Assembly (NCBI GenBank): GCA_964432675.1 | Contig: CAYSOG010000006.1 | Location: 1,824 to 65,823, forward strand | Origin: an uncultured Gammaproteobacteria bacterium | GTDB lineage: Bacteria; Patescibacteriota; Microgenomatia; CAYSOG01 | Length of the DNA stretch: 64,000 nucleotides | Reading direction: 5' to 3' | Shown here: in pieces, positions 1-64,000 of the stretch | How the letters are laid out: every line of letters begins with the position of its first letter | Numbering within the stretch: the first letter of the stretch is position 1 | Translations under genes and position numbers: made by a program | Notes under the pieces: model-generated | What the model was told of the DNA's origin: nothing | The model's input: only the letters and a program-made list of their open reading frames with translations | The model's database searches: none

Positions 1-774
1 TTCTTTCACAATGATAGGATCAGTCACAATGCCTTCAAGCGTTCGATCGACCTGCGGGTCGGAAGCTGCCAGCACCTTTGAATCATCAGGCAATGTATAT
101 GCGATTAAACTATTTTGCCGGGCAAAGTCATGAACAGTAACCTTGTCAAACCGTATACCATGGCCAATAATCCAAAGTTTTGCAAAATCAGCAACAGACA
201 AGTTTGTTGCCACCTGCCGGTTTATACCGCCGGTTAGAATTTCTGAAAAAAGCGTACCATAACCAAACAAGCGCACTCGCAGGGCTTGGACATTGTCGGC
301 TGAAAATGTTTGTGGTGCATTTAGCTTAACGAAACCGTCAATCGGCACACCAAAGACGTTTTGGGCAGTGGCAATAAAATCTTTACTGGCATTTTCCGGA
401 TTTTCTAATTTACCAACATCATAAATAGCAGAAAATCGGTATTTTGTGCCCGTTGCCGCATCACTGACATATAGATTACCTGGCATTAAAAAGACATCGG
501 CGACATTGGCAAGGTTGTCAATACTTACGAGCGCCACGCCGTCACCATAGTCGACCACCAAATTTGTTCGGCCATTATTAATAACACTATTACCACTTCG
601 TAATACCAAAAGCATTTTCCCTAACGATGTAAGATGCCAAAGCAGTAACCCAACCATAACGAAAACTGCAAGACCAAAAAATGCCTTATTAAATCTATTA
701 ACCACCCGCTGCTTCTCAACGCGGTGGACAACAGACATTTTTCGATGGCGTGGTCTGTGGGTAATCTTATTCAT
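1..774 (-). CDS. Hypothetical membrane-anchored protein, C-terminally truncated by the window edge (possibly LytR/LCP-associated; uncertain)
   Basis: ORF with reverse-strand ATG at 772-774 runs off the window start. N-terminal basic stretch plus a hydrophobic helix. Absent from the ORF track because it is incomplete. Confidence 0.45.
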   Translation of the reverse strand, partial: MNKITHRPRHRKMSVVHRVEKQRVVNRFNKAFFGLAVFVMVGLLLWHLTSLGKMLLVLRSGNSVINNGRTNLVVDYGDGVALVSIDNLANVADVFLMPGNLYVSDAATGTKYRFSAIYDVGKLENPENASKDFIATAQNVFGVPIDGFVKLNAPQTFSADNVQALRVRLFGYGTLFSEILTGGINRQVATNLSVADFAKLWIIGHGIRFDKVTVHDFARQNSLIAYTLPDDSKVLAASDPQVDRTLEGIVTDPIIVKE

Positions 775-821
775 AAACAGTAGTTCATTCTTTTTTACAA
801 AAATTGGCTATTTTAGGCTGT

Positions 822-2516
822 TTAATCCTCCAAATGGTTTTCTCGGTTTCTTCGATAAAACGCTAAGTCGTCCCAGTGTTCTGAAAGTAACCGAACAATT
901 CTTTGGCCTTCAAGAAGCAACGGAATAACCACCTCATGGGCACCGGCTTTGTACAAACTACCTGCTTCTTCTTCGTCGTTTGCGGCAACAATAATAATAG
1001 CGTCAGTTGTGGCTCGATGGACAAGTTCTAACAGCAATAAGTTGTCTTTGAGCTGGCGTATGGTTGATATAATCATGTCAGCCTCTTTGACATTGAGCTT
1101 TTCCACGACATCAGGGTCGGCAATGTCACCAAACACAACTCGGTACCCTTCATGTTCCAGTTTCTTGATAAGCTCCGGATTGTAATCGACGACTAATAGC
1201 TTATCGCCAATTTTTTCCTTCAAAAATTCCAAAAGGGGCTCACCTGCATTATGGGCACCAATAATAACGGTGTGGTGGTTTAACTCAGCTTTTGATTTAA
1301 CTGAAGCATGCTTCGTGCCCTTGCGTTCAAGGGCTATCAACAATTTACTCAGGACTGGATAAAAATGGTCATTTTGGTTTACGAATATCGAAGAAACGAG
1401 CACGGTTAAGACAGTTGTGGCGGCCATAACTGACACCATATTTGCGCTCACAAGGCCATACTGGCTGGCAGCCGCAAACAAGATGACCGAGAATTCAGAA
1501 ATTTGTGAAAGTGATGTTGCTGTGTGGTATGTGGTAAAACGGCGAAAACGTAAGAGTGAAAGAATGCAGATAAATAGCAATGGCTTAATAAATATAGCGA
1601 TAGCTGAAAATAACAATATTATTGGTAATTCTTGAACAACTTTTGAGAAAACGATTCCCATGCCCAAGTTAATAAAAAACAAAGCAATAAAGAAATCGCG
1701 AAGCGGTTTTAACCGGCCTGCGATTTGAAACCGGTATGGTGATGATGCCAAGCTTAAGCCACCTAGAAAAGCCCCAATTTCTAACGAAAAACCGAGAATA
1801 TTAGCTAGCGCGATGAAGATGAAGCACCAAGATATGGCCGAAAAAAACAAGAGTTCAGGGCTTTTGGCGATTAACGAGAACAACTTATTGATAAATACTT
1901 TACTGAGAAATAGGATAATTGCAACAAAGGCAATGGTTTTTGCACCTAGAATGAAGAATGGCGAAAAGTTGGCAATCCCCTGGGTTGCAAGTGATGCAGT
2001 TAAAGACAAAACCATCAACGCCAATATTGCGACCAGGTCTTCAATAAGCAGAATACCAATCGCTATTCGACCATGGAGCGTGGTTATTTCCTGCTTATCG
2101 ACAAGCAATTTAATAATGACTATCGTACTGCTAAATGAGAGCGCCAAACCGATAAAGACCGCCTCTAGGGTAGCAAATCCCAAAAAGCTCACCAATACTG
2201 CTACTAATGTAGTCGTCAAGGCCATTTGGGTAAGACTGGCCAGAATAATCGGTTTGCCAACGAGACGTAATTCGCGGATATCAAGCTCTATACCAATCAA
2301 AAAGAGTAAAAAAGCGATACCAATTGAGGGTAGCTGTTCTAAAATCCCATGGGCATTGCCGGCGTTTAATTGAAAGAAGCTAATCGCCACACCGGTAATA
2401 ATATACGCTGCCACAAGGGGTTGTTTTAAAAAATACAAAACAATACCACACGAAGTGGCAACGCCTAAAACAAGCGCAAATTGTATAAAGATATCAGTCT
2501 GCATGGGCAGCAACAA
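822..2516 (-). CDS. CPA2-family cation:proton antiporter (KefB/KefC-like) with C-terminal RCK/TrkA-N domain
   Basis: Polytopic N-terminal half typical of Na+/H+ exchanger and KefB proteins. C-terminal 'VIIGAHNAGEPLLEFL...VVDYNPE' Rossmann-like RCK domain. Confidence 0.8.
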   Translation of the reverse strand: MLLPMQTDIFIQFALVLGVATSCGIVLYFLKQPLVAAYIITGVAISFFQLNAGNAHGILEQLPSIGIAFLLFLIGIELDIRELRLVGKPIILASLTQMALTTTLVAVLVSFLGFATLEAVFIGLALSFSSTIVIIKLLVDKQEITTLHGRIAIGILLIEDLVAILALMVLSLTASLATQGIANFSPFFILGAKTIAFVAIILFLSKVFINKLFSLIAKSPELLFFSAISWCFIFIALANILGFSLEIGAFLGGLSLASSPYRFQIAGRLKPLRDFFIALFFINLGMGIVFSKVVQELPIILLFSAIAIFIKPLLFICILSLLRFRRFTTYHTATSLSQISEFSVILFAAASQYGLVSANMVSVMAATTVLTVLVSSIFVNQNDHFYPVLSKLLIALERKGTKHASVKSKAELNHHTVIIGAHNAGEPLLEFLKEKIGDKLLVVDYNPELIKKLEHEGYRVVFGDIADPDVVEKLNVKEADMIISTIRQLKDNLLLLELVHRATTDAIIIVAANDEEEAGSLYKAGAHEVVIPLLLEGQRIVRLLSEHWDDLAFYRRNRENHLED

Positions 2517-2628
2517 AAATCAAAAAGTAAAAAATTAAAAATCAACATTATTATCCGAGCATTCCAGACACATGAAACGACACTGCCAATATACGGCTAT
2601 GGGATCGCCTGACGCACTTACAAAATTG

Positions 2629-3387
2629 CTAATTGTTAATCTTCAACCTTTTTAACGCTTCCTCAAGGTCAAACGGCAATGGCGATGAAAATATCATTAC
2701 CTTTCCTGTTTCCGGGTGCTCTAATGATAATTTTTCAGCATGGAGAAACTGCCTGGCACACCATAACAAATCAAGTTTGAGTAACTTCCTGCTACCATAT
2801 ACTGTATCAGATACAATAGGATGCCGTAAAGAATGAAGATGAACGCGCAGTTGGTGGGTACGACCGGTCTTCGGGAAAAGACGGACAAGGCTGTATGCAA
2901 CTGCCTGTTGCTGATAATAGCGCCGCTGGTTTTTATTCAACTGGGGCAGTAAATGCTGGATTGTTTCGGCCGGCATTTCGTAGGTTTGTTCAACTTGCCA
3001 CCGCGTTTCAGATTCCCTGCCATTTGCAAGAACAGTAAACTTATGTCGATTATACGGATTTCGGGCAATACTAACCTTAATTTCCCCTTCTGGCTTCTCG
3101 AAGTAATTATGTGTTAGGGCAACGTATTCCTTCCGCACTTGTCTGCCAGCAAATTGGGCTTGTAGGTTTGCCATGGCCGCTGCTGTTTTCGCAAGAACCA
3201 GTAACCCCGACGTATCTTTGTCTAGTCGATGAACAATACCAGCACGTTCTATCTTGCGATGAAACTCTTTCTCAAGGTACGCTTCTAATGTTTCTTCCTT
3301 TTGGGTTTCCGCACGGTTTACAACTAGTCCTGCAGGTTTATCTATAACAAGAAGAAATTCATCTTCGTAGATGACAACAAGTTGCAT
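2629..3387 (-). CDS. RluA-family pseudouridine synthase
   Basis: 'HRLDKDTSGLLVLAKT' catalytic motif of RluA/RluD pseudouridine synthases. Confidence 0.85.
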   Translation of the reverse strand: MQLVVIYEDEFLLVIDKPAGLVVNRAETQKEETLEAYLEKEFHRKIERAGIVHRLDKDTSGLLVLAKTAAAMANLQAQFAGRQVRKEYVALTHNYFEKPEGEIKVSIARNPYNRHKFTVLANGRESETRWQVEQTYEMPAETIQHLLPQLNKNQRRYYQQQAVAYSLVRLFPKTGRTHQLRVHLHSLRHPIVSDTVYGSRKLLKLDLLWCARQFLHAEKLSLEHPETGKVMIFSSPLPFDLEEALKRLKINN

Positions 3388-3408
3388 ATTATCTCTTGGC
3401 GCTTTACG

Positions 3409-4287
3409 CTATTTTATGAAATATTGATAAAAGGTATTTGACAGCTGGGCTTCAGTTTCTATACCGTCTTGCGGCGTCGACAAACCCTTGGCCATCAAAA
3501 CAATAACGTAGACTTGTTTGCCCGCGGTAACAATACCGATATCATGGCGGACATCATCTAAATCACCCGTCTTGTCAGCAACAGTTACACTGGCTGGTAA
3601 GTATTTTGCTATACGGTCGGCAATTTGCTGTTTGGCCATTAGTGTATAAATATTGTCACGAGCGGATTTTGACATACCTTGGCCATTGTAAATTTTTTCA
3701 AGCAGCACCATCATATCTTTTGGTGTGGTTGTAAAGTGATTATCAAAATAGGTGTTTTGCATGCCTAAACTATTTGTGAATTGTTGGATTTTCGGCCAGC
3801 CTAAAATGGCGGCTAAATTTTCGGCTAAATCTTCCTCGCTTCTTGTAATAATCGGTTCCCTACCGGTTGCGACCGTAAATCCAGCGCCTAAATCTGCATT
3901 AGGATCAAGGTTGCCCTTTTCCTCCTCAACATACGATGTCAAAACCAGCGGCACTTTGTATGTTGACGCCATTAAAAACGGTTCGTTTTCATTTTGGAAA
4001 AAAGTTTCGCCAGTGGTTAAATTTTTGACAGCAATGCCAAATGTCCCAGGTGTCGTGCTTTCCAGCGTTGTAACTTTCTCTTTCAGTGGTAAATCAGCCG
4101 GAAGTGCAATCGGCGTACCCGGTGGCCGACTAGTAGCCGAATCTTGGGCCTGGACATTACCTGTATCTGGCCGGTGTTGTGGTAGTTGCTTTGTGTCATT
4201 CTTAAACCAAACGAAGCCTGCTATGACAGAACTAAGTAATATACACAAAATGAATAACCGGTAGTAGGCGTTATTTTTTCGACGCAT
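3409..4287 (-). CDS. Class A beta-lactamase-like serine hydrolase, membrane-anchored
   Basis: N-terminal TM helix, 'STYK' (SxxK) motif and C-terminal 'KTGD' motif, as in class A beta-lactamases and penicillin-binding serine hydrolases. Confidence 0.65.
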   Translation of the reverse strand: MRRKNNAYYRLFILCILLSSVIAGFVWFKNDTKQLPQHRPDTGNVQAQDSATSRPPGTPIALPADLPLKEKVTTLESTTPGTFGIAVKNLTTGETFFQNENEPFLMASTYKVPLVLTSYVEEEKGNLDPNADLGAGFTVATGREPIITRSEEDLAENLAAILGWPKIQQFTNSLGMQNTYFDNHFTTTPKDMMVLLEKIYNGQGMSKSARDNIYTLMAKQQIADRIAKYLPASVTVADKTGDLDDVRHDIGIVTAGKQVYVIVLMAKGLSTPQDGIETEAQLSNTFYQYFIK

Positions 4288-4342
4288 GTTCTTATCTTAC
4301 CGCATTTAGGCTCGGCAGGAAAGCCGCAGCGCTCTCATAGCC

Positions 4343-5620
4343 TTACCCAAGCCATACATCCTTTAATTTTAGAAGCTGTCCGTCCAATATGGCCTGACGC
4401 ATCTGGGCTACGAGGTGCACCAAAAAATAGACATTGTGATATGTAGCTAAATGGTAGCCGGTGAGTTCGTTTGTCACAAAGAGATGGCGTAAATAAGCCC
4501 GTGAGAAATTCTGGCAGGTATAACACATGCAGGTTTTATCGATTGGTGCCTTATCGCTACGGAATTGTGTATTGAAAATATTAAGCCGGAACTTATTTTT
4601 TGCATTGCCGCCCGATTTGGGACTAATGAGAAGAGCTCCATTTCTGGCCCACCGCGTTGGTGTAACGCAATCGAACATATCCATGCCGCGCTCGATACAG
4701 TTGAAGAGATCATCGATGTCGCCGATGCCTAAGAGGTGCCGCGGCTTATCTTCCGGCAAGAACGGTTCTACCCATTCACAGGTTTCGTACATGATTGGCT
4801 TTGGCTCCCCCACCGAAACACCGCCGATACATATCCCGTCGACCGCTAAATTAGCGATGAATTTTGCGCTTTCTTTCCGGAGTGAGCGTGAAATACCACC
4901 TTGGACGATGCCAAAAAGAAGCTGGTGCTGACTGGACTGTAGTCTTGTATGTTCATCCAGTGACCGGACAGCCCAGCGGTGTGTTCGATCAGTTGCGGCA
5001 TGAGTATATTCGTCGGTGGATGGATACGGCGGGCACTCATCAAACGCTAAAATAATGTCGGCGCCTAACTTATGCTGCGTTTGGATCGATATTTCCGGCG
5101 TAAACCGATGGACTGAGCCATCAATATGCGATTGGAATGTCACCCCATCTTCATCTATTCTTGCTAAGAGATCGATATCCCCCACTCCTTCTATAGTGGC
5201 CCGGACTTTCTTCCCGTTTTGCGCTTCCCGCTTTCCGCTTTTCCCCAGTCCGAGCGAAAACACTTGAAAACCACCCGAATCAGTTAAGATCGGTTTATCC
5301 CAAGACTGAAAGGCATGAACGCCTCCAAGTTTTTGGACCAAATCAGCCCCTGGGCGTAAATAAAGATGGTAAGTATTATTTAGGATAATTTGGGCGCCAA
5401 TTTCATCCAATTCCTTTGGCGTCAAACTTTTTACCGTTGCCTGTGTGCCCACCGGCATAAATACCGGTGTCTGAATTCGTCCATGCGCCGTTTCAAAAAA
5501 ACCCGCCCGGGCTTTTGTTTTGCTGTCTTGTTGTTCAATTTGAAATATGCCCATACTGGCCAATTCTACCAGAACAAGTATGAGGGAACAATCAAAAGTG
5601 GAATTTCCACGTACTGTCAC
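4343..5620 (-). CDS. tgt: Queuine tRNA-ribosyltransferase (tRNA-guanine transglycosylase)
   Basis: 'MFDCVTPTRWARNG' and zinc-site 'CMCYTCQNFSRAYLRHL' hallmarks of Tgt. Confidence 0.9.
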   Translation of the reverse strand: MTVRGNSTFDCSLILVLVELASMGIFQIEQQDSKTKARAGFFETAHGRIQTPVFMPVGTQATVKSLTPKELDEIGAQIILNNTYHLYLRPGADLVQKLGGVHAFQSWDKPILTDSGGFQVFSLGLGKSGKREAQNGKKVRATIEGVGDIDLLARIDEDGVTFQSHIDGSVHRFTPEISIQTQHKLGADIILAFDECPPYPSTDEYTHAATDRTHRWAVRSLDEHTRLQSSQHQLLFGIVQGGISRSLRKESAKFIANLAVDGICIGGVSVGEPKPIMYETCEWVEPFLPEDKPRHLLGIGDIDDLFNCIERGMDMFDCVTPTRWARNGALLISPKSGGNAKNKFRLNIFNTQFRSDKAPIDKTCMCYTCQNFSRAYLRHLFVTNELTGYHLATYHNVYFLVHLVAQMRQAILDGQLLKLKDVWLG

Positions 5621-6794
5621 CTTGAATTACAAGTTCATTTTTCTTATACTAAATAACATTATGACAACACAAAGTGAAACAGAAGTGAAAGCTACACAAC
5701 AAGAAGCGCTTGATGCAATGCTCACTGACTGGGCGACAAGTACGGAAACAGAAGTTAGTCCGAACTTAGTCTCAAAAGGGATTAATCTTTTGCCAGCACT
5801 CGGTACTCATCTAACACAAGACCTACCTATTCAAGAACTTGAAAGATATGAGGAAGTTTTTAAAGCGGTGTTAGCAAATATTCTTAAAGACGGCCCAGTT
5901 GACGGTGATTCCGCTAGACGTTTAGCACAATTCCAAAATGAGATCGGCTTTTTAGACAAATACAAATCATACACCATTAAGGCTGCTACACCACTAGGTT
6001 ACTCAATCTTTTTGCAAGAACAGGGCGAAGGTTTTAGTTATCAACAACACCCAGATCATAAAATCGAGGGTTTTCATATTCTCAAAAAGAAACCCGGAGG
6101 ATTCATGTTTATATGTAGTCTGAATGAATGGCAAGAAGTTTATGACAAAGAACGGTTTGCAAAATGGCTTGACGGCACCCCAGATGAGGCATATGACAAG
6201 TTCCGCTACGACCCTGAACCAGGCGATATGCTCATAATGGATCAGACTGGAATTGTTCATACCGTTGTCGGCTGCGAGTTACAAGAGTTCGCGACTGTTT
6301 CAACTGATATGGTTGACCGATTATACGATCAGAATGCCGGCAAACCAATCCCTTCAAAATATAATCGGCAATATGCCATTAATGAAATCAATCAAATTAC
6401 ATTCCCTACTCACGCCCGCAATGTCTATCGAGATGAAAATGGCTGGCATGCAGAACCAATATCACCAGAACCAATAAAAGGCGGGCAAATGCTTCGACTA
6501 GCCCATATCGGGGACGCTATAGCCACGCAACTAACGGTGGATCCACAACAAAAAACTGACATCATGCACGATACAATAAACTGTGCAGAAATTTATATTG
6601 CAAATGGCAACGGAAAGCTTATTCTGGCCGATGACACAGAGATGAAAGGCAGCAACTTACCAACAATTGAGGCAAAAAAGGGGAATTTATTTTTTATTCC
6701 AGCAGGGTCACATTATGGATTTATTAATGAATCCTCTGATCCTTTTATATTGACACAGCACCAAATACCACTTGAAGTAGCATTCCATCAATAA
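5547..6794 (+). CDS. Hypothetical protein with C-terminal cupin-like domain (likely start at 5661, 'MTTQSE')
   Basis: Long ORF with cupin-like C-terminal segment 'GNLFFIPAGSHYGFINESSDPFIL'. The upstream part of the ORF overlaps the tgt start in a divergent arrangement. Confidence 0.55.
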   Translation: MPILANSTRTSMREQSKVEFPRTVTLNYKFIFLILNNIMTTQSETEVKATQQEALDAMLTDWATSTETEVSPNLVSKGINLLPALGTHLTQDLPIQELERYEEVFKAVLANILKDGPVDGDSARRLAQFQNEIGFLDKYKSYTIKAATPLGYSIFLQEQGEGFSYQQHPDHKIEGFHILKKKPGGFMFICSLNEWQEVYDKERFAKWLDGTPDEAYDKFRYDPEPGDMLIMDQTGIVHTVVGCELQEFATVSTDMVDRLYDQNAGKPIPSKYNRQYAINEINQITFPTHARNVYRDENGWHAEPISPEPIKGGQMLRLAHIGDAIATQLTVDPQQKTDIMHDTINCAEIYIANGNGKLILADDTEMKGSNLPTIEAKKGNLFFIPAGSHYGFINESSDPFILTQHQIPLEVAFHQ

Positions 6795-6923
6795 AACATA
6801 AACGGTTGGAGTGTAAAAAGTAGATAACTATTGCCAATACAGAGATTTTTCGCTATAATCCCCGTAAGAAGTATAATTTACTCGCTCTTTCAGAAATTGA
6901 TCTTTCAGATACCGAAGATGAAC

Positions 6924-6976
6924 CTGGCCACCAAAGCTTTGGCTAATATAGAGCGGTCACCGCCTTTGGTGGCCAG
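6924..6976 (+). terminator. Strong hairpin (13-bp perfect stem CTGGCCACCAAAG/CTTTGGTGGCCAG, 27-nt loop) downstream of the cupin gene; possible terminator or insulator
   Basis: Perfect inverted repeat read directly from the sequence. The loop contains a 12-bp palindrome, CCAAAGCTTTGG. A T-rich stretch follows. Confidence 0.45.
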
Positions 6977-7138
6977 AAAATCTCTGGTATCTTTTATTTT
7001 ACCAAAATTCCCCCAATTTCATAAGTCTTATACGTCTGATATGTCCAATAGGACTTAATGCCCCTTGCATTTCTGCTTGACCACCTTAGAAGTAATAAGC
7101 TTTAAAGCCACTTCCCTAACTGAACTTTTAAACAGGTC

Positions 7139-7167
7139 TTGACACGTTTAGAACAAACAAATACAAT
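7139..7167 (+). promoter_or_regulatory. Sigma70-like promoter TTGACA-17-TACAAT for the large secreted protein; near-leaderless
   Basis: TTGACA at 7139-7144, 17-nt spacer, TACAAT at 7162-7167. The ATG is at 7176. Confidence 0.5.
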
Positions 7168-7175
7168 CCATATCA

Positions 7176-10100
7176 ATGTTTTTTAGGCTTGGGTTACCTG
7201 CCGGCCTATTATTTTTTACCTTTTTTATCCTGCTCCCCCACCCCGTGTTCGCTGCGTCGTGGCAAAAAGTTAGCAATTTGCCAACCACAAATATTAGTAG
7301 TTTTGCTTCAATTGACGCTGGTATATTTGCAGCTGATAATCAGACGACTTTTTCAAGACAATCTGAAAACGGTATTTACCAAATTTTAGTGGACGGATCA
7401 GCTGCGACAAAGACTTTCTCTAATTCACAGTTTTGGGTTAATAGTTTAATTTCGGTTGGTAATACCATGTATGCCACAACTTTTCAGGACACTACTTTCG
7501 GCCAAGGCGGCGTTTATAAATCTGTTGATAATGGCGCATCGTGGCAATTAACTAGTCTAACCCCAACGCATACAAAGTATTTAGCTGGAAATTCAGCCGT
7601 ACTTTTGGCCGCAAGTAATACAACAATGTGGCGTTCGGCTGATAGCGGTGCTACTTGGACACCAGTTATGCAGTTTGGTTCATTCGAACAGTTTTTAGCA
7701 ATTTCCATTGCTGGCAACACTGCTTTCGCATCCAGTACAAATGCTTTATATCGTTCGACAGATGGTGGCACAAACTGGCAAGCTATCACTATTCCTCAAC
7801 TGACCAAACAGTTCTTAGGCCAAAACGGTAATCTTGTATTAGCTGGCGGAAATGCCCAAGGCTTAATGCGGTCAACTGACAGTGGCAATTCATGGCAAAT
7901 TATTAATGATGCTTCGTATGGCGGTGAACAACCAGTTGGACCATTTACTTTTGCACCAAATGGAAATATTTATGCCGGTGGCTATACCATGTCATCTGGC
8001 GGCTACAATACCGGAACGATGTTTTCTTCTTCAGACAATGGCGCAACATGGACAAAAATTGATGCCGGTATTACCCATAGTCTTTCAAGCACACAAGCTG
8101 TCCAGGCAGTTTTAGCAACTTCTAACAAAGTATTCATATCACTTTTGCAAGGTGACGTATTTGTTTTGGACACAACGCCGCCACTTGCTCCAGCTAAAAC
8201 ACCACTCATTTTAATTCCGGGCATTGGTGGCAGCGAATTTACCGCTTCTTCTGCCATTACTCATGCTGCAACCGATGGCCATGGTGGCACTTTTTCACAC
8301 AACTATGATGCTGGAGAATTACTGTGGGTTAATATCGCGCAAGCCTTACTACCTGGTACCGATGATTACTTTGATGTTTTACGCATGAATACAGATGGTA
8401 CTACACCCTTACACAATGAAGTTACTTTAGATGGCAGTGTTGTACCACAGGCATATGGCAATTTTGTGAAGTTCTTTACGGATAATGGTTATGTGTTGAA
8501 CAAGGATTTGTTCCTTTATCCATATGATTGGCGTAAAGATGTTACAATATCAGCTTTTTTACTGGATGGTCGCGTTAACCAAGTATTACAACAAACTGGT
8601 ACCACAAAGGTCGATATTGTCGCCCACAGTTTAGGTGGTCTTATTGCAAGAAAGTATACTGCCGATGCCAGTAATGCTACAAAGGTCCGAAAGCAAATAA
8701 CACTCGGTGCACCATTTTTAGGATCTGTTAACTCTCTTAAAGCTCTACGTTATGGAACCTGTGTTGATTACATACTCTTAAATAATTGCATGGGTATTAA
8801 TAAGGAAGAAATTAAGGATGTTGTCCAAAACATGACGAGCAACTTTGAACTTTTACCAGACCAAAATTACTATACTATTTACGATAATTCAGACAGGAAT
8901 CACCCCTATCCATTCCGTGATGATCGAGATATTGATAATAATGGCGTAACCGGTGCTTTAAATTATGATCAAACGAAAACCCTATTAACTAATCTGCAGC
9001 ATAATACTTCGTTATTTAATCCATCGGAGCAATTTCACACAGTCGACAATACCCTAGCCCAAACAAATGGCGTCGAAATATATACTATCGCTGGCTCTGG
9101 TAAATGTACTCTTGGCAATGTTAGAGAGTTTTCGAAAATAAACTTCTTAGGGCAAGCAGTAAATAAAACCGAAGAAAGTACTATTAATGGCGACGGGACG
9201 GTGCCACTTTTTAGTGCCTCGTTAACTGATACCACAAAAAACTTTAACCTTGCAGGTCAAACTAAGGTCTATTATACGAATCAAGAACACAGCGCGTTAA
9301 CAAGCAATGGCTCTGCCCTGCAACTTGCGAAAGCGATCCTAAATGGTGACTCTACCCTACCAACTGGAGTTAGTAGTAGTGCTTACAAAGCAAGCTGCAA
9401 GCAAATTAGCGTCTTAAGCCCGGTGACTGTCGATGTTTATGACACAAATGGCAATCATACTGGTCCTACAGCTAATGGTGGTTTTGAAACGAATATTCCA
9501 GGCAGCAGTTATGATGAAATTAACGAAGGCAAAACGGTAGTTTTACCAGAAGATGGCCAGTACACAATAAAGTTAAAGGCTACTGATAACGGCTCGTTCG
9601 ACCTGAAAGTGAAAGATATTACCAATGATGCACCCACGCAAGAATTAGTTTACTCAGATGTACCAATAACATTAAGTTCTGCGGCAACACTTGTTGTTGA
9701 CCAATCCCAGCCGTCTCCACAATTACAACTTGATAGTAATGGTGATGGCACAACTGATCAAAACATATCCCCCACTACCTTAGCCGGTAATACGGCAAAT
9801 GACACGGCTGCTCCAAAAACGTCTATAAATGTATCAGGTACACAAGGATATGGGAATTGGTATAAAAGCAGTGTTACAGTGACATTACAAGCGAATGATG
9901 AAATAGGCGGATCTAGTGTTGCCAAAACAGAATATTCACTTGATGGCGGTAAAACTGTTCAATTATATAACCAGCCATTTGTTATATCTGCGGAAGGGAC
10001 GACAAATCTAAAAGTTCGTTCAATGGATAATGCCGGTAATCAAGAAGTGTTCGTAACGAAAGATATATTAATAGATAAAACGCCACCTGAAGCTATAATC

Positions 10101-10544
10101 AGTTATAACCCTGCGACACAGAACATTGAAGTAACAGCAAGCGATAATCAACCGTACCAACCCTCTTTGAATGACGCTGGCAGTACAATTACTATTCAAG
10201 ATGCAGCCGGTAATACTACAGTGTTACAAGTTTCACGCCAAAATACCCAAAAAGGGTTAAAACTTGTCGTTTCGTCAATTCAATATAACTCACTTTCGCC
10301 GACTATTCTACCTGGAGACTTTCTGACAGTAACAGGGCAAAGTAGCATACAAAGGAATACAAAATTAGGTCAATCTGCTAATTTATATAACGAGGAGAAA
10401 GTCAGTGCGCAATATGATCCGACTACGAACACGACATCGATAATAAATAAACTGGTGAATGCAAAACGTCAAACCGAAACACGACAGGGACTTGTATTAA
10501 TAAAAATGGCAACTGCAAACGGTAGCTTAAGTATTATTTATTAG
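7176..10544 (+). CDS. Secreted multidomain protein: N-terminal BNR/Asp-box repeat domain fused to an alpha/beta-hydrolase lipase (LCAT/PGAP1-like), plus C-terminal beta-sandwich domains
   Basis: Signal peptide. Five or more S-x-D-x-G-x-T-W Asp-box motifs (SVDNGASWQ, SADSGATWT, STDGGTNWQ, STDSGNSWQ, SSDNGATWT). Lipase nucleophile elbow 'AHSLGGL'. Long Thr/Ser-rich C-terminal region. Confidence 0.75.
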   Translation: MFFRLGLPAGLLFFTFFILLPHPVFAASWQKVSNLPTTNISSFASIDAGIFAADNQTTFSRQSENGIYQILVDGSAATKTFSNSQFWVNSLISVGNTMYATTFQDTTFGQGGVYKSVDNGASWQLTSLTPTHTKYLAGNSAVLLAASNTTMWRSADSGATWTPVMQFGSFEQFLAISIAGNTAFASSTNALYRSTDGGTNWQAITIPQLTKQFLGQNGNLVLAGGNAQGLMRSTDSGNSWQIINDASYGGEQPVGPFTFAPNGNIYAGGYTMSSGGYNTGTMFSSSDNGATWTKIDAGITHSLSSTQAVQAVLATSNKVFISLLQGDVFVLDTTPPLAPAKTPLILIPGIGGSEFTASSAITHAATDGHGGTFSHNYDAGELLWVNIAQALLPGTDDYFDVLRMNTDGTTPLHNEVTLDGSVVPQAYGNFVKFFTDNGYVLNKDLFLYPYDWRKDVTISAFLLDGRVNQVLQQTGTTKVDIVAHSLGGLIARKYTADASNATKVRKQITLGAPFLGSVNSLKALRYGTCVDYILLNNCMGINKEEIKDVVQNMTSNFELLPDQNYYTIYDNSDRNHPYPFRDDRDIDNNGVTGALNYDQTKTLLTNLQHNTSLFNPSEQFHTVDNTLAQTNGVEIYTIAGSGKCTLGNVREFSKINFLGQAVNKTEESTINGDGTVPLFSASLTDTTKNFNLAGQTKVYYTNQEHSALTSNGSALQLAKAILNGDSTLPTGVSSSAYKASCKQISVLSPVTVDVYDTNGNHTGPTANGGFETNIPGSSYDEINEGKTVVLPEDGQYTIKLKATDNGSFDLKVKDITNDAPTQELVYSDVPITLSSAATLVVDQSQPSPQLQLDSNGDGTTDQNISPTTLAGNTANDTAAPKTSINVSGTQGYGNWYKSSVTVTLQANDEIGGSSVAKTEYSLDGGKTVQLYNQPFVISAEGTTNLKVRSMDNAGNQEVFVTKDILIDKTPPEAIISYNPATQNIEVTASDNQPYQPSLNDAGSTITIQDAAGNTTVLQVSRQNTQKGLKLVVSSIQYNSLSPTILPGDFLTVTGQSSIQRNTKLGQSANLYNEEKVSAQYDPTTNTTSIINKLVNAKRQTETRQGLVLIKMATANGSLSIIY

Positions 10545-10797
10545 TACTTCTATGTTTAAGTATCTTAAGGAAATAGACCACCATAACCCAAAATAATATA
10601 TTCAAAGCATAATAACTAAAGGCAGAATTATAAGGATTTATGCATTTGCTAATAGGATATCCAGTAGGTTGACAAGAGCTAAATCCGGAAGGTGTGTTTG
10701 TTAAATATCCAATTATCATCTGTAGAAGCAAGCTCACAAGCCATAAAGCGATCCCGAGTATTATAAGAATAGCCAGTTTCTTCCAATTTAATTTCAT
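10534..10797 (-). CDS. Small integral membrane protein, hypothetical
   Basis: Two predicted TM helices. Sits in an operon position upstream of trpS. Confidence 0.4.
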   Translation of the reverse strand: MKLNWKKLAILIILGIALWLVSLLLQMIIGYLTNTPSGFSSCQPTGYPISKCINPYNSAFSYYALNILFWVMVVYFLKILKHRSTNK

Positions 10798-10800
10798 ATA

Positions 10801-11796
10801 TTAATACAACTTCATGGCTTCGCGGACGCGGGACATGGTTTTTTGGGCTTCGGTGAGGGCCTTTTGGTTACCGGCGTTTAGTACTTCATCGACGATACCC
10901 GATTTACCTTCAAATTCTTTACGGCGTTGGCGAATGGGGTCCAGAAAAGCGTTTATGGCTTCAACTAACTTTTGTTTTACTTCGGTATCCCCCACTTTGC
11001 CTTCGGTGTATCGCTTTTTTAAGTCTGCAACTTCTTCCTTGTTACTATTAAAGACATCGTGATATAGAAATACGGGGTTGCCTTCGACATGGCCAGGGTC
11101 GGTTGGGTGAATTCGGGTGGGATCAGTGTACATTGATTTTACTTTTTGCTCAACTTCTTCTTTGCTATCGGCTAAATAAATGGCATTATTGAGTGACTTG
11201 CTCATTTTGGCATTGCCGTCGGTACCAACTAATGAAGGGACATCCCCTACCATTGCTTCGGGGCGAACTAATGTGTCGCCGTAAATGCTATTAAATTTGT
11301 CGACAATTTCTTGGGTTTGTTCGATCATCGGCAGCTGGTCTTTCCCGACCGGCACCAAATTTGCACCGACAAAGGTAATGTCAGCGGCCTGGCTTACGGG
11401 GTACATGAAGAAACCTAACGGCACATTTTCTTCCATGCCTTTTTGTTTCATCTCGGTCTTGACTGTGGGGTTGCGGCCAAGTCTTGCTAAGGTAACTAAA
11501 TTAGCATAATAAACGGTCAGCTCAGCAATTTGGGGAATGCATGATTGTACAAAAATAGTTGCAATAGAAGGATCGATACCAACCGACAGATAATCGAGTA
11601 CAACTTCGCGAATATTATCGCGCACTTTTTCCGGGTGGTCGTAATTGTCAGTAAGTGCCTGGACATCAGCCAGCATAATATACGTTTCATATTCATGCTG
11701 CAGCTTTACCCGGTTCTGTAACGAGCCAACAAAATGTCCCAAATGAAGCCGGCCTGTTGGCCTATCACCAGTTAAAATTCTTTTTTTATCAGCCAT
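10801..11796 (-). CDS. trpS: Tryptophanyl-tRNA synthetase
   Basis: HIGH-type motif 'GRLHLGHF' and 'KMSKS' motif. Confidence 0.9.
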   Translation of the reverse strand: MADKKRILTGDRPTGRLHLGHFVGSLQNRVKLQHEYETYIMLADVQALTDNYDHPEKVRDNIREVVLDYLSVGIDPSIATIFVQSCIPQIAELTVYYANLVTLARLGRNPTVKTEMKQKGMEENVPLGFFMYPVSQAADITFVGANLVPVGKDQLPMIEQTQEIVDKFNSIYGDTLVRPEAMVGDVPSLVGTDGNAKMSKSLNNAIYLADSKEEVEQKVKSMYTDPTRIHPTDPGHVEGNPVFLYHDVFNSNKEEVADLKKRYTEGKVGDTEVKQKLVEAINAFLDPIRQRRKEFEGKSGIVDEVLNAGNQKALTEAQKTMSRVREAMKLY

Positions 11797-11812
11797 ATGT
11801 CATTTCCTTCTG

Positions 11813-12301
11813 TCATTCCGGCTTGGCCGGAACCCTTACTTTTTGTAAGGGTTGATCCTGGGTTGGCTTTGGTGCCAGGATGACGAAAAGTAAGGTACCA
11901 ACTACACCAATACTAATACAAGCATCGGCGACATTAAACGCGGGCCAGAATGGCACCTGAATAAAGTCTATCACATATCCTAAGCGCAATCGATCGATGA
12001 TATTGCTGATACCACCGCCTAAAATTAGCGCTAATAAAATACGGGATGCTACAGACGCTCTGCCCTGTTTTAATACAAACCAAATAACGCCACAAATAAT
12101 GAGCAGAGAGATAAAGGCAAATAATGAGTTATTATTGCCCAAAATACCAAACGTGCCACCGGAATTTTGGATAACCGGTAAGCTACTTGTTACAACAAAA
12201 TGTTTGGACAGTTGATCGAGGATAACCACCGTACTTGCAAAGGCAGCGAGAAAAATTGGTAGTGGCAAAATATTAACGTTTACCGTCTTTTTTAGTTTCA
12301 C
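11813..12301 (-). CDS. lspA: Lipoprotein signal peptidase II
   Basis: 'NSGGTFG' and 'FNVADACI' signature regions and four TM segments. The start may be a downstream Met, since the ORF overlaps the upstream gene by 29 nt. Confidence 0.85.
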   Translation of the reverse strand: MKLKKTVNVNILPLPIFLAAFASTVVILDQLSKHFVVTSSLPVIQNSGGTFGILGNNNSLFAFISLLIICGVIWFVLKQGRASVASRILLALILGGGISNIIDRLRLGYVIDFIQVPFWPAFNVADACISIGVVGTLLFVILAPKPTQDQPLQKVRVPAKPE

Positions 12302-12641
12302 AGCTTAAACAAAGGGTTGCCATTGGAAATACTTCGAGGCGCTTCGGGTCAATCGGCTTGCCACAATATTCACAAATACCATAGTTACCGATACCAAGTT
12401 TAGACATCGCCTTTTTTATTTGCGCCAGCAGCCGCTCTGACTCATTTATATTTGACTCAACCCGCCGGTGACCTTCTTCTTCCATTGATTCGGTGCCAGG
12501 TTCATCTAAAAAACTACGGTCATGATCAAGGAATGGGTCATCTTTTTTTAAGCGCGATAGTTGTTTTTCGATTAGGATTTTTTGCGATTCTAACGTTCTC
12601 TTTACTTTATCTAATGTTTCACTTGGCAAAGAAGTTTTCAT
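12273..12641 (-). CDS. DksA/TraR-family C4-type zinc-finger protein
   Basis: C-terminal 'CEYCGKPI...LCLSC' four-cysteine zinc finger with a coiled-coil N-terminus. Confidence 0.75.
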   Translation of the reverse strand: MKTSLPSETLDKVKRTLESQKILIEKQLSRLKKDDPFLDHDRSFLDEPGTESMEEEGHRRVESNINESERLLAQIKKAMSKLGIGNYGICEYCGKPIDPKRLEVFPMATLCLSCETKKDGKR

Positions 12642-12668
12642 AAGTAATATTCTCTCACTTTCTTATAT

Positions 12669-13454
12669 TCAGGATTGACGTATTTCAGTTGTGCTCATTG
12701 GCGGCGGCACAACAGCAAGTGTGGATCGTCTTGGCGTTTTGTACCAATATAATAAGCAAATACCAATTGCGATTATACTCAAAACCCACTGGCTTCGTAT
12801 CCCAGCCCAGTATACACTGTCACCCCGTAAAAATTCAATTAAAACTCGTGCCAGAGCATAGACAAAAATATACAGCAATGCAACATAGCCTTTTTTGTGT
12901 GAGCGATGGATAATTTGCAAACAAATTAGGAATAAGAGAAGTTCAATCAAGGCTTCAAATAGCTGGACTGGATGCCGTTTCCCTTCGAGACCCACAACCA
13001 TTGTACCCCAAACTAACGTGGTCTTAGCACCATAAGCTGAGCCCGCCAAAAAAGCACCAATTAGGCCAATGGCATGACTAATGGCCACGGTCACCGCTGC
13101 TCTATCTAATATATTACCTACCGCGATGTGCTGGGATCGGTAATACCACACGAGCCCTAGCGTACCACCGCCTAAGGCTCCCCACCAGATAAAACCCGGC
13201 CGAGTAAATATATCTATGACACTAAAAAGATGGGGCCAGAATAAATTAAGATGCAGTAGAACAAAAAGCAGCCGTGCGCCAATAAATCCGCTCATCACAC
13301 TAACTAAAAGGCCATCAAATACCTGTTCGATTGAAATGGATTGCTTTCTTACTAGTTCCCAAAACGTAAAGGTACCAGTAACAAAACTGACCGCTGCAAA
13401 AAGGCCAAAACTATAAAGCGTTAGGGGGCCTAAACGGAAAAGTATCGGCAACAT
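12669..13454 (-). CDS. lgt: Prolipoprotein diacylglyceryl transferase
   Basis: Polytopic membrane protein with the Lgt signature region 'GFIGARL'. Confidence 0.85.
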   Translation of the reverse strand: MLPILFRLGPLTLYSFGLFAAVSFVTGTFTFWELVRKQSISIEQVFDGLLVSVMSGFIGARLLFVLLHLNLFWPHLFSVIDIFTRPGFIWWGALGGGTLGLVWYYRSQHIAVGNILDRAAVTVAISHAIGLIGAFLAGSAYGAKTTLVWGTMVVGLEGKRHPVQLFEALIELLLFLICLQIIHRSHKKGYVALLYIFVYALARVLIEFLRGDSVYWAGIRSQWVLSIIAIGICLLYWYKTPRRSTLAVVPPPMSTTEIRQS

Positions 13455-13551
13455 GGTTCACAGTATACCACGATAAAACTACCCGAAGGCAAATCGAAAG
13501 TTGCTAAACAGCAAATGCCAAGTATTTGATAAATAATACCAATTTCGCTTG

Positions 13552-13579
13552 TTGACAAATTGGGATACGTGCTATAGTA
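13552..13579 (+). promoter_or_regulatory. Sigma70-like promoter TTGACA-16-TATAGT
   Basis: TTGACA at 13552-13557 and TATAGT at 13574-13579, upstream of the 13616 ORF. Confidence 0.55.
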
Positions 13580-13615
13580 GGAACAGTCCCGGAACCTTAG
13601 AGTGGGGCTTTCTTT

Positions 13616-14083
13616 ATGTTAGCGACACCGCACGCGTTAGTCGGCGCGATTATTGCTTCGAAAGTTCATAATCCAGCATTGGGTATTCCCATTGCCTTTT
13701 TTTCCCACTTTTTGTTTGACTTAGTCCCCCATTGGGACTGGGGCTGGCATCCTAATGAAGTCGTTAGTCGTATTACAAATCCAGCAAAAAGGAACACCAT
13801 CTTTTGGGAATCGGTTGCTGATGTTATTTTTGGTTTTGTGCTGTCGTATCTAGTATTTGGACAATCGATTGGTCCTGTTTACTTATTTGCAATGATTATC
13901 GCAGCCCAGGGGCCTGATTGGCTTTGTATGCCATCGTGGTTATTGCATATTGATGTATGGCCAGTTAAATTAGTCTGCCAAGTGCAACACAAATTTCAGC
14001 GCCATGCAAAATTACCTTGGGGAATTCTCAACCAGATAGCCGCAGTTGCGGGGTTTGGCATTTTAATGCACTTGTTGTTTTAG
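13616..14083 (+). CDS. Hypothetical integral membrane protein
   Basis: Four hydrophobic segments. The promoter lies directly upstream. Confidence 0.5.
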   Translation: MLATPHALVGAIIASKVHNPALGIPIAFFSHFLFDLVPHWDWGWHPNEVVSRITNPAKRNTIFWESVADVIFGFVLSYLVFGQSIGPVYLFAMIIAAQGPDWLCMPSWLLHIDVWPVKLVCQVQHKFQRHAKLPWGILNQIAAVAGFGILMHLLF

Positions 14084-14112
14084 CTCTAGTCTATTAATCA
14101 AAATTCTAGAAA

Positions 14113-14150
14113 AAACGCCCTCTTCGGTTTATCCGAAAAAGGGCGTTAAA
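14113..14150. terminator. Bidirectional hairpin terminator between convergent genes
   Basis: AACGCCCTCTTCGG...CCGAAAAAGGGCGTT stem flanked by A- and T-runs. Confidence 0.55.
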
Positions 14151-14175
14151 AAATTTCATCTGGCCTACCGATCCC

Positions 14176-14433
14176 TTATCGCAACCGTATTTTATCTGCA
14201 CGACCTAATGCCCAGATAACAAACGGTACTGCAACGCAACTGCCTGCCACTAATCCAAAACCCTGAGAATTTGCTACTATCATGGCTAAGATGAATGCAA
14301 CGATAAACAGCAATACGCCAACAATATGTATACCTAATATGGCCAGTGCGAACAGAAATAGCTCTAAGAGATACCGGGCGATCTGCTGCCTAATGTTAGA
14401 CCATGTTAAACTGGGTGATTCCGATGCATCCAC
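14176..14433 (-). CDS. Small membrane protein, hypothetical
   Basis: Two TM helices. Lies immediately downstream of efp. Confidence 0.4.
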   Translation of the reverse strand: MDASESPSLTWSNIRQQIARYLLELFLFALAILGIHIVGVLLFIVAFILAMIVANSQGFGLVAGSCVAVPFVIWALGRADKIRLR

Positions 14434-14489
14434 GCCTCACCTCATTCTGAAGTTTTATACATATTGGTATTTAAGGAGCAACGCGCACG

Positions 14490-15050
14490 TTACTTTACCC
14501 GCTCGACGTACGCACCTGTCCGGGTATCGACTTTCACAATGTCACCATCTTTAATAAACAGGGGTACGTCAACTTCAACACCATTTTCTAGCTGGGCTTT
14601 TTTCCAAACATTAGAAACAGAATTACCACGAATACCAGCACCTGCTGTTGTAACTTTTAGCTCAACACTTTTTGGTATTTCAACAGCTACAGGCTCGTCG
14701 TTGACTAGCTGGATTGTGGCTTCCATACCTTCCTTCAAAAACTTGGCACTGTCACCGAGTAACTTTTTGGAGACCTCAAATTGGTCAAAAGTGCTACTGT
14801 CCATAAACACTATTGCATCGCCACTTTCGTAAAGATAAGTGCCTTTGCGCTTTTCCGTAGAAACTTCCTGCACTCTTGCCCCGGTAATAAATGACCGCTC
14901 AACGGTTGCGCCGGAACGAATATTTCTGACCTTTACCTTAATATTGCCCGATCCCCTCCCCTGTTTGACATGTTCGTACGACAATACAACGAAGAGTTGG
15001 CCACCTTCTTCAAATAATACACCGTTTCTTAGTTCTGTAACGTTTATCAT
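14490..15050 (-). CDS. efp: Elongation factor P
   Basis: Full-length similarity pattern of EF-P (KOW-like N-terminus 'GNIKVKVRNIRSG...'). Confidence 0.9.
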   Translation of the reverse strand: MINVTELRNGVLFEEGGQLFVVLSYEHVKQGRGSGNIKVKVRNIRSGATVERSFITGARVQEVSTEKRKGTYLYESGDAIVFMDSSTFDQFEVSKKLLGDSAKFLKEGMEATIQLVNDEPVAVEIPKSVELKVTTAGAGIRGNSVSNVWKKAQLENGVEVDVPLFIKDGDIVKVDTRTGAYVERVK

Positions 15051-15340
15051 TGTTGTAATTGTAAAGGAAGCGGCGTTGCGCCGCGTAAGTTAACATTGTC
15101 TGGCAGTGAAAGCGGTGACGCCAATATAGCCGAGTTCGTGCTTATGTTTGGCACACCTGATACTTGAGAGACCTGTGCCTGTGATTTACCAATCGAAAAA
15201 CCAATAACCGTAAAGAGTATTGCACCAGCAGCAAAACCGTAGACGAAAATTCTATTGCGATAAGCAGACTGGCTTTTAATTTCCTTTTTCTTTTGTTCTA
15301 AAAGCTTGCGTTCTAATTTTAACCGTTCAATTTTGCCCAT
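15047..15340 (-). CDS. Hypothetical membrane protein with N-terminal coiled coil (FtsB/DivIC-like?)
   Basis: A Lys/Glu-rich helix followed by one TM helix. Overlaps the efp start by 4 nt. Confidence 0.4.
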   Translation of the reverse strand: MGKIERLKLERKLLEQKKKEIKSQSAYRNRIFVYGFAAGAILFTVIGFSIGKSQAQVSQVSGVPNISTNSAILASPLSLPDNVNLRGATPLPLQLQQ

Positions 15341-15414
15341 CGGGAATATTATAACGGCCTAACTGGTAAATATCTAGCGTGTTGTGAATAATTTAGATGA
15401 TATAGACAGAAGGG

Positions 15415-16110
15415 TTACCGACCGAAGCGCCGTTGCCGATGCATAAACTCGTCTACAATGTTTTCAATATCTGCGGCTGATAAATCGGGAAAATATTTAT
15501 CAGGATAAAAATACTCGGCATACGCGGCTTGCCAAAGCATAAAACCCGATGTTCTCTGCTCACCACTTGTCCGAATAACTATGTCAGGCAATGGGTATGG
15601 CTCATCTTTCGTATCAAGATATTGTAAAAATGATTCTTCAGTTAGATCTTTAAGGTTTTTACCAGCTGCAGTAATCTTTTTGACAGCGCGCAAAATTTCA
15701 TCCCTGCCACCATAATCAAGTGCAATATTTAAAAAGAACTTTGTAAAATGCTTTGTTTTCTCTTCAATTGCGGCAATTTTATCCATTAACTCTTTGGGTA
15801 GACGGTCACTACGGCCCAAATGGACCACTCGAACTTCGTCTTTCATGGCATCTTTCGCCAATTGGTCAAAAAATCCCATGCCAAGCTTAACGAGATAGGT
15901 AATCTCTTCCTCACTCCTACTCCAGTTCTCGGTTGAAAAAGCCCAAAACGTTAAGGTTGAAATGCCCATGGCACGAATTTTACGTGCTAATTCGGTAGCC
16001 TTATTAGCACCTCTTCGATGGCCTTCCAAATTAGGAAGATTATGTTGCTTGGCCCACCGGCGATTACCGTCGGGAATAATAGCAATGTGGTGTGGAAAAT
16101 TATTTGTCAT
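15415..16110 (-). CDS. uppS: Undecaprenyl-diphosphate synthase (cis-prenyltransferase)
   Basis: 'HIAIIPDGNRRWA' signature. Confidence 0.9.
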   Translation of the reverse strand: MTNNFPHHIAIIPDGNRRWAKQHNLPNLEGHRRGANKATELARKIRAMGISTLTFWAFSTENWSRSEEEITYLVKLGMGFFDQLAKDAMKDEVRVVHLGRSDRLPKELMDKIAAIEEKTKHFTKFFLNIALDYGGRDEILRAVKKITAAGKNLKDLTEESFLQYLDTKDEPYPLPDIVIRTSGEQRTSGFMLWQAAYAEYFYPDKYFPDLSAADIENIVDEFMHRQRRFGR

Positions 16111-16166
16111 GGGTTATACCATAGGTCAACCATACCCTGCCTACGGATTATAGTTCTGCTAGATGC

Positions 16167-16736
16167 CTATTCCTGATCTTCTAAATCGAGCCTCCAGGCT
16201 TGTAAACCTGCAATTGTTAACTCACAGAAAAGTGTGGCACCATTTTCTCTTTTTAATATTACACTATCTTTTTCAGGGTGAGAAGTATCTTTTCGCACTA
16301 CCCTATTCATAAACTCAAGGGCTTCGTACAATACTTCGGTATCGGCGCCGGTTAAGAGGTCACGAATCATCACCGAACGAAGCCGTGGGATATCCTGCAT
16401 ACCAATTTCACGCGGACGTAAAATTGGCTCGTGGTCTTTGCCGTCCCAATTGAATACTTCGGGCTTCCGTATACCTGGCGTTCCATCGTCGAAAAAGCCA
16501 TCTACCTCATCAGCAATAGCATTGACCTTTGGCGTTTCTACCATCGTCACGGGCCTTCGAACGATCGTTTCAGTTTGCAACCGAGACGCTCTTGCCGAGG
16601 CTTGCGACAGTGCATCTAAATAGCGCTCGCGGCTTGATCTTTTATTGTTTTTAGATTTTTTGCGTTCTGGCATACTCTTCCCTCTATTATACCGAAGGTA
16701 ATGTGTGTTTACTAACACGATTATACGGCAGTGCAT
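16167..16736 (-). CDS. Hypothetical basic protein (likely start at 'MPERKK', about 16676)
   Basis: ORF with a Lys/Arg-rich N-terminus. No recognisable domain. Confidence 0.45.
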   Translation of the reverse strand: MHCRIIVLVNTHYLRYNRGKSMPERKKSKNNKRSSRERYLDALSQASARASRLQTETIVRRPVTMVETPKVNAIADEVDGFFDDGTPGIRKPEVFNWDGKDHEPILRPREIGMQDIPRLRSVMIRDLLTGADTEVLYEALEFMNRVVRKDTSHPEKDSVILKRENGATLFCELTIAGLQAWRLDLEDQE

Positions 16737-16802
16737 AAGTATACTGCAGCGTGCAATCTTAGGGCAAGTAGGAATAACGCGGCTCGAAAATGGTATAACC
16801 TA

Positions 16803-18146
16803 TCAAAAAAGGGTCACACCAGTAAAATGGAATTTACTAATATGCATTGCAGGAACTAAATATGCACCGCCCCAGCTGCCTTGCAACGATACATCTTTGC
16901 CAAGATCGACAATATGTAAGAATGCGTCGGGAATGGATTGGGTAAATCGCATATTTTTAACTGGCGCTACAATTTCACCATTTTCAATTAAAAATGTGCC
17001 GTCCCTGGTCATGCCAGTCACGTTTAAAAGCATGGGATGCAGCATACGAATATACCAAAATCGAGTGATATAAATACCCCGCTTAACTGAAGCGACCATC
17101 TCATCAACAGATTTAGTGCCTGGTTGGAACGACAAGTGAAGCGGTATTGGACCATAGGTATTTGGCGCTGGAAGCGCATGGCCGGTATTTTGCTGTTTGT
17201 ACTTGTTGGCAGTATAGCTATCGTAGCAAATATGTGAAGCCACACCCTGCTCAACCAGCGGAAGGGCCTTTTTGGGATACCCTTCAAAATCAAACGGTAT
17301 TGGCATACCTTCTTCAGCAAGCGGATCGTCTGTTATTGATAATTTATCCGAATACAACTTCTCACCCAAATGGCCGGTAAGGTGTGACGAGCCTTCATAA
17401 AATACCCTGGCATTTGGCCCAAGCATAGCATAGAAAAACAAAAACTCCCCGGCTAAGGCATTTGGTTCAAGAATTACTTCATACTCCCCAGCTTTGAGCG
17501 CGATTGGTTTTTTTGGAAAAGCGGCTTTCGCTATTGCCGTATCAGCAATTTTTTCTGGATCAAGCTTTTGGATATCTTTTTCGTATTGCGAAGCGAAGCC
17601 CGTTTTATCGCTGCCGGTTAAAACTGTTGAAAAGTCGCTCGCCGTTTGAGCATGATACCCCCAAACACCTAATGAATTACCAATACAAATTTCGCCGACC
17701 GTTGTATCGAGGGCACCAGCTGCAATTAACTTTTTATCTTGCGACATATCGATAACAGTTTTTACCATCTTGGCCTGAACTTGTGGGTCTGCGCCTGCGG
17801 TATTTTGCACAAAGGCACCTTTTATCACTGGTAGCGTTTGTGGCTGTGGTAAAGATACAAAATGAGGGTCTTCCTGCTGCAGCAATGCAATTTCGTATGC
17901 TTCTTGCGCTGTTTTCGCAAGAGAATGCTTATCGAGTTTATTTGTAGAAGCGACACCAATTTTCTTCCCCACAATAGCGCGGACACTAATACTTGAATCT
18001 TCATACCCCATGTTCTGGTGAATTTGGGAATTCGCAAACCGCGTTAAATGATGGTTCGTCGTCGAAATAAGAACCTCAGTCTGGTCGGCTCGACTTGATT
18101 TAAGTACCGTATCGGTAATTCGTTTTAATTTTGTTTCACCTATCAT
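16803..18146 (-). CDS. pmbA: TldD/PmbA-family metallopeptidase (PmbA/TldE-like)
   Basis: Length and C-terminal domain consistent with PmbA. Shares an operon with the TldD-like gene. Confidence 0.8.
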   Translation of the reverse strand: MIGETKLKRITDTVLKSSRADQTEVLISTTNHHLTRFANSQIHQNMGYEDSSISVRAIVGKKIGVASTNKLDKHSLAKTAQEAYEIALLQQEDPHFVSLPQPQTLPVIKGAFVQNTAGADPQVQAKMVKTVIDMSQDKKLIAAGALDTTVGEICIGNSLGVWGYHAQTASDFSTVLTGSDKTGFASQYEKDIQKLDPEKIADTAIAKAAFPKKPIALKAGEYEVILEPNALAGEFLFFYAMLGPNARVFYEGSSHLTGHLGEKLYSDKLSITDDPLAEEGMPIPFDFEGYPKKALPLVEQGVASHICYDSYTANKYKQQNTGHALPAPNTYGPIPLHLSFQPGTKSVDEMVASVKRGIYITRFWYIRMLHPMLLNVTGMTRDGTFLIENGEIVAPVKNMRFTQSIPDAFLHIVDLGKDVSLQGSWGGAYLVPAMHISKFHFTGVTLF

Positions 18147-18709
18147 AATTTCAATTCGCGACGCAATTTTTCTAAATGCAGTTGCCGTGTATAAAGGTCG
18201 TGGGCATAAATGCCTCCAACAAGAAAATCTGATGTATCGTCGTTTGCAATAAACGCAAAAATCAGATACGGATCAATATCGGGATTTTTCATAATATCTG
18301 GTACGACAATCTCAGGAAATTCGTCACTATGCATATTAAATCCCAATCTACCCCTAGTTGTTGTAACGACTGAAATATCTGGCTTCACTGATTGCCCTGG
18401 TGGCCATTCGGCAAGGTAGGCATCCACAAGGGCATCGGAAACCTCTGGAATCGGAATACCGTCTGATCGCAATGACGCAACACAAAGCTCAAAACATTTC
18501 GCGCCCTTAAGCAATTGCATATGTTCACGTTCTGTAGCATCAAAGCATTCCGCTTTTATTAGCCTTGCTAACGGACTAGAAACGCTTACTTCCTCAGGTT
18601 TCATCCAGCCTGCACTGTTAACCTGTCGAATGCTTTCCTTAATAATCTTTGGCGCAATTGGCCCAATGTTATCTGGCAAGGGTCTTTCTATAGGATCACG
18701 ATCTACCAT
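18143..18709 (-). CDS. Hypothetical protein encoded between tldD and pmbA
   Basis: ORF overlapping both neighbours by 4 and 7 nt. No recognisable domain. Confidence 0.55.
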   Translation of the reverse strand: MVDRDPIERPLPDNIGPIAPKIIKESIRQVNSAGWMKPEEVSVSSPLARLIKAECFDATEREHMQLLKGAKCFELCVASLRSDGIPIPEVSDALVDAYLAEWPPGQSVKPDISVVTTTRGRLGFNMHSDEFPEIVVPDIMKNPDIDPYLIFAFIANDDTSDFLVGGIYAHDLYTRQLHLEKLRRELKL

Positions 18710-20205
18710 TTCCCTACCCCCACTTGTATGCCACGGAATCTGGCCGGTGATGCACCGTGGCCGGTGTGGGCGCTTTGCAAAGGTTGGCCCTTACCACAAT
18801 TTGGCAATCCCCATAGTGTCCATTGCGTTTCGTTGCAAACGGCATCACAGGCGTTCCAAAACTGCGGTGTGATGCCCGTGTATGTCGGATTTTTATACAT
18901 TTTGCCGAGTTTGCCGTTTTTAATTTCGTATGCAATTTCGCAACCAAATTGGAAATTCAAGCGCCGGTCATCAATTGACCAGCTTCTATTATTTTCCATA
19001 AAGATGCCATTTTTTGTATCGGCAACCAGTTCATCAAAGTCCCACTCACCTGGTTCTAAACTAATATTTGTCATACGGATTAACGGAATCTTTGACCAGC
19101 CGTCCGCCCTGGCAGTGCCATTTGAAGCTTTGTTACCAATTTGTATAGCCGTTTCCCGGTCGGAAATAAAATCAACAAGCACACCTTTGTCGACTAAGAC
19201 AGTACGCTGTGCTGCTACTCCCTCATCGTCCCAACCGAAGGTGCCTAATCCAGTGGGTTTGGTCGCATCTGCCACAATCGTCACCTTATCGGAACCATAG
19301 TGCAGTTTGCCTCGGTCTTGCGGGCTAATAAAACTCGTACCGGCAAAACTGGCCTCGTAGCCCAAAACACGATCAAGTTCCGTGGCATGGCCCGCACTTT
19401 CATGGATCTGCAATGCCAGCTGCCGTGAGCCAAGAATAATATCAAATGTGCCAGAAGGACATTGCTCAGCAGTGAGCAACTGAACTGCTTCTTCACCTAC
19501 CTTTGCGGCATTACTTGGTAAATCCATCGCTCGGATTAATTCGTATCCGCCAGTTTGGAACTGGCCGCCGGCGAATTTAGGGTACGTCCGGTTTTGGACA
19601 TCGCCTTCACTTATCGCCGTGGCTTCTACACCGCCACCAACTTCTGTAATAACTTGTTCGATGTAGCTGCCCTCAGTTGAGGCAAACGTCTTTTCTTCCT
19701 TAAATACTTGCATCGCGGCTTGGGAAACCTTTACTTTGTCATTAACCCGTAAGGCTTTATCTGCACTAAGCAAAAGCTCAATTTTTTCAGCCAATGGAAT
19801 AGCAAACGGGTCTTCCTTCACCGGCGTATGATAGCGACCATTTTTAATTACTGGCGTTTTCGCTAAGATAACATTATTTTTGCGGGCCAGAGAAGACGCC
19901 TTGGCGATAGCAATTGCGCGCCGCACAACCGCTTCCTGTGATCGTTTGGAAAAATCGTTACTCGCAGCAAATCCCCAAGCGCCGTTAACCAGCACCCGAA
20001 CGCCAAATCCTTCGTCTTCCGAGGAAGCGACAGCTTCAACAATACCATCTTTCGTCGCTAGTTCTTCCTGGGTGCGTTTTGATTTTCGAACATCGGCATA
20101 ACTCGCTCCGCCGACTTTTGCGCTATCTAAAAGATTATTTATTGCAGTTTTGTCCATTTTATTTTCTCTAGCGCAGATTGTAACAATCTTTGCAAAATAC
20201 CGCAA
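18703..20205 (-). CDS. tldD: TldD-family metallopeptidase
   Basis: 'HESAGHATELD' HExxxH-type motif typical of TldD. Probable start at the internal 'MDKTAINN'. Confidence 0.85.
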   Translation of the reverse strand: MRYFAKIVTICARENKMDKTAINNLLDSAKVGGASYADVRKSKRTQEELATKDGIVEAVASSEDEGFGVRVLVNGAWGFAASNDFSKRSQEAVVRRAIAIAKASSLARKNNVILAKTPVIKNGRYHTPVKEDPFAIPLAEKIELLLSADKALRVNDKVKVSQAAMQVFKEEKTFASTEGSYIEQVITEVGGGVEATAISEGDVQNRTYPKFAGGQFQTGGYELIRAMDLPSNAAKVGEEAVQLLTAEQCPSGTFDIILGSRQLALQIHESAGHATELDRVLGYEASFAGTSFISPQDRGKLHYGSDKVTIVADATKPTGLGTFGWDDEGVAAQRTVLVDKGVLVDFISDRETAIQIGNKASNGTARADGWSKIPLIRMTNISLEPGEWDFDELVADTKNGIFMENNRSWSIDDRRLNFQFGCEIAYEIKNGKLGKMYKNPTYTGITPQFWNACDAVCNETQWTLWGLPNCGKGQPLQSAHTGHGASPARFRGIQVGVGKW

Positions 20206-20287
20206 TCACCGAGCATAGATCATCAGATCTTGACTTTCATTATGCGCCATTTTAAGCTAATGGTAATATTACAAGGGATTTGCAATT

Positions 20288-21292
20288 ATGCCGGAAGATG
20301 TATTAAACGAACCGACCACCCATACAACTGCTACCAAACTAGCTGCTGAGGAATACGACCCAACTCTCCCCTCCGATACAGTTGCAGCGCTCGAAAAACT
20401 AAAAAAAGGCGCGACAAAAGAAACTTGGCAGGAAATCCAGCGTAGGTTACAAGAACATATCCAAACCATACGCGAAGATTTTCCCGACCTATCTGAGGAA
20501 GAAATTCAAAGCCTTGCTGAACTGGTAGCTGGCCCGTTCATGTTAGAACAGAAAGCGCTACGAAATGAACCAAATGAGCGGTTAGACTTATCACAGAAAT
20601 GCCTATCAGCCCGAATACAACATAACATGGTTCACGCTATTTTTTATGCATCATCGGGCAAAGCAGATGCTGAATACGTTCGGGACGTTTATACAATGGT
20701 CGAACCGATAGACCAACTAGCAAAAACTGATGCCGGTTATGCAGCCGGTTTACCCAGTTTTATGATAGGTGTTAAATCAGAGCTCGCCATTATTCGTCAA
20801 TTAAACAGTAGCGGCTATACCGTTCTTATTCCCGATTATAACCAAGGCAACCCAAACTTAAGTGACCCAGTAAGTAGTAATACCAACGAAGTGTTGCAAT
20901 GGGATGTGCTTAATGGTATAGATTTCATTGCCAAACAAGGCGACCAAGTATATTTCGTCGACGCTAAGGGAAGATTAATGGTAAATACCGGTACCAAGAA
21001 TGAACAGCGCCAAATAGCAAGCGTCGAAGGACAAGCAAGAAGGCAGACATTACCACCAACCCTTGAAGGTTATGAACTAGCTCTCCGTGCAAGAAAAATT
21101 GAGCAATTGAAAGTATTTATACCTACAGCACCTTCACAATTACCGGGACTTGCGCCATGTGAACCGAACGACGTCGATGGCATGCAACGAGCACTTACAA
21201 AATTTGGTAAATCAAGTGTCGGTGACCAAATCATTGAAGGTATTGACCAGCTGACCCGACATAAGGGCAACGCCATGTTGAAACGAGCGTAG
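20288..21292 (+). CDS. Hypothetical protein
   Basis: 334-aa ORF, acidic and helical at the N-terminus. No recognisable domain. Confidence 0.5.
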   Translation: MPEDVLNEPTTHTTATKLAAEEYDPTLPSDTVAALEKLKKGATKETWQEIQRRLQEHIQTIREDFPDLSEEEIQSLAELVAGPFMLEQKALRNEPNERLDLSQKCLSARIQHNMVHAIFYASSGKADAEYVRDVYTMVEPIDQLAKTDAGYAAGLPSFMIGVKSELAIIRQLNSSGYTVLIPDYNQGNPNLSDPVSSNTNEVLQWDVLNGIDFIAKQGDQVYFVDAKGRLMVNTGTKNEQRQIASVEGQARRQTLPPTLEGYELALRARKIEQLKVFIPTAPSQLPGLAPCEPNDVDGMQRALTKFGKSSVGDQIIEGIDQLTRHKGNAMLKRA

Positions 21293-21347
21293 AGTAAATT
21301 ACTACTGCTAATACTATATAAAGTAAATAACGTAAAAAGATAAACAT

Positions 21348-21554
21348 ATGCCAAAAGAAATTAATCCAAAACAGCTACCCGAAGGTAATAACAGCCTTCT
21401 TAAAGCATTGAGTAAACTCGCCTCGTTGGTTCAAAAGGACGTTGAAGAATTAGCACCAACACCCTCCGACAATGCGACCGACGCCACCCAAAATGACCCC
21501 CAACAGGAAACGAACCCTCTATCAGATTTAACTGACCGAGCAAAAAAACAATAA
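21348..21554 (+). CDS. Small acidic hypothetical protein
   Basis: 68-aa ORF. Weak support. Confidence 0.3.
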   Translation: MPKEINPKQLPEGNNSLLKALSKLASLVQKDVEELAPTPSDNATDATQNDPQQETNPLSDLTDRAKKQ

Positions 21555-21652
21555 CTTCCGAATTACTTCTAATTTATTTTGAGTTTACTTCATACTTGTA
21601 ATGTGTTATTTTCACTTCCGATACGCTATAATATTGTACGAGCTTTGAGCAT

Positions 21653-21735
21653 GCCACGGTGCTGAAATTGGTATACAGGCCGGTCTCAAAAACCGGTGGT
21701 CACAAGCCATGTGGGTTCGAGTCCCACCCGTGGCA
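21653..21735 (+). tRNA. tRNA-Leu (anticodon CAA), type II with long variable arm; CCA not encoded
   Basis: 7-bp acceptor stem GCCACGG/CCGTGGC. Anticodon stem CCGGT/ACCGG with loop CTCAAAA. Long variable arm. T-arm GGTTCGAGTCC. Confidence 0.85.
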
Positions 21736-21788
21736 CTAGAAAGGCACTATTTGTAACATAAGGCTTATTAGATATACATTGTAAATTT

Positions 21789-22742
21789 ATGACAACACAA
21801 CAAATCTTTGATTTAGGATTAGAAATGGGTATCGCAGCCGATCCGCGGGGTAAAGTCGGTGTTAAGCAATATTTGGCACGGAAGAAAAAGGAATTTGAAC
21901 AACTCTCCGAAAAAAAGAAGCAGTATTTTGATAAGGATACGCTAGCAAATCCATATGCCGATTCCCGATTGCTGTATGGCGACCCAAAACGGCCAGTAAA
22001 GCGGGTATTAGCCGGCATTGATATGAATGTTGGTGAGGTTGTTCTGGCTGACCGATTAGCTGATAAAGGTAGGAAGATTGATTGCATCATTACCCATCAC
22101 CCAGAAGGTTCGGCATATGCAGCGCTTCACGAGGTTATGGACCTCCAGATTGATATTTTTGCAAGCCTCGGCATTCCAGTTAACGTGGCAGAGCACCTTA
22201 TGGACAAACGCATTGGTGAAGTTGCGCGCCGCATCCACCCAGTCAACCACCCACAGGCAATTGACGCTTCGCGATTGTTAGACCTGCCATACATGGCCAT
22301 GCACACCATTTGGGACAATATGGGCCACCAGTTTGTTGAAGACTATATTACCAAGAAGAAAAATCTCGACACCGTTGGCGACGTTTTCGACGCAATTATG
22401 GAAATCCCTGAATACCAGGAATCTGCCAAGCAAAAGGCTGGCCCGTTTATCGCTTCCGGCAGTGAACGCAACCGTACCGGTAAAATTTTTGTTGGCTATA
22501 CCGGCGGTACTAATGGGCCAAAGGAACTGTTTGCATATTTATCACGTGCAGGTGTTGGCACAATTGTTGAAATGCATGAACATGAAGAAGATATTGAGGA
22601 ATTGAAAAAACACCACATGAACTTAATTGTTACCGGCCATATGTCCTCCGATTCTATCGGTGCCAATCTTTATTTGGATGAGCTCGAGAAAAAAGGTGTT
22701 GAGGTAGTCCCCTGTTCCGGTTTAATCCGTGTCAAACGATAA
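21789..22742 (+). CDS. Nif3-like dinuclear metal-centre protein (tentative)
   Basis: 'CIITHHPEG' motif and C-terminal 'VTGHMSSDSIG' resemble the NIF3/YqfO family. Confidence 0.5.
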   Translation: MTTQQIFDLGLEMGIAADPRGKVGVKQYLARKKKEFEQLSEKKKQYFDKDTLANPYADSRLLYGDPKRPVKRVLAGIDMNVGEVVLADRLADKGRKIDCIITHHPEGSAYAALHEVMDLQIDIFASLGIPVNVAEHLMDKRIGEVARRIHPVNHPQAIDASRLLDLPYMAMHTIWDNMGHQFVEDYITKKKNLDTVGDVFDAIMEIPEYQESAKQKAGPFIASGSERNRTGKIFVGYTGGTNGPKELFAYLSRAGVGTIVEMHEHEEDIEELKKHHMNLIVTGHMSSDSIGANLYLDELEKKGVEVVPCSGLIRVKR

Positions 22743-22782
22743 GATAGTCGGCACAAGCCACAGTCCAACAAAAACTCCAAAG

Positions 22783-22819
22783 AAAAAGCGGCGCAGCCCA
22801 TATTACTGGACAACGCCGC
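22783..22819 (-). terminator. Rho-independent terminator downstream of dnaB (minus strand)
   Basis: GCGGCG...CGCCGC stem followed on the minus strand by TTTTTCTTT. Confidence 0.5.
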
Positions 22820-23082
22820 GGATAAAATTGCTATACATTTGCCTTACATTTCTGGCTTTAATCGTCCGTATAGGCGATTAACTGGCAAACATTCCAACGA
22901 AGGTGGCAAAACCAGCTAAAAAGTGGGATATCGGGTAAGACGGCGTCTATTGGACCAAGAATATAGTCGTCGATTACCAAGGCAGCGTACCCCAGGATTC
23001 GCTTCAATGTTCCCTCCTTGTAGCAATTTATGTAATTATAACACACTATAAGCTTAAATGCAAGGGTAAATGTGTATGTGAT

Positions 23083-24540
23083 TTATGCAGTGTCTGAAGA
23101 TTTTTGGCGTTTATCAAGCTCGTAGAACTTGACGCGTTCAGGCTTGAACATAAGGTCGATTAAGCCAGTTGGGCCATTCCGATGTTTGGCAATATCAAGT
23201 TTGATACCTTCTTTGTTTTCTTTATCCTCATGGTACAGAAACATTACAACGTCAGCATCCTGTTCGATGGCACCAGATTCCCGTAGGTCAGCCAATTGCG
23301 GCCGCCCATCTCCCCTACCTTCGACTTGCCTATTAAGTTGTGATAAGGCAATAACCGGAATTTTTAACTCACGGGCCAAGTTTTTAAGGCTTTGAGAAAT
23401 TTGGGAAACTTCAACTACTCGATTTTCAGCCCGACCATTCCCAACAATCAGCTGAAGATAGTCAATAAATAAAACCTTAATGCCCACTTCAAGCTGTAAT
23501 CGCCTGGCCTTTGTCCTAATTTCCATAATCGAAGAACCCGGTGTATCATCAATGTACAAGGGCGCATCAGCCAACTCGCCCATCGCTTGGGCAATACGCT
23601 CAAAATCATCCTCTTCTAGCCTGCCGGTTTTTAATTTCCAAGCGTCAACATCTGCCTGACCAACCAAAAGTCGATCGACCAGCTCTTCCTTACTCATTTC
23701 GAGGGAAAAAATGCCGACTGGCACCTCAGCGTGCGTGGTAATATATTCGGCAATATTTAAGGCAAATGAGGTTTTGCCGACACCAGGCCGTGCCGCCAGG
23801 ATAATTAAATTACTGTCTTGAAAGCCAGCTAATTTTTTGTCAAGTGACTTGTAGCCGGTCGCAATGCCACGCAGTTTGCCCTTATTTTTATGCAGGTCGT
23901 CAAGACGCTCAAAGCTTTCGGCAAGTGCGTCTTTAATCGGCGTAAAGTATTGGAAGGTTTGCTCTTGTGAAACGGAAAAGACAGCCGATTCGGCCGCATC
24001 TAAAATGTCTTTTGTTTCAAGGGTGTCATCAAACGCGGCGTCGGAAATTTTCGAAGCAATCGCAACTAATTTTCGTTTGGTGTAATGGTCATGAATAATC
24101 CGGCCGTAATACACCACATGTGCTGAAGTTGGCACTTTCTCGGCAAGCGAGGCCAAGTACTCCGTGCCGCCACTGACATCAAGTGCACCATCCAACTTTA
24201 GCTGTTCGGTCACCGTGATAAGATCGATTGGCCTACGTTTCTCGAACAGCCTAATAATGGCATTATAGATAGCACCATGTTGGTCTTGGGAATAAAAATG
24301 CTCGGGTTTTAAGAATTCGGCAACTTCGACAATTGCATCGCGATCCAGCAACAAAGCGCCAAGGAGTGATTCTTCCGCTTCTAAATTCTGCGGCGGTATA
24401 CGCCCCGCTGGCAGTTTAAAGCCATTCGATTTTATTGTGGGAAATTTTCCGGCTCTCGCCGCTATATCTGGCATAAGGCTCTCACCCCTTAGATAAGGTA
24501 TCAAGTATCGAGTATTCAGTATATTCGCAATATTACTCAC
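23083..24540 (-). CDS. dnaB: Replicative DNA helicase
   Basis: Walker A 'ARPGVGKTSFALNIA'. RecA-like C-terminal domain and DnaB N-terminal domain. Confidence 0.9.
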   Translation of the reverse strand: MSNIANILNTRYLIPYLRGESLMPDIAARAGKFPTIKSNGFKLPAGRIPPQNLEAEESLLGALLLDRDAIVEVAEFLKPEHFYSQDQHGAIYNAIIRLFEKRRPIDLITVTEQLKLDGALDVSGGTEYLASLAEKVPTSAHVVYYGRIIHDHYTKRKLVAIASKISDAAFDDTLETKDILDAAESAVFSVSQEQTFQYFTPIKDALAESFERLDDLHKNKGKLRGIATGYKSLDKKLAGFQDSNLIILAARPGVGKTSFALNIAEYITTHAEVPVGIFSLEMSKEELVDRLLVGQADVDAWKLKTGRLEEDDFERIAQAMGELADAPLYIDDTPGSSIMEIRTKARRLQLEVGIKVLFIDYLQLIVGNGRAENRVVEVSQISQSLKNLARELKIPVIALSQLNRQVEGRGDGRPQLADLRESGAIEQDADVVMFLYHEDKENKEGIKLDIAKHRNGPTGLIDLMFKPERVKFYELDKRQKSSDTA

Positions 24541-24574
24541 GCATGATACCTATTACTTACTACCTAATACAGCT

Positions 24575-25213
24575 TTATTGTTTTTGTAATACCACGACTT
24601 CTGATTCGACGGGTAGTTTATCTTTTGTCACTGTTAATTTCGGTTGCGGTGTGGCACCTTCAGCACCTGCTTCTTTAAGGAATTTCTCAAGTGGGTCGAG
24701 TTCGAATTTTAAACCGGCAATTTTATAATGCATTGGTATCACAATGGCCGGCTCGAGTTGGGTAACAACTTCCTGGGCTTGGTCTGCGGCAATGGTATAT
24801 GTACCACCAACCGGCAACATGAGAATATCACAAGGACTAATTGCAGCCACTTGCTCTTTTGTAAGCGTATGGCCAATATCACCTAAGTGGACCACGGACA
24901 CGCCATCTATATCGCAATGGTAAACAGTGTTTTTACCACGTTCTGCGCCTTCTTGGCTATCATGGAAAGTGGCGATGCCGCTTACCGTTACTCCTTTGAC
25001 TTCATACTCACCGGGCCCTGCAATAACAACTGGCTCTCCTTCGACGATTGCCGTATTATTATGGTCTTCGTGCCCATGCGTCACCAAAACCATGTCGGCA
25101 GAAAGCTTACCCAGCTTAAGACCAGTAAAGGTGGGATCATAAGGGTCTATAACCAGTGTCGCAGTTTTTCCCTTTATCCGAAAACACGCTTGTCCGTACC
25201 ATGTAATATCCAT
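24575..25213 (-). CDS. MBL-fold metallo-hydrolase
   Basis: 'VTHGHEDHNN' metallo-beta-lactamase-fold HxHxDH motif. Confidence 0.8.
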   Translation of the reverse strand: MDITWYGQACFRIKGKTATLVIDPYDPTFTGLKLGKLSADMVLVTHGHEDHNNTAIVEGEPVVIAGPGEYEVKGVTVSGIATFHDSQEGAERGKNTVYHCDIDGVSVVHLGDIGHTLTKEQVAAISPCDILMLPVGGTYTIAADQAQEVVTQLEPAIVIPMHYKIAGLKFELDPLEKFLKEAGAEGATPQPKLTVTKDKLPVESEVVVLQKQ

Positions 25214-25529
25214 AAAGATAAATTATCAATCAATATGTAAAAATGTTACCGTTCGAGTAACTAGCGACCCTTCATCACCGGTTATGCCAGCTGGTCTCAG
25301 GCTAGCAGCTCGAAGAATAATAGTCGTGACCTTTAAACTATTATATTACTCTTTGATTTTTACATTTTTAATTTGGCTCTCAGATCTTATCATTTTCATT
25401 CGCCGCTTGACAAGAGGTTAATAGTAGTGTTAGATTGACTAACGACTGAGCAAATTACGATCACAGTGCATGTTAAAATGGTATTAAAGTTTATATAGTT
25501 CCTGCCTTTTTAAGCTTTCTATTCACTAT

Positions 25530-25955
25530 ATGTCGTCGGACGTACCAAAAAAGATACTCTGGATATTCGTTTTCTTAATTCTCGCAGCAATGGCAGTTTT
25601 AGGTGTCCTTTTTGTTCGAGGTTACCAAGCAAACCATCAAATAGCTTCCCAATCTACAGCGACAACACCGCAGCCAACTGACCAAGCTACCTTGCAACTC
25701 GACGTTTCATCACCTTCAGCTGATATCGCCACTTCCAGTGCTACGTTAACGGTTAGCGGCACAACTAGCCAAAGTGCGATTGTCTCAGTTACGGGTGGTG
25801 CTTCTGACATTATTATGCCAGCCCAAAGTAATGGGACATTTTCGTTTCCCGTATCATTGAACCAAGGGCTAAACCAGTTACAAATTACAGCTTATACTGA
25901 AGAAGGCGACAGCGCGCTCGTAAAGCATAACGTCGTGTACTCGAAAAATTTATAA
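25530..25955 (+). CDS. Secreted/membrane-anchored hypothetical protein (beta-rich, Thr/Ser-rich)
   Basis: N-terminal TM/signal anchor followed by a low-complexity Thr/Ser-rich domain. Confidence 0.5.
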   Translation: MSSDVPKKILWIFVFLILAAMAVLGVLFVRGYQANHQIASQSTATTPQPTDQATLQLDVSSPSADIATSSATLTVSGTTSQSAIVSVTGGASDIIMPAQSNGTFSFPVSLNQGLNQLQITAYTEEGDSALVKHNVVYSKNL

Positions 25956-26007
25956 GTTGCATGACCACCCTTATTTAAGGTGATGTGGTCAAAATAGAAA
26001 GGTACAA

Positions 26008-26811
26008 ATGGATAATCTGCCCGATTACATCGTCGAAGCACTTGATGGCTTCGTCGAAAAAAATATGAAACGAATTTTGATATTTTTATTTGCGCTCATG
26101 ATCGGTATGGCTATTGGTGTCACCGGTGCTCATGCTGCAACAATCCCTACGCCTACACCAGTTTCATCGCCGACTACAAAACCCACAGGCCCAATTCCAA
26201 TTACGGTCGGTACCGTAAATCAAACCCCCGACCTTGCTATTACCATTAGCAATGATAGCGGCCAAACGGTTAGCTTCAAAATTGATCCGAAAACCACAAC
26301 CATTGAAGCGCCAACTATTGCGTCATTAAAGGGAAAGTTAACAGCAAAAAATATCACGCCAGGCGACCGTATTGCGATTGTTAGTTCTGACCAAGCAACA
26401 GCCAACCTCATTGTGATTGCGTCACATGGTGCTACCACCCCACCAAAGCAAGATACAGCGTTTTTAGGCATTGTTTCTTCGCGCGATGCCACTACTTCTG
26501 GTACAATCCTTTCCTTGAAACATCCTAAAGAAGACACCTTCGCGAAGGCACTAGTAAACGCAAATACCAAAATCATTGCAAAAGATATTGCAAAGCCCAC
26601 AACCGATGATATTAAGGCCGGCGATAAAGTCTTGGTTACAGGCCCAACCGACAGTAATAATGTTATCACCGCAACTGAATTATTCTTAATTCCCGGCAAG
26701 GCGCGTGCCTTAATTGACAAATTAGCGCCGTTAGCATCTTCATCGGCGTCTAGTTCTGCCAAGCCCTCTGCCACACCAAAGAAGGCCAGTACATCCGCAA
26801 TAACACCTTAA
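26008..26811 (+). CDS. Secreted hypothetical protein, Pro/Thr/Ser-rich
   Basis: Signal-anchor segment and a Pro/Thr-rich linker. Confidence 0.5.
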   Translation: MDNLPDYIVEALDGFVEKNMKRILIFLFALMIGMAIGVTGAHAATIPTPTPVSSPTTKPTGPIPITVGTVNQTPDLAITISNDSGQTVSFKIDPKTTTIEAPTIASLKGKLTAKNITPGDRIAIVSSDQATANLIVIASHGATTPPKQDTAFLGIVSSRDATTSGTILSLKHPKEDTFAKALVNANTKIIAKDIAKPTTDDIKAGDKVLVTGPTDSNNVITATELFLIPGKARALIDKLAPLASSSASSSAKPSATPKKASTSAITP

Positions 26812-26820
26812 AGTGCGACG

Positions 26821-26845
26821 GGTGTCTTGAAAGCAAAAGACACCA
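26821..26845 (+). terminator. Hairpin terminator after the 26008 gene
   Basis: GGTGTCTT-gaaagcaaa-AAGACACC hairpin followed by T-rich sequence. Confidence 0.5.
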
Positions 26846-27009
26846 TAATCTTCCTTCATCTTCCTATCTTCCCCTTGGTATTTTCTCCTGAAAATGAGAT
26901 AATACTACTACAGTAACAAGCACAGAGTTTGGTCGTCGCGGCGAGATGAAAGTCTACTCCAATCCCCTCGATAGATATAGCCTAAAACCTGACTTGTAAC
27001 TGGACAAGT

Positions 27010-28263
27010 ATGGCAATACAAGCAGTGAAAGGTACACGGGATTTTTATCCACCGCAATTGGCATTTCGCAATTGGTTGGCCGAAAAAATGCGTGCAGCCT
27101 CAATGTTATTTGGTTATCAAGAATGGGACGGTCCAATTTTGGAACCGTTTGAACTTTACGCGGCCAAAAGTGGTGATGAGTTAGTCAATGAGCAGGCCTT
27201 TGTAATGGAAGATCGCGGTGGAAGGAAGATCGTTCTACGCCCTGAATTAACACCATCCCTTGCCCGAATAGTTGCGGCCAAACAGCAAGAACTGGGTAAA
27301 CCAATACGCTGGTTTAGTATTGGCCCAATGTGGCGTTATGAACAACCACAGCGTGGACGGTCAAGAGAATTTTGGCAATGGAATATCGATTTACTTGGCG
27401 TTGATAATGCACAATCAGACGCTGAGCTCATTGCGATTGCCATAACATTCTTACAATCACTCGGCTTAGACCAAAATGACTTTGTGGTGCGAATTAATGA
27501 CCGGAAATGGTTTGAAGAAAAGTTGGTATCGTTTGGGATTGCGAAAGACAAATTTCCCTCGATTTTGCGGGCTGTTGACCGAGCGGACAAGATGCCAAAA
27601 GATAAATGGGACGAATACGTCACTTCCACAGTAGGGCAAGCGGCAAAAGATAAACTCGCCGATTTTCTTTCTTCTTCCCCAAATAGTGAAGAGGGTGAAA
27701 ATTTAGCCCAAGTCAAATCTATTCTCAAGGAAATGAATTTGGATATGTACCTCGAGGTCGACCCAAAAGTTGTCCGTGGATTGGACTATTATACAGGCAC
27801 CGTATTCGAGATCCGCGATAAAGGTAGTAAACTTCGCGCAATCGGCGGTGGCGGTAGATATGCTAATTTGGTTGAACAAGTCGGCGGCCAACCACTTGCC
27901 GGCATTGGTTTTGCCTTAGGCGATTTACCAATTGAAGAACTTCTACGGGAAGTCAATAAGTACCCCGAAAATATCGTTAACGCCCCAAAAGTATTGGTCA
28001 CCGTTTTTAATAACGAAACAGTTGATAAAAGCTTAGGGGTTGCAAATAAGCTTCGTAAAGCAAACATAGCAACAGAACTATACCTTTCAACTGAAGAAGC
28101 CTCATTAGAAAAACAACTAAAATACGCCGACCAAAAAGCGATCCCCTACGCAATTTTGCTTGGCCCCGATGAGATTAAAAACAACAATATTACTATTAAA
28201 GACCTTACCAAGCGAGAACAATCAAGTGTTCCCTTGGACGACTTTATAAGGTCACTTACCTAA
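27010..28263 (+). CDS. hisS: Histidyl-tRNA synthetase
   Basis: 'GTRDFYP' HisRS motif. Class II motifs including 'GGGRYANL'. Confidence 0.9.
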   Translation: MAIQAVKGTRDFYPPQLAFRNWLAEKMRAASMLFGYQEWDGPILEPFELYAAKSGDELVNEQAFVMEDRGGRKIVLRPELTPSLARIVAAKQQELGKPIRWFSIGPMWRYEQPQRGRSREFWQWNIDLLGVDNAQSDAELIAIAITFLQSLGLDQNDFVVRINDRKWFEEKLVSFGIAKDKFPSILRAVDRADKMPKDKWDEYVTSTVGQAAKDKLADFLSSSPNSEEGENLAQVKSILKEMNLDMYLEVDPKVVRGLDYYTGTVFEIRDKGSKLRAIGGGGRYANLVEQVGGQPLAGIGFALGDLPIEELLREVNKYPENIVNAPKVLVTVFNNETVDKSLGVANKLRKANIATELYLSTEEASLEKQLKYADQKAIPYAILLGPDEIKNNNITIKDLTKREQSSVPLDDFIRSLT

Positions 28264-28292
28264 TCCACAATACTGAAGCGTATACTAAATGT

Positions 28293-29258
28293 ATGTCTAC
28301 TAAACTGCCTATGCTCCTGTTATTCCTTTCTGCTGTTCTGTGGGGCATCGCAATTCCCGTCTTCAAACTCGCGCCGCATATCCCCTTGTTTTCCTACGCC
28401 CTTATTCGATTTCTTATTGCCGCGGTTATTTTTGTGCCGCTTTATTTACAAAATTCCCATTACCAGCCGGTTAAAGTTATTGACTTACCAAAGATGTTTT
28501 TAGTAGGGTTCACTGGTATTACTTTAAATATCGGTTTTCTGTATTTAGGGCTTGTCCGAACGAATGCAATTGATACGGCAATCATTATTGACTTAGCCCC
28601 ACTTATTGCAATTTTTTCGGCAGCCCATTTTTTGAAGGAACCAATATTGAAGCGGCAATTGCTTGGCTCTTGCATCGCCTTTACCGGCGCTTTGATTATC
28701 ATAGGCCAACCTTTATTCCAAACCAAGTTTGGGGCTAGCAGCCATGTTGTTGGTAATCTTTTTATTGTCGTATCCGTGCTTGCAAATGACTGGTTTAATA
28801 TACTCTCCAGAAAATTGTTTACAATATATACAGCTTTCACGATTACAGCTTATTTATTTATTGTTGGCGTTATTACTTTTTTACCGCTAGCAATTTGGGA
28901 ATATACGGTAAACCCTCACTGGGTTTATACGGTAACACGGGCTGACATACTTTCGGTGACCTATTATGCTATTTTTGGGTCGATATTGGCATATTTCTTT
29001 TATGAATATGGCCTTGCGAAAGCTGGCATCCAACGTGCTACTATTACCGATTACATGATCCCAGTCATCACAATTACTGTGTCGATTGTCTTTTTGCATG
29101 AAGTTATAACATTGCCATTTATCATTGGTACCGCCCTTGTTGCCGCAGGTGTTTTTTATTCTGTGCACCTACCAACCATTATTGCAAAACAACGTCCTAC
29201 AACAATGGTAACCGCTACCCCTCTTGGCAATCCGACACTAAGCGGAAACAGAGATTAA
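28293..29258 (+). CDS. EamA/DMT-family transporter
   Basis: Ten TM segments in a duplicated EamA-like arrangement. Confidence 0.7.
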   Translation: MSTKLPMLLLFLSAVLWGIAIPVFKLAPHIPLFSYALIRFLIAAVIFVPLYLQNSHYQPVKVIDLPKMFLVGFTGITLNIGFLYLGLVRTNAIDTAIIIDLAPLIAIFSAAHFLKEPILKRQLLGSCIAFTGALIIIGQPLFQTKFGASSHVVGNLFIVVSVLANDWFNILSRKLFTIYTAFTITAYLFIVGVITFLPLAIWEYTVNPHWVYTVTRADILSVTYYAIFGSILAYFFYEYGLAKAGIQRATITDYMIPVITITVSIVFLHEVITLPFIIGTALVAAGVFYSVHLPTIIAKQRPTTMVTATPLGNPTLSGNRD

Positions 29259-29265
29259 ATAGGAG

Positions 29266-29294
29266 TTGTTCTTACGCATAAAATCTGATATAAT
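29266..29294 (+). promoter_or_regulatory. Sigma70-like promoter TTGTTC-17-TATAAT upstream of rpmE
   Basis: TTGTTC at 29266-29271 and TATAAT at 29289-29294. Confidence 0.5.
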
Positions 29295-29303
29295 TTATGC
29301 CGT

Positions 29304-29624
29304 ATGAAAGCTTCGATCCACCCACAATATAATGAAAGTGTTACCGTCACCTGTTCATGTGGCAATACATTCGTCACGGGCTCAACCAAGGATAAAATCC
29401 ACGTTGATTTATGCTATATGTGCCATCCGTTTTATACTGGCACCCAAAAATTGGTTGACACTGAAGGCAAGGTCGAAAAGTTTACCCGCCGACGAAAAGT
29501 TGCCCAAGAAAAGCAGCAAGTGGTCATTGCCAAGAAAAAATCAGAAGAAAAAGACCGCGCCGAACGGCCTTCAACTCTTGCAGACATGGTCGCAGCAATC
29601 CGCAAGCAACAAAAAGCCTCTTAG
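29304..29624 (+). CDS. rpmE: 50S ribosomal protein L31 with C-terminal basic extension
   Basis: 'MKASIHPQY...CSCG...[12 protein letters not shown]' L31 signature with its zinc ribbon. Confidence 0.85.
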
Positions 29625-29714
29625 ATTATTACTCCAATACTGACGTCCATCATATGTGAGATAACTTTTTTGTACTATTTGGCACTGGTATTAGGTATCA
29701 TGTATTAAGCATGG

Positions 29715-30713
29715 ATGCTATGCACCTCGAACCTAATAAGAAAGAATAAGGCGATGGATTATTTACAAGAACAGATTTTAGCAATTGAAGCAAAGATTGC
29801 AGAAACAACAGCACTACTGACCGATCCGCAAATGGCCACATTAGCGCGGGATGAACTATCGCGGCTTGAAGCCGAAAAAGCCGCCTTATTGCAAGCGCAG
29901 CAAAGCGTGGCACAAAGTGTCCAAAGCGCACAAAATGCGGAAAGCCACACTGCAACACTCGGTGCCATTATCGAAATCCGCGCTGCTGCTGGTGGTGACG
30001 AAGCAGGATTATTTGCCAATGAGCTCTACCGCATGTACGTTCGGTATGCGCAAGCGAATAAATGGCACATTGAAGAAATCGACCGCAGTGAAGGCGGTAT
30101 TGGCAACCTTAAGTCGGTAACGGCAAAGATTTCAGGCAAAAATGTTTACGACCTGCTGCAATACGAGTCAGGTGTTCACCGTGTGCAACGAGTGCCACAA
30201 ACTGAAAGTTCAGGGCGTATCCACACCTCCACAGCCACTGTTGCAGTGCTTCCTATTATTCCTGAAGCCCAAATACATATTAACCCGGAAGATATCGAAT
30301 TTGAGTCATTCCGCTCCGGTGGCGCCGGCGGCCAAAACGTTAATAAAGTTTCAACCGCAGTCCGCCTAAAGCATATACCAACCGGCATTGTCGTTGCTTC
30401 GCAGAGTGAGCGTTCGCAATCGCAAAACCGGGAAATTGCCTTCGAAATACTCCGTGCCAAGATTTTTGCGATGGAAGAAGAAAAAAGGCATGCAAAACTG
30501 TCGGAAGAACGCCGTGCCCAATTAGGCACCGGTGACAGAAGTGAAAAAATCCGAACCTATAATTTTCCCCAAGACCGTATCACCGATCACCGTGTTGGCG
30601 TATCTTTCCATAATATTGAAAGCATTTTAGACGGCAATATTGCTACCCTCATTAAAACAGTTAAAGAAAAAATCGAAAGTGGCGAAGTAGTAGAACTGAA
30701 TAATGAAGATTAA
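29715..30713 (+). CDS. prfA: Peptide chain release factor 1 (likely start at 29753, 'MDYLQE')
   Basis: GGQ motif '[12 protein letters not shown]'. RF1-type '[10 protein letters not shown]' tripeptide region. Confidence 0.9.
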
Positions 30714-31620
30714 GGAAGCCATAACTACCGGCGAGAAACTGCTGGCGCCAATTTCTAATGAAGCAAGGCTTGAAACAGAATTGCTATTGGCTTTTGTTTT
30801 ACGCCAAGACCGGATAGCATTACTTACCTCATTAGACAAAATACTGGCACCTCGACAACAACAAAAATTTCACGAGCTGCTGCTGCAACGGTTACAGCGC
30901 TTACCGCTTGCCTATATAATTGGCAAAAAAGAATTTTATGGCTTAACATTTACCGTCACAAACGCAGTTTTAATCCCCCGACCCGAAACCGAACTTTTAG
31001 TCGACAGTGTACTTGCTTGGATAAAACAGCAACAAATGCCGGAAAATGGCTGGCATATTGCTGACATTGGCACAGGCAGCGGCGCCATCGCGGTTAGTTT
31101 TGCTTGTCATCTTCCCGACGCCACGATTTTTGCAACGGACGTTTCAACCCGCGCTTTACAAATTGCCAAGAAAAACGCACAAAGGCATCATGTTCTAGGA
31201 AAAATACACTTTTCAAAAGATCAGTTGATGCCTTTACCTTCAGGTTTTACCCTTACAAAAAATGGACCAAAGCAACTACAAGAAAATAAAAATGTTTTTG
31301 GGATGATTGATATTGTTGTTGCAAACCTGCCTTATATTCCGACCAGTCATATCAATGCACTTACCCCGGAAGTTTCTGAACACGAGCCAAGGTTGGCACT
31401 CGATGGCGGTATAGACGGGTTTGTACTCTATAGAAAACTACTAGACCAAATTGCCGATCTTCCACAAAAGCCAAAATTGGTTGCCTTTGAAATAGATAGC
31501 AGTCAAAGCGCCATTGCAAGGCAAGCTGTCTCGAAAGTGCTGAATGGCCATAAATGCACTATTATAAAGGATCTTCAAGGATTAGATAGGATTGTTATGG
31601 TAGAAACAAGAAAAAAATAA
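30703..31620 (+). CDS. prmC: Release-factor glutamine N5-methyltransferase
   Basis: 'VANLPYIP' NPPY motif and '[11 protein letters not shown]' SAM-binding motif. Overlaps the prfA stop. Confidence 0.85.
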
Positions 31621-31646
31621 GGCAGGCGTATTGTTGTACGCCTGCC
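31621..31646. terminator. Hairpin terminator (GGCAGGCGTA/TACGCCTGCC) between convergent genes
   Basis: Perfect 10-bp stem flanked by A-runs on both sides. Serves the minus-strand gene and probably prmC as well. Confidence 0.55.
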
Positions 31647-31734
31647 TAAAAAATGGACGAATGAAAAGGGTTGCACCCAAAAGAAATAGTAAGCCCAAAG
31701 CCTAAAATGGGCTAACATTTTCAAAAAAGCGACA

Positions 31735-32076
31735 TTAAGCCGTAGCAGCCAATAACTGCGGTTCTGGAGCAGCCAAAAGTTCAGAGAACCGTTTCCAGGC
31801 ACCCAAGGAGGGTGTTGCAGCCAGGCTCATAAGCTGTTTGAACAGTGCCACATAGTCAGCCTTAATCCACACGCCATAATAATCTGGCAACTGATGCCCG
31901 TTGACATTGGTAATTTTGTCTTCAATGTGCATCGGCACAGTCCCAATTGTTTTGATATGCTGCACAGTAAAATCGGGTGACGATTCGAGTTGCACATTTG
32001 TCTGCCAGACATAATGCTCGCCGCCTTCGACGATATCAGGGTAGATCGCACTATAGTCAATCATTTTGTGGCACAT
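31735..32076 (-). CDS. Hypothetical protein
   Basis: 113-aa ORF with protein-like composition. No recognisable domain. Confidence 0.4.
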   Translation of the reverse strand: MCHKMIDYSAIYPDIVEGGEHYVWQTNVQLESSPDFTVQHIKTIGTVPMHIEDKITNVNGHQLPDYYGVWIKADYVALFKQLMSLAATPSLGAWKRFSELLAAPEPQLLAATA

Positions 32077-32348
32077 TATGCCCTCCTTTTTGTGCTGAAG
32101 CCTACATCTGCGAGGTAATCATGAGCACTGACAAAATTGCCTGAAGCTTATTAGCTGGAATGATATATCGCTCTTTCTCCTATTTAAAGTGCTCGAAAAG
32201 CAGTATGCCTTTTCATCTTCCTTTTACGTATCAGTATACTCTGCATTGCAATAGATTAAAATACCTTCAGGTTATTTTTAATCTACTTCGGTCAATAGTA
32301 TAGCAGAACTATACCTATATTTCAACTACTATGGGATTTCAGTAAGTA

Positions 32349-33539
32349 CTATTGGTTCGGGGCTTCTTGGAGAGTAGCTTGGGTGTCCTGGCTTTGGCCA
32401 CTCCGGTAATACGTAATCGTTATCTTATCGCCTACCTTGTGCTTGCCAACTAATTGGGACAAGGAATTTGAGGAATCGACACCTGTACCATCGACCTTTG
32501 TAATAATATCATCCGGCTTGAGGCCAGCCTTATCGGCAGCACTTCCTGGTACAACATCATTAATATACGCACCCTGTGGTACATTATTTAAGATCGCCGT
32601 TCGCTGGTCAATAAGCGTATTAGACACGCCTAAAAAAGGCTGGCTAAATTGGCCACCTGAATTAAAACGGTTAACCGAATCCTTGACAGTATTAATCGGA
32701 ATAGCAAAACCAATATTTTGGGCGGTTGAAGATGTAGCAACGTTAATGCCAACAACCTTGCCATCAATATCCAAAAGTGGGCCGCCAGAATTCCCTGGGT
32801 TAATAGCGGCGTCGGTTTGGATTAAGTTATCAAGCGTCTCTTGGTAACCACCGAACGGATCACCAGCCTGCACTACCCTACCCAAACCTGATATAACCCC
32901 AGTTGTCACCGTATTATTAAACTGGCCCAAAGCATTCCCAATGGCAATAGCAAACTGGCCAACTTGGATTTGTGATGAATCACCTAATGCTACCGGAGTT
33001 AAATTGGAGGCATTAATTTTAATAATTGCTAAATCGTTTTGTGGGTCGCGATAAATTTTTTGAACATCATATTTCTTACCGTCATTTGTGACAACTTCAA
33101 ATTTTGCATCAGAACCGGCGGCGGCAACAACATGCTTATTAGTGACAATTAATCCGTCACGGGTAAGGACAAAGCCTGTGGCAATACTTTGCTCATTTGG
33201 TGAACCGGAAGCGTTTGGTTGCTGAAAACCAAAGGGCCCAAACAACCGCACTTGCGGTTGGCTTGATTGTAAAACGCTAATTGAAACAACCGAGGGCGAA
33301 ACCGTCTTAACGACGTCAATAACGGCTGATTGCTCATTTACAATTTCCCGCCGAGTTTGTAGCGTTGGCTGTGAAGAACCAGAAAGCTTCATCCAATTTT
33401 GGCCAAGTTTCGTACCCTGAAGGAGTGGGAGTTTTGTAAGGGCAAACCCAACTAAAAGAATGATAATCAACACAACCACAATCGTTGCGGTCTTGTTGGT
33501 ATTTGGCCGTGGTTGAATTATTGTGTCTTCCTTTTCCAT
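32349..33539 (-). CDS. htrA: HtrA/DegP-family serine protease with PDZ domain
   Basis: 'GNSGGPLLD' active-site motif. N-terminal TM helix. C-terminal PDZ domain. Confidence 0.85.
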   Translation of the reverse strand: MEKEDTIIQPRPNTNKTATIVVVLIIILLVGFALTKLPLLQGTKLGQNWMKLSGSSQPTLQTRREIVNEQSAVIDVVKTVSPSVVSISVLQSSQPQVRLFGPFGFQQPNASGSPNEQSIATGFVLTRDGLIVTNKHVVAAAGSDAKFEVVTNDGKKYDVQKIYRDPQNDLAIIKINASNLTPVALGDSSQIQVGQFAIAIGNALGQFNNTVTTGVISGLGRVVQAGDPFGGYQETLDNLIQTDAAINPGNSGGPLLDIDGKVVGINVATSSTAQNIGFAIPINTVKDSVNRFNSGGQFSQPFLGVSNTLIDQRTAILNNVPQGAYINDVVPGSAADKAGLKPDDIITKVDGTGVDSSNSLSQLVGKHKVGDKITITYYRSGQSQDTQATLQEAPNQ

Positions 33540-33617
33540 GAGTATTTACTGAGTATTTTAGAGAGCAATTCTTAAAAATTGCTGAGAGATCTGAATTGTC
33601 CGTTTTCCCGGAGTGTA

Positions 33618-34985
33618 TTATTTTATCATGGTCTTGACTACTTCTATCGCTTTATCGAGTTGCGGGTCTTTGCCTGCCTTGGTGTCATCGACTGTCATCG
33701 TAACTTCTACGTCTGGCTTTATACCCTTCATGTGTACCCAGTAGTCGTTTGGCATAAGCCAACGTGCTCGTGTAATATGGATGCCACTGCCCTTATCTAA
33801 CTCCTCAACTTCTTGGATAGTCCCCTTGCCAAAGGAGGTTTCCCCCACTAACTTGCCACGATTGTTAGCGGATATAGCACCTGCCAGAATTTCCGCAGCG
33901 GAAGCCGAACCTTTATTAATCAGCACAACAACTGGCACTTGCAATAACTTACCTTGGCGGACCGAGGTAAATACCTTTTTGGAACCATCACTGTTTTCCT
34001 GTTTAACAATTGTCCCGTTCACAAATTCAGAACCGATATAAATCGCCGACTCAAGATATCCACCAGGGTTATCACGCAGGTCTAAAACGATTGCCGAAAC
34101 ATTTGATTTTAAGGCCTGGTCAACAGCATCATCCCATTCACTGTTTGTCTGGTCACCAAACCGCGATAACTTAATATAACCGATATTGCCTTCTTTTTTA
34201 GCAAAGGTCACACTTTTAACGTGTATTTCTTCCCTCGTTAGGTCAACCGTATATGGCTTATCGGCACCGGTCCGGTAGAGTTCAAGGGTAATATGGCTCC
34301 CTTTTGGCCCTCTTATCTTATCAACAGCCTCGGGCAAAGATATACCGTCTGTTGCTTGACCACCGATCTTAGTAATATAGTCACCTGCCAAAATACCGGC
34401 ACGCTTGGCTGGCGTATCATCAAGCGGTGACATAACGACAAGGTTGTTATCTTTATATCCAAGTTCAATACCCACACCCTCAAAGTTACCGCCTAAGTCA
34501 TCCTTTGCCTGTTTGTTCTGGTCGGGGCTTAGGAAAGTTGTATACGGGTCGCCCAGCGAAGAAACCATGCCCGAAATTGCGCCATACATCATTTTTTGGG
34601 CATTAACTTTGGACTTATCAAAGTAGGTGTTTGCTAAAAGGTCCCAAACTTCCCAGAATTCCGAAAAATCAACTTGGCTTGATATATGGCTTGGGGTAGT
34701 GCGGTTTTTGACATCATTCGAACCTACAATATTTGGGTATGCCCCTGCCGAACTCGGATGCTGCTGCCCGTACCGCACACCCGAACCAAATGACAATATC
34801 ACAATCACAATCAGCATACTAATACCGACAACCCGGCTCGTGGTAAATCGCCAAATATTACCAAAGAAAGTCTTGGGTGAGCCCTGCTGCAAAGGCACTG
34901 TTTCTGGTGTGGAAGATGCAATCGGATTTGGATTATTGTTTGTAATTTCCATCTTTTTTAATAGTGTTTTACGATATTGCCTCAA
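33618..34985 (-). CDS. ctpA: S41-family C-terminal processing (tail-specific) protease
   Basis: PDZ domain, 'GSASAAEIL' catalytic Ser region and 'DLRDNPGG' motif. Confidence 0.85.
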   Translation of the reverse strand: MRQYRKTLLKKMEITNNNPNPIASSTPETVPLQQGSPKTFFGNIWRFTTSRVVGISMLIVIVILSFGSGVRYGQQHPSSAGAYPNIVGSNDVKNRTTPSHISSQVDFSEFWEVWDLLANTYFDKSKVNAQKMMYGAISGMVSSLGDPYTTFLSPDQNKQAKDDLGGNFEGVGIELGYKDNNLVVMSPLDDTPAKRAGILAGDYITKIGGQATDGISLPEAVDKIRGPKGSHITLELYRTGADKPYTVDLTREEIHVKSVTFAKKEGNIGYIKLSRFGDQTNSEWDDAVDQALKSNVSAIVLDLRDNPGGYLESAIYIGSEFVNGTIVKQENSDGSKKVFTSVRQGKLLQVPVVVLINKGSASAAEILAGAISANNRGKLVGETSFGKGTIQEVEELDKGSGIHITRARWLMPNDYWVHMKGIKPDVEVTMTVDDTKAGKDPQLDKAIEVVKTMIK

Positions 34986-36171
34986 GATTTTGTAACGGTA
35001 CTGTTAATTCTTGCATTGTGGTGGACTTTTTTTCAACTGCCGCTGCCTCTGTGGCCTGGCTTTTTTCAGCATTAAGAACAACTGTCGCTGTATATGCATT
35101 TATACCCGAACCCAAAAGTTCTTGGCGCGTGGAAATCTTTTTAATTTTTCCTGTTTTCCCAAAAGTATTCGCTTCAAGTATTCTAACTAAAAGGCCAGGG
35201 CTTGCTTCTACTGTTGCTGCTGCTTTGACCGTCTGTGCCTGCAGTTTCGCCGCAGCAACAAGTTCTTGCTGCTGAATAGGAATGGTTAAACTTGCTGCGT
35301 TCCCATCGATTATAGCATACCGGCCATTATAAGTTGAAAGCATTGCAAAGTGCTCAAGTCCAATACTAACAGTACCAAAACCTTCGGTGACAATAATAGA
35401 TGTACCAACATCGGTAGCCTGTGTTTCTTGTGGCACTTTCATGCCCATGGCTGCAGCATCGCGCAAGTGGATACCGCCTGTTATTATCCCGCTCGCATGA
35501 AGCATGATCGCTTTTTCCAGTACACCATGGTCGACCAAAGAACCGCCGACAATAATACTGTTTTCCAGTCTCTCATCCATTTTTTGGGGTAATAAGAAAT
35601 CTGAGGCTTCGCAGGCCAACGTGATCCGGCCTTGGCGCTTCTTACCTGACCCCATAACACCATACAGCACAGCCACTTGCGTTTCGATGACAACCGTAAC
35701 TTGGCCTTTAGCAAGCGCCGTATCTTCCGTAACCGCAGCGTGTTTGGTCGTATTTTTGTTAATAGCTTTAACAACGCCCCAATAAAGTGATGACTGGGTC
35801 ATGTGCTGCGGAAACATCCTAATCATGACGTCGCCGTTGTCGTCTATTGATTCGATAATACCATCAATTGGCGCTTTAAATACTTGGTGTTTTAACGAAA
35901 AGAACGTCGATTGTTTGGCAATAATCTCGCCGGTAAATACTTTATCACCCACCTGTTTTTTGATAGCCTTTTTAAATGCGCTACCTTTGGCATGGATACT
36001 ATCACCAACATGGAATATTCGAAATCCCCAGGATACATCGTAATCCGCCAAGACCGTTTCAGGTACAACCGCTTGGCCTACACTGACATGGATCTTCGCA
36101 GAATCCGGAAAATCATATTTAACCGTCTCTTTTTCTTTATATAAAATATCTTGGCGGAGTGGAATTTTCAT
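34969..36171 (-). CDS. Hypothetical protein (400 aa) co-transcribed with ctpA
   Basis: ORF overlapping its neighbours. No recognisable domain. Confidence 0.5.
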   Translation of the reverse strand: MKIPLRQDILYKEKETVKYDFPDSAKIHVSVGQAVVPETVLADYDVSWGFRIFHVGDSIHAKGSAFKKAIKKQVGDKVFTGEIIAKQSTFFSLKHQVFKAPIDGIIESIDDNGDVMIRMFPQHMTQSSLYWGVVKAINKNTTKHAAVTEDTALAKGQVTVVIETQVAVLYGVMGSGKKRQGRITLACEASDFLLPQKMDERLENSIIVGGSLVDHGVLEKAIMLHASGIITGGIHLRDAAAMGMKVPQETQATDVGTSIIVTEGFGTVSIGLEHFAMLSTYNGRYAIIDGNAASLTIPIQQQELVAAAKLQAQTVKAAATVEASPGLLVRILEANTFGKTGKIKKISTRQELLGSGINAYTATVVLNAEKSQATEAAAVEKKSTTMQELTVPLQNLEAIS

Positions 36172-36935
36172 GCTGATTTTTCACCTCGTGGTTGCTCGTC
36201 TTCTATTGTTTTAATCCATGCTGAAACCCGTGCCTTGCCTTGGTCGGTTGGCTGTGGCTTTGCAAATGGCCTACCTCGAGTATCAACCACCATGCCAATT
36301 TCGCCAAAGACCACACTCATGTTGCCTTTTTGTTTCCGGTTAAGGGTTGCTTTACTAAATGAAAATTCGATTTGGGCTTCCTTACCGCTTTGGCCAGCAA
36401 CCCAATGAAGTGTATCCGGTTTTAATGGGACGGTTTGTTTTTCACCGGTTATGAACTGTACTGTCAGTGCATCGTGCGCCATATCCTCATTCCCGTGAAG
36501 CTCACCTTCAATGCACAGGGCTAAACCTAAGTAAACTGTACTATTACCCTGTCGCCTAAAAAATTGGGTAGTGGAAGGCTCAAGGCCATCGAGTGCCACT
36601 AGCACCGCTTCGCGAGCATTTTTGGCGTAGTGAAATATGTGGGGTTCGATAATAATACCTTCGTTTTCAACTGTCACTAAATCGGGAAGTACAAGGGATT
36701 GCGATAAAACGCCTTTATCACCAGTGCCATTCACTTCTTTTGTGCTTGATTGGTTAAGTGACTGACGCAAAGCTGCACGAAGTATGGCGAGGTCAAGCAG
36801 TCGATATTCGTTTGTATTGGGTATGGTATTTGGAAAAAGGGCTTGGTTACCAAAATAATCCTCAATGAAAAATGGTGACGAGGAAAACGGCAGCCAGCAG
36901 GCAATTTCTTCAGCTGGGATGTAGGAAAACTTCAT
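36168..36935 (-). CDS. Hypothetical protein (255 aa)
   Basis: ORF overlapping the downstream gene by 4 nt. No recognisable domain. Confidence 0.5.
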   Translation of the reverse strand: MKFSYIPAEEIACWLPFSSSPFFIEDYFGNQALFPNTIPNTNEYRLLDLAILRAALRQSLNQSSTKEVNGTGDKGVLSQSLVLPDLVTVENEGIIIEPHIFHYAKNAREAVLVALDGLEPSTTQFFRRQGNSTVYLGLALCIEGELHGNEDMAHDALTVQFITGEKQTVPLKPDTLHWVAGQSGKEAQIEFSFSKATLNRKQKGNMSVVFGEIGMVVDTRGRPFAKPQPTDQGKARVSAWIKTIEDEQPRGEKSA

Positions 36936-37027
36936 GTACTTCTAGTATACTATGGCCCGCGTTAATGTGTGCAATGCCGATTGACAATTGTCGTTGCGTG
37001 CCAGATGGAAAATCCGCTATCGAAAGC

Positions 37028-37279
37028 TTAAATCCTGGAAGTATACGGCAAAAGCGCCAGAAATCGGGCGCGTTTAAGCGCAGTTGTTAATTGGCGCTGG
37101 TGGCGGGTACAAGTACCCGTACGTTGTGAACCAATAATTTTGCCACGCTCAGATAAAAACCGTTTCAAACGCACAGCGTCTTTATAGTCCGGCAAAATAC
37201 CCTCAGTGCAAAACATACACACCCTATTGCGCAAAACTCGTTTTGTATTAGCTTTTCTAATCATAATAATAAATCTCAA
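37028..37279 (-). CDS. rpsR: 30S ribosomal protein S18
   Basis: '[25 protein letters not shown]' S18 signature. Confidence 0.9.
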
Positions 37280-37359
37280 AGGTCAAAAGTACAGATCAAA
37301 GTTATTGCCCATTCACTCTTCCGTTAACTGGCAAATAGTGTTTCCCCTTTCCGTTTTCT

Positions 37360-37899
37360 TTAGAACGGAATGTCGAGGTCGTCGATATCGATGTCTTCGA
37401 CTTTTTTAGGTTCTTCTTTCTCACCTGCTTCGTCTGTTTTTTCTTCTTTCTTCACCGCTTTTTTCTTGTCTTCCACCTTGGCCTTGGCTGGTTCTTCTTG
37501 GCTTTGGGCAACATCATCGGCAAATGATTTATCTGCCATCTCGGCCAAATCAGCAGTTTCCCCAGATTTTGGCGACAAGATCATCATGTCTTCGATAACA
37601 ATCTCGGTTGTTGAACGCGGTTGACCATCGGGCGTTTGCCAGCTGCGGGTTTGCAATCGGCCTTCAATGTGAATTTTCGTGCCTTTTTTCAATAATTGCG
37701 AACACAACTCGGCCAATTTATTCCAGGCAACCAAACGGTGGAATTCTGTTTCCTCCCGCTTTTCACCGTCTGTAACATACGTTCGGTTTGTAGCAAGACC
37801 GATCGAACAAACCGGCGTACCGCTTGGCGTATAGCGCAATTCAGGATCACGCGTTAAGTTACCGATCAAAAATACTTTATTTAAAGAACGTGAAGCCAT
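37360..37899 (-). CDS. ssb: Single-stranded DNA-binding protein
   Basis: OB-fold N-terminus 'VFLIGNLTRDPELRYTPSG' and acidic tail ending 'DDLDIPF'. Confidence 0.9.
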   Translation of the reverse strand: MASRSLNKVFLIGNLTRDPELRYTPSGTPVCSIGLATNRTYVTDGEKREETEFHRLVAWNKLAELCSQLLKKGTKIHIEGRLQTRSWQTPDGQPRSTTEIVIEDMMILSPKSGETADLAEMADKSFADDVAQSQEEPAKAKVEDKKKAVKKEEKTDEAGEKEEPKKVEDIDIDDLDIPF

Positions 37900-37949
37900 A
37901 TCGTAAGTCCCCTTTCATATCTCCTCGGCCATTAGCCGAGTACGGCAAA

Positions 37950-38330
37950 CTATATATTGGTAACGCTTGGTACAGTTGCTGCCGTTGGCCGCTGCCCAAA
38001 CCCTTTGGCTTTCTTAATCTTGCGCTTTAATTGTCGCGTGATTAGATGCCGAACAATTGTCGGGTCAATCTTTAACTTATTTTCTAGTATTAAAATAGCG
38101 GTGGGATCGGCTTGAAAATATAAGAGGTAATAAACTCCACTTGTCTTTTTCTTGATTGGAAAAGCGAAATCACGCTTGCCCCAAACTTCAAGTTCACCTG
38201 GTTCGCCTTTTTGGGCTTCAACCAGAGCCTTAACGCTTGCGACGGCTTTTTCCCGCTTCTCTTCTGACAAATCGGCGTCAACAATAAATGCCAACTCATA
38301 ACCTTGCATAATTTTGTCCTTTCCTGTCAT
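37950..38330 (-). CDS. rpsF: 30S ribosomal protein S6 (likely start at 38311, 'MQGYELAFIV')
   Basis: S6 N-terminal 'YELAFIV' motif. Canonical rpsF-ssb-rpsR order. Confidence 0.85.
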   Translation of the reverse strand: MTGKDKIMQGYELAFIVDADLSEEKREKAVASVKALVEAQKGEPGELEVWGKRDFAFPIKKKTSGVYYLLYFQADPTAILILENKLKIDPTIVRHLITRQLKRKIKKAKGFGQRPTAATVPSVTNI

Positions 38331-38562
38331 GTACCATGGACGCTACTCAAAGCGGCCATATAGATATAGGTACATCGAACTATTTGGCATTGTAAACTAT
38401 TTTTGGCAGTTTTGCAAGGCCAAGTACAAGTGTGCAATATTATAGATCTCGCTACTGTATCGGGATAATCTCCCTCTCAAAGTAATGCAGCCCACTACCA
38501 CAATTGAAATAGGCCAAAGTGGATTTTTGTGTTTTTTTGAAAAACGTTACCAGACCCTATAG

Positions 38563-38591
38563 TTGATTTCAAGCTGGTGCGAGTGTAAAAT
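38563..38591 (+). promoter_or_regulatory. Sigma70-like promoter TTGATT-17-TAAAAT for the paralog cassette
   Basis: TTGATT at 38563-38568 and TAAAAT at 38586-38591. GGAG RBS before the ATG at 38656. Confidence 0.5.
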
Positions 38592-38655
38592 GGCCAACAG
38601 AATTAGGTAAACGATTAATCGTTTACCAGCACATTTCATTTATGGAGTTTCTCAA

Positions 38656-38988
38656 ATGTCTGGTACGTTGCAACGCATTATCCAAGCTCCGAATCGTAGG
38701 GTTGAACTTAAGGCGTTTGCCGGTTTCCCTAATGCTATTGAACTTAATTGCTATCGGTATGTCATTTCAAAAGCTGTTCGTTTTTGGACAGACTGGCAAC
38801 ATCTCGACTACACACTCATTGAATTTCCCAATGGCAACGATCCTAATTGGGACGAGACAGCAATAAGAATACGCAATATGCTGACAAGGTCATATGGTGT
38901 AGGCGCTTCCACCACTCGGTTATTCAACCGTATTATGGAAGCACTCCACCACTCAGAAGACCTCTTCGAGAATAAGGCGTCATCGTGA
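38656..38988 (+). CDS. ORFan paralog family member 1 (110 aa)
   Basis: Shares the motifs 'QRIIQAPNRRVEL', 'EFPNGNDPNWD' and 'NRIMEALHHSEDL' with the next two ORFs. Confidence 0.6.
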   Translation: MSGTLQRIIQAPNRRVELKAFAGFPNAIELNCYRYVISKAVRFWTDWQHLDYTLIEFPNGNDPNWDETAIRIRNMLTRSYGVGASTTRLFNRIMEALHHSEDLFENKASS

Positions 38989-39338
38989 TCGACCACTTTT
39001 CAAAGACCGACCCAAAGAGTACTATTGTTAAGCGAACTATCCAAAGTCCATATTGCAAGGTCCAGCTGCAATTGCATCCGAACGTTGAAAATACGCTGGT
39101 ACTCTATTGTTATCGTACTACCTGGGGCTTAAAAACGAATTGGGAAGATTGGACGCTTGCAGACCAGTTACTCGTAGAATTTCCCGATGGACAAGATCCA
39201 AACTGGGCTATTGTTGCAGTTAATGTCCGAAAAATGGTCAGCAATGCCATAACAACTACAATATCAGTCTCACGCATTACCAATCGAGTTATGAAAGCCC
39301 TCCGCAGTTCCCAAGATCTCATAGAGAAACGGGTATAA
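38985..39338 (+). CDS. ORFan paralog family member 2 (117 aa)
   Basis: 'KRTIQSPYCKVQL', 'EFPDGQDPNWA' and 'NRVMKALRSSQDL'. Start overlaps the previous stop (ATGA). Confidence 0.6.
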   Translation: MIDHFSKTDPKSTIVKRTIQSPYCKVQLQLHPNVENTLVLYCYRTTWGLKTNWEDWTLADQLLVEFPDGQDPNWAIVAVNVRKMVSNAITTTISVSRITNRVMKALRSSQDLIEKRV

Positions 39339-39369
39339 ACCTGACGATTGCTTTGCAAAGGAGTGTACT

Positions 39370-39711
39370 GTGGGAACAAATACCCAGCGTATTGTCCAAA
39401 ATCCCTATTACAAAGTCGAGCTTCAACGTGCTCACCTTCAAAACGCTCGCGGTGATGGATATGATATCGCGATTCAGCTTAAGTGCTACAAAACTGTACC
39501 ACCTTATAGTACGGGACAACCCTGGAAAGATTGGGAACTCATGTCATTGGAGTATATAGAATTTCCTAATGACAATGAGCCTGACTGGGACCACATCGTA
39601 CCGGATGTACAACGTGGACTTCATTTTCAGCTTAGAAAAAATGCCGCTACAACACGCTTTATCAATCGTGTTATAAGTACCCTTCGCAATTCCCAAGACC
39701 TTATCGCATGA
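39370..39711 (+). CDS. ORFan paralog family member 3 (113 aa, GTG start)
   Basis: 'QRIVQNPYYKVEL', 'EFPNDNEPDWD' and 'NRVISTLRNSQDL'. AAGGAG RBS 8 nt upstream. Confidence 0.6.
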   Translation: MGTNTQRIVQNPYYKVELQRAHLQNARGDGYDIAIQLKCYKTVPPYSTGQPWKDWELMSLEYIEFPNDNEPDWDHIVPDVQRGLHFQLRKNAATTRFINRVISTLRNSQDLIA

Positions 39712-39745
39712 ATATCCTGTCCAAACGCGCGAAAAGGAGAAGGTA

Positions 39746-40042
39746 ATGGATATACGGTTGGAAATAAAGCCCAATAAAGCAAGTGCTGACATTAATAAAC
39801 TCAGCGATACAATTGACGAGGGAAATTTTGACGCAGTCGTTGTTAGCGTGGATGATGACGAGAATACGTCTACGCTAGTCTTTAAGCAAGGTACAAATGG
39901 CACATACACTGTCGAAGTTTATGCGCGTGCTGCAGAATGGACCCTTACCGTCATTAAAGCGCTCATCGGTTTTTACGGTTTTGACATTGTCTCAGAGGCC
40001 GAATTTGACTTCTTAGATGGGAAACAATCACCAAATCTTTAA
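39746..40042 (+). CDS. Small acidic hypothetical protein (98 aa), last gene of the cassette
   Basis: AAAGGAGAAGG RBS upstream. Unrelated to the three paralogs. Confidence 0.5.
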   Translation: MDIRLEIKPNKASADINKLSDTIDEGNFDAVVVSVDDDENTSTLVFKQGTNGTYTVEVYARAAEWTLTVIKALIGFYGFDIVSEAEFDFLDGKQSPNL

Positions 40043-40053
40043 GGTTTCATTTC

Positions 40054-40098
40054 GCGCCACGTTCATGCACTTGTGTACTGAACGTGGCGCTTTTTTAT
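40054..40098. terminator. Bidirectional rho-independent terminator
   Basis: GCGCCACGTTCA...TGAACGTGGCGC stem followed by TTTTTTAT, between convergent genes. Confidence 0.65.
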
Positions 40099-41156
40099 GC
40101 GCCAACTTTAAATTCAACGACATCGCCATCGTGCATTACATAATCCTTCCCTTCCATTCTGGCTTTGCCTTTTTCCCGAGCCTGCTTCCAACCGCCGAGT
40201 TGGACAAAATCTGCATAGTCGACCACTTCTGCCTTAATAAATTTTTGTTCGAAATCGGTGTGGATGATGCCCGCAGCTTGTGGTGCTTTGGTCCCGCGCT
40301 TAATAGTCCAAGCCCGTGTTTCTTTTTCGCCTGTTGTTAAAAAGCTAATCAGTCCTAAAACTTCATAACCCCTTTTGATTAACTTCTCCAACCCGCTTTG
40401 TTTTAGTCCATATTCGGCCATAAATGCTTCGGCGTCTTCTTTTGCCATTGAGGCTATTTCGGCCTCAATCTTAGCCGATATAAATACCATATCAGCATTA
40501 TCATGTTTGCTTATAACATCATTTTCATCAACATTCATAACAACAATTTTGGGTTTGATCGTTAGAAGATTTAATTCACGTATAAGGTCCTTTTCCTCAT
40601 CAGACAATGATAAATCGCGGACAGGTACCCCCCTATAGAGCCCGTCTATTACTTTGTCAATTGTCTCTTTTTGATTTTTTATTTGTAATTTTGATTTTTG
40701 CTGTCTGATTTTTGCATTTTCTGTTGTTTGCATGTCTGCTAGGACAAGCTCAGTATCTATCGTCTCGACATCAGATTCAGGATTTTCGCCGGTTTGAATA
40801 ACGTTAGTGTCAGAAAAAGCTCTAACAACATGGACAATGGCATCGCATTCACGAATATTAGCTAAAAATTGGTTTCCCAAACCTTCGCCTTGGTGGGCGT
40901 TTTTGACCAACCCCGCAATATCAATAAACTTCACCACCGCCGGTACGATTTTTTGAGAACTAGATAGATTAGCAAGGACTGCGAGGCGCTTGTCCGGCAC
41001 CTCAACCACCCCAATGTTCGGGTCAATTGTCGTAAACGGATAATTCGACGCCTGCGCCACCTGCTTCTTCAAAAGCGCGTTAAACAACGTCGACTTCCCC
41101 ACATTCGGCAACCCAACAATACCTATTGATAAGTTCATATTGTGCAATTGTACCAA
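40095..41156 (-). CDS. ychF: Redox-regulated ATPase/GTPase YchF
   Basis: 'GIVGLPNVGKSTLFNAL' P-loop and TGS-like C-terminal domain. Likely start at 'MNLSIG'. Confidence 0.9.
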   Translation of the reverse strand: MVQLHNMNLSIGIVGLPNVGKSTLFNALLKKQVAQASNYPFTTIDPNIGVVEVPDKRLAVLANLSSSQKIVPAVVKFIDIAGLVKNAHQGEGLGNQFLANIRECDAIVHVVRAFSDTNVIQTGENPESDVETIDTELVLADMQTTENAKIRQQKSKLQIKNQKETIDKVIDGLYRGVPVRDLSLSDEEKDLIRELNLLTIKPKIVVMNVDENDVISKHDNADMVFISAKIEAEIASMAKEDAEAFMAEYGLKQSGLEKLIKRGYEVLGLISFLTTGEKETRAWTIKRGTKAPQAAGIIHTDFEQKFIKAEVVDYADFVQLGGWKQAREKGKARMEGKDYVMHDGDVVEFKVGA

Positions 41157-42140
41157 ATTTTGATCGAAAATAACCTACAAACCTGTATATATTTACACAT
41201 ACCAGAAATTCTGATACCATACAAACCTATGACACCAGAAATAGCAGGAAGAATTGAACATATTGCGTTCCATCCGGTTAAGGGTGCTGCTGCGGTTGAA
41301 ACTTCAAGCGCGCGGCTAACGAAAGAAGGCATTGAAGGTGATCGGCAATTCATGGTTGTGCGGGCAGTACCAGACGAGCATGGTGTCTATAATTTCATAA
41401 CGCAACGAGACCGGCGCGATAACGCAGATAAACCACAAGGGCTGGCTGTACTATCCGTTATCAAACCTCAAATAGTAGACGGCCAAATGGTCCTAACCTG
41501 GGAAGGCCGGGATGCAATAGAAGTACCTCAAGACCGTAACGCAGGGCACGAAATATCCGTAAGAATTTGGGACGATGTGGTACAAGCAGTTGACCAAGGG
41601 AATAGGCTCGCCGAGTGGTTAAGTGACCATTTGCAACTGCAAACAAGGCTTGTAAAAGCTGCAGGTTCGTTCCGGCGCGATGCAAGGCAAAATTACGCGG
41701 TGAATGATAATACTGTACGATTTCAAGACGGCTATCCGGTCCATTGGTTTTATCAAGAATCAGTTGATGAGCTCTCAAAATTTGCGGAAGAACCAATTTC
41801 TTGGCGAACATTCAGGCCTAATTTAGTCGCAAGTGGCAGTCCAGCACAAACTGAGCATGTCATTTATTCTGGCGAGGTAGCCGGCATTCCATTCTTTGAT
41901 CCGAAGCCATGCGACCGGTGCCCTGTTACGAATGTCGACCAAGAAACCGGAGAGCTTAAAGTTGGTCGGGCCCTAAGGCATTTAGCGAAATATAAAAGGT
42001 GGCAAAAAAATACAGGTGAACAAGCCGTGATTTTTGGTGAGAATATGCTTCCTTTAAGTGAAGGCCAAATTAATGTCGGTGATGAAATTGTATTAATAGA
42101 GCGCAGATATCCTCCATTAAAATATGGTGCAAAACTCTAG
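41142..42140 (+). CDS. MOSC-domain protein (YcbX-like; likely start at 41229, 'MTPEIAG')
   Basis: MOSC N-terminal beta-barrel and the 'FRPNLVASG' MOSC signature. Confidence 0.7.
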   Translation: MQLYQILIENNLQTCIYLHIPEILIPYKPMTPEIAGRIEHIAFHPVKGAAAVETSSARLTKEGIEGDRQFMVVRAVPDEHGVYNFITQRDRRDNADKPQGLAVLSVIKPQIVDGQMVLTWEGRDAIEVPQDRNAGHEISVRIWDDVVQAVDQGNRLAEWLSDHLQLQTRLVKAAGSFRRDARQNYAVNDNTVRFQDGYPVHWFYQESVDELSKFAEEPISWRTFRPNLVASGSPAQTEHVIYSGEVAGIPFFDPKPCDRCPVTNVDQETGELKVGRALRHLAKYKRWQKNTGEQAVIFGENMLPLSEGQINVGDEIVLIERRYPPLKYGAKL

Positions 42141-42173
42141 TCAATCAGCGTGATTTCGTTACACAAGAATGCG

Positions 42174-43310
42174 TTAGCGGAGGTTGTATATTTGGTCGGC
42201 GAGGGTGGTTAGTTCTTGGGTGCCTTGGAGGATATTAATCCAGGCTTGGGGAAAGACCATGCCATTTTTGGCGCCGGCAAGGGCACCGTAGATTGAAGCA
42301 GTGCTGTCGCAGTCACCGCCGAAGTTGATTGTACGGAGCATGCCTTCGACTGGATTTCCCCAATACTTTTGGAACATGAAAATAGTGAATGGATAATTTC
42401 GGGTCACTGCCCAACCGGTACCAAGTTCGCTGTACGCCTCTTCCTCTTCAGCATCACGATTAGCCAAAACCCAAGCTAGCCGGTCGGCCAGCAATACCTT
42501 TTTCCCCTGCTCTTTTGAATATTCGAAACGCTTAGCGACGTTAACGACACTATCCAAAAACTCATCTTTCTCTAAATTGTACAGCAATGCGTATATGGCA
42601 TGCGCTTGGACAACACCGCTTGCAACCGAGCGGCCGTCTAAGTGTGTCATCTGCCCTACTCGCTCGGCAAACGCCAATCCCTCCCGATAATTTCCCTTCG
42701 CATACATATATAACCCTAGAGGTGCCACCTTTAAAGCAGGCGCATTACCAGGGTTTCTTGATTCCACACCAGAATTTTCTGGTGGAATACCGCGCTTGAG
42801 GTTTTCAAAGCCTTCGATGGTTGTTCCACCAAAACTGCCCCAATCGCCGCCGGTTTGTGCAAGGTCTTTGCGCTGTTCGTACACAAAAAGACTATGTTTG
42901 GCGACATTTTGCAGATCTAAACCACGGCTTTCAATAATTGAACGTGCGGTGATAACCGATAACCAAGTATCATCGGTCCACTGCCCTTTTTCTAAATTCG
43001 TGGAAATATATGGAATACGGCCGTTTTCATCGGCCTCAAGAATATTGCCGGCAGTATCTCTTACAAAAAATGGCTTGATCGGCTCGGTGATTGCGCCAAC
43101 ATGTCGGCGGATTTGTTCCCTATCCCAACCTTCAACCGGCATGCCCAAGGTGTCGCCGACTGCACCGCCGATCATTGTCGCGCGATAATGGCCTATCAGC
43201 TCTTTATCAACTAGCTCATTATTTGGGATAATATCTTTAGAACTTCTTTCGGCCATAATTCCCTTTCGCCGCCATTGTACCAGATTTTTGCTATAAAAAA
43301 AGCGCCACAT
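42174..43310 (-). CDS. ADP-ribosylglycohydrolase-family protein
   Basis: 'GAVGDTLGMPVEGW' and downstream Asp-rich metal-site motifs of the DraG/ARH family. Confidence 0.8.
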   Translation of the reverse strand: MWRFFYSKNLVQWRRKGIMAERSSKDIIPNNELVDKELIGHYRATMIGGAVGDTLGMPVEGWDREQIRRHVGAITEPIKPFFVRDTAGNILEADENGRIPYISTNLEKGQWTDDTWLSVITARSIIESRGLDLQNVAKHSLFVYEQRKDLAQTGGDWGSFGGTTIEGFENLKRGIPPENSGVESRNPGNAPALKVAPLGLYMYAKGNYREGLAFAERVGQMTHLDGRSVASGVVQAHAIYALLYNLEKDEFLDSVVNVAKRFEYSKEQGKKVLLADRLAWVLANRDAEEEEAYSELGTGWAVTRNYPFTIFMFQKYWGNPVEGMLRTINFGGDCDSTASIYGALAGAKNGMVFPQAWINILQGTQELTTLADQIYNLR

Positions 43311-43381
43311 TCAGTTCGCCAGCTGGCGAATGAACATGGCGCTCGTGATTTACCTAAGGAATGAATACATACCCTTACGTA

Positions 43382-43615
43382 TCATCCTTTTGGCTTTGCA
43401 ACACCTTGCAATTCCCCTTCTTCCATCTTGTGCAACCGGTCGAGGTGGAACCGTAAGGGGCCATCCTCTGTACTGACCAATGCCATATCGGTTCCGAGGA
43501 ACCGAAGTATTTTCCCCCGGTAATCTGGTACTGTCGGGATATATAGACTCCCCGTAAAAATTCCCACCTCTTCACCAATGGAAAACTGCTTGTCTTTGTA
43601 GGTACTTGTATCCAC
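43382..43615 (-). CDS. Small hypothetical protein (77 aa, GTG start)
   Basis: AGGAAAG RBS upstream. More protein-like than the overlapping alternative frame. Confidence 0.4.
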   Translation of the reverse strand: MDTSTYKDKQFSIGEEVGIFTGSLYIPTVPDYRGKILRFLGTDMALVSTEDGPLRFHLDRLHKMEEGELQGVAKPKG

Positions 43616-43663
43616 GCTACTTCTTTCCTATGCGCAATTAGCACTTTTGTGTTGTATAACTAC

Positions 43664-43984
43664 TTAACAGAAAAGTACATTGCGATCGTCGGTGATGATT
43701 GCCTTAATCTGCCGGTTAATTTCCGTTTTGCGTGCGGTACGCTCCGGTGTGTCATCTTCAGGATAGCATTCGATGTATGCCTTACCGTTCGCCACGTAGA
43801 ATTTGCCACCAAAACCAAAGTCGCCGATAAACCGGAATTCAATAGTCCCAGCCGGAGGTTCATCCGTAACATACTGGACAAACTGGGCCTTTATACTCTC
43901 GGACATTCCAGCCTCAGCGATAAGTAGCGTGGCTACTGCTTCCGCCTGTGCTTCGCTCAAATGGGTCAGATAGGTAAACTGCAA
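43664..43984 (-). CDS. Hypothetical protein (106 aa; TTG start or internal ATG)
   Basis: ORF with balanced composition. No recognisable domain. Confidence 0.4.
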   Translation of the reverse strand: MQFTYLTHLSEAQAEAVATLLIAEAGMSESIKAQFVQYVTDEPPAGTIEFRFIGDFGFGGKFYVANGKAYIECYPEDDTPERTARKTEINRQIKAIITDDRNVLFC

Positions 43985-44008
43985 TGCGAGTGCCCCTTTC
44001 CCAAAACA

Positions 44009-44764
44009 CTACTTCGCGTTCCACAATGCAAGTTCAAGCGGTGAATTTTCATCACCTGGTTGCGTTTGCCGAAAGCGGAAGTAATTTTTGGTACCAGTTT
44101 TTGGGTTTTCAAGCAAGACCATATTTTGGCCAATCGGTAAAACCCAATCTTCGGTTATCTCGTTCTCACTGCCATACTTTCCCCTATACGTGTTATAGGT
44201 AACAGCCAAAGCAACGCCACTTGAGCCGTCGGACATCTTTTTCTGGCGCGCCGTTATACCGGTTTCTTCCCCAGTTGCGGAAACAACTCTTACGGCGTAT
44301 CCGTTCGTTGTTTTGGCAACATCTGGCGGCTTATTTTGGGCCGCAAAGCTTGTAATCGCTGCCTTATCGTTATTCAGCTGCCACCCTTTTATAGATACCG
44401 AACTTTGGGCGGTTAGCGTATGTTTGCTTTCATAGTCAGCAAGTTTCTTCGGGGTATCATTATCAGATGACAACGCCCAAGCGAATAAACCAATGAATAA
44501 GCTCATGACAAGAATTGCCATAACAGTAATACCGGCATACTTGCCAAACCCTTTCAGCAGTTGTATCCGCTGCTGCTTTTTTTGATCGGCTATTTCTGAC
44601 CTGCCCTGGGCGAACGATTTCTGTTCGGTTGCCAGCCGTAGGATAAAATCGGCTTCAACACCGTACACACCGTGTTCCTGTAATTTTATACTGGTACTCT
44701 CTAAGGCCTCAACTTCTTCTTTCGAAAGGCCACAGTCAGTGACGCTAGCAATGACTTGCTGCAC
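44009..44764 (-). CDS. Single-pass membrane protein, paralog A (251 aa)
   Basis: Cytoplasmic helical N-domain, one TM helix and an extracytoplasmic beta-rich domain. Shares 'GWQLNNDKA...KPPD' and the C-terminal 'SPLELALWNAK' with the next ORF. Confidence 0.55.
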   Translation of the reverse strand: MQQVIASVTDCGLSKEEVEALESTSIKLQEHGVYGVEADFILRLATEQKSFAQGRSEIADQKKQQRIQLLKGFGKYAGITVMAILVMSLFIGLFAWALSSDNDTPKKLADYESKHTLTAQSSVSIKGWQLNNDKAAITSFAAQNKPPDVAKTTNGYAVRVVSATGEETGITARQKKMSDGSSGVALAVTYNTYRGKYGSENEITEDWVLPIGQNMVLLENPKTGTKNYFRFRQTQPGDENSPLELALWNAK

Positions 44765-44860
44765 TGCTTCCTCCTTTACACTCGTGTCGTGGCATGAAGC
44801 GATAAAGAAAGCACTCCATACTCTTTATTGTGAGCATGGAGTGCAATGGTAATTACCTCG

Positions 44861-45637
44861 TTACTTCGCGTTCCATAAGGCAATTTCAACAGGTGAATTG
44901 TCGTCACTGTTTGTATTGGTCCGCCGAACGCGCAGATAATTTTTGGTATGCGTGTATGGGTCTTCGACAACAACAGTGTCATGCCCTAATGGCAGCACCC
45001 ATTCTTCCTTTACCAAGGTGAAGGTATCGGTCGACGATGAAGTATATGGCTTTAGGCTTGTGACAACGATTAATTTAACGCCGTTACTGTTATCAGAGCG
45101 AGTGACGGTGTCAAAACGGATAAAGGTCAATGCCCCGGCAACGGTGTGGATATCCTCGTTTGTGCCAACAGTCTTGATCGAATCGGGCGGCTTATTTTCA
45201 GCACGGAATGTGGCAAGATCTGCCTTGTCATTATTAAGCCGCCAACCAGTTAGAGAAATAGTGCTGGTGTTCGTTAAAGTATGGCTTTGTTCGTAGTTGA
45301 GCCTATCATTATAGGTATTTCGGGCTTGCGCATCGGGTGATCCACAGTTACCCCACCAACTGGCCATTCCCCAGATACAAAGCAGGCCAATAACAACTAA
45401 CGGCGTTATCCAAGAAGCTTTTATAATGAGCTTATGGTTTCGTTCCCTTGACTCTTCAGCCCTCACCGACCGGTTTCGGGCATAGGGTTCTTGCTCTATG
45501 GCAAACTTTAAAGCCCAATCAGCTTCAACAGGCCGTACGCCAGCTCTCGCTAATTTCCGGTTTACACTCTTAAAGGCATTGACTTCTTCCGATGTCAAGC
45601 CAAAATCCGGATTAGGATTAGTTGCAAGCCTTGCCAT
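44861..45637 (-). CDS. Single-pass membrane protein, paralog B (258 aa)
   Basis: 'GWRLNNDKA...KPPD' and C-terminal 'SPVEIALWNAK'. Same topology as paralog A. Confidence 0.55.
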   Translation of the reverse strand: MARLATNPNPDFGLTSEEVNAFKSVNRKLARAGVRPVEADWALKFAIEQEPYARNRSVRAEESRERNHKLIIKASWITPLVVIGLLCIWGMASWWGNCGSPDAQARNTYNDRLNYEQSHTLTNTSTISLTGWRLNNDKADLATFRAENKPPDSIKTVGTNEDIHTVAGALTFIRFDTVTRSDNSNGVKLIVVTSLKPYTSSSTDTFTLVKEEWVLPLGHDTVVVEDPYTHTKNYLRVRRTNTNSDDNSPVEIALWNAK

Positions 45638-45793
45638 GATGAAACTCCTTTACGGAATAGGATGTCAAAGTACTCCACCTAAGGTTGATAACCTTAAACG
45701 AATAGCTGCATTATAGAGCGAAAACACTCTGAACACAATACTATGAGGTAGTATCTAGCATGCGGGTTAATTCGTTTCGGAAGGCACACTCTT

Positions 45794-46075
45794 CTAAAAC
45801 CCTTGCAGTAAATCAACCAGGTCTTTAAGGTAGCCCCAGTATGGGTGCATACGATCGCCCATATTAAAGACAATCAGGTCCCCAAGTTCTGGTTGACGAG
45901 TAATAAGGCCCTTATCAAATGTCACCACCCCATTCAGGCTGGTAAATAAGTGGCCGTCATAGAAAAGAAATGGATGGTTTGTGCCATCTTGGCAGACCGC
46001 CATACCATAGCCAGCATACCCAGGATTACTGCCAGGTTGTATTTCGGAAACCTTAGCGACTAAGAGGCCAAACAT
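45794..46075 (-). CDS. Hypothetical protein (93 aa)
   Basis: ORF only. Gly/aromatic-rich. Confidence 0.35.
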   Translation of the reverse strand: MFGLLVAKVSEIQPGSNPGYAGYGMAVCQDGTNHPFLFYDGHLFTSLNGVVTFDKGLITRQPELGDLIVFNMGDRMHPYWGYLKDLVDLLQGF

Positions 46076-46257
46076 GCTTCACTCTCCTCAAGCATACACA
46101 AATTGTAAAAGTACGAAACTGCTTCAGACTTGCTGAACGGTCTTAATTATAGCAATAATTTGCCTTAATTACATCTATAGGCCTTATTTTCTAAGATTGG
46201 ACGAAAAAAGCGAAAATTAGTTGCATAATACCCATTTTTATCGCTATACTAAAAAAG

Positions 46258-46743
46258 ATGGTAAAAAAGGTTGTCCTTCTGGTAGCGGCATTGGCACTTA
46301 TAGCAGTAGCTTATTATGGTATAAAGCAAAGTAAATCGGTTTCAGCGCCGCAAATAATGCAAGTAACACCAGCATCCTCTTCGGTAGCCTCCACTTCTGC
46401 AAGCATTACTCCTTCCGCAAGCTCGAATGGCCTTGCCAATCCAGCTTCGGTAAACTGTGGCAACTTGGGTGGCAAACTGAGTATCCAAACCCGCGGTGAT
46501 GGCGGCCAATATGGCGTGTGTGATTTCGGCAGCGGGTATTCATGCGAAGAATGGGCATTATACCGCGGCGATTGTCCAAAGACCGGTGTTAAGACAACTG
46601 GCTTTGACACCAAGGCCCAAATTTATTGTGCCCAGGTTGGTGGCAAAACACTAGCGGTAGCAAACGCAACATGTACGTTTCCAAACGGTAAGTCATGTCC
46701 TGTGAACGACCTCTTCAATGGCAAGTGCCAAGCAACTCCATAA
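46258..46743 (+). CDS. Secreted DUF333-like (putative haemolysin-like) protein with duplicated Cys-rich module
   Basis: Signal anchor. Two 'CxxxGGK...GVCxF..G..C' modules ('NPASVNCGNLGGK...CEEW..YRGDC'). Confidence 0.6.
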   Translation: MVKKVVLLVAALALIAVAYYGIKQSKSVSAPQIMQVTPASSSVASTSASITPSASSNGLANPASVNCGNLGGKLSIQTRGDGGQYGVCDFGSGYSCEEWALYRGDCPKTGVKTTGFDTKAQIYCAQVGGKTLAVANATCTFPNGKSCPVNDLFNGKCQATP

Positions 46744-46841
46744 CATCTCATCGGATATTCCACTATCTCGAATAACAAAGCGCATTTTTATTCCGAAAAT
46801 TTTTCCAAAAAACACTAACCACTCATCACATCACCAAAAAC

Positions 46842-47093
46842 TTGACACAGCAAGCAAAAACGGCATACAGTGAAAGCAGAGGAAGGAGGTGGATTTCTGT
46901 GCAAAGAACACTCGATCATGTAACCCGATGGGCACTTGTTATTGGCGGCCTACTTTGGGCGTATGAAGGTTTTACGAATACTGACCTTGTCATGCGCACG
47001 TTCGGCAGCGCCGAACAGGTTGTTGATATTATTGTTTTCGGCGGTTCGGCATTATATGTCGCCTACCGAATGGTTAGCCGAAAGAATGGCTAA
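46842..47093 (+). CDS. Small membrane protein, hypothetical
   Basis: 83-aa ORF with two hydrophobic segments. Confidence 0.35.
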   Translation: MTQQAKTAYSESRGRRWISVQRTLDHVTRWALVIGGLLWAYEGFTNTDLVMRTFGSAEQVVDIIVFGGSALYVAYRMVSRKNG

Positions 47094-47109
47094 GGTATCA
47101 TTTTATTAA

Positions 47110-47178
47110 ACTACTCCGCTTACGCAGCAAGACAGGTATTATTATTCGATTGCTTGCAAAAAAGCGGAGTAGTTTTTT
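47110..47178. terminator. Long hairpin (CTACTCCGCTT/AAGCGGAGTAG) with a nested inner hairpin, followed by TTTTTTAT
   Basis: Inverted repeats read directly. Lies between convergent genes. Confidence 0.5.
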
Positions 47179-47257
47179 ATTGGCAAAATTTCTCCACGAA
47201 AAAAGCAATAAAAAAACCCTGGCCACCGTTTTGTATGGTAACCAGGGCATATCATAA

Positions 47258-47557
47258 TCAGATCGCGGACGCTTCAGCTTCCTCTGAAAGGATCTTACTA
47301 TACGGATCACGTCGTAGGTCTATACACTCACACTCAGGATAATTAATTTGTTCTACGATCGTATCGCGTAGCCGAGTAAGTTGCTCATATTTCAAGGACA
47401 CTACTTCACCTCGAGGCTTGTGATACGAAATTTCTACAATTGAGCCGTCAATACAGTGAAGCTTCAGGTTGGTATTATCGACCGATTTTCCTAGCTCGAT
47501 ACGACAGCAAAGTGCTGTGTCGCCAAGTGGTGTGGTAATCCATACTGGACTTGCCAT
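47258..47557 (-). CDS. Hypothetical protein (99 aa)
   Basis: ORF only. Confidence 0.35.
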   Translation of the reverse strand: MASPVWITTPLGDTALCCRIELGKSVDNTNLKLHCIDGSIVEISYHKPRGEVVSLKYEQLTRLRDTIVEQINYPECECIDLRRDPYSKILSEEAEASAI

Positions 47558-47661
47558 AGTTTCTATCTCCTGTCTCTTCTTTTCAGACTAACGAATATGC
47601 GATTAAGATACTACTGTCAGAAAAGCCTAAAGCTTTGTTAATGGATAAATTCTATAAAGTG

Positions 47662-48249
47662 CTAGATCCAGCCCTTTTTGTAGAAATAAAGCCTTGCTAA
47701 AATTTCATATACAATATTCCGCCAGTGGCCTCGAGTTTGCCAGTGCAGTGAGTTGGGATCGTATGGCACGCCAAAAGTATTGGCAGCGAATACTTCGCTA
47801 AATCCAAGCTTTTTCGTGGTCCAGACTGCCCGAACCATTTGGTCTGGATGCGCAACAATCAAGGCAGTATTCCACCCTCGGTAGCGACAAAGGCTTAATG
47901 CACGCTCTCCTATTTCATGGGTATTCGGTTCTTTGCGGGCAAACATCGATCTTCGTACATTTAACGAGACCTGCCGACGCAAGCCATATGGCAGACAATC
48001 AACAAGTTGCTCTTGCAAGATAAAAGGGATATTGTAGCCTTGGTGTAGCTCAACGGCAATTGCGGCCAACCGCTCGTTTGCTGGGCTTGAACCGTCTTTC
48101 CTTAAACCGCTCGCAAAGCCAATGATAACCTTTGCCCCAGCCTGCGTTGCTGTAAGGCTGGGCTTCATATGCCAGGTAAAAATACAGCGCCAGATCTTAA
48201 TTAGGTCCAAACCGGCACCCCTTTGTTGAGGATTTTGTAAACGTGCCAA
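47662..48249 (-). CDS. Hypothetical protein (195 aa; possibly DUF218/YdcF-like)
   Basis: ORF with globular composition. The family assignment is a guess. Confidence 0.4.
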   Translation of the reverse strand: MARLQNPQQRGAGLDLIKIWRCIFTWHMKPSLTATQAGAKVIIGFASGLRKDGSSPANERLAAIAVELHQGYNIPFILQEQLVDCLPYGLRRQVSLNVRRSMFARKEPNTHEIGERALSLCRYRGWNTALIVAHPDQMVRAVWTTKKLGFSEVFAANTFGVPYDPNSLHWQTRGHWRNIVYEILARLYFYKKGWI

Positions 48250-48310
48250 GATACTTGGAAATTGCTTTTCCTTTCAATACCCAAATATCTTTTGGATGGT
48301 GAAAGGAAAA

Positions 48311-48336
48311 GCGGAGGGCCAATTTAGGCCCTCCGC
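48311..48336 (-). terminator. Perfect 10-bp hairpin GCGGAGGGCC/GGCCCTCCGC at the left edge of the high-GC segment
   Basis: Followed on the minus strand by TTTTCCTTTC. Confidence 0.5.
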
Positions 48337-48528
48337 GATTAGATACTACAGATGCAGCGTTGCGGCAACACGGCCGGCAAAAAAACCGCAATGGTAGCCG
48401 ATTGAATAACCAAAGGCATGTGCCCGCTGATGGACGCGCAACCGAAAGGTTGGGTCGATAAGCTTTGCGGCAAAGTGCCTTACGATAGAGCTTCTCATTG
48501 GCGTTTCTCCTTTACGCTTTTGCGAAAC

Positions 48529-48987
48529 TTATTCGGTAAGAGCAACCGCGGCGGCCGCAGGGCCACTACTCGGCCGATGCGGCACAGGCGAACCAAAAGG
48601 ACCGTCGCCACCATCATCGAGTCGAGTTGGCCCGCTTTCCCCCGGCGAATTTGGCGGAGCAGGAATTTGGTCGAACGCAATCTTCAATGCTACGGATATG
48701 CTAAACTCTTGCTCACACGCTTCACAGGTTGCCAGATGGGCATAAAAAGCCTGATAGTCATGTTCCCTACGATGGCTTCGACCGTCGGCAAAGATTTCTG
48801 TCATGGCTTCCATGAGCCAACGCGCCTGTTGGTGTGTTGCCGGCTGCCAATTAAATAGTTGGGCCTGCAATATTCGCCAGCGCCGAATACAAATGGGACA
48901 CTTTACAATATGGTCGTCGAGAAGTTCGATATTGTACCTTATGTGAAATTCCTGCTGAGGGCAAAAATCGAAACCTTGTCTTGCCAT
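48529..48987 (-). CDS. Zinc-finger protein with zf-HC2-like motif (anti-sigma-factor-like) and Pro/Gly-rich tail
   Basis: 'CPICIRRW' plus 'HLATCEAC' (H-x3-C-x2-C). Confidence 0.45.
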   Translation of the reverse strand: MARQGFDFCPQQEFHIRYNIELLDDHIVKCPICIRRWRILQAQLFNWQPATHQQARWLMEAMTEIFADGRSHRREHDYQAFYAHLATCEACEQEFSISVALKIAFDQIPAPPNSPGESGPTRLDDGGDGPFGSPVPHRPSSGPAAAAVALTE

Positions 48988-49188
48988 GGGCTTGTCTTCT
49001 CCCTGCTACTTGTCGCTGCTGTAGAAATTAAAGTGCTTATAGTACTAGCTCAACCTTTATTCGTAGGGTTAAACTATGGACATTATAACAGAGAGACACT
49101 CTTGGGTCAATAACTATAGGATGTAAAATCTTGCAATGCAACAGTTGTAGCCTGAAACATTGTAAAAGATAGATGGTAATTTTCCATA

Positions 49189-49223
49189 GAAAAAGGGCGG
49201 TTGTCTTGTAAGACAACCGCCCT
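49189..49223 (-). terminator. Rho-independent terminator (GGGCGGTTGTCTT-gta-AGACAACCGCCC) for the high-GC gene
   Basis: Perfect 12-13-bp stem with a T5 run on the minus strand. Confidence 0.65.
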
Positions 49224-49273
49224 GGGTTGGTGTCCGCCATGGTGGCGAACGGGTTTCGTTGAACGGGCCGAGG

Positions 49274-50050
49274 CTATCCGCGACCGCCGCGCTGGCGGTT
49301 TCTGTACTCGGCGTCGCGAGCCGATCTCTCGGCTTGCTGCTGGCGCCGCTCCGGTGGCGCACCCCGGTGGTTGCGCGGGTCTGTGGCCCGGCAGTCTCGG
49401 AGATGCGTGGCCAGTAGCGGGAGCAGCCGGCGAATCTCGGCCTGCTTGGGCCTGCTCTTGGTGGCGCCGTCGATTTCCTCCTGGCTAAGCCAGGGAAACT
49501 CCGACTGCTCGATCTTCTCGACATTTCTGAGAAGGGCGAGCGCGCCAATCAGAAGCAGCTGCTGCGGCTTTCGCATGAGCCCCGCCTCCTCGGCGAGGTT
49601 CTCGAAATGCGGGAGATACGTATCCCGCTGGGCCGACATGCAGGCCAAGAAGAGCTGCCAAGCGGCCTCGCGCGCCGCGGCGTAATCCGGTTCGAGGTCG
49701 TCCAGGATCATATCCCGGATCCGCTCCAGTTCCGCCTTGAGTTCGACCCGGCGTGGCTCGGCGATCCCATCCCAGCCGGTAGCAAATTGCGCGGTCTGGA
49801 ACTGCCGCCGGGCGGCCTCGTCGATCGGGATCCGCGGCTGATGCTGCTGGTCGGTGCCGGACTGCTCGTCGGTAGCGCAACCGAGAGACTTGCTGGCCTC
49901 GCGGATGACCCGGTCGATGGTCCCCTCCACGGGGGTCTCGGTGACGGTCTGGTCGGCGGTCTCGACGACGGTCTGGTCGGCGGTCTCGACGACGGGCTTC
50001 TGGTCGGCGGTGGCTTCGGTGCTATCAACGGTCTTGGCGGTCTTGGTCAT
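49274..50050 (-). CDS. High-GC hypothetical protein with tandem 8-aa repeats (start at 'MTKTAK')
   Basis: Protein-like frame among several GC-driven overlapping ORFs. N-terminal VETADQTV repeats and a helical C-terminal domain. Own terminator. Confidence 0.5.
   Translation of the reverse strand: MTKTAKTVDSTEATADQKPVVETADQTVVETADQTVTETPVEGTIDRVIREASKSLGCATDEQSGTDQQHQPRIPIDEAARRQFQTAQFATGWDGIAEPRRVELKAELERIRDMILDDLEPDYAAAREAAWQLFLACMSAQRDTYLPHFENLAEEAGLMRKPQQLLLIGALALLRNVEKIEQSEFPWLSQEEIDGATKSRPKQAEIRRLLPLLATHLRDCRATDPRNHRGAPPERRQQQAERSARDAEYRNRQRGGRG
49946..50014. repeat. Tandem direct repeat, 24-nt unit GGTCTGGTCGGCGGTCTCGACGAC x2 plus a partial third copy
   Basis: Read directly from the sequence. 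Encodes the VETADQTV repeats of the 49274 gene. Confidence 0.8.
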
Positions 50051-50197
50051 CTGGCCTTCTCCTGTACAATGAACCTGGCAACACGTGCTAAACGGTAGCA
50101 CACCGCGCCCAAAATGGGCGAAAGACTCTTGCCACAGTTTCATCCGGAGGCCCACGGGCCCGCCGAAAAAAACTAACAAGCCGATGACTGGGCGCCG

Positions 50198-50425
50198 TCA
50201 AAACGACGGCGCCTCCGACATGAACTCAAGGAACTTGCGGTCCGCTTCGGTAAGGACTGGGTCGACAAAAAGCCGACCATTGTCCTTTCCACAGCGGGGC
50301 AATGTCCCTCGGGTCGCCGGCGCCTCGGCCGCAGAAAGCCCACCTTCGTGGACCTTACCGCAGCTCAGGCAGGTTACGTCGAATTCCGTTGTGTTCGGAA
50401 TCACCGGTCTTGCCGCAACTACCAT
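50198..50425 (-). CDS. Small Cys-containing protein (75 aa), high GC
   Basis: 'CLSCGKVHEGG...PRCGKDNG' putative zinc-ribbon. Confidence 0.4.
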   Translation of the reverse strand: MVVAARPVIPNTTEFDVTCLSCGKVHEGGLSAAEAPATRGTLPRCGKDNGRLFVDPVLTEADRKFLEFMSEAPSF

Positions 50426-50894
50426 GTATTCCTCCTAAAAACTAGCCTCTCCGCTGAGGCTTCCATTACAAGGACTTACCATTCGTAAATCCCGATAATA
50501 GAAACCTCACCGTTTTAGCGTTGCTTAAAGGAAGTATTGTTCAACGATAATAATAGTAATGTGCAAATGCTTTTGGGTTTTTACGCCCTCAAGCGTTTGT
50601 TTGCAATTTGCGGCAAAAATAATTCGCAAATCCAAACAATTGTTGTGAAGTATATCACACTACAGGCCTTTTGTCAAGTATCTATAGGTCATACTATATA
50701 AATGTATAACCCTGCATAGATGCTATACACGCCATGTGTACCAGGATCAATAAAAGACATATGCCCTACTTCGCCGGACTACTTATACCATATGTATATA
50801 TAACTATAAGTTATGTATAGGCATTGCCTAGACACAGATTTCTGCATATTGTCATCCTGGCTTAATTGCATTATTTATGTTAGATAAAGCCAAT

Positions 50895-50931
50895 AAAAAA
50901 GGGCCGCGGTATTCATACCGCGGCCCAAAAA
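50895..50931. terminator. Bidirectional terminator GGGCCGCGGTA-ttca-TACCGCGGCCC flanked by A/T runs, downstream of the helicase
   Basis: Perfect 11-bp stem. A6 upstream and A5 downstream on the plus strand. Confidence 0.7.
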
Positions 50932-50972
50932 CCCTTGCAGTTTATATTGGTACTGCAAAAACGACAAATAGC

Positions 50973-53939
50973 CTACTTAGCGGAAGGCTGTACCGCTTTT
51001 TGGTACACTTCCCGCAACAGGCCAATCTTCTTTACTTTGTGGCCGCTTTTAAGGCCCTCTTGGTTAACAAATCCCCAATACGTCTTCCCCCTTTCAGGCG
51101 TTGCCACTTCCGAAGCGGTGGCATCGAATTCGAAAAGCATGCCGTATGAAATTTCATCAATCGGCACAACCTTGTCGCCTTCGAACTGGTACTGCCCCGC
51201 TCCCGGCCAATGTTCGGCGTGGAACTGCGCAAGCCATGCGTCGTATTCGGCCTGCTTTTCCGCTTCCTCTTGGGCCAAGAGCTCAGCAAATTCGCGATCG
51301 AACTGCTCCTGTTTCCGTTGCAACAGCGCTTGCTCCAACCGAACCTGTTCGGCTTCGGCAGCAGCTTGCCGCCTTCGCGATAGCTCTTGCGCTTCAGCCT
51401 GCATCCGAGCCAGTTGAGCTTCTCGCTGCGCTTGCAGCGCCACTTCGCGGTTTGCTTCATAGGTTGGCCGGTTAGTGTCGATGAACTCGCTGGCAGCCGA
51501 AAGTCGCATCTCAGCGTCGGCCGGCCACTGCTCATCGAGCACCTTCAGTCGAAGGGCTTCAAGATCTTGGTAAAACGTGTAAGCCCTTTGGTCATCTTCA
51601 GCAAGTCCCCACATCGCCAAATCATTGCGAATTAACCACAGCACACCAGTAATACTATCAATCAAAGCCAGCTGGCTTCGCTGCGCTTCGGTTTGGTAAC
51701 GCCAGCGTTCCGATTCCGGAACTTCATCGCGCGTACACAAAACTTCCTCATATGCCACTTCTTGGCCAAGCACTGTAGTCGTGCGAGATTTGGTCCATTC
51801 TACCCGCATAAAACCGGGGGGTTTTGGATTGCCCTCGCGAACACTGACCATATGCGGGGCAACTTCAAGCAGCCACTCGACCTCGACTTTTTGGCAGCCA
51901 CGGGCAAAATTGCGTTTGCCTTTTGGCGTTGTGACACCTTGAATACCAGCACAGACAATAATCTGCGGTGGCGTATGAAACAACACGCTATCACGCGAAA
52001 TATACAACGCGGTGTCTTCCTCACGCGACAATGACCAAATGCTACGCGGCTTGGCGCCGGCCCAGGTGTAGCTGAACCTGCCATTTGAAACGGCCAAGTT
52101 CTGCATTAAACCAGCTGCCACTGCCTTGCCGATCACCGCAACTTGGCTCTTTTCGGTGTCAGTTAGTTCCCAACGGTCGACTGCCTTTTGGTAGCCTACC
52201 GATGTGACCTCGATCCCCATCAGCATAATAATATCCATAAGTTGCCGACGGATTTTGAGGATTTCATCAAGGCTTCGATGGTTCAAAAAGTGGTCACGTG
52301 CCCAATCATGGTCATAACCCGCGTCTGCGTATTCGTTCATGACGTTTAATACGGTTAGGAAATCGCTGTCATGAACAGACAAGCGTTGCCGCCACATGTC
52401 TGCATCAGCTTCATGGTCACGCGGCCTGGTAAAAAGCCGGTTGACCGAAAGGCTTGCGGCAATGGTGCAGATTTCTGCAATACAGCCATGCTTTTCGGCT
52501 TCCAAGATCATACGGCCGATGGTTGGTTCAACTGGTAGTTTTGCCAATTGCTGGCCGACATCGGTCAACGTATTATCAGCGTCAACCGCCCCAAGTGCCC
52601 GAAGTGTTTCAAGTGCGTTATGGAGCGCTTGCTTTGGCGGCGAGTCGATGAACTCGAACTCCTCGACATCAGTAATGCCAAGGCTCAGCATCTTCAACAC
52701 CACACTCGACAGTTCGCTGCGCACAATCTCGGGTACGGTAAACTCATCTGCATGGTCATACTCGGCCTCTGTAATAAGCCGGTAACAGTTGCCTTCATCG
52801 GTCCGCCCTGCCCGGCCGGCACGTTGGCCCATACCAGACTTCGAATGCAATATGGTCTGCAAGCTGCTAATGCCGCTGTGCGGATCAAACTGCATTTGGC
52901 GGATAAGGCATGAGTCGACCACATCAACCGCAGTTTGCGGTGTGATAGATGTTTCAAGCACGTTGGTGCCGATAATCACCCGACGGCGGTTTGAAGGAAT
53001 AAAGACGCGCTGCTGTTCGTCCGGGCTCATGTCGCCATGAACTGGAATAAGCTCGGCGTCGATATTAAGCCGTTCGAGAAATTCAATTGTCTTATTAATC
53101 CAGGCAAGGCCCGGCATAAAGACCATGATATCCCGTTTGGCTCTTTGGCTGGCAATAATTTGACTTACTTTGTATGCCGCCAGTGCTTCAACCGGAACCG
53201 GTTTGTCCGGATCGATTAGCCCCAGGAACTGGTCTCGAGCCTTATGATGTTCGCCCGGCTGAAGGTAATGGACCGTGACGGGAAACTGTTTCCCAACAAC
53301 CTGGATGATTGGCGCATTGTCGAAAAACGCCGAGAACTTTTCGGCATTAATGGTGGCCGACATGATAATAAGTTTCAAGTCAGGCCGCAACCGTAATGCT
53401 CGCTTCGCCAGGCCAATGGCAAAATCAGTATCGACGTTGCGTTCGTGCGCTTCGTCGAACCCGATAATGCCGTATTGATAGAACCCTTGGTCATGAATGG
53501 CTTCCTGAAGCAGGATACCATCGGTCATAAACTTAATTTTCGTGCCAACGCTTGTTTCATCGTCGAAGCGAATTTGGTAGCCGACTTCGTTGCCAATCCT
53601 ACTACCTAGCTGCCTGGCGACAAATTGGGCAACGGTAATTGCCGCAATGCGCCTGGGCTGGGTGATGCCAATCCTGCCAGTTTGAAGCATGTCTGCGTTG
53701 TACAGGAATTGTGGAACCTGGGTTGTCTTACCGCTGCCAGTTTCGGCAACCAAGATGGTTACCTGGTTCTGCCGAATGGCCTCGACAATTTCGTCTTTGT
53801 GCTGGCCAACGGGCAATTGAAGGTTCACGTTTTCGTTCCTCACGAGCAGGGGCCCTGGCGTTGCCAGGAATTGCCCACCCTGCTCCGACCACTTTTTCAG
53901 GTCTTGTCCGAAGTCTTTCCGTAAAGGGCAACGGACCAT
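50973..53939 (-). CDS. DEAH-box ATP-dependent helicase, HrpA/HrpB-like, with C-terminal OB/coiled-coil extension
   Basis: 'VAETGSGKTTQVPQF' (motif I), 'GFDEAHER' (DEAH) and helicase-associated HA2/OB-like region. Long Gln/Ala/Glu-rich coiled coil near the C-terminus. Confidence 0.85.
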   Translation of the reverse strand: MVRCPLRKDFGQDLKKWSEQGGQFLATPGPLLVRNENVNLQLPVGQHKDEIVEAIRQNQVTILVAETGSGKTTQVPQFLYNADMLQTGRIGITQPRRIAAITVAQFVARQLGSRIGNEVGYQIRFDDETSVGTKIKFMTDGILLQEAIHDQGFYQYGIIGFDEAHERNVDTDFAIGLAKRALRLRPDLKLIIMSATINAEKFSAFFDNAPIIQVVGKQFPVTVHYLQPGEHHKARDQFLGLIDPDKPVPVEALAAYKVSQIIASQRAKRDIMVFMPGLAWINKTIEFLERLNIDAELIPVHGDMSPDEQQRVFIPSNRRRVIIGTNVLETSITPQTAVDVVDSCLIRQMQFDPHSGISSLQTILHSKSGMGQRAGRAGRTDEGNCYRLITEAEYDHADEFTVPEIVRSELSSVVLKMLSLGITDVEEFEFIDSPPKQALHNALETLRALGAVDADNTLTDVGQQLAKLPVEPTIGRMILEAEKHGCIAEICTIAASLSVNRLFTRPRDHEADADMWRQRLSVHDSDFLTVLNVMNEYADAGYDHDWARDHFLNHRSLDEILKIRRQLMDIIMLMGIEVTSVGYQKAVDRWELTDTEKSQVAVIGKAVAAGLMQNLAVSNGRFSYTWAGAKPRSIWSLSREEDTALYISRDSVLFHTPPQIIVCAGIQGVTTPKGKRNFARGCQKVEVEWLLEVAPHMVSVREGNPKPPGFMRVEWTKSRTTTVLGQEVAYEEVLCTRDEVPESERWRYQTEAQRSQLALIDSITGVLWLIRNDLAMWGLAEDDQRAYTFYQDLEALRLKVLDEQWPADAEMRLSAASEFIDTNRPTYEANREVALQAQREAQLARMQAEAQELSRRRQAAAEAEQVRLEQALLQRKQEQFDREFAELLAQEEAEKQAEYDAWLAQFHAEHWPGAGQYQFEGDKVVPIDEISYGMLFEFDATASEVATPERGKTYWGFVNQEGLKSGHKVKKIGLLREVYQKAVQPSAK

Positions 53940-54106
53940 TTGGTTGAGCAGGGCTGCTCGATTACAGAACCGATCGGGCGCTAATTTTTAATAGCCCATC
54001 AGCTTTTTTCCTTTCTTTTTATTTTCATTGCTTGTTAAGGTACATTTGGAAGCTAAACTTCCCTAAAACTCACTTTCGCCTTTATATAGAGCGACAATGA
54101 GCTTGA

Positions 54107-54138
54107 GGAAAGCCACGTCTGTGTAAACCAGACGTGGC
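54107..54138 (-). terminator. Hairpin GCCACGTCTG-tgtaaac-CAGACGTGGC downstream of the 54152 gene
   Basis: Perfect 10-bp stem. Separates the helicase from the ORFan array. Confidence 0.5.
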
Positions 54139-54151
54139 GAAAAATGTCTAT

Positions 54152-54751
54152 CTACTGATTGATGTTAACACCCAGTTGGGCTTCTGCTGGCACGCCTTGT
54201 GCCAAGAGCGCCTGAAGGTATTCCGAACTCGGCAGTTTGTTGATATATTCGGCGAACTTAGCCGGGTACTCCCGACGCGCCCGTTCATACAGGATTTCAA
54301 TGACCCGAGAATCGACAAGCCCATTAAGGTAGTTCCGGCCTGGAGTAAATGGTGCCTGCCGATGGTTTCGCTTGACGAGCTGTCGAGCACCCTGGTCAAA
54401 GTGCTTCACAACATACGCCCGCATGATAGCAACGTATTGGCCGCCTTCCATGTTTGGCAACGGAACCAAAAGGTACCGGTCTGCAATGCGGAGTGCATGG
54501 GCATAGTCCGCATCAAGTCGCAACCTATTGATTAGCTGCTTGCGTTCAACCAACGACTCAGCGAACGGTCGCCGTAAAGCTATGACTGGACCATAGTTCA
54601 GCCGCCTGTTCAGCCACAATAGCTGCCGCCCGAACCAGCGATTTACCCATCGAAACTTCCACCGAAGGGCGAATGAGGCAATGATAAGGAAAAAGGCGAA
54701 AACCGCCATTACGGTCAACACCTGCCCAAAGACTGTTACTACTTCTTCCAT
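54152..54751 (-). CDS. Hypothetical membrane-anchored protein (199 aa)
   Basis: N-terminal TM helix. Arg-rich. Confidence 0.45.
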   Translation of the reverse strand: MEEVVTVFGQVLTVMAVFAFFLIIASFALRWKFRWVNRWFGRQLLWLNRRLNYGPVIALRRPFAESLVERKQLINRLRLDADYAHALRIADRYLLVPLPNMEGGQYVAIMRAYVVKHFDQGARQLVKRNHRQAPFTPGRNYLNGLVDSRVIEILYERARREYPAKFAEYINKLPSSEYLQALLAQGVPAEAQLGVNINQ

Positions 54752-54781
54752 CTGCTCTCCCCTTTCTCTTGCTTGGTAAGG

Positions 54782-55561
54782 TTACGCCGGCACCGGGTCT
54801 GCGAGCCGAACAAGGCGAAAATTAAACCCTTTGCCGTAGGGCGTCGCATGCAAAACTATTCGGGAACGAGCTGGTATGGAACTATGCGGGTCGATCGACA
54901 CCCAAAATGCGGCGGTAAACAATCTAGAATGTTCCTTGAAATAGAGTAGTCGATTATGAATGTAAGACGCTACCTCCGGATCACCTTCGATATTATCTCT
55001 CTCAATAACAACAAAGGCTTGGCCGTTACCACCTGGATAGTAGTAATAGTTATTATCAACAGAAACTGTCACTTCACGAACGCACTTGCGTTCGATCAAT
55101 TCCACCGCCCGACCGTGCCCGATGGACATATATTGCAGTTCACCGTGTAGCATTACCGGTTCTATAAAGTCTTCAGGGCACCTGCCCTCACTAACGCGCA
55201 TAATGCATCCACTTTCCACAATGAAGTCGCAGTATTGCGCGATATAGGAAATCGGGAGATGGTCGTTTGCTATTTGGCATGTTAGGCCCATTTTCCTTGC
55301 TCGAACCTCACCTACTAATTCCATGCAGCCTGAATTTTCAGAGAGGACGACAAAGAGCTCATCGTCATAAAGCTCATGGGATATGTACTGAAGCTGCTCT
55401 CCGGATAAATCACCAGCTCCGAGAAATTCACCCTTCTCATTGAACCATCGTCCCCGCGAAATCCAGGGGTCAGAGCGTTCAACTTGTCCGCCTCGTAAGC
55501 CGAACAAGCCTGCTGCTCCTATATTCAGACCGCTATACATACCTTTGACAAGACGGGACAT
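54782..55561 (-). CDS. Hypothetical protein (about 260 aa from 'MSRLVKG'; ORF extends to 55720)
   Basis: AGGAGG RBS 6 nt upstream of the ATG at 55559-55561. Contains 'NYYYYPGGNG'. Confidence 0.45.
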   Translation of the reverse strand: MSRLVKGMYSGLNIGAAGLFGLRGGQVERSDPWISRGRWFNEKGEFLGAGDLSGEQLQYISHELYDDELFVVLSENSGCMELVGEVRARKMGLTCQIANDHLPISYIAQYCDFIVESGCIMRVSEGRCPEDFIEPVMLHGELQYMSIGHGRAVELIERKCVREVTVSVDNNYYYYPGGNGQAFVVIERDNIEGDPEVASYIHNRLLYFKEHSRLFTAAFWVSIDPHSSIPARSRIVLHATPYGKGFNFRLVRLADPVPA

Positions 55562-55756
55562 GATCTGCCTCCTCTTTTCGCTTTGCTGCTTTCCATCAAT
55601 TTTGTAGATTTTTAATGTACCATTTGGACACGCTTCGTGCCCAAACTGAAGGCTATTCCCTTCCGCAAACGTTTTTATACGCTTAAGGCATAAAAATGCT
55701 TGAGGAAAGGCCCCGTCCATCAGCCAGTTGGTGAATGAACGGGGATGAAAATTACT

Positions 55757-55942
55757 CTACAGAAGATTAAGAAGATCAAAGAGCCCAAGGGAGTTCCAAT
55801 ACTTTAATTTCCTATCCCAGTAGGCAGCCACGGCTAAGTGGAAATGTCTATCGTGCTCCAGCTGTTCACGCCGCGCTTCCAATGCTTCCAATAAGCGCTC
55901 AGCACTCCAGAATAAATAGATGAACTTCCAAAGCTGCTTCAT
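55757..55942 (-). CDS. Small hypothetical protein (61 aa)
   Basis: Overlaps the upstream gene stop. Helical. Confidence 0.3.
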   Translation of the reverse strand: MKQLWKFIYLFWSAERLLEALEARREQLEHDRHFHLAVAAYWDRKLKYWNSLGLFDLLNLL

Positions 55943-56274
55943 CGAATATCGCCGCTTGGCGCAAGTGAGTTGATGTAGGTTGCAATCGTAAGGAGCGCAG
56001 TATTAATGGGTACGGAATGGTTGCTTCTTACTATGCATGCTTCGGACAACGTGTTCAATATTGTTTTTTGTTGAACAGCATTCAATTTGGTATCGAGATT
56101 ATTGCAAAGCCCAAGGAGATTTGACGTAATTAAACTTCCAAGGTCTTCTAATGTTCCAAGTTGTGCAACCGCTCTAATATTCGGGAACAACTCCCCAGCC
56201 CTGGAAATTATATTCCCTAATTCTTGAGCAAATTCTCGAACCGTCATAGGTTCATTAGCGAGTTTCTGGACCAT
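55939..56274 (-). CDS. Hypothetical protein (111 aa), possible HTH
   Basis: Strong RBS AAAAAGGAGG. 'MTVREFAQELG' helix-turn-helix-like segment. Confidence 0.4.
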   Translation of the reverse strand: MVQKLANEPMTVREFAQELGNIISRAGELFPNIRAVAQLGTLEDLGSLITSNLLGLCNNLDTKLNAVQQKTILNTLSEACIVRSNHSVPINTALLTIATYINSLAPSGDIR

Positions 56275-56418
56275 TTTTCCTCCTTTTTGTTCCGCTTCGT
56301 TTTTCTGTAGGTATTTGAATGTGCAATTTGAAGCATACCGCTTCCTGAAACCCTCTAGGCTGCTGGCCTAAAAAGTTTGAGGAATGGGCGGGACGGCTTT
56401 TTAAGCCGTCCCGCAAAT

Positions 56419-56670
56419 TTACAGGTTAGATAATACTTGTTGCGCCCTTACGTCGGGGCAGCATGTTAAAAGGTACAGCACATATTTCTGGCCTCTGTGC
56501 CATGTACGCTTACTTTTTGGCCAAAGGCCTTGTTCGCGAGCTTTGTCGTAGTACGCAGCCACTACTTCGACCATGGCGATGATCTGCTCCCTCTTTTCAG
56601 GATGGAGCAAGATCCAGCTTTTGACGAAGTCAACGACATCGTTCAATGTTTTAACTTGCGGTTGTTCCAT
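56419..56670 (-). CDS. Hypothetical protein (83 aa)
   Basis: ORF in a co-directional array. Confidence 0.4.
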   Translation of the reverse strand: MEQPQVKTLNDVVDFVKSWILLHPEKREQIIAMVEVVAAYYDKAREQGLWPKSKRTWHRGQKYVLYLLTCCPDVRAQQVLSNL

Positions 56671-56687
56671 TGGCTTATTTCCTTGGC

Positions 56688-57155
56688 TTAGGATGAAAAG
56701 TCCTCTGGTTCTGAAATCCGCAGGCTATACAACGGCCGGGGATTGCCATCGCTCAGCTTAAAACGGCGAAAGAGCGTGTAAAGTGCCGGCAAATCGTAAT
56801 CGCCTTGCTGGTAGCGCGCATAGCGCGTTGCAATTGTATTACCGTCTGCCTTAACAACCGTCACCACGAGGGCATCGGTGAACCGGTCGACATGGATACG
56901 ATACTCACCACCTAGACGTTCTTCGCCCGGTAGGTTATCATTGACAATAATCGATAAGAGCCCCTCGCAGTCGACATAACGCAAGGTTTTTGCGTCGAAG
57001 ACTTCGCAACGACTGCCGAGATAAACCCCGTATCGCCGTTCTTCTTCCTTAATAACCTCGTAGGCCGTGTCAAATATAAGTTTGCCAAACAAGATTTCGG
57101 CAAACTTGCCTTTGGCCACCATCTGTTCAGTTTCGAGTGCTACCGGTGTTACCAC
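56688..57155 (-). CDS. Hypothetical protein (155 aa)
   Basis: ORF in a co-directional array. Confidence 0.45.
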   Translation of the reverse strand: MVTPVALETEQMVAKGKFAEILFGKLIFDTAYEVIKEEERRYGVYLGSRCEVFDAKTLRYVDCEGLLSIIVNDNLPGEERLGGEYRIHVDRFTDALVVTVVKADGNTIATRYARYQQGDYDLPALYTLFRRFKLSDGNPRPLYSLRISEPEDFSS

Positions 57156-57158
57156 CTT

Positions 57159-57512
57159 TTACCTCCGTGATGCATGGTTGTTTAAGCGAGACAATATTGG
57201 TGCAATCCACCATGGCAACGGTTCATGTTGCAACCTGTCAACCCAGCTGGCAATCGCCCAAAGGGTTGCGATCACAATGACAAACATGCTGACTGCAACT
57301 GCAAGGTTTGTTCCCGCCGGACCCGGCGTTATAGATGTTAGGCGCCAGTGCAAAAGGTGCGTTACACCTTCATATGCCACTATAATGCCAATATTGATAC
57401 AACCTGCTAATAGTATGACAAGCTGGAACCTCTTGAACCCAAAGACTAGCCGGATAATTATCATACAAAAGATGACGCTGATCGTTATGATTACACCCAA
57501 AAGATACTGCAT
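57159..57512 (-). CDS. Hypothetical polytopic membrane protein (117 aa)
   Basis: Three or four hydrophobic helices. Confidence 0.45.
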   Translation of the reverse strand: MQYLLGVIITISVIFCMIIIRLVFGFKRFQLVILLAGCINIGIIVAYEGVTHLLHWRLTSITPGPAGTNLAVAVSMFVIVIATLWAIASWVDRLQHEPLPWWIAPILSRLNNHASRR

Positions 57513-57706
57513 GACTGCCTCCGTTTGCGCTTCCTGAGCTTTTAACCTGTAATGGTAAGGTGCGATATGATGAAGTCAAAATGGAAAACGATTGCTCGTT
57601 CACTTTCATTTTAACTTCTTCCTGCAATTCTCAAATTTATTTTTGGGAATTATAGGAATGAGGCAGCGCCGAAACGGCGCTGCCCAAATGTACTCAAAAG
57701 AAAAGG

Positions 57707-58039
57707 TTAAGCAACAGCAGCTTGGATTATACCAATCCGCTGCCGGTGCGCCTCGATCCAAACCTTGCCAATCGCTTCAGCCAAGTCTATGACCGGACTG
57801 TAGTCAACATGCTGCTGCATGCGGCAATCGGTCAAGATTGCCGCTATGGTGTTGACAACGATATCTCCCGAGTAATCCTGGAGCGTGCCGTTGACCAACG
57901 CTTTCTGGTAGACTGCAAGGTTCTTGGCCGCCGAACTGATCCGGTTGGCCAATTTAACTTGACCAACTTGAGCCAATTCCTCCGCCCGGTTGAAAAGCCA
58001 GGCAAGGCCATTTTCGACAATCGCTTCTTCTACCTTCAC
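57707..58039 (-). CDS. Hypothetical protein (110 aa)
   Basis: ORF in a co-directional array. Confidence 0.4.
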   Translation of the reverse strand: MKVEEAIVENGLAWLFNRAEELAQVGQVKLANRISSAAKNLAVYQKALVNGTLQDYSGDIVVNTIAAILTDCRMQQHVDYSPVIDLAEAIGKVWIEAHRQRIGIIQAAVA

Positions 58040-58054
58040 ACTACTTCTCCTCTT

Positions 58055-58270
58055 CTAGATAAACTCGAGGTAGTACCGTGTTTTTTGGTCGCGGCGCTGC
58101 CGTTCTTCTTGGCATTCGCTGCAGTCATCCTGATGGACTGGCATGGCGTCGAGCTTACCACTCGCTGCTCGAGCTTTGCAGCGAGCCTCAAGTTTGCTGC
58201 CAGCCGTTGCCACCCAAACGTGACCATTTAAGCAAGCCACATTGTAGTGGACTTCGGTATTAGTGAGCAT
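58055..58270 (-). CDS. Small Cys/His-rich protein (about 71 aa from 'MLTNTEVHY')
   Basis: 'VACLNGH...CKAR...DDCSECQEE' putative zinc-binding. Confidence 0.35.
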   Translation of the reverse strand: MLTNTEVHYNVACLNGHVWVATAGSKLEARCKARAASGKLDAMPVHQDDCSECQEERQRRDQKTRYYLEFI

Positions 58271-58271
58271 C

Positions 58272-58646
58272 TTACCTACTCCTTGTAACTTGTGCATCTT
58301 GCATTGCTTCTCGGGCCAGCTGGTCGAGTTGTCGATACCACCCCGATGGACGTTCAGTTGCCCAGTTAATTGGATTAACGCCATCGTGCAAACGAATGTC
58401 TGCTGTCAGCACTTTGCGCTTTTGGCTTTCATATTCTTCGTAATCCAGCCCACGCAAGCTAATCGTGCTATACAGCGCTTCGCCGTATTCGAGCATGGTA
58501 ATGCCACCAGCTTCATCGTAAAAAACCTCGGAACTGGTATTATCGAGATAATACCAAGCATCCAAGAGTCTCGTATCGTCCATTGCCTGAAGACGAATTT
58601 CAAGCCGTTGGAATGCCAATCGACGATTTTCTGCAGTTATAGTCAC
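58272..58646 (-). CDS. Hypothetical protein (124 aa)
   Basis: ORF in a co-directional array. Confidence 0.45.
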   Translation of the reverse strand: MTITAENRRLAFQRLEIRLQAMDDTRLLDAWYYLDNTSSEVFYDEAGGITMLEYGEALYSTISLRGLDYEEYESQKRKVLTADIRLHDGVNPINWATERPSGWYRQLDQLAREAMQDAQVTRSR

Positions 58647-58665
58647 TTGCTACTCCTTCTTAGCA

Positions 58666-59061
58666 CTACCAGTCTTTAAAGGCAGCGGGAACTTCCGGCC
58701 CCCGGGGCTTGCTCGGGTCGAAGAAAACGACTCGCGTTGGCAGGTAGCGAACAACCTCAGCGTTTGGTAAGTCTTTTACCTGCGCGTACGCTTCGATCCA
58801 CCATCCAGCCTCTGTCTGCTCGCGATAAACGAATTCAACTTTTTGCACCCATTCATGAGCCTCTTGTGGACCCATACTCCGCAAACCTCGAACAACCATC
58901 ATGCGGATTTCAGACCGGCACCACCTGCCATTCGTCAGGGCATAGTTCGCCTCGACAGTTAACTTCGGCAAGTCCCGGTCGTTATAAGCAGCAAACCCAA
59001 AGCCATCAGTTTTCCAGTCATCCGCTTCTTTCTTCCCAAGCCACCTGAGGAAACCAAACAT
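58666..59061 (-). CDS. Hypothetical protein (131 aa), first gene of the minus array
   Basis: AAAAGGAGA RBS. Trp-rich. Confidence 0.45.
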   Translation of the reverse strand: MFGFLRWLGKKEADDWKTDGFGFAAYNDRDLPKLTVEANYALTNGRWCRSEIRMMVVRGLRSMGPQEAHEWVQKVEFVYREQTEAGWWIEAYAQVKDLPNAEVVRYLPTRVVFFDPSKPRGPEVPAAFKDW

Positions 59062-60316
59062 GGCATGTGTCTCCTTTTCTTTTTCGTTAATGTGCGATCC
59101 TTCATTGCCTATTTTCTCAAAGGCAATTATGAGAAGGAAAATTAGCAGACAATGGCTTATCTGCTTACTTTCTCTCTCAATAGCCGACTTCTATAACTTG
59201 CCGTCGGATATGCTAAGCCAAAGAAAAACCAGCTCTTTTTGCGGCTGTCCAAATACAAAATTAGCTAATTTGGGCAGGTGCATTTGAAACATGAGCATAT
59301 AAGCTGGCTGTTTCTTCAGTCGATAAAAATGAAGTGCTATATACCTAAGTATATGTTACAAACGTTTTCCGTTTTCGTGGAAGTATAACATACTATAAGC
59401 TTAAAGTCAAATCTGGGAGGCGCACTACATATTTACTAAACCTGGGTGTTACCACGCGATGTCTATGCAGTAGGTAGACATGATAAGGCAAAATGAGCCA
59501 CAGGGTCTGCTTTCTTATACTTAAACTCATAGTTTAAAGTTGCTATATATAATAGTGTAGCTATTGCAGCTAATTGCCTGTATATCCTTTGCTAGAATTG
59601 TTCATCTTGACAGACTTATAGTTATATGATACACTGCGCCCTACATCGTTTGGCGAAGCAATCACCAGACGATAAGCAATCGCACATTTTAAGAAACCAG
59701 AAAAGCTTAACATACCAGCTTTCAAGTCAAAACCTTTATTTCCTGCCATAGGGGTTCGTAGTACTTCCAACGTACTCCCCTTTTGACAGACAGCTGGTTT
59801 TTTGTTTTTCTTTGTCATTCTGGCAGACGAAGTCGAGACCAGGACCTTTTTGAAACCAAAGGAAACGTTTAGGTCTATGGTCGGAATGACAATATATTGT
59901 GGTGGTAAGCGAGCGCACAATCTGCTCTGTATCGTATCCGATACACCAAAAGGTTTTAAACCTTGTACTGGATACACCAATACGACATGTATTGTGGGCT
60001 CACTTTCCATCCCAAACTTTCTTAGCGGCGCTAAGTGCCGCAACAAAGTTACAAGATGGATCAAAAACCTTACAACGAACTTTCACAATCTACAGTTGAA
60101 AACCTTTAAAGATGCTTTTATTGGCGTCGAAAAGCGGCTTAAAACATTGTCATTCTGAACGGATACGAAGTGTAGTGAAGAATCTACCACGGTCGGATTA
60201 GCAAGCCAGGTAGAAGATCCCTCTCTAATCACTCGGGATGACAACCTGTTTGAGTTTCTTTTCGGCGTCAATAAGCAGCAACGGCGTTTAAAAAGCGTCA
60301 AGATGGAAGGAAAATC
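59062..60316. promoter_or_regulatory. 1.25-kb non-coding divergent control region with direct repeats, palindromes and stacked hairpins
   Basis: No protein-like ORF. TTGACA-17-TACACT at 59607-59635. Repeats TTGTCATTCTG...ACGAAGT at 59812 and 60147. The 16-mer TTCACAATCTACAGTT at 60082. Palindrome CTTAGCGGCGCTAAG at 60021-60035. Hairpins at 59929-59994. Confidence 0.5.
60082..60097 (+). repeat. 16-mer TTCACAATCTACAGTT, copy 1
   Basis: Exact repeat of the 16-mer at 61642-61657. Confidence 0.8.
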
Positions 60317-60652
60317 ATGGCAACGGCTACGATCGACCAACTGGCGAATGAAGTAATGATTGGGATCAGTGGCGTGCTTATGCACGACATCAGAACGACG
60401 GTTTCCGACGCTCGAGTATCGGGCGACCAACCGACGGAAGAAGGTGCATTTTCGACGCTCGACCACCTTGAGAAAATCCATCATGCGATCGTTGTTTTTT
60501 TGAGCTTTCCTGGCAGGCGCAGCCGCGAGCAAGCTGAGAATCTATCGGGGCTCCTTGAGGGTATGGAGGACTACTCCCCCCTCGAGCCAGTTAAGGATGC
60601 AGTCGTCGAGTTACGTAAGTCGTTGCTCGACCTGCTGGCAAACGCTTCATGA
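60317..60652 (+). CDS. Hypothetical protein (111 aa)
   Basis: First ORF of the plus-strand array. Confidence 0.4.
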   Translation: MATATIDQLANEVMIGISGVLMHDIRTTVSDARVSGDQPTEEGAFSTLDHLEKIHHAIVVFLSFPGRRSREQAENLSGLLEGMEDYSPLEPVKDAVVELRKSLLDLLANAS

Positions 60653-60846
60653 GCTCGACGTGAAGTATCCACCTCAGTAAAGAAAGGTTTTCGACGTAGA
60701 TTTTTTGAGTCCCCGTTCAGTTGCATGGACGGGGCTCTTCCTTAAGTCCTTAAACAATTTTGAGGATTGAAGGAAGAACTGATTAAAATAGTTCTTCAAG
60801 AACAGAAATCGCACTTTTAGAGCTGAAAACCAAAAAGGAGAGGTGG

Positions 60847-61182
60847 ATGACAGTCCAGCAGCAACTCACACACGCGCTCCATGACATGGTCATGGTGAGC
60901 CTTCGGGCGACGCCCGAGGAAGTCGAGTTTGGCCCGCCGTGCAGCTATCTCATCGAGAGCTGTATCAGGGCAGGGGTAGACACGGTTGCAAAAGATATAC
61001 TGTCAAACCGGCAAAGCGAGTTCCGCCTCAACGGCGCAGGACTCAAGCTCATTTCGAACTTGTACGGCACACCCGAAAACCCGCGGCTCACCTTGAGCGT
61101 TGGGGGCGACCAGGCGCATCACTATCCATCAACACTCCCCAAACTGCGACAAATCGTCCAAAACGCCGGCCTAGCCGGGTAA
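60847..61182 (+). CDS. Hypothetical protein (111 aa)
   Basis: RBS AAAAGGAGAGGTGG. A palindrome, GTTCTTCAAGAAC, lies 40 nt upstream. Confidence 0.45.
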   Translation: MTVQQQLTHALHDMVMVSLRATPEEVEFGPPCSYLIESCIRAGVDTVAKDILSNRQSEFRLNGAGLKLISNLYGTPENPRLTLSVGGDQAHHYPSTLPKLRQIVQNAGLAG

Positions 61183-61195
61183 AGAGGAGATAGAG

Positions 61196-61510
61196 TTGAG
61201 AAAGTTGACAAAGGCACAGCAGTTGCGGAAGGTCGCTTCGGACCTTGGCGTTGAAGTCAAGGTCGAGGCGGTCGTCCGCCCGTGGGGTGAGACAGATTAC
61301 GTCCTGGAATTCCAGGGCCACTCACCCCAGCCCGAGGTAACCTTTTCATTCATTGAGGCACTAGGCCTCATTTTTGATGAGGTGCCGGACCCCGCCGAAG
61401 GAACGTGTCCAACCTGCGAAAGCGATTGGAGTTGTCCGGTGCACCACACCGGCGACTACTCGCTCACAGGCGGTGACTTTTCAGCTGCCATAATCGCAGC
61501 AGTGTTGTAA
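61196..61510 (+). CDS. Hypothetical protein (104 aa) with a C-terminal Cys/His cluster
   Basis: 'CPTCESDWSCPVHH' putative zinc site. RBS GAGGAGA. Confidence 0.45.
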   Translation: MRKLTKAQQLRKVASDLGVEVKVEAVVRPWGETDYVLEFQGHSPQPEVTFSFIEALGLIFDEVPDPAEGTCPTCESDWSCPVHHTGDYSLTGGDFSAAIIAAVL

Positions 61511-61641
61511 GGAGGTTTTCAGCGTAGATATTGGGCGGCAGCCAACAAGCTGTCGCCCTCTTCCAAAAATCTTTTTTTGGCACATTGCCAAAAGAGGCAT
61601 TTTGGAAGAGCGAATAAGCTTTTCAAGAAACACTTTGTTCA

Positions 61642-61657
61642 TTCACAATCTACAGTT
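61642..61657 (+). repeat. 16-mer TTCACAATCTACAGTT, copy 2
   Basis: Exact copy of the 16-mer. A partial copy, AATCTACAGGTT, is near 63850. Confidence 0.8.
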
Positions 61658-61694
61658 ACTCTTCCGAAACCGGTAATTTGCCCGGGAAGGAAGC

Positions 61695-62195
61695 ATGAAG
61701 CAACAGGAGAAAATCGTGATGTCGTCGCGAACCAACCGGTCAAAGATCGTAACCAGCCCCGGTGCCCAGTTTCTGGCCAACCGAGGGGTTACATTGTGGC
61801 CATTCTTTAATGCCCGCACCCGGCATATCATTGACGTTGGGCAGTCCGCAGGTTCACCGCTGGTCTACACATCGGCAAGCTTCGACCCTAAAGAAGGGTC
61901 GGAATTTATGCTGACTTGCCATTGGCCAGATCGACACCTGTTGACACAGTTAGTCCGTCAGCAGCCCTACGGGCACTGGTACTTGGATATTTACGACACC
62001 AGCCGGCATGCAAGCCAACGAGCTGATTTAGTCGAGGAATGCCAGCTCATCGTACGCGATGAGTACGGACGAAGCGATGATGTGCCCTGGGATTACCAGG
62101 CGTGGAACGGCCCCGACTGGGACAATGCCGAAATCTATTATCTCGGCTGCCCCATCGTCCAACCCCCAGGCTTAATTGCACGGTTGCCAATCTAG
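61695..62195 (+). CDS. Hypothetical protein (166 aa)
   Basis: ORF preceded by the 16-mer repeat. Confidence 0.45.
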   Translation: MKQQEKIVMSSRTNRSKIVTSPGAQFLANRGVTLWPFFNARTRHIIDVGQSAGSPLVYTSASFDPKEGSEFMLTCHWPDRHLLTQLVRQQPYGHWYLDIYDTSRHASQRADLVEECQLIVRDEYGRSDDVPWDYQAWNGPDWDNAEIYYLGCPIVQPPGLIARLPI

Positions 62196-62224
62196 AGGCA
62201 AGAAACTAGCAAAGGAGACGCACA

Positions 62225-62572
62225 ATGGAAGGTCTAAGAGCAATAGTAATCTGTTTCGCTTCTCTCGTGGCATTCGTAACATGCTGCAAAGAGCTAGAGA
62301 AACGGGTTGACATGAGACTCCCCTTCGGCATTCTCATCGGGCTATATCACGGCTTCGCTGCGGCTTTGGTCTTCGCAACCTTTTTAGATCCGCAGAGCTG
62401 GATCGGTGCTGATAAGATGAATGTTGAAACGACGGTATTCACCGTCTTCGTGTCGTTGATCGTGAGCGCATTACCAATAGCGATCCTGTCGCTGCTTGGA
62501 TGCGGCTTATGCATGATCCTTTGGACGATACATCAAGCCAGGACCAGGCTGTCACAACTAGTCTCGTTCTGA
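62225..62572 (+). CDS. Hypothetical polytopic membrane protein (115 aa)
   Basis: RBS AAAGGAGA. Three or four TM helices. Confidence 0.45.
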   Translation: MEGLRAIVICFASLVAFVTCCKELEKRVDMRLPFGILIGLYHGFAAALVFATFLDPQSWIGADKMNVETTVFTVFVSLIVSALPIAILSLLGCGLCMILWTIHQARTRLSQLVSF

Positions 62573-62598
62573 GCAGAACATTCCAGGAGAGGTGAAAA

Positions 62599-62703
62599 AT
62601 GCCCCAAGATAATCTATATTCTGTACTTCTCAGCATCACAATGTGGCTCATAGCACTCGACCTGCTTGGAATAGCTGTCGTTTACAGCTTTGGAATACAT
62701 TAA
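62599..62703 (+). CDS. 34-aa hydrophobic peptide (not in the ORF track)
   Basis: GGAGAGGTG RBS 6 nt upstream of ATG. The peptide MPQDNLYSVLLSITMWLIALDLLGIAVVYSFGIH forms one TM helix. Confidence 0.3.
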   Translation: MPQDNLYSVLLSITMWLIALDLLGIAVVYSFGIH

Positions 62704-62747
62704 CTTCGGTAGCTGGGCCGTATAGCCCACAAAAAAGGAAGCGAAGA

Positions 62748-62879
62748 ATGGATCTTGTTGAGATTCTACGGCATCTCGGGACACTTTCGGACGCAGACTT
62801 GTTGAACGCGCTATTGTTTTCGGTGGCTGGGGTTGGCTATTCAGTTTTGATAATTGCCGGCCTCACCAGGCATCGGTAA
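62748..62879 (+). CDS. 43-aa small membrane peptide (ORF 62643-62879, likely start 'MDLVEIL')
   Basis: AGGAAG RBS. C-terminal TM helix. Confidence 0.35.
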   Translation: MDLVEILRHLGTLSDADLLNALLFSVAGVGYSVLIIAGLTRHR

Positions 62880-62892
62880 CTGTAGAAATCAT

Positions 62893-62936
62893 GTCCGCCC
62901 TTTACGTCTACCAGACGAAGGGCGGACCTTTCCTTA
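62893..62936 (+). terminator. Terminator GTCCGCCCTT...AAGGGCGGAC followed by CTTTCCTT
   Basis: 10-bp stem with an internal second stem. Followed by the further hairpins 62965-62985 and 63007-63028 (GGGAGGGAC-tttt-GTCCCTCCC). Confidence 0.55.
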
Positions 62937-63505
62937 ATGATTGAAGGCAACTTCAGCCATTTAGGAAGGGTGGTAACCACCTTTCATTAACAAATTTATA
63001 TAGGGCGGGAGGGACTTTTGTCCCTCCCCTACCCTGTTCTTTGCACATTAATACAGGTTTTAGTAATAGCCACCCGTTTCACCGCTTTATTGTGGAGGAG
63101 TTTTGCCACGCGAAAAATGGCAGGATTAATTTCTTCAGAATTAAGCGGTGAACAGGTAGCCGCTCGGCACACGAAGGAGTTGTGTTGGGAAGTAGCCTTC
63201 GCACGTCACAGGTCAATTGTCGGCAGGGACAGGCAAGGATCGCTTGCCACATCCACCAGTGCACTGGCTGCGGCAGGAGCATCAGTAACCCGCATGGCAC
63301 CTGCTCAGAGTCGTGCAAACGGCTCTGCGATAGGTGTAAGCACCCCGGTTTTCCTGCGGCAACTGTTTCTGCTACACAGCCAACTGATATAAGACAATCC
63401 AACCCGAGGTCGACTGGAAGGCCTGCTTCAATATTTACGCGCCTCTGATTGCTATCCGCCTGGGTATAATCTCCTACCAAGTCATCTTATTAGAAAGGAG
63501 GAAAA

Positions 63506-63697
63506 GTGGAAGAAGAGGTTTTTGAGGTTAAGTGCCTGAATTGCGGCCGTGTCGCCGGTGAAGTAACGGGCTCAGCGGCCAAGCGCATGGACAGGCCTCC
63601 CAAGTGTAGCCACTGCAACGGCAGGACACACTTGCAACCGCTTGCCAATGACGAACTGGCACTTGCCAGACATCGGCTCAAAGCCAGTATTGCTTAA
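63506..63697 (+). CDS. Zinc-ribbon mini-protein (63 aa, GTG start)
   Basis: 'CLNCGR...CSHCNG' CxxC-x-CxxC. AGGAGG RBS 8 nt upstream. TATAAT at 63461-63466. Confidence 0.5.
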   Translation: MEEEVFEVKCLNCGRVAGEVTGSAAKRMDRPPKCSHCNGRTHLQPLANDELALARHRLKASIA

Positions 63698-64000
63698 ACC
63701 AAATTTGTTCTCCGCCCTTTCCATTGTGGATTGGGCGGAGACACCTACTTTAAGAGGTAAAGTGTCGATATAACTTTTCTTGTGTCCACATTTTCCTTCT
63801 TAAAAGCCATGGATGGCAAGTAGAGTTGGAACAAAAATTTCGTACATTAATAATCTACAGGTTAAATAAAAACTGAAAGCTCCCCTAGTGGAGACAATTT
63901 ATCCTTCGAGCGATTAGGGAGAAGTTCGTCAATAGAATAGGTAGTCCCAGTAAAGTTCTCGCTTTGTGAGTACACGTCGCTCGAACAATAATATATCCAT

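Follow-up and report, generated by a model that had tools for sequence, protein, structure and literature searches.

The 64-kb stretch of DNA analyzed here (the window) carries a gene that we judge, with moderate confidence, to encode a modular lipid hydrolase, a serine enzyme with the LCAT/LPLA2 fold that is exported by Sec and whose action may supply lipid to the producer or damage the membrane of a host. The hydrolase and the β-sandwich directly behind it form a core that stays constant across a large family centred on Microgenomates and without prior characterization, and the N-terminal β-propeller is one of several modules swapped onto this core. A convergent partner gene at the 3' end of the hydrolase gene is a new finding; neither it nor the large modular family could be seen from this sequence by itself. 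The family represents a candidate route by which ultrasmall, probably host-dependent Patescibacteria could obtain lipids that they are not known to make. The features of the locus are as follows:

6907..7000, plus strand: terminator-like hairpin (6907-6992) and U-tract (6993-7000)
7139..7144, plus strand: -35 hexamer TTGACA (promoter scan)
7162..7167, plus strand: -10 hexamer TACAAT, 17-nt spacer from the -35 hexamer, 8 nt to the ATG
7176..10544, plus strand: hydrolase coding sequence (open reading frame; identical protein P0001 on one NCBI contig)
7176..7253, plus strand: Sec-type signal peptide, residues 1-26, cleavage after VFA, read from sequence
7254..8180, plus strand: predicted seven-bladed BNR/Asp-box β-propeller, residues 27-335 (AF2 pLDDT 91.7, 27 strands)
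7521-7544, 7635-7658, 7755-7778, 7872-7895 and 8028-8051, plus strand: Asp-boxes (sequence motif)
8196..9365, plus strand: LCAT/LPLA2-like α/β-hydrolase with inserted subdomains, residues 341-730 (Pfam, AF2, Foldseek)
8628-8630, 9192-9194 and 9288-9290, plus strand: codons of the catalytic triad Ser485, Asp673 and His705 (alignment of 118 homologues)
8760-8762 and 8787-8789, plus strand: conserved Cys529/Cys538 pair (present in 98 of 118 sequences)
9375..9710, plus strand: family-conserved β-sandwich, residues 734-845, all-β in the model, directly C-terminal to the hydrolase
9816..10073, plus strand: OmpL47-type/CHB_HEX_C-like β-sandwich, residues 881-966 (NCBIfam NF047446 match at residues 896-961)
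10092..10541, plus strand: last two β-sandwich modules, residues 973-1122 (model secondary structure)
10534..10797, minus strand: partner gene, 87-residue protein with two predicted transmembrane helices, sharing 11 nt with the 3' end of the hydrolase gene

The reading frame opens with ATG at 7176, the earliest start codon downstream of an in-frame stop, and closes with the stop codon at 10542-10544, in agreement with the 1122 residues proposed in an earlier sequence-only reading of this DNA. That reading had also placed an LCAT/PGAP1-like α/β-hydrolase behind a propeller and ahead of β-sandwiches, an arrangement that Pfam and the structural model both reproduce. By its profile score, predicted fold and active site the hydrolase is a true member of the LCAT family. 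The Pfam LCAT profile (PF02450) matches residues 426-644 at 65.5 bits (cut-off 21; E=6.9e-18; profile positions 68-311 of 392), and the eleven best PDB matches of the AF2 model (pLDDT 93.2) in Foldseek are all LPLA2 or LCAT (E 1.8e-15 to 2.2e-10; TM 0.65-0.74 on targets of ~377 residues over ~420 aligned columns), with LPLA2 best at E=1.8e-15 and TM 0.72-0.74. These are followed by Tle4, which heads the bacterial structures (E=1.3e-7) and is also a profile match (E=3.9e-9), and then by the lipase BlEst2, which likewise has C-terminal β-domains. The Ser-Asp-His triad, on which the sequence-only reading had staked its assignment, is complete: all 118 homologues, at 34–49% identity to the query, carry S485, in the nucleophile elbow AHSLGG, D673 and H705. 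In the model a strand and a helix flank S485, and D673 and H705 each come after a strand, the canonical order of α/β-hydrolases. Insertions of ~95 residues (355-449) and ~125 residues (516-640) appear to fall where LPLA2 and LCAT have their membrane-binding and cap subdomains. Sequence comparison puts Bacillus LipA-type lipases nearest to the nucleophile-elbow region. The fold leaves the substrate unfixed because the same Foldseek list holds triacylglycerol lipases, a cholesterol esterase and the PHB depolymerase PhaZ7.

Residues 1-26 (MFFRLGLPAGLLFFTFFILLPHPVFA) read as a signal peptide that has a single basic residue and a hydrophobic core of 16 residues and would be cleaved at a V-F-A motif, before AS, so that the export claimed at the outset is upheld at the level of sequence. 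A similar N-terminus is found in 69 of the 73 relatives examined, and two further relatives run off their locus. At the other end of the protein the C-terminal third is predicted to be entirely β-strand and to form four β-sandwich-like modules. Near-invariant alignment columns continue past the hydrolase to residue 853. The OmpL47-type β-barrel domain (NF047446) scores 69.4 bits against a cut-off of 40 and thus qualifies as a domain-level match, and the full-length OmpL47 equivalog reaches 38 bits of the 250 required. PF03174 gives a weak Pfam match to the C-terminal region, and Foldseek returns SiiE BIg and MG-type domains for the C-terminal modules. A long Thr/Ser-rich β-sandwich C-terminus had been described; the β-sandwiches stand, the Ser/Thr richness is not distinctive (21–24% there, 23.8% in the propeller). 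The proposed surface location finds no support, the C-terminus of this protein having neither a transmembrane tail nor an LPXTG/sortase motif, though a transmembrane C-terminal tail is present in 20/70 relatives.

The propeller carries exactly five S/T-x-D-x-G-x-x-W boxes (residues 116, 154, 194, 233 and 285, spaced by 38–52 residues), a number that cannot plausibly arise by chance and that agrees with the five or more Asp-boxes and the propeller fold expected from sequence. According to the model it is a seven-bladed module of the Ycf48/GH74 type and not sialidase-like. Foldseek places GH74 domains, Ycf48 (8am5_S, 5ojr; target TM 0.72, query TM 0.69), the sensor domain of BT4673 and DAIP at the top of its list, and a sequence search detects DAIP, GH74 and Ycf48. 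All Pfam propeller models stay below their cut-offs, the BNR model at 18.9 where 27 is required, and the Ycf48 equivalog attains 16.7 of 326. Because the likeness to Ycf48 holds in structure and falls short of these sequence-level cut-offs, it is one of fold class and not of orthology. The comparison with sialidases made in the sequence-only reading did not hold up: the 50 best PDB matches of the propeller include no sialidase, and residues 1-345 contain no FRIP motif ([FYW]R[IVL]P). That with glycan-binding proteins is overstated, the propeller's relatives including binders of peptides or proteins and of glycans. A GH33 sialidase/neuraminidase propeller, with six blades, FRIP and a catalytic arginine triad, was rejected on the same grounds and on the ~7 blades, and a GH74 xyloglucanase, which has two tandem seven-bladed propellers, was rejected on the single propeller present and an NCBIfam F510_1955 score of 53 bits against a cut-off of 175. 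In shape, the exported enzyme resembles animal phospholipase A2/LCAT, with an exchangeable binding propeller attached.

The homologue search returned 292 proteins at E≤0.001, and the 120 listed are nearly all from Patescibacteria and have varied N-terminal Pfam domains. The core family comprises 747 cluster representatives at E≤1e-30, mostly from Microgenomates, with several paralogues per ~1-Mb genome, and its distant members align through the hydrolase and the first β-sandwich jointly. Ahead of this core lies the BNR propeller in the present protein and PQQ-like, RCC1-like or DUF1080 (ConA-like/lectin-like) modules elsewhere; CHB_HEX_C modules are also carried by other family members, and the propeller-lipase fusion occurs only in P0001-P0003 among the members listed. 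Homologues come from Daviesbacteria and Levybacteria, and the neighboring TrpRS is 68–75% identical to its best matches, of which the named ones are mostly from Daviesbacteria and Woesebacteria, which places the source among the Patescibacteria (Microgenomates). The neighborhood contains tgt, a cupin-like gene, trpS, lspA, a dksA-like gene and lgt.

A gene for an ~80-residue protein with two transmembrane helices occupies the same place and orientation, convergent with the hydrolase gene and overlapping or abutting it, in 62 of the 70 family loci. Gly, Pro and Trp are invariant in the partner alignment, and the partner has no family match in Pfam, NCBIfam or PADLOC. There is one partner gene per paralogue, and sequence change is faster in the partner (median identity 27%) than in the enzyme (46%). 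The two proteins co-diverge (Mantel r=0.70 for 58 measured pairs), as linkage alone would lead one to expect of adjacent genes. The partner is kept also where the hydrolase carries its own transmembrane tail, which speaks against a purely anchoring role.

In the mechanism that we favor the N-terminal module would, after export, dock to a ligand on another cell or polymer. Acting in the manner of LPLA2, LCAT and Tle4, Ser485 would then accept a fatty acyl chain from a membrane glycerolipid, freeing the lysolipid, and the chain would pass to water or to an acceptor. The outcome would be lysolipids and fatty acids for the producer, or damage to the host membrane. As for the partner, our guess is that its exposed loop would most probably serve to tether or restrain the enzyme at the membrane of the producer. 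Lipase or phospholipase activity and the harvesting of host lipids, as proposed from the sequence at the outset, are what we infer from sequence and model. Patescibacteria are reported to lack lipid synthesis and any identified mechanism of lipid uptake or breakdown and to be enriched in lysolipids (PMC11665869), a report on the group, this genome being seen through the 64-kb window only. For Vampirococcus a secreted phospholipase has been proposed to fill the same role (PMC8080830).

The same domains might instead belong to a general extracellular esterase or depolymerase that scavenges environmental polymers such as acetylated or feruloylated plant glycans, cutin-like polyesters, PHB or triacylglycerol, with the propeller, lectin and CHB_HEX_C-like modules binding carbohydrate or polymer as in modular carbohydrate-active enzymes. 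GH74 xyloglucanase domains are indeed the top structural matches of the propeller, DUF1080 (ConA-like) or CHB_HEX_C modules occur in other members with a CHB_HEX_C-like domain here, and PhaZ7 and triacylglycerol lipases are among the structural and profile matches. We nevertheless consider scavenging unlikely, since the membrane-active LPLA2 and LCAT, and then Tle4, are clearly best in both E-value and TM-score, the Pfam LCAT match runs through the cap region, the lone propeller lacks the two-propeller cleft of GH74, and the family occurs mainly in organisms believed to be host-attached; the close association with a membrane-protein gene and the transmembrane tails found in 20/70 members also point to action at a membrane more than to a freely diffusing depolymerase. 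Somewhat less likely still is an antibacterial membrane-lysing toxin, Tle/Tli-like but delivered by Sec, that kills or permeabilizes the host and has the partner as its immunity factor. The structural and profile matches to Tle4, the single, co-diverging partner of each paralogue with the faster partner divergence typical of toxin/immunity pairs, and the exchanged N-terminal targeting modules, which recall polymorphic toxins, all speak for it. Yet the window holds no T6SS or contact-dependent delivery genes, the partner matches no PADLOC or known immunity family, and the pair is convergent and not co-transcribed. The partner, a two-transmembrane-helix miniprotein, is also unlike the known Tli proteins, which are periplasmic proteins or lipoproteins and are not known to include miniproteins of this kind. 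The toxin reading moreover overlaps with the lipid-hydrolase reading and does not exclude it. A T6SS effector proper of the Tle4 type, which would lie with T6SS genes (VgrG, Hcp, PAAR) and a Tli gene and have no Sec signal peptide, was rejected on the Sec signal peptide and the non-T6SS neighbors, the likeness in fold being real.

That the enzyme is an envelope-remodelling acyltransferase on the producer's own surface, moving acyl chains from lipid to lipid or to lipoglycans or proteins with the partner as a membrane-embedded cofactor, we regard as highly improbable. Besides hydrolysis, LCAT and LPLA2 catalyze transacylation (PMC6027918, PMC5880497), the 20/70 tailed members would be held in the producer membrane by their C-terminal helix, and the lipoprotein-maturation genes lgt and lspA adjoin the hydrolase gene; these two genes, however, lie on the opposite strand and this neighborhood was not seen in the two orthologous loci inspected, and variable, outward binding modules and several paralogues per genome would be expected for diverse external targets more than for a single housekeeping reaction.

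Most probably the hydrolase mRNA carries no leader, which is the usual case in the lineage, judging from the placement of the -10 hexamer and the absence of a Shine-Dalgarno motif. The promoter TTGACA-17-TACAAT, found where the sequence-only reading had put it and near enough to the start codon for a leaderless mRNA, matches 11/12 consensus positions and is separated from the ATG by ccatatca, giving a predicted transcript start at ~7174-7176 and a leader of 0–2 nt, and there is no SD-like motif in positions -20 to -4. This geometry is a trait of the whole lineage and is not peculiar to the hydrolase gene. A -10 box lies 6–9 nt upstream of the start in 16 of 43 genes (37%) in 1-47 kb of the window vs 8% of control ATGs (p=1e-7) and in 110/376 genes (29%) of related loci vs 9.8% of controls (p=4e-26), and Shine-Dalgarno motifs are rare. 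The orthologue P0003 keeps TTGACA-18-TACAAT-7-ATG, and in the BNR-type orthologue L001 the leader is apparently ~26–33 nt and not zero.

Transcription might alternatively start from TTGCCA-17-TATAAT (6831-6859) with a leader of ~310 nt, the site next to the ATG being a chance match. The two sites are equal at 11/12, and promoter-like sites are not enriched in the surrounding 8 kb (24 vs 22.0 ± 5.3 in shuffled sequence). A strong hairpin with a U-tract nonetheless separates the upstream site from the gene; its 13-bp arms (6924-6936/6964-6976) are perfect and unique to this site within the window, and the fold of 6866-7000 has an energy of -45.2 kcal/mol (z=-4.9; 0/200 shuffles as stable). Together with the missing Shine-Dalgarno motif, the enrichment of start-proximal -10 boxes and the promoter kept in P0003, this makes the upstream start improbable. 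The hairpin has no match in Rfam. A simple terminator scan also lists 6972-6988.

Among known systems, the leaderless mRNAs of Actinobacteria and Deinococcus-Thermus (e.g. Mycobacterium tuberculosis) share the -10 box ~6–9 nt from the start, the absence of a Shine-Dalgarno motif and the genome-wide frequency, whereas the lineage here is Microgenomates and the arrangement is a prediction from the DNA; a full-text literature search found no description of such mRNAs for Patescibacteria. Ycf48/HCF136, GH74 domains, DAIP and BT4673 share seven blades and Asp-boxes between the first two strands of a blade with the propeller, at only 12–18% identity, and GH74 needs two propellers where one is present here. 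Tle4 (PA1510/TplE of Pseudomonas aeruginosa, with Tli4; PDB 4r1d) is likewise a capped α/β-hydrolase encoded beside a small cognate gene. It differs in that the present enzyme has a Sec signal peptide and no T6SS genes in the window, and, unlike Tli4, the partner is a predicted two-helix membrane miniprotein, convergent and not operonic, with no match in the libraries searched.

BlEst2 (Bacillus licheniformis, PDB 6wpx) and Thermoanaerobacter EstA3 also have an α/β-hydrolase followed by a packed β-sandwich, but overall TM-scores to BlEst2 are low, at 0.24 by query and 0.39 by target, and the sandwich has no sequence-level match. Deletion of the β-sandwich of EstA3 abolishes activity on C10 and longer substrates, and the deposit title of BlEst2 calls its C-terminal domains inhibitory (PMC10816834). 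With lysosomal phospholipase A2 (LPLA2/PLA2G15; triad S165/D327/H359; PMC6027918) and lecithin:cholesterol acyltransferase (LCAT; S181/D345/H377; PMC5880497) the hydrolase shares the 32-residue spacing from Asp to His, the (A/G)HS(M/L)G elbow, the YDWR motif before the nucleophile strand and an extracytoplasmic location (predicted here), and its large insertions would correspond to their membrane-binding and cap domains. It differs from them in being bacterial, with 16–19% identity in the structural alignment, in a Ser-to-Asp spacing of 188 residues vs 162–164, in its own conserved Cys529-Cys538 pair, and in the fusion to an N-terminal propeller and four C-terminal β-sandwiches.

The hydrolase gene and the elements upstream of it in the window are as follows.

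6831-6859, plus strand: strong promoter-like site TTGCCA-17-TATAAT, the only other good site upstream of the hydrolase gene
6907-7000, plus strand: hairpin with perfect 13-bp arms and a U-tract (-45.2 kcal/mol, z=-4.9)
7139-7144, plus strand: -35 box TTGACA, with a 17-nt spacer to the -10 box
7162-7167, plus strand: -10 box TACAAT, 8 nt before the hydrolase ATG
7176..10544, plus strand: hydrolase ORF of 1122 aa, 7176 being the first start codon past the upstream in-frame stop

The encoded protein begins with a Sec signal peptide of typical form (MFFR, a hydrophobic core of 16 residues, VFA/A) and contains exactly five Asp-boxes (aa 116, 154, 194, 233 and 285). Residues 426-644 are assigned by Pfam to the LCAT family (65.5 against a curated cut-off of 21 bits), with overlapping weaker matches to Lipase_2, PGAP1 and DUF676; the nucleophile elbow is AHSLGG, its serine being Ser485, and an OmpL47-type β-sandwich at aa 896-961 scores above the NCBIfam cut-off. 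The ORF, promoter, signal peptide, Asp-boxes and elbow described in the sequence-only reading, which had proposed a BNR-repeat/lipase fusion, were thus all found in place.

For aa 335-1122, an AlphaFold2 model made with 117 homologues is of high confidence (mean pLDDT 93.2, pTM 0.85). In a Foldseek search of the PDB the eleven best places are taken by lysosomal phospholipase A2 (LPLA2) and LCAT (E 1.8e-15 to 2.2e-10; TM 0.65-0.74, normalised on targets of ~377 residues), followed by Tle4, an antibacterial phospholipase effector of Pseudomonas, then the Bacillus lipase BlEst2, and then family I lipases and the PHB depolymerase PhaZ7. In sequence, the nearest matches of the elbow region are Bacillus LipA-type lipases, and PDB searches with short fragments (the PGIGGSE/YDWR region and the Asp/His region) returned chance matches only. 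A Ser-Asp-His triad, whose absence would have refuted the lipase claim, is present, because S485, D673 and H705 are invariant across 118 aligned family members (34-49% identity to the query), the model places S485 between a strand and a helix and D673 and H705 each after a strand, and Asp and His stand 32 residues apart, as they do in LPLA2 (S165/D327/H359; PMC6027918) and LCAT (S181/D345/H377; PMC5880497). The PGxGGS loop, the DDYFD motif and YDWRxD are also invariant in this alignment, and alignment and model together suggest an enzyme capable of catalysis. Cys529 and Cys538, a pair kept in 98 of the 118 sequences, are consistent with an extracytoplasmic protein.

The N-terminal region (aa 27-345) is modelled with a pLDDT of 91.7 and has 27 strands, suggesting a propeller of about seven four-stranded blades. 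Its best structural matches in the PDB are single GH74 xyloglucanase domains, Ycf48 (TM 0.72), the BT4673 sensor domain and the protease-binding protein DAIP, while sequence matches in the PDB are to DAIP, GH74 and Ycf48. The nearest proteins by sequence (23-39% identity) are "PSII stability/assembly factor-like" and Sortilin-Vps10-type BNR proteins, many of them carrying T9SS sorting tails. Sialidases are absent from the top 50 structural matches in the PDB and a search of the propeller for the FRIP motif found none, so that a sialidase reading was rejected; from these matches and the missing motif it follows that the sialidase analogy and glycan-binding label originally attached to the propeller are unsupported, this class of propeller binding peptides and proteins as well as glycans.

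The hydrolase and the β-sandwich that follows it (aa ~341-850) make up a core that stays constant across a large family without a name. In a homology search 292 proteins reached E<=0.001, and Levybacteria, Daviesbacteria and other Patescibacteria account for nearly all of the 120 listed; among representatives of 50%-identity clusters there are 747 matches at E<=1e-30 and 3158 at E<=1e-10. Informatively named matches in GTDB species genomes are nearly all Microgenomates (Daviesbacteria, Levybacteria, Roizmanbacteria), with a few in Doudnabacteria, Dojkabacteria, Anaerolineales and Ignavibacteria MAGs, and several genomes hold two or three hydrolase paralogues. The tryptophanyl-tRNA synthetase (TrpRS) encoded beside the hydrolase gene is 68-75% identical to its best matches, the named ones mostly from Daviesbacteria and Woesebacteria, which places the window in Microgenomates. 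About half of the records among these GTDB matches (TPA_asm, binchicken/SRP co-assemblies; related loci L004, L005, L012, L014-L018, L020 and others) are titled "uncultured Gammaproteobacteria bacterium"; the title looks like a placeholder or error, since the gene content of these MAG records matches Patescibacteria.

A signal peptide starts 69 of the 73 relatives examined, and two more run off their locus. The N-terminal module that precedes the core ranges from 17 to about 540 residues and, by precomputed Pfam matches among the 120 proteins listed, is PQQ-like in 8, RCC1-like in 5 and DUF1080 lectin-like in 11; a BNR module occurs among them only in the query and two orthologues, P0002 (49% identity) and P0003 (40%). 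The BNR proteins that a metagenome scan with the propeller turned up are all distant (22-43% identity over parts), 0 of them fused to the hydrolase. The variety of modules and the lack of any further BNR-hydrolase fusion indicate that the propeller is a targeting module, rare in the family and open to exchange, on an enzyme that is itself conserved. At the other end of the protein, 20 of 70 family hydrolases (L021, L026, L031, L041, L042, L045-L050, L052, L053, L057, L058, L060, L062, L065, L075 and L081) have a C-terminal transmembrane helix and basic tail (consensus ...GGLLxxSGGIxTLASxGLxATFxKPxPK), predicted to anchor them in the membrane of the producer and lacking in the window protein.

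Convergent to the 3' end of the hydrolase gene lies a small partner gene, with homologues at related loci.

10534..10797, minus strand, window: partner gene, 87 aa with two predicted transmembrane helices, overlapping the hydrolase stop by 11 nt
9518-9778, minus strand, locus L001 (which encodes P0002): homologue of the window partner
3668-3973, minus strand, locus L002: homologue of the window partner

Both BNR-type orthologous loci carry the small minus-strand gene with an identical 11-nt overlap. An iterative profile search of all ORFs of <=160 aa in the 82 related loci and the window found 72 homologues, all on the strand opposite the hydrolase, and of 70 hydrolase ORFs whose 3' end is complete, 62 have a convergent partner, at a gap of -54 to +7 nt in 61 and +69 nt in one. 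The proteins, of ~80 aa, share a common layout of N-terminal MSKK, first transmembrane helix, a loop of 25-35 residues with an invariant Gly-x-Pro (as C..TGYPIA.C or AGLPFKF), a second helix with an invariant Trp, and a basic tail; none of Pfam, NCBIfam or PADLOC gave a family match. A -10 box of its own, often an extended TGTGATAnnT, stands 5-10 nt before the partner ATG in 50 of 67 cases, so that in most loci the gene would form a separate, probably leaderless transcription unit. The window is an exception, its partner gene lying 3 nt after trpS (10801-11796), the last gene of a minus-strand run (10801-13454) that also holds lspA (11813-12301), a dksA/traR-type zinc-finger gene (12273-12641) and lgt (12669-13454). 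Lipoprotein-maturation genes thus sit beside the lipase locus, a neighbourhood found in neither of the two orthologous loci.

Identity among hydrolases correlates with identity among their partners (Mantel r=0.70 over 58 pairs; 0 of 2000 permutations as high), the partner diverging faster (median identity 27% vs 46% for the hydrolase), and each paralogue within one genome has its own partner. Because the partner is also kept at all 20 of the 20 hydrolases with a C-terminal transmembrane tail, we rejected the idea that it simply substitutes for an absent membrane anchor. We infer a role as tether, restraint or immunity factor; the conservation of the gene suggests a control or self-protection component.

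The geometry of the hydrolase promoter is consistent with a transcript start at about 7174-7176, and no Shine-Dalgarno-like motif was found upstream of the ATG. The rival explanation, transcription from an upstream promoter, would draw on the strong site at 6831-6859, between which and the gene stands the 6907-7000 hairpin. Site and hairpin could together define a ~130-nt transcript within an intergenic region of 381 nt; this may be a small RNA, or simply the terminator of the upstream cupin-like gene. The hairpin is not a repeated element and matched no Rfam family (a chance miRNA-like match only, E=0.34). With the missing Shine-Dalgarno motif, the hairpin, the corresponding promoter of P0003 (TTGACA-18-TACAAT-7-ATG) and the spread of this geometry among genes of the lineage, the leaderless start put forward for this gene is credible, yet it is a trait of the lineage and not of this gene: in the first 47 kb of the window a TANNNT ends 6-9 nt before the start of 16 of 43 genes (37%, vs 8% of control ATGs; p=1e-7), and in the 82 related loci before 110 of 376 (29% vs 9.8%; p=4e-26), where an SD-like tetramer precedes only 9% of genes. 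The called start of P0002 (1175 aa; L001 6001-6160) adds about 53 residues ahead of the signal peptide, and the true start is probably an internal ATG near L001 6161 (MFRPIYRLLGTLVISS...), apparently a case, among these genomes, of a start codon called wrongly. TTGCAT-17-TATAAT lies 33 nt upstream of this ATG, so that a leaderless start is not shared by every family member. A full-text literature search found no description of leaderless mRNAs in CPR/Patescibacteria, which is not proof that none exists; the predicted leaderless, SD-poor starts across the lineage affect gene calling and start-codon assignment.

Two further genes in the window were recorded.

3409-4287, minus strand: class-A-type β-lactamase family protein, 292 aa (PF13354, E=1e-34)
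50973-53939, minus strand: DEAH/HrpA-like helicase, 988 aa

The β-lactamase family gene lies near tgt and a pseudouridine synthase gene, in a small-genome bacterium. The helicase gene falls within 48000-64000, where GC is 0.45-0.55 (vs ~0.41-0.47 in the rest of the window), clear AGGAGG Shine-Dalgarno motifs occur that are mostly absent from the first 47 kb, and ten ORFs have no Pfam or PHROG match; possible explanations for this segment are a foreign island, a mobile element and a chimeric join in the assembly.

The best-supported reading from sequence and models is an exported LPLA2/LCAT-like acyl-lipid hydrolase or transacylase, which the swappable binding module would direct and which would act at a membrane surface. 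Host-lipid harvesting, as the sequence-only reading had supposed, and/or host-membrane damage is the most likely role, although we infer the steps from fold to substrate to physiology. It is favoured because Patescibacteria are reviewed as having no lipid synthesis, with no mechanism of lipid uptake or breakdown identified, while field lipidomics points to lysolipids from neighbouring bacteria and finds Patescibacteria lysolipid-enriched (PMC11665869), and because a phospholipase of Vampirococcus was proposed earlier in a similar role (PMC8080830). Less likely is a polymer or glycan esterase, for which PhaZ7 offers a structural relative ranked behind LPLA2 and LCAT. A Tle-like toxin/immunity pair would unite the likeness to Tle4 with the conserved partner; the hydrolase had no meaningful match in PADLOC. 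A self-envelope acyltransferase, less likely still, would fit the transacylase option.

Returning to host lipids, a fuller proposal, which we offer tentatively and consider rather unlikely as a whole, is that hydrolase and partner form an undescribed two-gene Microgenomates module, duplicating and diverging as a unit, that serves these bacteria as their principal means of taking acyl lipids out of the membranes of hosts: the N-terminal module would pick the host surface and the LPLA2-like domain would make lysolipids, with the miniprotein holding or restraining the enzyme at the membrane of the cell that produces it. If true, it would fill the lipid-acquisition gap noted for Patescibacteria. 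The hydrolase, its role predicted, offers a direct experimental handle on that open question: a large, lineage-restricted exported family with the fold of a lysolipid-producing phospholipase A2/LCAT, multi-copy in ~1-Mb genomes and equipped with swappable targeting modules, is a concrete and directly testable biochemical candidate.

A full-text literature search found no paper on LCAT-like enzymes in Patescibacteria, which is not proof that none exists. What is new is that a BNR propeller is fused to the hydrolase, that modules are swapped, and that a convergent miniprotein gene is conserved beside it. The hydrolase itself is clearly a member of a known fold family (LCAT/PF02450), in an uncharacterised bacterial branch, and resembles BlEst2 in that both proteins carry C-terminal β domains.

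Follow-up and report, generated by a model that had tools for sequence, protein, structure and literature searches.

A tandem pair of paralogous type-II membrane proteins encoded in an ORFan-rich bacterial locus

Introduction

What might be the role of two paralogous membrane proteins that are encoded in tandem within a cluster of ORFans? The question is raised by the region 43382–46075 of the window, i.e. the whole stretch of 64,000 nucleotides analysed, to which all coordinates given below refer unless another contig is named. A sequence-only reading of this DNA saw in the pair signalling or anti-sigma-like membrane proteins or, alternatively, surface receptors or phage-exclusion proteins, embedded in an accessory patch of otherwise housekeeping DNA. 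The organization of the cluster, the sequence relationships and predicted structure of the two proteins and the explanations that they allow are described here.

Organization of the gene cluster

All five open reading frames of the cluster were verified on the minus strand at the positions given by the sequence-only reading, each with a Shine-Dalgarno site upstream (5/5). The first of these co-directional genes, orf93 (45794..46075), codes for a small, soluble and acidic protein of 93 aa; its Shine-Dalgarno sequence GAGGAG is located at 46084–46089, and its exact product corresponds to a called gene at NCBI. It is followed by the gene for paralogue B (P0001; 44861..45637; 258 aa), with the Shine-Dalgarno sequence AAGGAG at 45645–45650 and, further in the 5' direction, a candidate −10 box TATAAT on the same strand (45710..45715), which, together with TTGTGT situated 17 nt upstream of it, may represent a promoter as read from the sequence. 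The gene for paralogue A (P0002; 44009..44764; 251 aa) uses a GTG start and is preceded by AAGGAGG at 44770–44776. Only 24 nt past its end starts orf106 (43664..43984), encoding a small, acidic and soluble protein of 106 aa, which is probably co-transcribed with paralogue A; its start is ambiguous, with an ATG at codon 27 as the alternative to the TTG at 43984, and the exact 106-aa product is absent from the public protein collection. The final gene, orf77 (43382..43615), specifies a small soluble protein of 77 aa and is also a called gene at NCBI.

Two hairpins, both on the minus strand, are found in this arrangement. The one between the paralogues (44811..44844) consists of a perfect 13-bp stem with an 8-nt loop, followed by UUUCUUUAU; the RNA folds at −28.6 kcal/mol (z = −6.0; equally stable shuffles 0/200), and its sequence—unchanged on two independent short contigs—looks like a terminator or an attenuator. 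The other, at the end of the cluster, is an intrinsic terminator (43293..43344) with a stem of ~20 bp (43300–43344) and a U7 tract (43293–43299), the 101-nt stretch folding at −43.1 kcal/mol (z = −7.5). The Shine-Dalgarno sites, the short gaps, the hairpin between the paralogues and the closing terminator thus define the transcription units. No RNA family of Rfam was matched at E ≤ 1 over 43200–46300.

Concerning the protein families, the five products yielded only noise in Pfam, NCBIfam, PHROGs and PADLOC (E ≥ 0.02), with nothing better than E ≥ 0.08 in PHROGs and no match at all in PADLOC. For orf93, orf106 and orf77 there were no matches in Pfam, PHROG, PADLOC, NCBIfam or among the PDB sequences, so that the description of the three small flanking frames as ORFans was borne out.

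Genomic setting

In addition to ORFans, the neighbourhood contains, according to Pfam, genes for DUF333, DUF378 and MOSC proteins as well as for an ADP-ribosylglycohydrolase, the last one located directly downstream of the cluster; the DUF333 and DUF378 neighbours are envelope or membrane proteins, too. The accessory patch proposed by the sequence-only reading is an understatement of this setting: unassignable genes continue from about 43 kb to the end of the window. The base composition is clearly atypical from about 48.5 kb on, and the codon usage of both paralogues lies inside the host range, at its low end. The only H-x3-C-x2-C motif in the vicinity occurs in another open reading frame (48529–48987).

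Neither a DNA-binding protein nor a sigma factor, a kinase or any other output domain is encoded by the nearby genes, and no protein with Sigma70_r2/r4 was found among 20 open reading frames scanned over 37–55 kb. Neither an integrase nor a phage structural gene was seen around the cluster, and flanking direct repeats were not found in any convincing form. The closest YchF loci elsewhere (55% identity) share the gene order YchF-S6-SSB-S18 and contain nothing matching 41–49 kb. The host belongs to a poorly sampled lineage that is probably Patescibacteria-like.

Relationship between the two paralogues

Paralogues A and B can be aligned end to end with 99 identical positions out of 252 (39%; E = 8e-54), and their paralogy in both halves, as proposed earlier, is evident from the identities of 37% in the N-terminal domain and 47% in the ectodomain core. 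Both soluble halves are thus conserved; the transmembrane (TM) segment (24%) and the linker are poorly kept (21–24% for the two). The codon identity amounts to 0.52, 0.62 and 0.38 at positions 1, 2 and 3, respectively, with pN of 0.42 versus a saturated pS of 0.745; the saturated third and best conserved second positions indicate an old duplication with both copies under purifying selection. Both frames are real genes. The exact product of paralogue A is also present on Logan contigs from SRR9179560 and SRR9179562, the two extra contigs being 100% identical to the window.

Of the motifs quoted in the sequence-only reading, the C-terminal one, NSP[LV]E[LI]ALWNAK, is exact at both C-termini, whereas the other two need correction. 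The common N-terminal core is EEV.A..S...KL...GV..VEAD..L..A.EQ, because the preceding SK is found only in the 251-aa protein, the 258-aa one having TS; in the ectodomain, LNNDKA and F.A.NKPPD are separated by four residues, not three.

Homologues and family

The sole relative outside the window is an uncharacterised protein of 285 aa, P0004, retrieved with a profile at E = 5e-5 among 1.84 billion representative proteins (BLASTP E = 1e-8). It originates from a low-GC metagenome-assembled genome (MAG) unrelated to the host (GCA_943356485.1, contig CALRFD010000001.1) and is collinear with the paralogues from the cytoplasmic helices through the TM helix into the ectodomain, the last exhibiting 31–37% identity over the aligned columns. 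The alignments revealed three motifs common to A, B and P0004—HTL-x3-S-x2-S-x2-GW, E[ED]WVL and LW-x2-K—as well as six residues of the N-terminal module that are invariant in all three members (E17, A21, D40, Q49, A53 and R56). P0004 differs from the paralogues in being a single copy, in missing the LNNDKA.... helix and in having different neighbours: its gene, at 10001–10858 of that contig, is followed from 10860, i.e. with a one-nucleotide offset past the annotated end, by one for a soluble protein of 198 aa, and beside it there are also two gene pairs, one of the bpMoxR AAA+/VWA type and the other a ParE-like toxin-antitoxin system. Neither orf77 nor orf106 is related to the 198-aa protein; no partner is conserved across the two lineages.

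No other relatives were revealed by alignment scans of GTDB genomes, IMG/VR and JGI metagenomes or by tblastn against phage and plasmid collections (INPHARED, PLSDB), and, when 5.8e9 proteins were searched through a word index, paralogue B, P0004 and the three-member profile retrieved just the queries themselves. Among the PDB sequences, nothing was found below E = 0.06 with either the single queries or the three-member profile. P0003, a eukaryotic BED-zinc-finger repeat protein returned by the same profile search as P0004, was rejected as a spurious match, since the similarity was scattered over 8 weak repeat stretches and the architecture is not a common one.

Collinear architecture together with the three motifs was set as the mark of a new family, and all of this is shared by A, B and P0004. 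Judged by their sequences, the three proteins are a very rare unnamed family, anciently duplicated in the present host. The sequence-only reading had named a housekeeping family assignment along with universal conservation as the observation that would speak against it; no housekeeping family and no broad conservation were found.

Topology and predicted structure

Each paralogue has a single hydrophobic segment, the Kyte-Doolittle maxima over 19 residues in the two proteins being 2.22 at residues 70–88 and 2.41 at residues 77–95. The counts of K and R on the N-side versus the C-side of this segment are 6 versus 1 and 5 versus 3, and one TM helix with a basic N-side flank is present in all three members of the family; this arrangement places the N-terminus inside and the C-terminus outside. 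In paralogue B, a two-helix cytoplasmic domain (residues ~11–69) precedes the TM segment (~70–95; 45353–45430 of the window), a stalk helix (~101–119) and an α+β ectodomain (~120–258); the same architecture is seen in paralogue A, where the TM segment covers residues ~75–97 (44474–44542). The AlphaFold2 models, built from three sequences only and of moderate confidence (full-length pLDDT of 62; ectodomain pLDDT of 72 and pTM of 0.68), consist of a helical hairpin at 16–74, the TM helix, a helix at 101–119 and then 7–8 strands. Hydropathy, the positive-inside rule and AlphaFold2 thus agree with the order proposed earlier of a helical domain in the cytoplasm, a single TM helix and an external, mostly β domain. 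The paralogues are type-II single-pass proteins with a cytoplasmic two-helix module of ~60 residues, a TM helix, a stalk helix and an α+β ectodomain of ~140 residues.

A search with Foldseek—both models against PDB and the ectodomain also against BFVD—gave no match at E ≤ 1e-3. The retinol-binding lipocalin, NTF2-like, cystatin and CdiI folds, which were the weak top matches, were rejected (TM < 0.3, rmsd > 11 Å). As far as the ALWNAK motif is concerned, it forms the final β-strand of the modelled ectodomain, and its counterpart in P0004, LWQVK, is followed by eight further residues; both features argue against a terminal sorting signal.

Discussion

The explanation favoured here, albeit tentatively and at somewhat less than an even chance, is that of a lineage-restricted envelope pair coupling the ectodomain to the conserved cytoplasmic module, in the manner of a membrane-tethered sensor or adaptor. 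Among the known systems, the ECF anti-sigma factors (RsiW/zf-HC2, RsgI) resemble the pair in being N-in single-pass proteins with a helical domain right before the TM helix and a presumed signal-receiving ectodomain. That the paralogues are genuine ECF anti-sigma factors is nevertheless very improbable: although a small cytoplasmic helical domain joined to an extracytoplasmic one is the general anti-sigma layout, neither zf-HC2 and RsgI_N nor any other anti-sigma domain of Pfam was matched at E ≤ 1, the N-terminal domains do not contain the zinc-binding H-x3-C-x2-C motif, and a co-transcribed sigma factor or, indeed, any sigma-70 r2/r4 protein among the 20 scanned frames is missing. The anti-sigma suggestion of the sequence-only reading is, in this respect, not supported. 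By analogy, the pair may still work like an anti-sigma factor by tethering a partner to the membrane, without belonging to those families.

The pair can also be compared with PilN/PilO (GspL/GspM), the alignment proteins of type IV pili and type II secretion machines, which are likewise tandem paralogous bitopic proteins with a helix after the TM segment and then a compact α/β periplasmic domain; known pairs of this kind heterodimerise. The cytoplasmic domain of the paralogues is, however, much longer (about 70 aa), they have no match to the PilN (PF05137) or PilO (PF04350) family of Pfam, and genes for pilM, pilP/Q, a pilin or a secretion ATPase are not adjacent. PilN/PilO chains or the ferredoxin-like fold were not among the Foldseek matches in PDB either, a fold test weakened by the moderate confidence of the models. 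With RodZ, the pair shares the domain order and topology (cytoplasmic HTH, TM helix and β-rich C-terminal domain in RodZ) but gives no match to HTH_25 or RodZ_C (DUF4115) at a Pfam E ≤ 1; moreover, RodZ is conserved and single-copy, whereas the pair is duplicated, lineage-restricted and has no cell-shape genes in its context.

It is possible, if on the doubtful side, that both proteins have a purely structural or adhesive role at the surface, their ectodomain binding parts of the cell wall, the S-layer or a host cell and their N-terminal part serving only as a signal anchor, with no share in signalling. The ectodomain is indeed the most conserved part (47% between A and B, 31–37% to P0004), the DUF333 and DUF378 envelope proteins are encoded next door, and the YchF identity and local gene order resemble those of Kerfeldbacteria/Patescibacteria MAGs; Patescibacteria-like genomes abound in lineage-specific surface proteins, and such a function, if true, would be relevant to an episymbiotic Patescibacteria-like cell. 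On the other hand, a helical module of ~60 residues with residues invariant in 3/3 members is not expected of a plain anchor, and the Pfam search gave no sign of adhesin-type repeats, of domains that bind the cell wall or of sortase signals. The opposite extreme—spurious or decaying frames without function—could be suggested by the near absence of public homologues, but it is scarcely credible and, for the two paralogues, effectively refuted: they are intact with strong Shine-Dalgarno sites, diverge over the codon positions as is typical of selected coding sequences, have a collinear homologue in an unrelated genome and yield a compact ectodomain model. For the small frames, orf106 above all, it may still hold.

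It is unlikely that the genes are carried as cargo by a mobile or foreign element, with products acting in superinfection exclusion, anti-phage defence or conflict between cells, even though the surroundings would suit this explanation. The cluster adjoins an ORFan block, 15 kb or more in length, in which GC3 and codon usage are atypical, the ADP-ribosylglycohydrolase gene follows directly downstream, P0004 is encoded beside bpMoxR AAA+/VWA and ParE-like toxin-antitoxin pairs, and the family is extremely patchy, being confined to two unrelated genomes (GC of 0.45 and 0.38). Phage-encoded superinfection exclusion proteins of the lactococcal Sie2009 and HK97 gp15 types are small, single-pass membrane proteins of patchy distribution as well and occur in ORFan-rich DNA. 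Against this stand the absence of PADLOC and PHROG matches for every cluster protein, the lack of an integrase, phage structural genes, flanking direct repeats and prophage neighbours, the absence of relatives in IMG/VR, INPHARED, PLSDB and BFVD, the codon usage of the paralogues within the host range and a duplication that is ancient and kept in place. The phage-exclusion idea of the sequence-only reading is thus not supported.

Returning to the sensor or adaptor explanation, paralogues A and B would cooperate at the envelope, presumably by forming a hetero-oligomer, so that whatever the ectodomain binds outside would be physically coupled to the cytoplasmic helical module, which in turn would tether or release a soluble partner. 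For this role, the foremost candidates would be the small, acidic and co-transcribed downstream proteins orf106 and orf77 and, in the case of P0004, the 198-aa protein that is translationally coupled to it. An unequal dosage, with B above A, would be due to the hairpin between the two genes. That the cytoplasmic module is more than an anchor is suggested by the collinearity of P0004 across both halves, although it could be simply structural. A bolder version, considered quite improbable, would see in the pair and P0004 a new family with perhaps a new fold of the ectodomain, functioning as a surface receptor or transducer specific to ultra-small, Patescibacteria-like bacteria—which might, for instance, sense or bind a host cell and pass this on to partners in the cytoplasm via the conserved two-helix module—or as a new membrane-based conflict module.

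It should be pointed out that genes without a functional link are frequent in poorly sampled bacteria and that the pair, having no bearing on any long-standing open question, mainly shows the extent of the unannotated, lineage-specific space of envelope proteins. It nonetheless offers a compact, testable object for structural work. If the mechanism outlined above is true, a new sequence family, possibly with a new ectodomain fold, would perform membrane-tethered coupling in bacteria for which the biology of the envelope and the interaction with the host are almost uncharted.

Organization of the cluster and relatedness of its paralogues

The cluster comprises five ORFs, all of them in one direction on the minus strand, two paralogues with three small flankers as described in the sequence-only reading: orf93 (46075-45794, 93 aa), paralogue B (45637-44861, 258 aa), paralogue A (44764-44009, 251 aa), orf106 (43984-43664, 106 aa) and orf77 (43615-43382, 77 aa). 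A Shine-Dalgarno sequence precedes each ORF (AAGGAGG for A, AAGGAG for B and GAGGAG for orf93). Of the five products, those of 93, 258, 251 and 77 aa appear in the public record as called genes, whereas the one of exactly 106 aa does not, so that the start codon of orf106 is uncertain.

The paralogues align end to end (99/252 identical, E=8e-54), identity being highest in the ectodomain core (47%), lower in the cytoplasmic module (37%) and lowest in the TM segment and linker (21-24%), which bears out the proposed paralogy of both halves and shows that both soluble halves are constrained. The motifs quoted in that reading are present, apart from two small slips—the N-terminal core common to A and B is EEV.A..S...KL...GV..VEAD..L..A.EQ, rather than SKEEV, and the spacing from LNNDKA to F.A.NKPPD is four residues, where three had been given. 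The codon identities (0.52, 0.62 and 0.38 at positions 1, 2 and 3), together with pN of 0.42 and a saturated pS of 0.745, rule out a recent repeat or chance ORFs and point to an old duplication with purifying selection on both copies.

Concerning transcription, a TATAAT box with TTGTGT 17 nt upstream can be read from the sequence ahead of B on the minus strand. Between B and A lies a perfect 13-bp hairpin followed by UUUCUUUAU (44844-44811, minus strand; fold energy -28.6 kcal/mol, z=-6.0), and the cluster is closed by a ~20-bp hairpin followed by U7 (43344-43293, minus strand; z=-7.5), with no more than 24 nt between A and orf106 and 48 nt between orf106 and orf77. It is likely that orf93 and B each form a unit of their own and that attenuated read-through leads on into a third, A-orf106-orf77; an Rfam search of the cluster region found no element. 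It should be noted that the terminator hairpin closing the cluster (43300-43344, minus) and the one overlapping the ychF 3' end (40054-40096, plus) are both strong and have nearly the same stem, GCGCCAC(A/G)TTCA...TGAA(C/T)GTGGCGC. A T-run comes next in each case, and the two may be copies of one terminator element that is repeated.

Topology and structure models

Each paralogue has one strongly hydrophobic stretch (B, residues 70-88; A, residues 77-95; Kyte-Doolittle 19-residue means 2.2-2.4), the N-side flank of which is basic in both (K+R of 6 vs 1 and 5 vs 3, N-side vs C-side), so that an N-in/C-out orientation is predicted. AlphaFold2, supplied with the three-sequence family alignment, yielded a full-length model of B (pLDDT 62), in which helices 16-31 and 37-74 continue into a TM helix at 78-95, beyond which come helix 101-119 and a domain of mostly beta structure. 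The ectodomain-only model (pLDDT 71.8, pTM 0.68) consists of two helices and seven to eight antiparallel strands, the final one being the 'EIALWNAK' motif. The hydropathy, the basic flank and the models all agree with the layout suggested from the sequence, i.e. a cytoplasmic helical domain, a TM helix and an external beta domain.

In Foldseek searches, PDB was queried with both models and BFVD with that of the ectodomain, and neither gave anything at E<=1e-3; the best matches—lipocalin, NTF2-like, cystatin and CdiI chains—were rejected (E~0.1-1, TM<0.3, rmsd above 11 A). Since the model rests on three sequences only, the claim is limited to this, that no known fold could be assigned to the predicted structure, and a new fold is not claimed.

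Homologues and the second locus

With the five cluster proteins, Pfam, NCBIfam, PHROGs and PADLOC gave nothing better than E=0.02, and PDB sequence searches gave no match. A word-indexed search of 5.8 billion proteins for relatives of the paralogues recovered the query alone. When the A+B profile was run as an HMM, exhaustively, against 1.84 billion cluster representatives, four proteins came back: A, B, a 285-aa protein (P0004; E=5e-5) and a eukaryotic BED-finger repeat protein, the last rejected as a relative because its matches are multiple, weak and in repeats. Using the alignments to scan GTDB genomes, IMG/VR and JGI metagenomes added no relatives, and none of the A/B family was found in phage and plasmid collections. 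One homologue outside the window among about 15 billion proteins is unusually few, even allowing for sparse sampling.

P0004 originates from a different organism, MAG GCA_943356485.1, and is collinear with A and B. The alignment begins in the cytoplasmic helices, takes in a TM helix that P0004 has as well (residues 89-107) and extends as far as the ectodomain does, with the motifs HTL..S..S..GW, EEWVL and LW..K in common. Its locus (L001; GC 0.38 vs 0.45 in the window) carries a single copy, and just one nt separates its annotated end (10858) from the start of a 198-aa soluble ORF (10860-11456, plus strand); this ORF has a degenerate Nudix-like box (E-x7-R-A-C-L-E-E-L-G-I) and no Pfam match. 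A divergent bpMoxR AAA+ and VWA pair is located upstream and a ParE-like toxin with a 96-aa putative antitoxin downstream; other than P0004 itself, the 20-kb locus bears no resemblance to the window.

As for the host, its best YchF match (55%, among 185,579 species representatives searched) comes from Candidatus Kerfeldbacteria MAGs, which have the same YchF-S6-SSB-S18 order and a few more genes in common with it, and nothing in common with the window at 41-49 kb. Beyond the window, the A/B locus is represented only by two short contigs, which match the window at 100% identity. With no close sampled relative of the host, part of the 'ORFan' status of the cluster reflects sparse sampling.

Genomic setting

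To the left of the cluster are S6-SSB-S18, YchF, a MOSC protein and, immediately downstream of the cluster, an ADP-ribosylglycohydrolase (42174-43259, minus strand; Pfam E=1e-57, weak Tri1/DraG-like NCBIfam matches). The listed ATG of the latter (43310) falls inside the terminator, so that the true start is probably the ATG at 43259 (MAERSSKD...); the gene appears to have its own promoter, its start lying after the cluster terminator. To the right, two small envelope genes (46258-47093, plus strand) run divergently from the cluster. The product of one is secreted, has a signal or anchor at its N-terminus and contains DUF333 twice; that of the other is a membrane protein with DUF378. The codon usage of A and B (GC3 0.46-0.47, score 0.03-0.04) falls at the lower limit of what the host shows and is not clearly foreign.

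The block at ~48500-64000 has an elevated GC3 of 0.55-0.80 and a codon usage departing from the 1-41 kb core; from ~48.5 kb to the window end, one of the 20 scanned ORFs is recognisable, a 988-aa DEAH/HrpA-like helicase (50973-53939) without relatives in IMG/VR. Possible explanations for the block are a foreign island, a mobile element of unknown kind and a chimeric join in the assembly. In a 152-aa ORF (48529-48987, minus), 'HLATCEACEQEF' forms the H-x3-C-x2-C pattern that zf-HC2 anti-sigma factors typically have; the ORF has a Pro/Gly/Ala-rich C-terminus and no Pfam match, and a sigma-factor gene is not recognisable beside it. A 301-aa ORF (49274-50179, minus; GC 0.65 and GC3 0.80 vs a genome GC of about 0.43-0.45) carries a 24-nt tandem repeat (49930-50001) encoding VETADQTV repeats and has no Pfam or PHROG match; overlapping ORFs are numerous there, in all frames.

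Possible function

A and B are two conserved type-II bitopic proteins, each combining a cytoplasmic two-helix module with a surface alpha+beta domain. Tentatively, with somewhat less than even confidence in the mechanism as a whole, we propose that they would act together at the envelope, coupling ectodomain binding to whether a soluble partner in the cytoplasm is tethered or released. The small acidic proteins, probably encoded on the same transcript, would be the best candidates for this partner, and the hairpin between the paralogues would keep the dosage of B above that of A. The main support is the ~60-residue cytoplasmic domain, conserved across homologues only 25% identical, which is not expected of a plain signal anchor; the presence, in both lineages, of a gene for a small soluble protein close behind the family gene supports it further. 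Its main weakness is that these downstream proteins are unrelated between the two lineages and that no output domain is evident. The leading rival, that A and B are purely structural or adhesive surface proteins, is rather unlikely.

The ORFan-rich and conflict-gene-rich neighbourhoods would suit cargo of a mobile element, or an exclusion or conflict function, but a search around the cluster for an integrase, phage genes and bounding direct repeats found none, and we consider such cargo or such a function improbable; the phage-exclusion protein suggested earlier finds no backing either in PHROGs and PADLOC, which gave no matches, or in nearby phage genes, of which there are none. A new-fold surface receptor or transducer, or a new conflict module, is a slightly more distant prospect still. 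Anti-sigma factors, RodZ and PilN/PilO have a layout like that of A and B, but the testable features of these systems beyond the layout are lacking in the pair; true anti-sigma factors are very improbable, and non-functional ORFs are the least credible reading of all.

No striking mechanism is implied by the pair. Patescibacteria-like genomes commonly contain lineage-specific membrane ORFans of this sort, and A and B are best described as a new sequence family of very narrow distribution, yet of an ordinary protein kind, the single-pass envelope protein.

Follow-up and report, generated by a model that had tools for sequence, protein, structure and literature searches.

A GC-richer, ORFan-dominated block beside the ychF locus of a CPR-type chromosome, probably a horizontally acquired genomic island

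We analyzed a 64,000-nucleotide stretch of DNA (the window), the last part of which differs from the rest in composition and gene content. This block, the island, begins at about 48.3 kb and continues to the window end, giving an extent of at least 15.7 kb with a right end beyond the window. It holds about 22 genes, and only a DEAH/RHA helicase belongs to a known family. The features of the island and its left junction are as follows.

47258..48249, minus strand: two junction genes (99 aa; 168-195 aa)
48264-48312, minus strand: second hairpin with 22-nt arms, directly after the terminator hairpin
48311-48336, minus strand: terminator hairpin at the left boundary, 10 bp with 9 G-C pairs, T-run on the minus strand
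48529..48987, minus strand: small Cys/His-rich protein with an H-x3-C-x2-C motif, 152 aa as the longest ORF and 94 aa in the public annotation
49274..50179, minus strand: GC-rich acidic ORFan, GC3 0.79, likely start at 50050 (258 aa)
50198..50425, minus strand: zinc-ribbon mini-protein, 75 aa; strong SD site, near-consensus promoter at 50677-50649
50973..53939, minus strand: DEAH/RHA RNA helicase, 988 aa, followed by a terminator at 50926-50901
54152..54751, minus strand: ORFan, 199 aa, with a hydrophobic N-terminal segment
54782..55561, minus strand: 259-aa protein whose N-terminal 130-160 aa form an unnamed family with the motif GWYN..GEKLGWGDLS
55757..59061, minus strand: block of ten small ORFan genes (61-155 aa), tightly packed, gaps of -4 to 195 nt
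57159-57512, minus strand: membrane protein, 117 aa, within the ten-gene block
58055-58270, minus strand: Cys-rich mini-protein, 71 aa, within the ten-gene block
59062..60316, no strand: AT-rich spacer between divergent blocks, 1.25 kb, 40% GC, with facing promoter-like sites at 59410-59382 (minus) and 59607-59635 (plus)
60317..62879, plus strand: six rightward ORFan genes (78-166 aa), five of them preceded by an SD site
62225-62572, 62599-62703 and 62643-62879, plus strand: membrane or hydrophobic proteins at the end of the rightward block
63506..63697, plus strand: zinc-ribbon mini-protein, 63 aa, the last recognisable gene, followed by about 300 nt of AT-rich non-coding DNA to the window end

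The initial annotation had described a visible change in base composition, and both sliding GC and tetranucleotide comparisons confirm it. GC content rises from 43.5% in the first 48 kb to 49.7% at 48-64 kb, with a peak of 66%. Measured in 1-kb windows, the GC fraction is 0.435 +/- 0.022 (maximum 0.482) over 1-48 kb and 0.497 +/- 0.043 over 48-64 kb, where 11 of the 16 windows surpass the host maximum (Mann-Whitney p = 2.5e-7). The reported 60-65% GC at 48.5-50.4 kb holds for 49.25-50.25 kb, to which values of 64-66% are confined, but not for 48.25-49.25 kb, which has 45-52%. Tetranucleotide correlation with the first 47 kb drops from 0.90-0.97 to 0.53-0.84 in the island, and GC3 is 0.55 in the island versus 0.40 in the host. 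Codon usage, scored as a leave-one-out likelihood ratio of host versus island, is host-like in all 31 core genes and in all nine genes at 41.1-48.25 kb, and island-like in 17 of the 22 genes right of 48.5 kb, most strongly in the GC-rich ORFan at 49274..50179 (-0.195 per codon). The other five island genes are host-like or neutral, which makes the block a mosaic.

Base composition, k-mers, codon usage and translation-start style all switch inside 48.25-49.3 kb, an interval that includes the hairpin at 48311-48336. This hairpin, which had been proposed as the left boundary, is present and is an intrinsic terminator. The switch in codon usage lies no more than a few hundred bases away: the host-like series on the left runs to 48249, the first gene to the right, at 48529-48987, scores about 0, and clearly island-like genes begin at 49274. 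The segment had been placed from 47.6 kb onward; however, both junction genes at 47258-48249, which have no Pfam match, are host-like by the likelihood ratio, so the boundary lies at about 48.3 kb. Native DNA extends to at least 47.1 kb, based on a homologue of the DUF378 gene that adjoins ychF in a related contig (L008).

Translation initiation separates the two regions as well. SD sites precede 17 of 22 island genes (77%) versus 6 of 39 host genes (15%; Fisher p = 3.4e-6), and a leaderless-type -10 box, 6-8 nt upstream of the start codon, occurs at 8 of 39 host genes versus none of the 22 island genes. The island ORFs look like real genes, given the SD site at most of them and an excess, between 53.95 and 64 kb, of stop-free stretches 100 aa or longer (26 observed versus 9.1 +/- 2.8 in simulated sequence). 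The many overlapping stop and start codons reported earlier reduce to a single true case, at 55939-55942, and the remaining genes lie close together, 1-30 nt apart, without overlapping. The island is laid out as self-contained sigma-70-type units with strong terminators, and two of its gene blocks diverge from the 1.25-kb spacer. ORFs within this spacer match no family, and the short repeats it contains are no more frequent than chance predicts; the same is true of most repeats noted earlier in the AT-rich spacers. Together, four independent signals (GC, k-mers, codon usage and ribosome-binding-site usage) support a foreign origin.

The host belongs to a deep-branching, Patescibacteria-like (CPR) lineage of uncultivated, ultra-small bacteria. 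Its closest YchF is 72% identical, the nearest contigs have 62-72%, and most named matches, at about 54-58%, are Patescibacteria. The gene order ychF-rpsF-ssb-rpsR-ctp-htrA-hisS is conserved in three relatives (L008-L010). The opposite side of ychF differs in each, leaving synteny only on the ychF-rpsF-ssb-rpsR side. With the nearest YchF at this distance, no close relative among known genomes was available for an empty-site comparison. Such sparse sampling would also fit a native, fast-evolving, lineage-specific region whose genes are orphans through poor sampling and not through transfer. Genes lacking Pfam matches lie on the host side too (34969-36171, 36168-36935 and 44009-45637), some island genes have host-like codon usage, and both assignable island genes are typical of CPR. 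A native region, however, should share the mutational bias and the initiation style of its host, whereas GC3 climbs to 0.79 in one gene, the tetranucleotide correlation falls as low as 0.53, and the SD frequencies differ as given above. We therefore consider a native origin improbable.

The helicase has an HrpA/Prp22/DHX8-like core (residues ~40-700) and a C-terminal extension of about 290 aa that includes a coiled coil. It carries the Pfam domains DEAD, Helicase_C, HA2_N, HA2_C and OB_NTP_bind, and matches NCBIfam HrpA (E=1e-148) and the PDB sequences of DHX16, Prp22, Prp43 and HrpA (E 1e-108 to 1e-118). It has in common with bacterial HrpA and eukaryotic Prp22, DHX8 and DHX16 the arrangement of RecA1-RecA2, winged helix, ratchet and OB fold, but lacks the long C-terminal region of HrpA; its own extension sets it apart and is otherwise found in only a few CPR homologues. 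Its best homologues share 48-52% identity with it, and the named ones bear the label Patescibacteria. At the nearest helicase locus (L011), GC content is higher and SD sites are in use (53.5% GC, GC3 0.59, SD before 3 of 3 genes), a donor-like profile.

A large helicase adjoining many small genes of no known function could suggest an anti-phage defence island centred on it, and the helicase does match PADLOC helicase models (RecD-like, GajB and Cas3), if weakly (E >= 2e-4). None of the other 23 proteins matched a PADLOC system protein, however, and the island encodes no nuclease, methylase or NTPase partner. The helicase itself is a canonical DEAH/RHA RNA helicase whose CPR homologues sit in ordinary, mutually unrelated chromosomal contexts. 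A defence function for the island is thus highly improbable.

The initial annotation took everything besides the helicase for ORFans, which is correct for most genes but overlooks three: the 259-aa protein with its CPR family, a 131-aa protein and an anti-sigma-like protein. The family of the 259-aa protein occurs in 31 genomes, 24 of them CPR-labelled, and is overwhelmingly chromosomal in CPR genomes, without conserved neighbours; the C-terminal remainder of the protein is unique. On sequence similarity, both recognisable island genes (the helicase and the 259-aa protein gene) are assigned as CPR-type. The 131-aa protein, from the ten-gene block, has one distant homologue family (P0183), without shared neighbours. 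The protein at 48529..48987, present in the protein collection in its 94-aa form, may have a zinc-binding anti-sigma domain, based on weak matches below curated cut-offs to NCBIfam RsrA anti-sigma (E=5e-4) and Pfam zf-HC2 (E=0.022); the NCBIfam summary names no member, and we assigned the RsrA match through the motif and the Pfam match. Its gene has its own promoter-like site at 49110-49082 (score 11/12).

The six largest other ORFans are essentially without relatives among 1.84 billion representative proteins. In that collection the 199-aa ORFan, which also has no Pfam match, matched only itself, as did the 155- and 124-aa proteins of the ten-gene block, where SD sites precede 8 of 10 genes, and the 166-aa protein of the rightward block. 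For 17 of the small ORFans, uniqueness was judged from searches of Pfam, NCBIfam, PHROGs, PADLOC and PDB sequences and from tblastn against phage and plasmid records. The GC-rich ORFan gene at 49274..50179, also without a Pfam match, contains three copies of a 24-nt repeat (49930-50001) and ends at a terminator (49223-49194). The zinc-ribbon proteins at 50198-50425 and 63506-63697 are paralogues (33% identity over 46 aa, E=7e-6, pairwise BLASTP), which points to internal coherence of the block.

We considered whether the island belongs to a prophage or integrative element that is intact or was active recently and runs past the window end. Prophages have been reported from several Patescibacteria lineages (PMC12455944), and the layout resembles prophage remnants and the "moron" or early-gene regions of temperate phages: short ORFans are tightly packed on one strand, promoters and terminators of their own accompany them, and transcription diverges from an AT-rich control region, in which the promoters face each other. 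The 259-aa family also occurs in a genuine tailed-phage contig (L004), next to a tail-sheath gene and about 2.5 kb from a T4-like baseplate gene. In L010, a large serine recombinase element abuts ychF, so this neighbourhood can take up elements. Domain searches of the island, however, found no integrase, transposase, capsid, terminase, portal or tail gene, the first, third and fourth of these absences having been reported before, and no other recombinase, repressor/Cro-type HTH, replication-initiator, relaxase or conjugation gene. No tRNA target is visible in the window, and the att-type direct repeats expected to flank the segment were not found within it. Among the 24 proteins searched against PHROGs, the only similarities were weak helicase or HNH ones, at E > 0.002. 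There was no tblastn match in 50,697 GenBank phage records (all proteins) or 72,556 plasmid records (the 17 small ORFans and the 259-aa protein), and IMG/VR single-protein scans with the helicase and the 312-aa protein were empty. The whole contig is 68,753 bp, which leaves at most 4.7 kb beyond the window; the absent phage modules would not fit there, unless the element itself runs off the contig. Prophage remnants differ in these respects, and the one phage-linked family is the chromosomal CPR family described above. An active prophage is not supported, and we regard this explanation as distinctly unlikely. Thus, of the earlier proposals, a novel accessory island fits, while the phage-like or integrated mobile element is without positive evidence from domains, PHROG, PADLOC or tblastn.

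The abruptness of the boundary, where all signals change within a few hundred bases, also raises the question of an assembly or binning chimera, in which two CPR-like organisms were joined at or near the 48311-48336 hairpin and no island exists. Two different genomes would show just such an SD contrast, and the block reaches the window end on a metagenome-derived contig. Moreover, the sole independent assembly (Logan, SRR9179560) breaks inside the hairpin and leaves the junction unbridged: contig L044 corresponds to 46966-48318 at 100% identity and L043 starts at 48329, both of these ends lying in the stem. Both contigs are nevertheless 100% identical to the window up to their ends, with no alternative continuation, and a single sequencing run contains both sides, each as contigs of similarly short length. 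The 26-nt hairpin is shorter than typical assembly k-mers, no longer repeat lies at the junction, and the join falls in an intergenic terminator, outside conserved genes and repeats. Several island genes are host-like in codon usage, a sign that they may have resided in the host for some time. A chimera is unlikely but retains some probability.

We consider it somewhat probable that the block right of about 48.3 kb, as far as the window reaches, was acquired horizontally and forms a genomic island in a CPR-type chromosome. The donor would have been another CPR-type organism, with higher GC content and SD-led genes, or else a phage or mobile element circulating among such organisms. The island would have arrived by integration beside ychF, in a region rearranged in every known relative, and the mobilising machinery would have been lost or would lie beyond the window.

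Compositional islands are already known to be common in Patescibacteria genomes. Genomic islands of 2.7-45 kb have been reported from half of 125 such genomes, those above 10 kb average 17.4 kb, and individual gene transfers are mostly between Patescibacteria (PMC12455944). The island described here resembles these IslandViewer-type islands in its multi-kilobase size, which is within their range, its atypical composition, its mostly hypothetical genes and its likely donor within the same superphylum. Unlike them, it shows no mobility gene or tRNA target, nearly all its genes are singletons in the collections searched, and its foreignness extends to translation initiation, its genes being SD-led whereas the host is SD-poor and has some leaderless-type genes. 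The cargo most likely serves accessory functions specific to a niche or strain, among them RNA remodelling, for which the helicase would be responsible, and roles of small membrane or regulatory proteins.

We measured GC content in 1-kb windows and found 0.435 ± 0.022 (maximum 0.482) up to 48 kb versus 0.497 ± 0.043 beyond, with 11 of the 16 right-hand windows exceeding the host maximum (Mann-Whitney p = 2.5e-7). Tetranucleotide frequencies, counted strand-symmetrically, correlated with those of the first 47 kb at 0.90-0.97 throughout the left part and at 0.53-0.84 on the right. Codon usage, scored as a leave-one-out likelihood ratio, was host-like in all 31 core genes and in all nine genes at 41.1-48.25 kb, and island-like in 17 of the 22 genes right of 48.5 kb. 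All three measures confirm the compositional shift reported in the initial annotation, which had placed its onset at 47.6-48.3 kb. By position, the last gene with host-like codons ends at 48249, 48529-48987 scores approximately zero, and usage is clearly island-like from 49274. The switch thus spans 48249-49274, placing the change at about 48.3-49.3 kb, near the 48.3-kb hairpin and not at 47.6 kb. The GC-rich stretch, put there at roughly 60-65% over 48.5-50.4 kb, does exist as a peak of 64-66%, but only within 49.25-50.25 kb.

At the left edge of the interval lies the 48311-48336 hairpin. With nine G-C pairs among its ten and a minus-strand T-tail, this hairpin is an intrinsic terminator. Farther left, back-to-back terminator hairpins (47108-47175 and 47217-47252) lie between a convergent DUF378 gene (plus strand) and a 99-aa gene (minus strand), and mark the end of leftward transcription arriving from the island side. 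As in a genomic island, the composition and codon usage of the segment are unlike those of the rest of the chromosome, and the block is contiguous over more than about 8-10 kb: 48.3-64.0 kb amounts to 15.7 kb in the window, with the right end not reached. The island ORFs exceed chance expectation: in 53.95-64 kb, 26 stretches run for 100 aa or more without a stop, versus 9.1 ± 2.8 in simulated sequence. The island comprises 22 genes, from 48.5 to 63.7 kb, arranged in two divergent blocks with the following features.

48529-59061, minus strand: block of 16 genes
60317-63697, plus strand: block of six or seven genes
Between the divergent blocks: 1.25-kb spacer, 40% GC, with facing promoter-like sites
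50677-50649, minus strand: near-consensus promoter
49110-49082, minus strand: near-consensus promoter
50926-50901, minus strand: strong terminator
49223-49194, minus strand: strong terminator
48336-48311, minus strand: strong terminator

The promoters and strong terminators indicate separate transcription units on the minus strand. An intergenic 16-mer, TTCACAATCTACAGTT, recurs in the rightward block, with exact copies at 60082-60097 and 61642-61657 (both plus strand) and a copy with 3 mismatches at 63847-63862 (plus strand). At up to 3 mismatches it occurs 4 times in the window versus 0.61 expected, a count reached in none of 100 shuffles; it possibly serves as a common promoter or operator element. 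The 14-nt sequence ACTTATAGTTATAT lies at 50798-50811 and 59614-59627, within promoter-like sites of both AT-rich spacers; its copies are oriented alike relative to the downstream genes, and its occurrence is near chance level for AT-rich DNA. Three tandem 24-nt repeats encoding a (V)VETADQT motif (49930-50001) lie inside a 66% GC gene. This gene, with a GC3 of 0.79, is the most extreme in composition of any in the window, and it may have entered the island separately, at a later time. Rfam at permissive thresholds returned terminator-like hairpins only, all below gathering scores.

The two sides also differ in their translation initiation signals. With refined starts, a GGAGG-type Shine-Dalgarno (SD) sequence at the proper distance precedes 17 of 22 island genes versus 6 of 39 genes on the left (Fisher p = 3.4e-6). 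In eight of the 39 host genes, a TATAAT-like box ends 6-13 nt upstream of the start codon (at 6-8 nt for seven of the eight), and no such box lies just upstream of the start in any of the 22 island genes. Host starts that illustrate this SD-less, -10-box pattern (window positions 1-47100) include 13454, 15050, 28293, 36935, 41138, and 46258. A box this close to the start codon is characteristic of leaderless mRNAs. Three relatives of the host, represented by the ychF loci L008 to L010, are likewise SD-poor with -10 boxes directly upstream. The contrast between an SD-led island and an SD-poor host indicates that the island genes evolved under a different translation initiation regime.

Ordinary bacterial chromosome makes up the left 47 kb, which encodes DnaB, HisS, YchF, SSB, a Ctp-type protease, HtrA, TldD/PmbA, a KefC-like antiporter, and a tRNA-Leu. 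The closest matches of YchF, at 62-72% identity, are proteins on metagenome contigs; most named matches (~54-58% identity) are labelled as Patescibacteria or a CPR lineage, and three have other labels. Because YchF reaches 62-72% at best and most named matches are Patescibacteria or CPR, the host is likely a poorly sampled and probably CPR lineage, as judged from this marker and the affinities of two island genes. The gene order ychF-rpsF-ssb-rpsR-x-ctp-(rplI)-htrA...hisS is common to the window and the three relatives, and the other side of ychF is unlike in each of them. It holds a sigma-70-domain protein and a DinB-family protein in L008; Fic/MazE and a Y1 transposase in L009; and a large serine recombinase, an HTH_17 protein, and a string of ORFans directly beside ychF in L010. 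In this last locus (8233-10044, with ychF at 10001; YchF 62% identical), the recombinase, the HTH_17 protein, and about 12 ORFans abut and overlap the 5' end of ychF, and the block resembles an integrated element in the equivalent neighborhood.

The DUF378 gene at 46899-47093 has a homologue adjoining ychF in L008, so native DNA extends to at least 47.1 kb. Since the regions upstream of ychF differ among the relatives, this places the island at the outer edge of a lineage-variable region. The island block is absent from all three relatives, a comparison limited by a YchF identity of just 62-72%. Two of the six SD-bearing genes on the left are tandem paralogous ORFans at 44.0-45.6 kb (44009-44764 and 44861-45637, minus strand; 38% identity, E = 2e-50). 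This pair has strong SD sites, host-like codon usage, and no Pfam family, and may be an older acquisition within the variable ychF-flanking region.

The window comes from a metagenome-derived contig, and the only independent assembly we found consists of Logan contigs of run SRR9179560, whose pieces match the window at 100% identity over 46966-48318, 48329-49341, and 54005-56344. One contig (L044) stops at 48318 and the next (L043) restarts at 48329, symmetrically inside both arms of the 48311-48336 hairpin, leaving 10 nt between them and thus no independent bridge across the junction. Possible explanations for the break are reduced coverage over the GC-rich stem, a polymorphic inversion of the loop, and a genuine branch point. 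This lack of a bridge across the boundary hairpin in the independent assembly counts in favor of an assembly chimera joined at the boundary. We nevertheless consider a chimera unlikely: neither Logan contig has an alternative continuation, the two sides share no repeat of a length that could misdirect assembly, and the codon usage of some island genes is like that of the host.

The only island gene with a curated family encodes a 988-aa DEAH/RHA helicase (50973-53939). Its Pfam domains include the DEAD/Helicase_C core, an HA2 winged helix, a ratchet, and an OB-fold, with all five domains above cut-offs. It matches HrpA (TIGR01967) at E = 1e-148 and the DHX16, Prp22, Prp43, and HrpA structures at ~1e-110, and its C-terminal extension is common to a few homologues. 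The best homologues are 48-52% identical and sit in unrelated chromosomal contexts; those that are named carry Patescibacteria labels. The contig of the closest relative (L011) has 53.5% GC, a GC3 of 0.59, and an SD before all three of its genes, a profile that resembles the island and not the host.

The N-terminal 130-160 aa of a 259-aa protein (54782-55561) belong to an unnamed family of about 200 representative clusters. Alignments of this ~150-aa family show a GWYN..GEKLGWGDLS motif, and its invariant columns (F20, Q26, W39-x-N41, G44-E45, and G48-x-G50-D51-L52) are all present in the window protein, which matches family members at E values of 1e-13 to 1e-5. The family occurs in 31 species genomes, 24 of them with CPR lineage names, four with other labels, and three unlabelled. 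No conserved partner gene was found beside it across 35 loci. At one of these, L035 (Parcubacteria), the family gene (10001-10327) and a homologue of the island helicase (15055-16995, 38% identity) lie 5 kb apart, the only such co-occurrence among the 35.

The family is also present in four IMG/VR contigs. In one of them, a phage contig, the family gene is adjacent to a tail-sheath gene, with a T4-like baseplate gene ~2.5 kb away. The other three (L005 to L007) are very large "viral" contigs of 318, 157, and 392 kb; besides the family gene, the 157-kb contig has genes for a Glu/Gln-tRNA synthetase and a DNA methylase. All three could be either huge phages or pieces of CPR genomes wrongly classed as viral. 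An AlphaFold model of the family domain is confident (pLDDT mostly 73-95, except for disordered residues 81-100), and it matched no solved fold in the PDB or viral fold in BFVD. A family found mainly in CPR genomes, shared with phages, and having a confident predicted fold without a known match is worth keeping.

The remaining island proteins had no match in Pfam, NCBIfam, PHROGs, PADLOC, or PDB sequences. A full HMMER search of the six largest ORFans against 1.84 billion representatives returned self-matches, the 259-aa family, and one weak relative of a 131-aa protein, whose single homologue family has no neighbors in common with the island. The singleton status of the 17 smaller ORFans, judged from the family, phage, and plasmid searches, is less secure. 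A scan of a genome collection with a 166-aa ORFan gave no match. The single-sequence model of a 155-aa ORFan was of too low confidence to use (pLDDT 38). The 94/152-aa protein at 48529 has an H-x3-C-x2-C motif (HLATCEAC), and 48529-48813 weakly matches Pfam zf-HC2 (E = 0.022) and NCBIfam RsrA anti-sigma (E = 5e-4), both below curated cut-offs. No sigma-70 domain that could mark an ECF sigma partner for this candidate zinc-binding anti-sigma factor was found in neighboring ORFs. The block's two ends are linked by a pair of paralogous zinc-ribbon mini-proteins (E = 7e-6), one at 50.2 kb and the other at 63.5 kb. Hydrophobic proteins are grouped at 57.2 kb and at 62.2-62.9 kb.

Four signals agree, and a foreign origin explains them most simply. 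The GC-rich, SD-using contig of the closest helicase relative and the CPR-type affinity of both assignable genes point to a GC-richer, SD-using, CPR-type donor. The island would have been transferred either from such a donor or from an element that moves among organisms of this type. Compositional islands occur in half of 125 Patescibacteria genomes, with 40 islands larger than 10 kb, and individual gene transfers in this phylum are mostly within it (PMC12455944). The island fits this known pattern.

The initial annotation had proposed an integrated mobile or phage-like element or a novel accessory island. Our results bear out a foreign island; they do not extend to a phage or mobile element. 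The only tRNA in the window is tRNA-Leu at 21653-21736, with no tRNA insertion target in view. A search for flanking att repeats over 46-64 kb, suggested as a check, yielded no direct repeats above 31 nt and none pairing the 48.3-kb boundary with another site, the island right end being outside the window; att-like repeats and iterons were only short ones at chance level. Among 24 or more proteins, none matched an integrase, transposase, or conjugation gene in Pfam, NCBIfam, or PHROGs. Major capsid, terminase, portal, and tail proteins are likewise absent, in agreement with the initial reading that no integrase, capsid, or terminase is visible. There was no end-located integrase or recombinase with att repeats in the window, beyond which at most 4.7 kb of contig lies, and no replication initiator or relaxase signal within it. 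Comparison with phage, plasmid, and defence collections also gave no support: tblastn found no match for any ORFan in GenBank phages, nor for the 17 smaller ORFans and the 259-aa protein in plasmids, and PHROGs and PADLOC added none. Nothing supports a functional prophage, an ICE, or a defence system. We rejected an anti-phage defence island, as PADLOC gave weak generic helicase similarity only.

It is quite improbable, in our estimate, that the block is part of an unsampled kind of CPR mobile element or virus. On that reading its repertoire, with a DEAH/RHA helicase and a phage-shared CPR domain among its members, would be one without a counterpart in current phage, plasmid, and defence catalogues. 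The element would keep SD-led translation in a largely SD-independent host with leaderless-type start signatures, pointing to a host range that covers CPR lineages with different translation initiation habits.

The island contributes about 20 singleton genes without assigned function, and two points are worth keeping: the SD-versus-leaderless contrast and the uncharacterized family shared by CPR and phages. If the join is real, the window is a clear-cut case of recent gene acquisition by a streamlined CPR genome, in which the translation initiation signal of the acquired genes differs from the host's own. SD presence would then be a simple, assembly-independent marker for foreign DNA in SD-poor lineages, and how efficiently such SD-led genes are expressed in the host would become a question.
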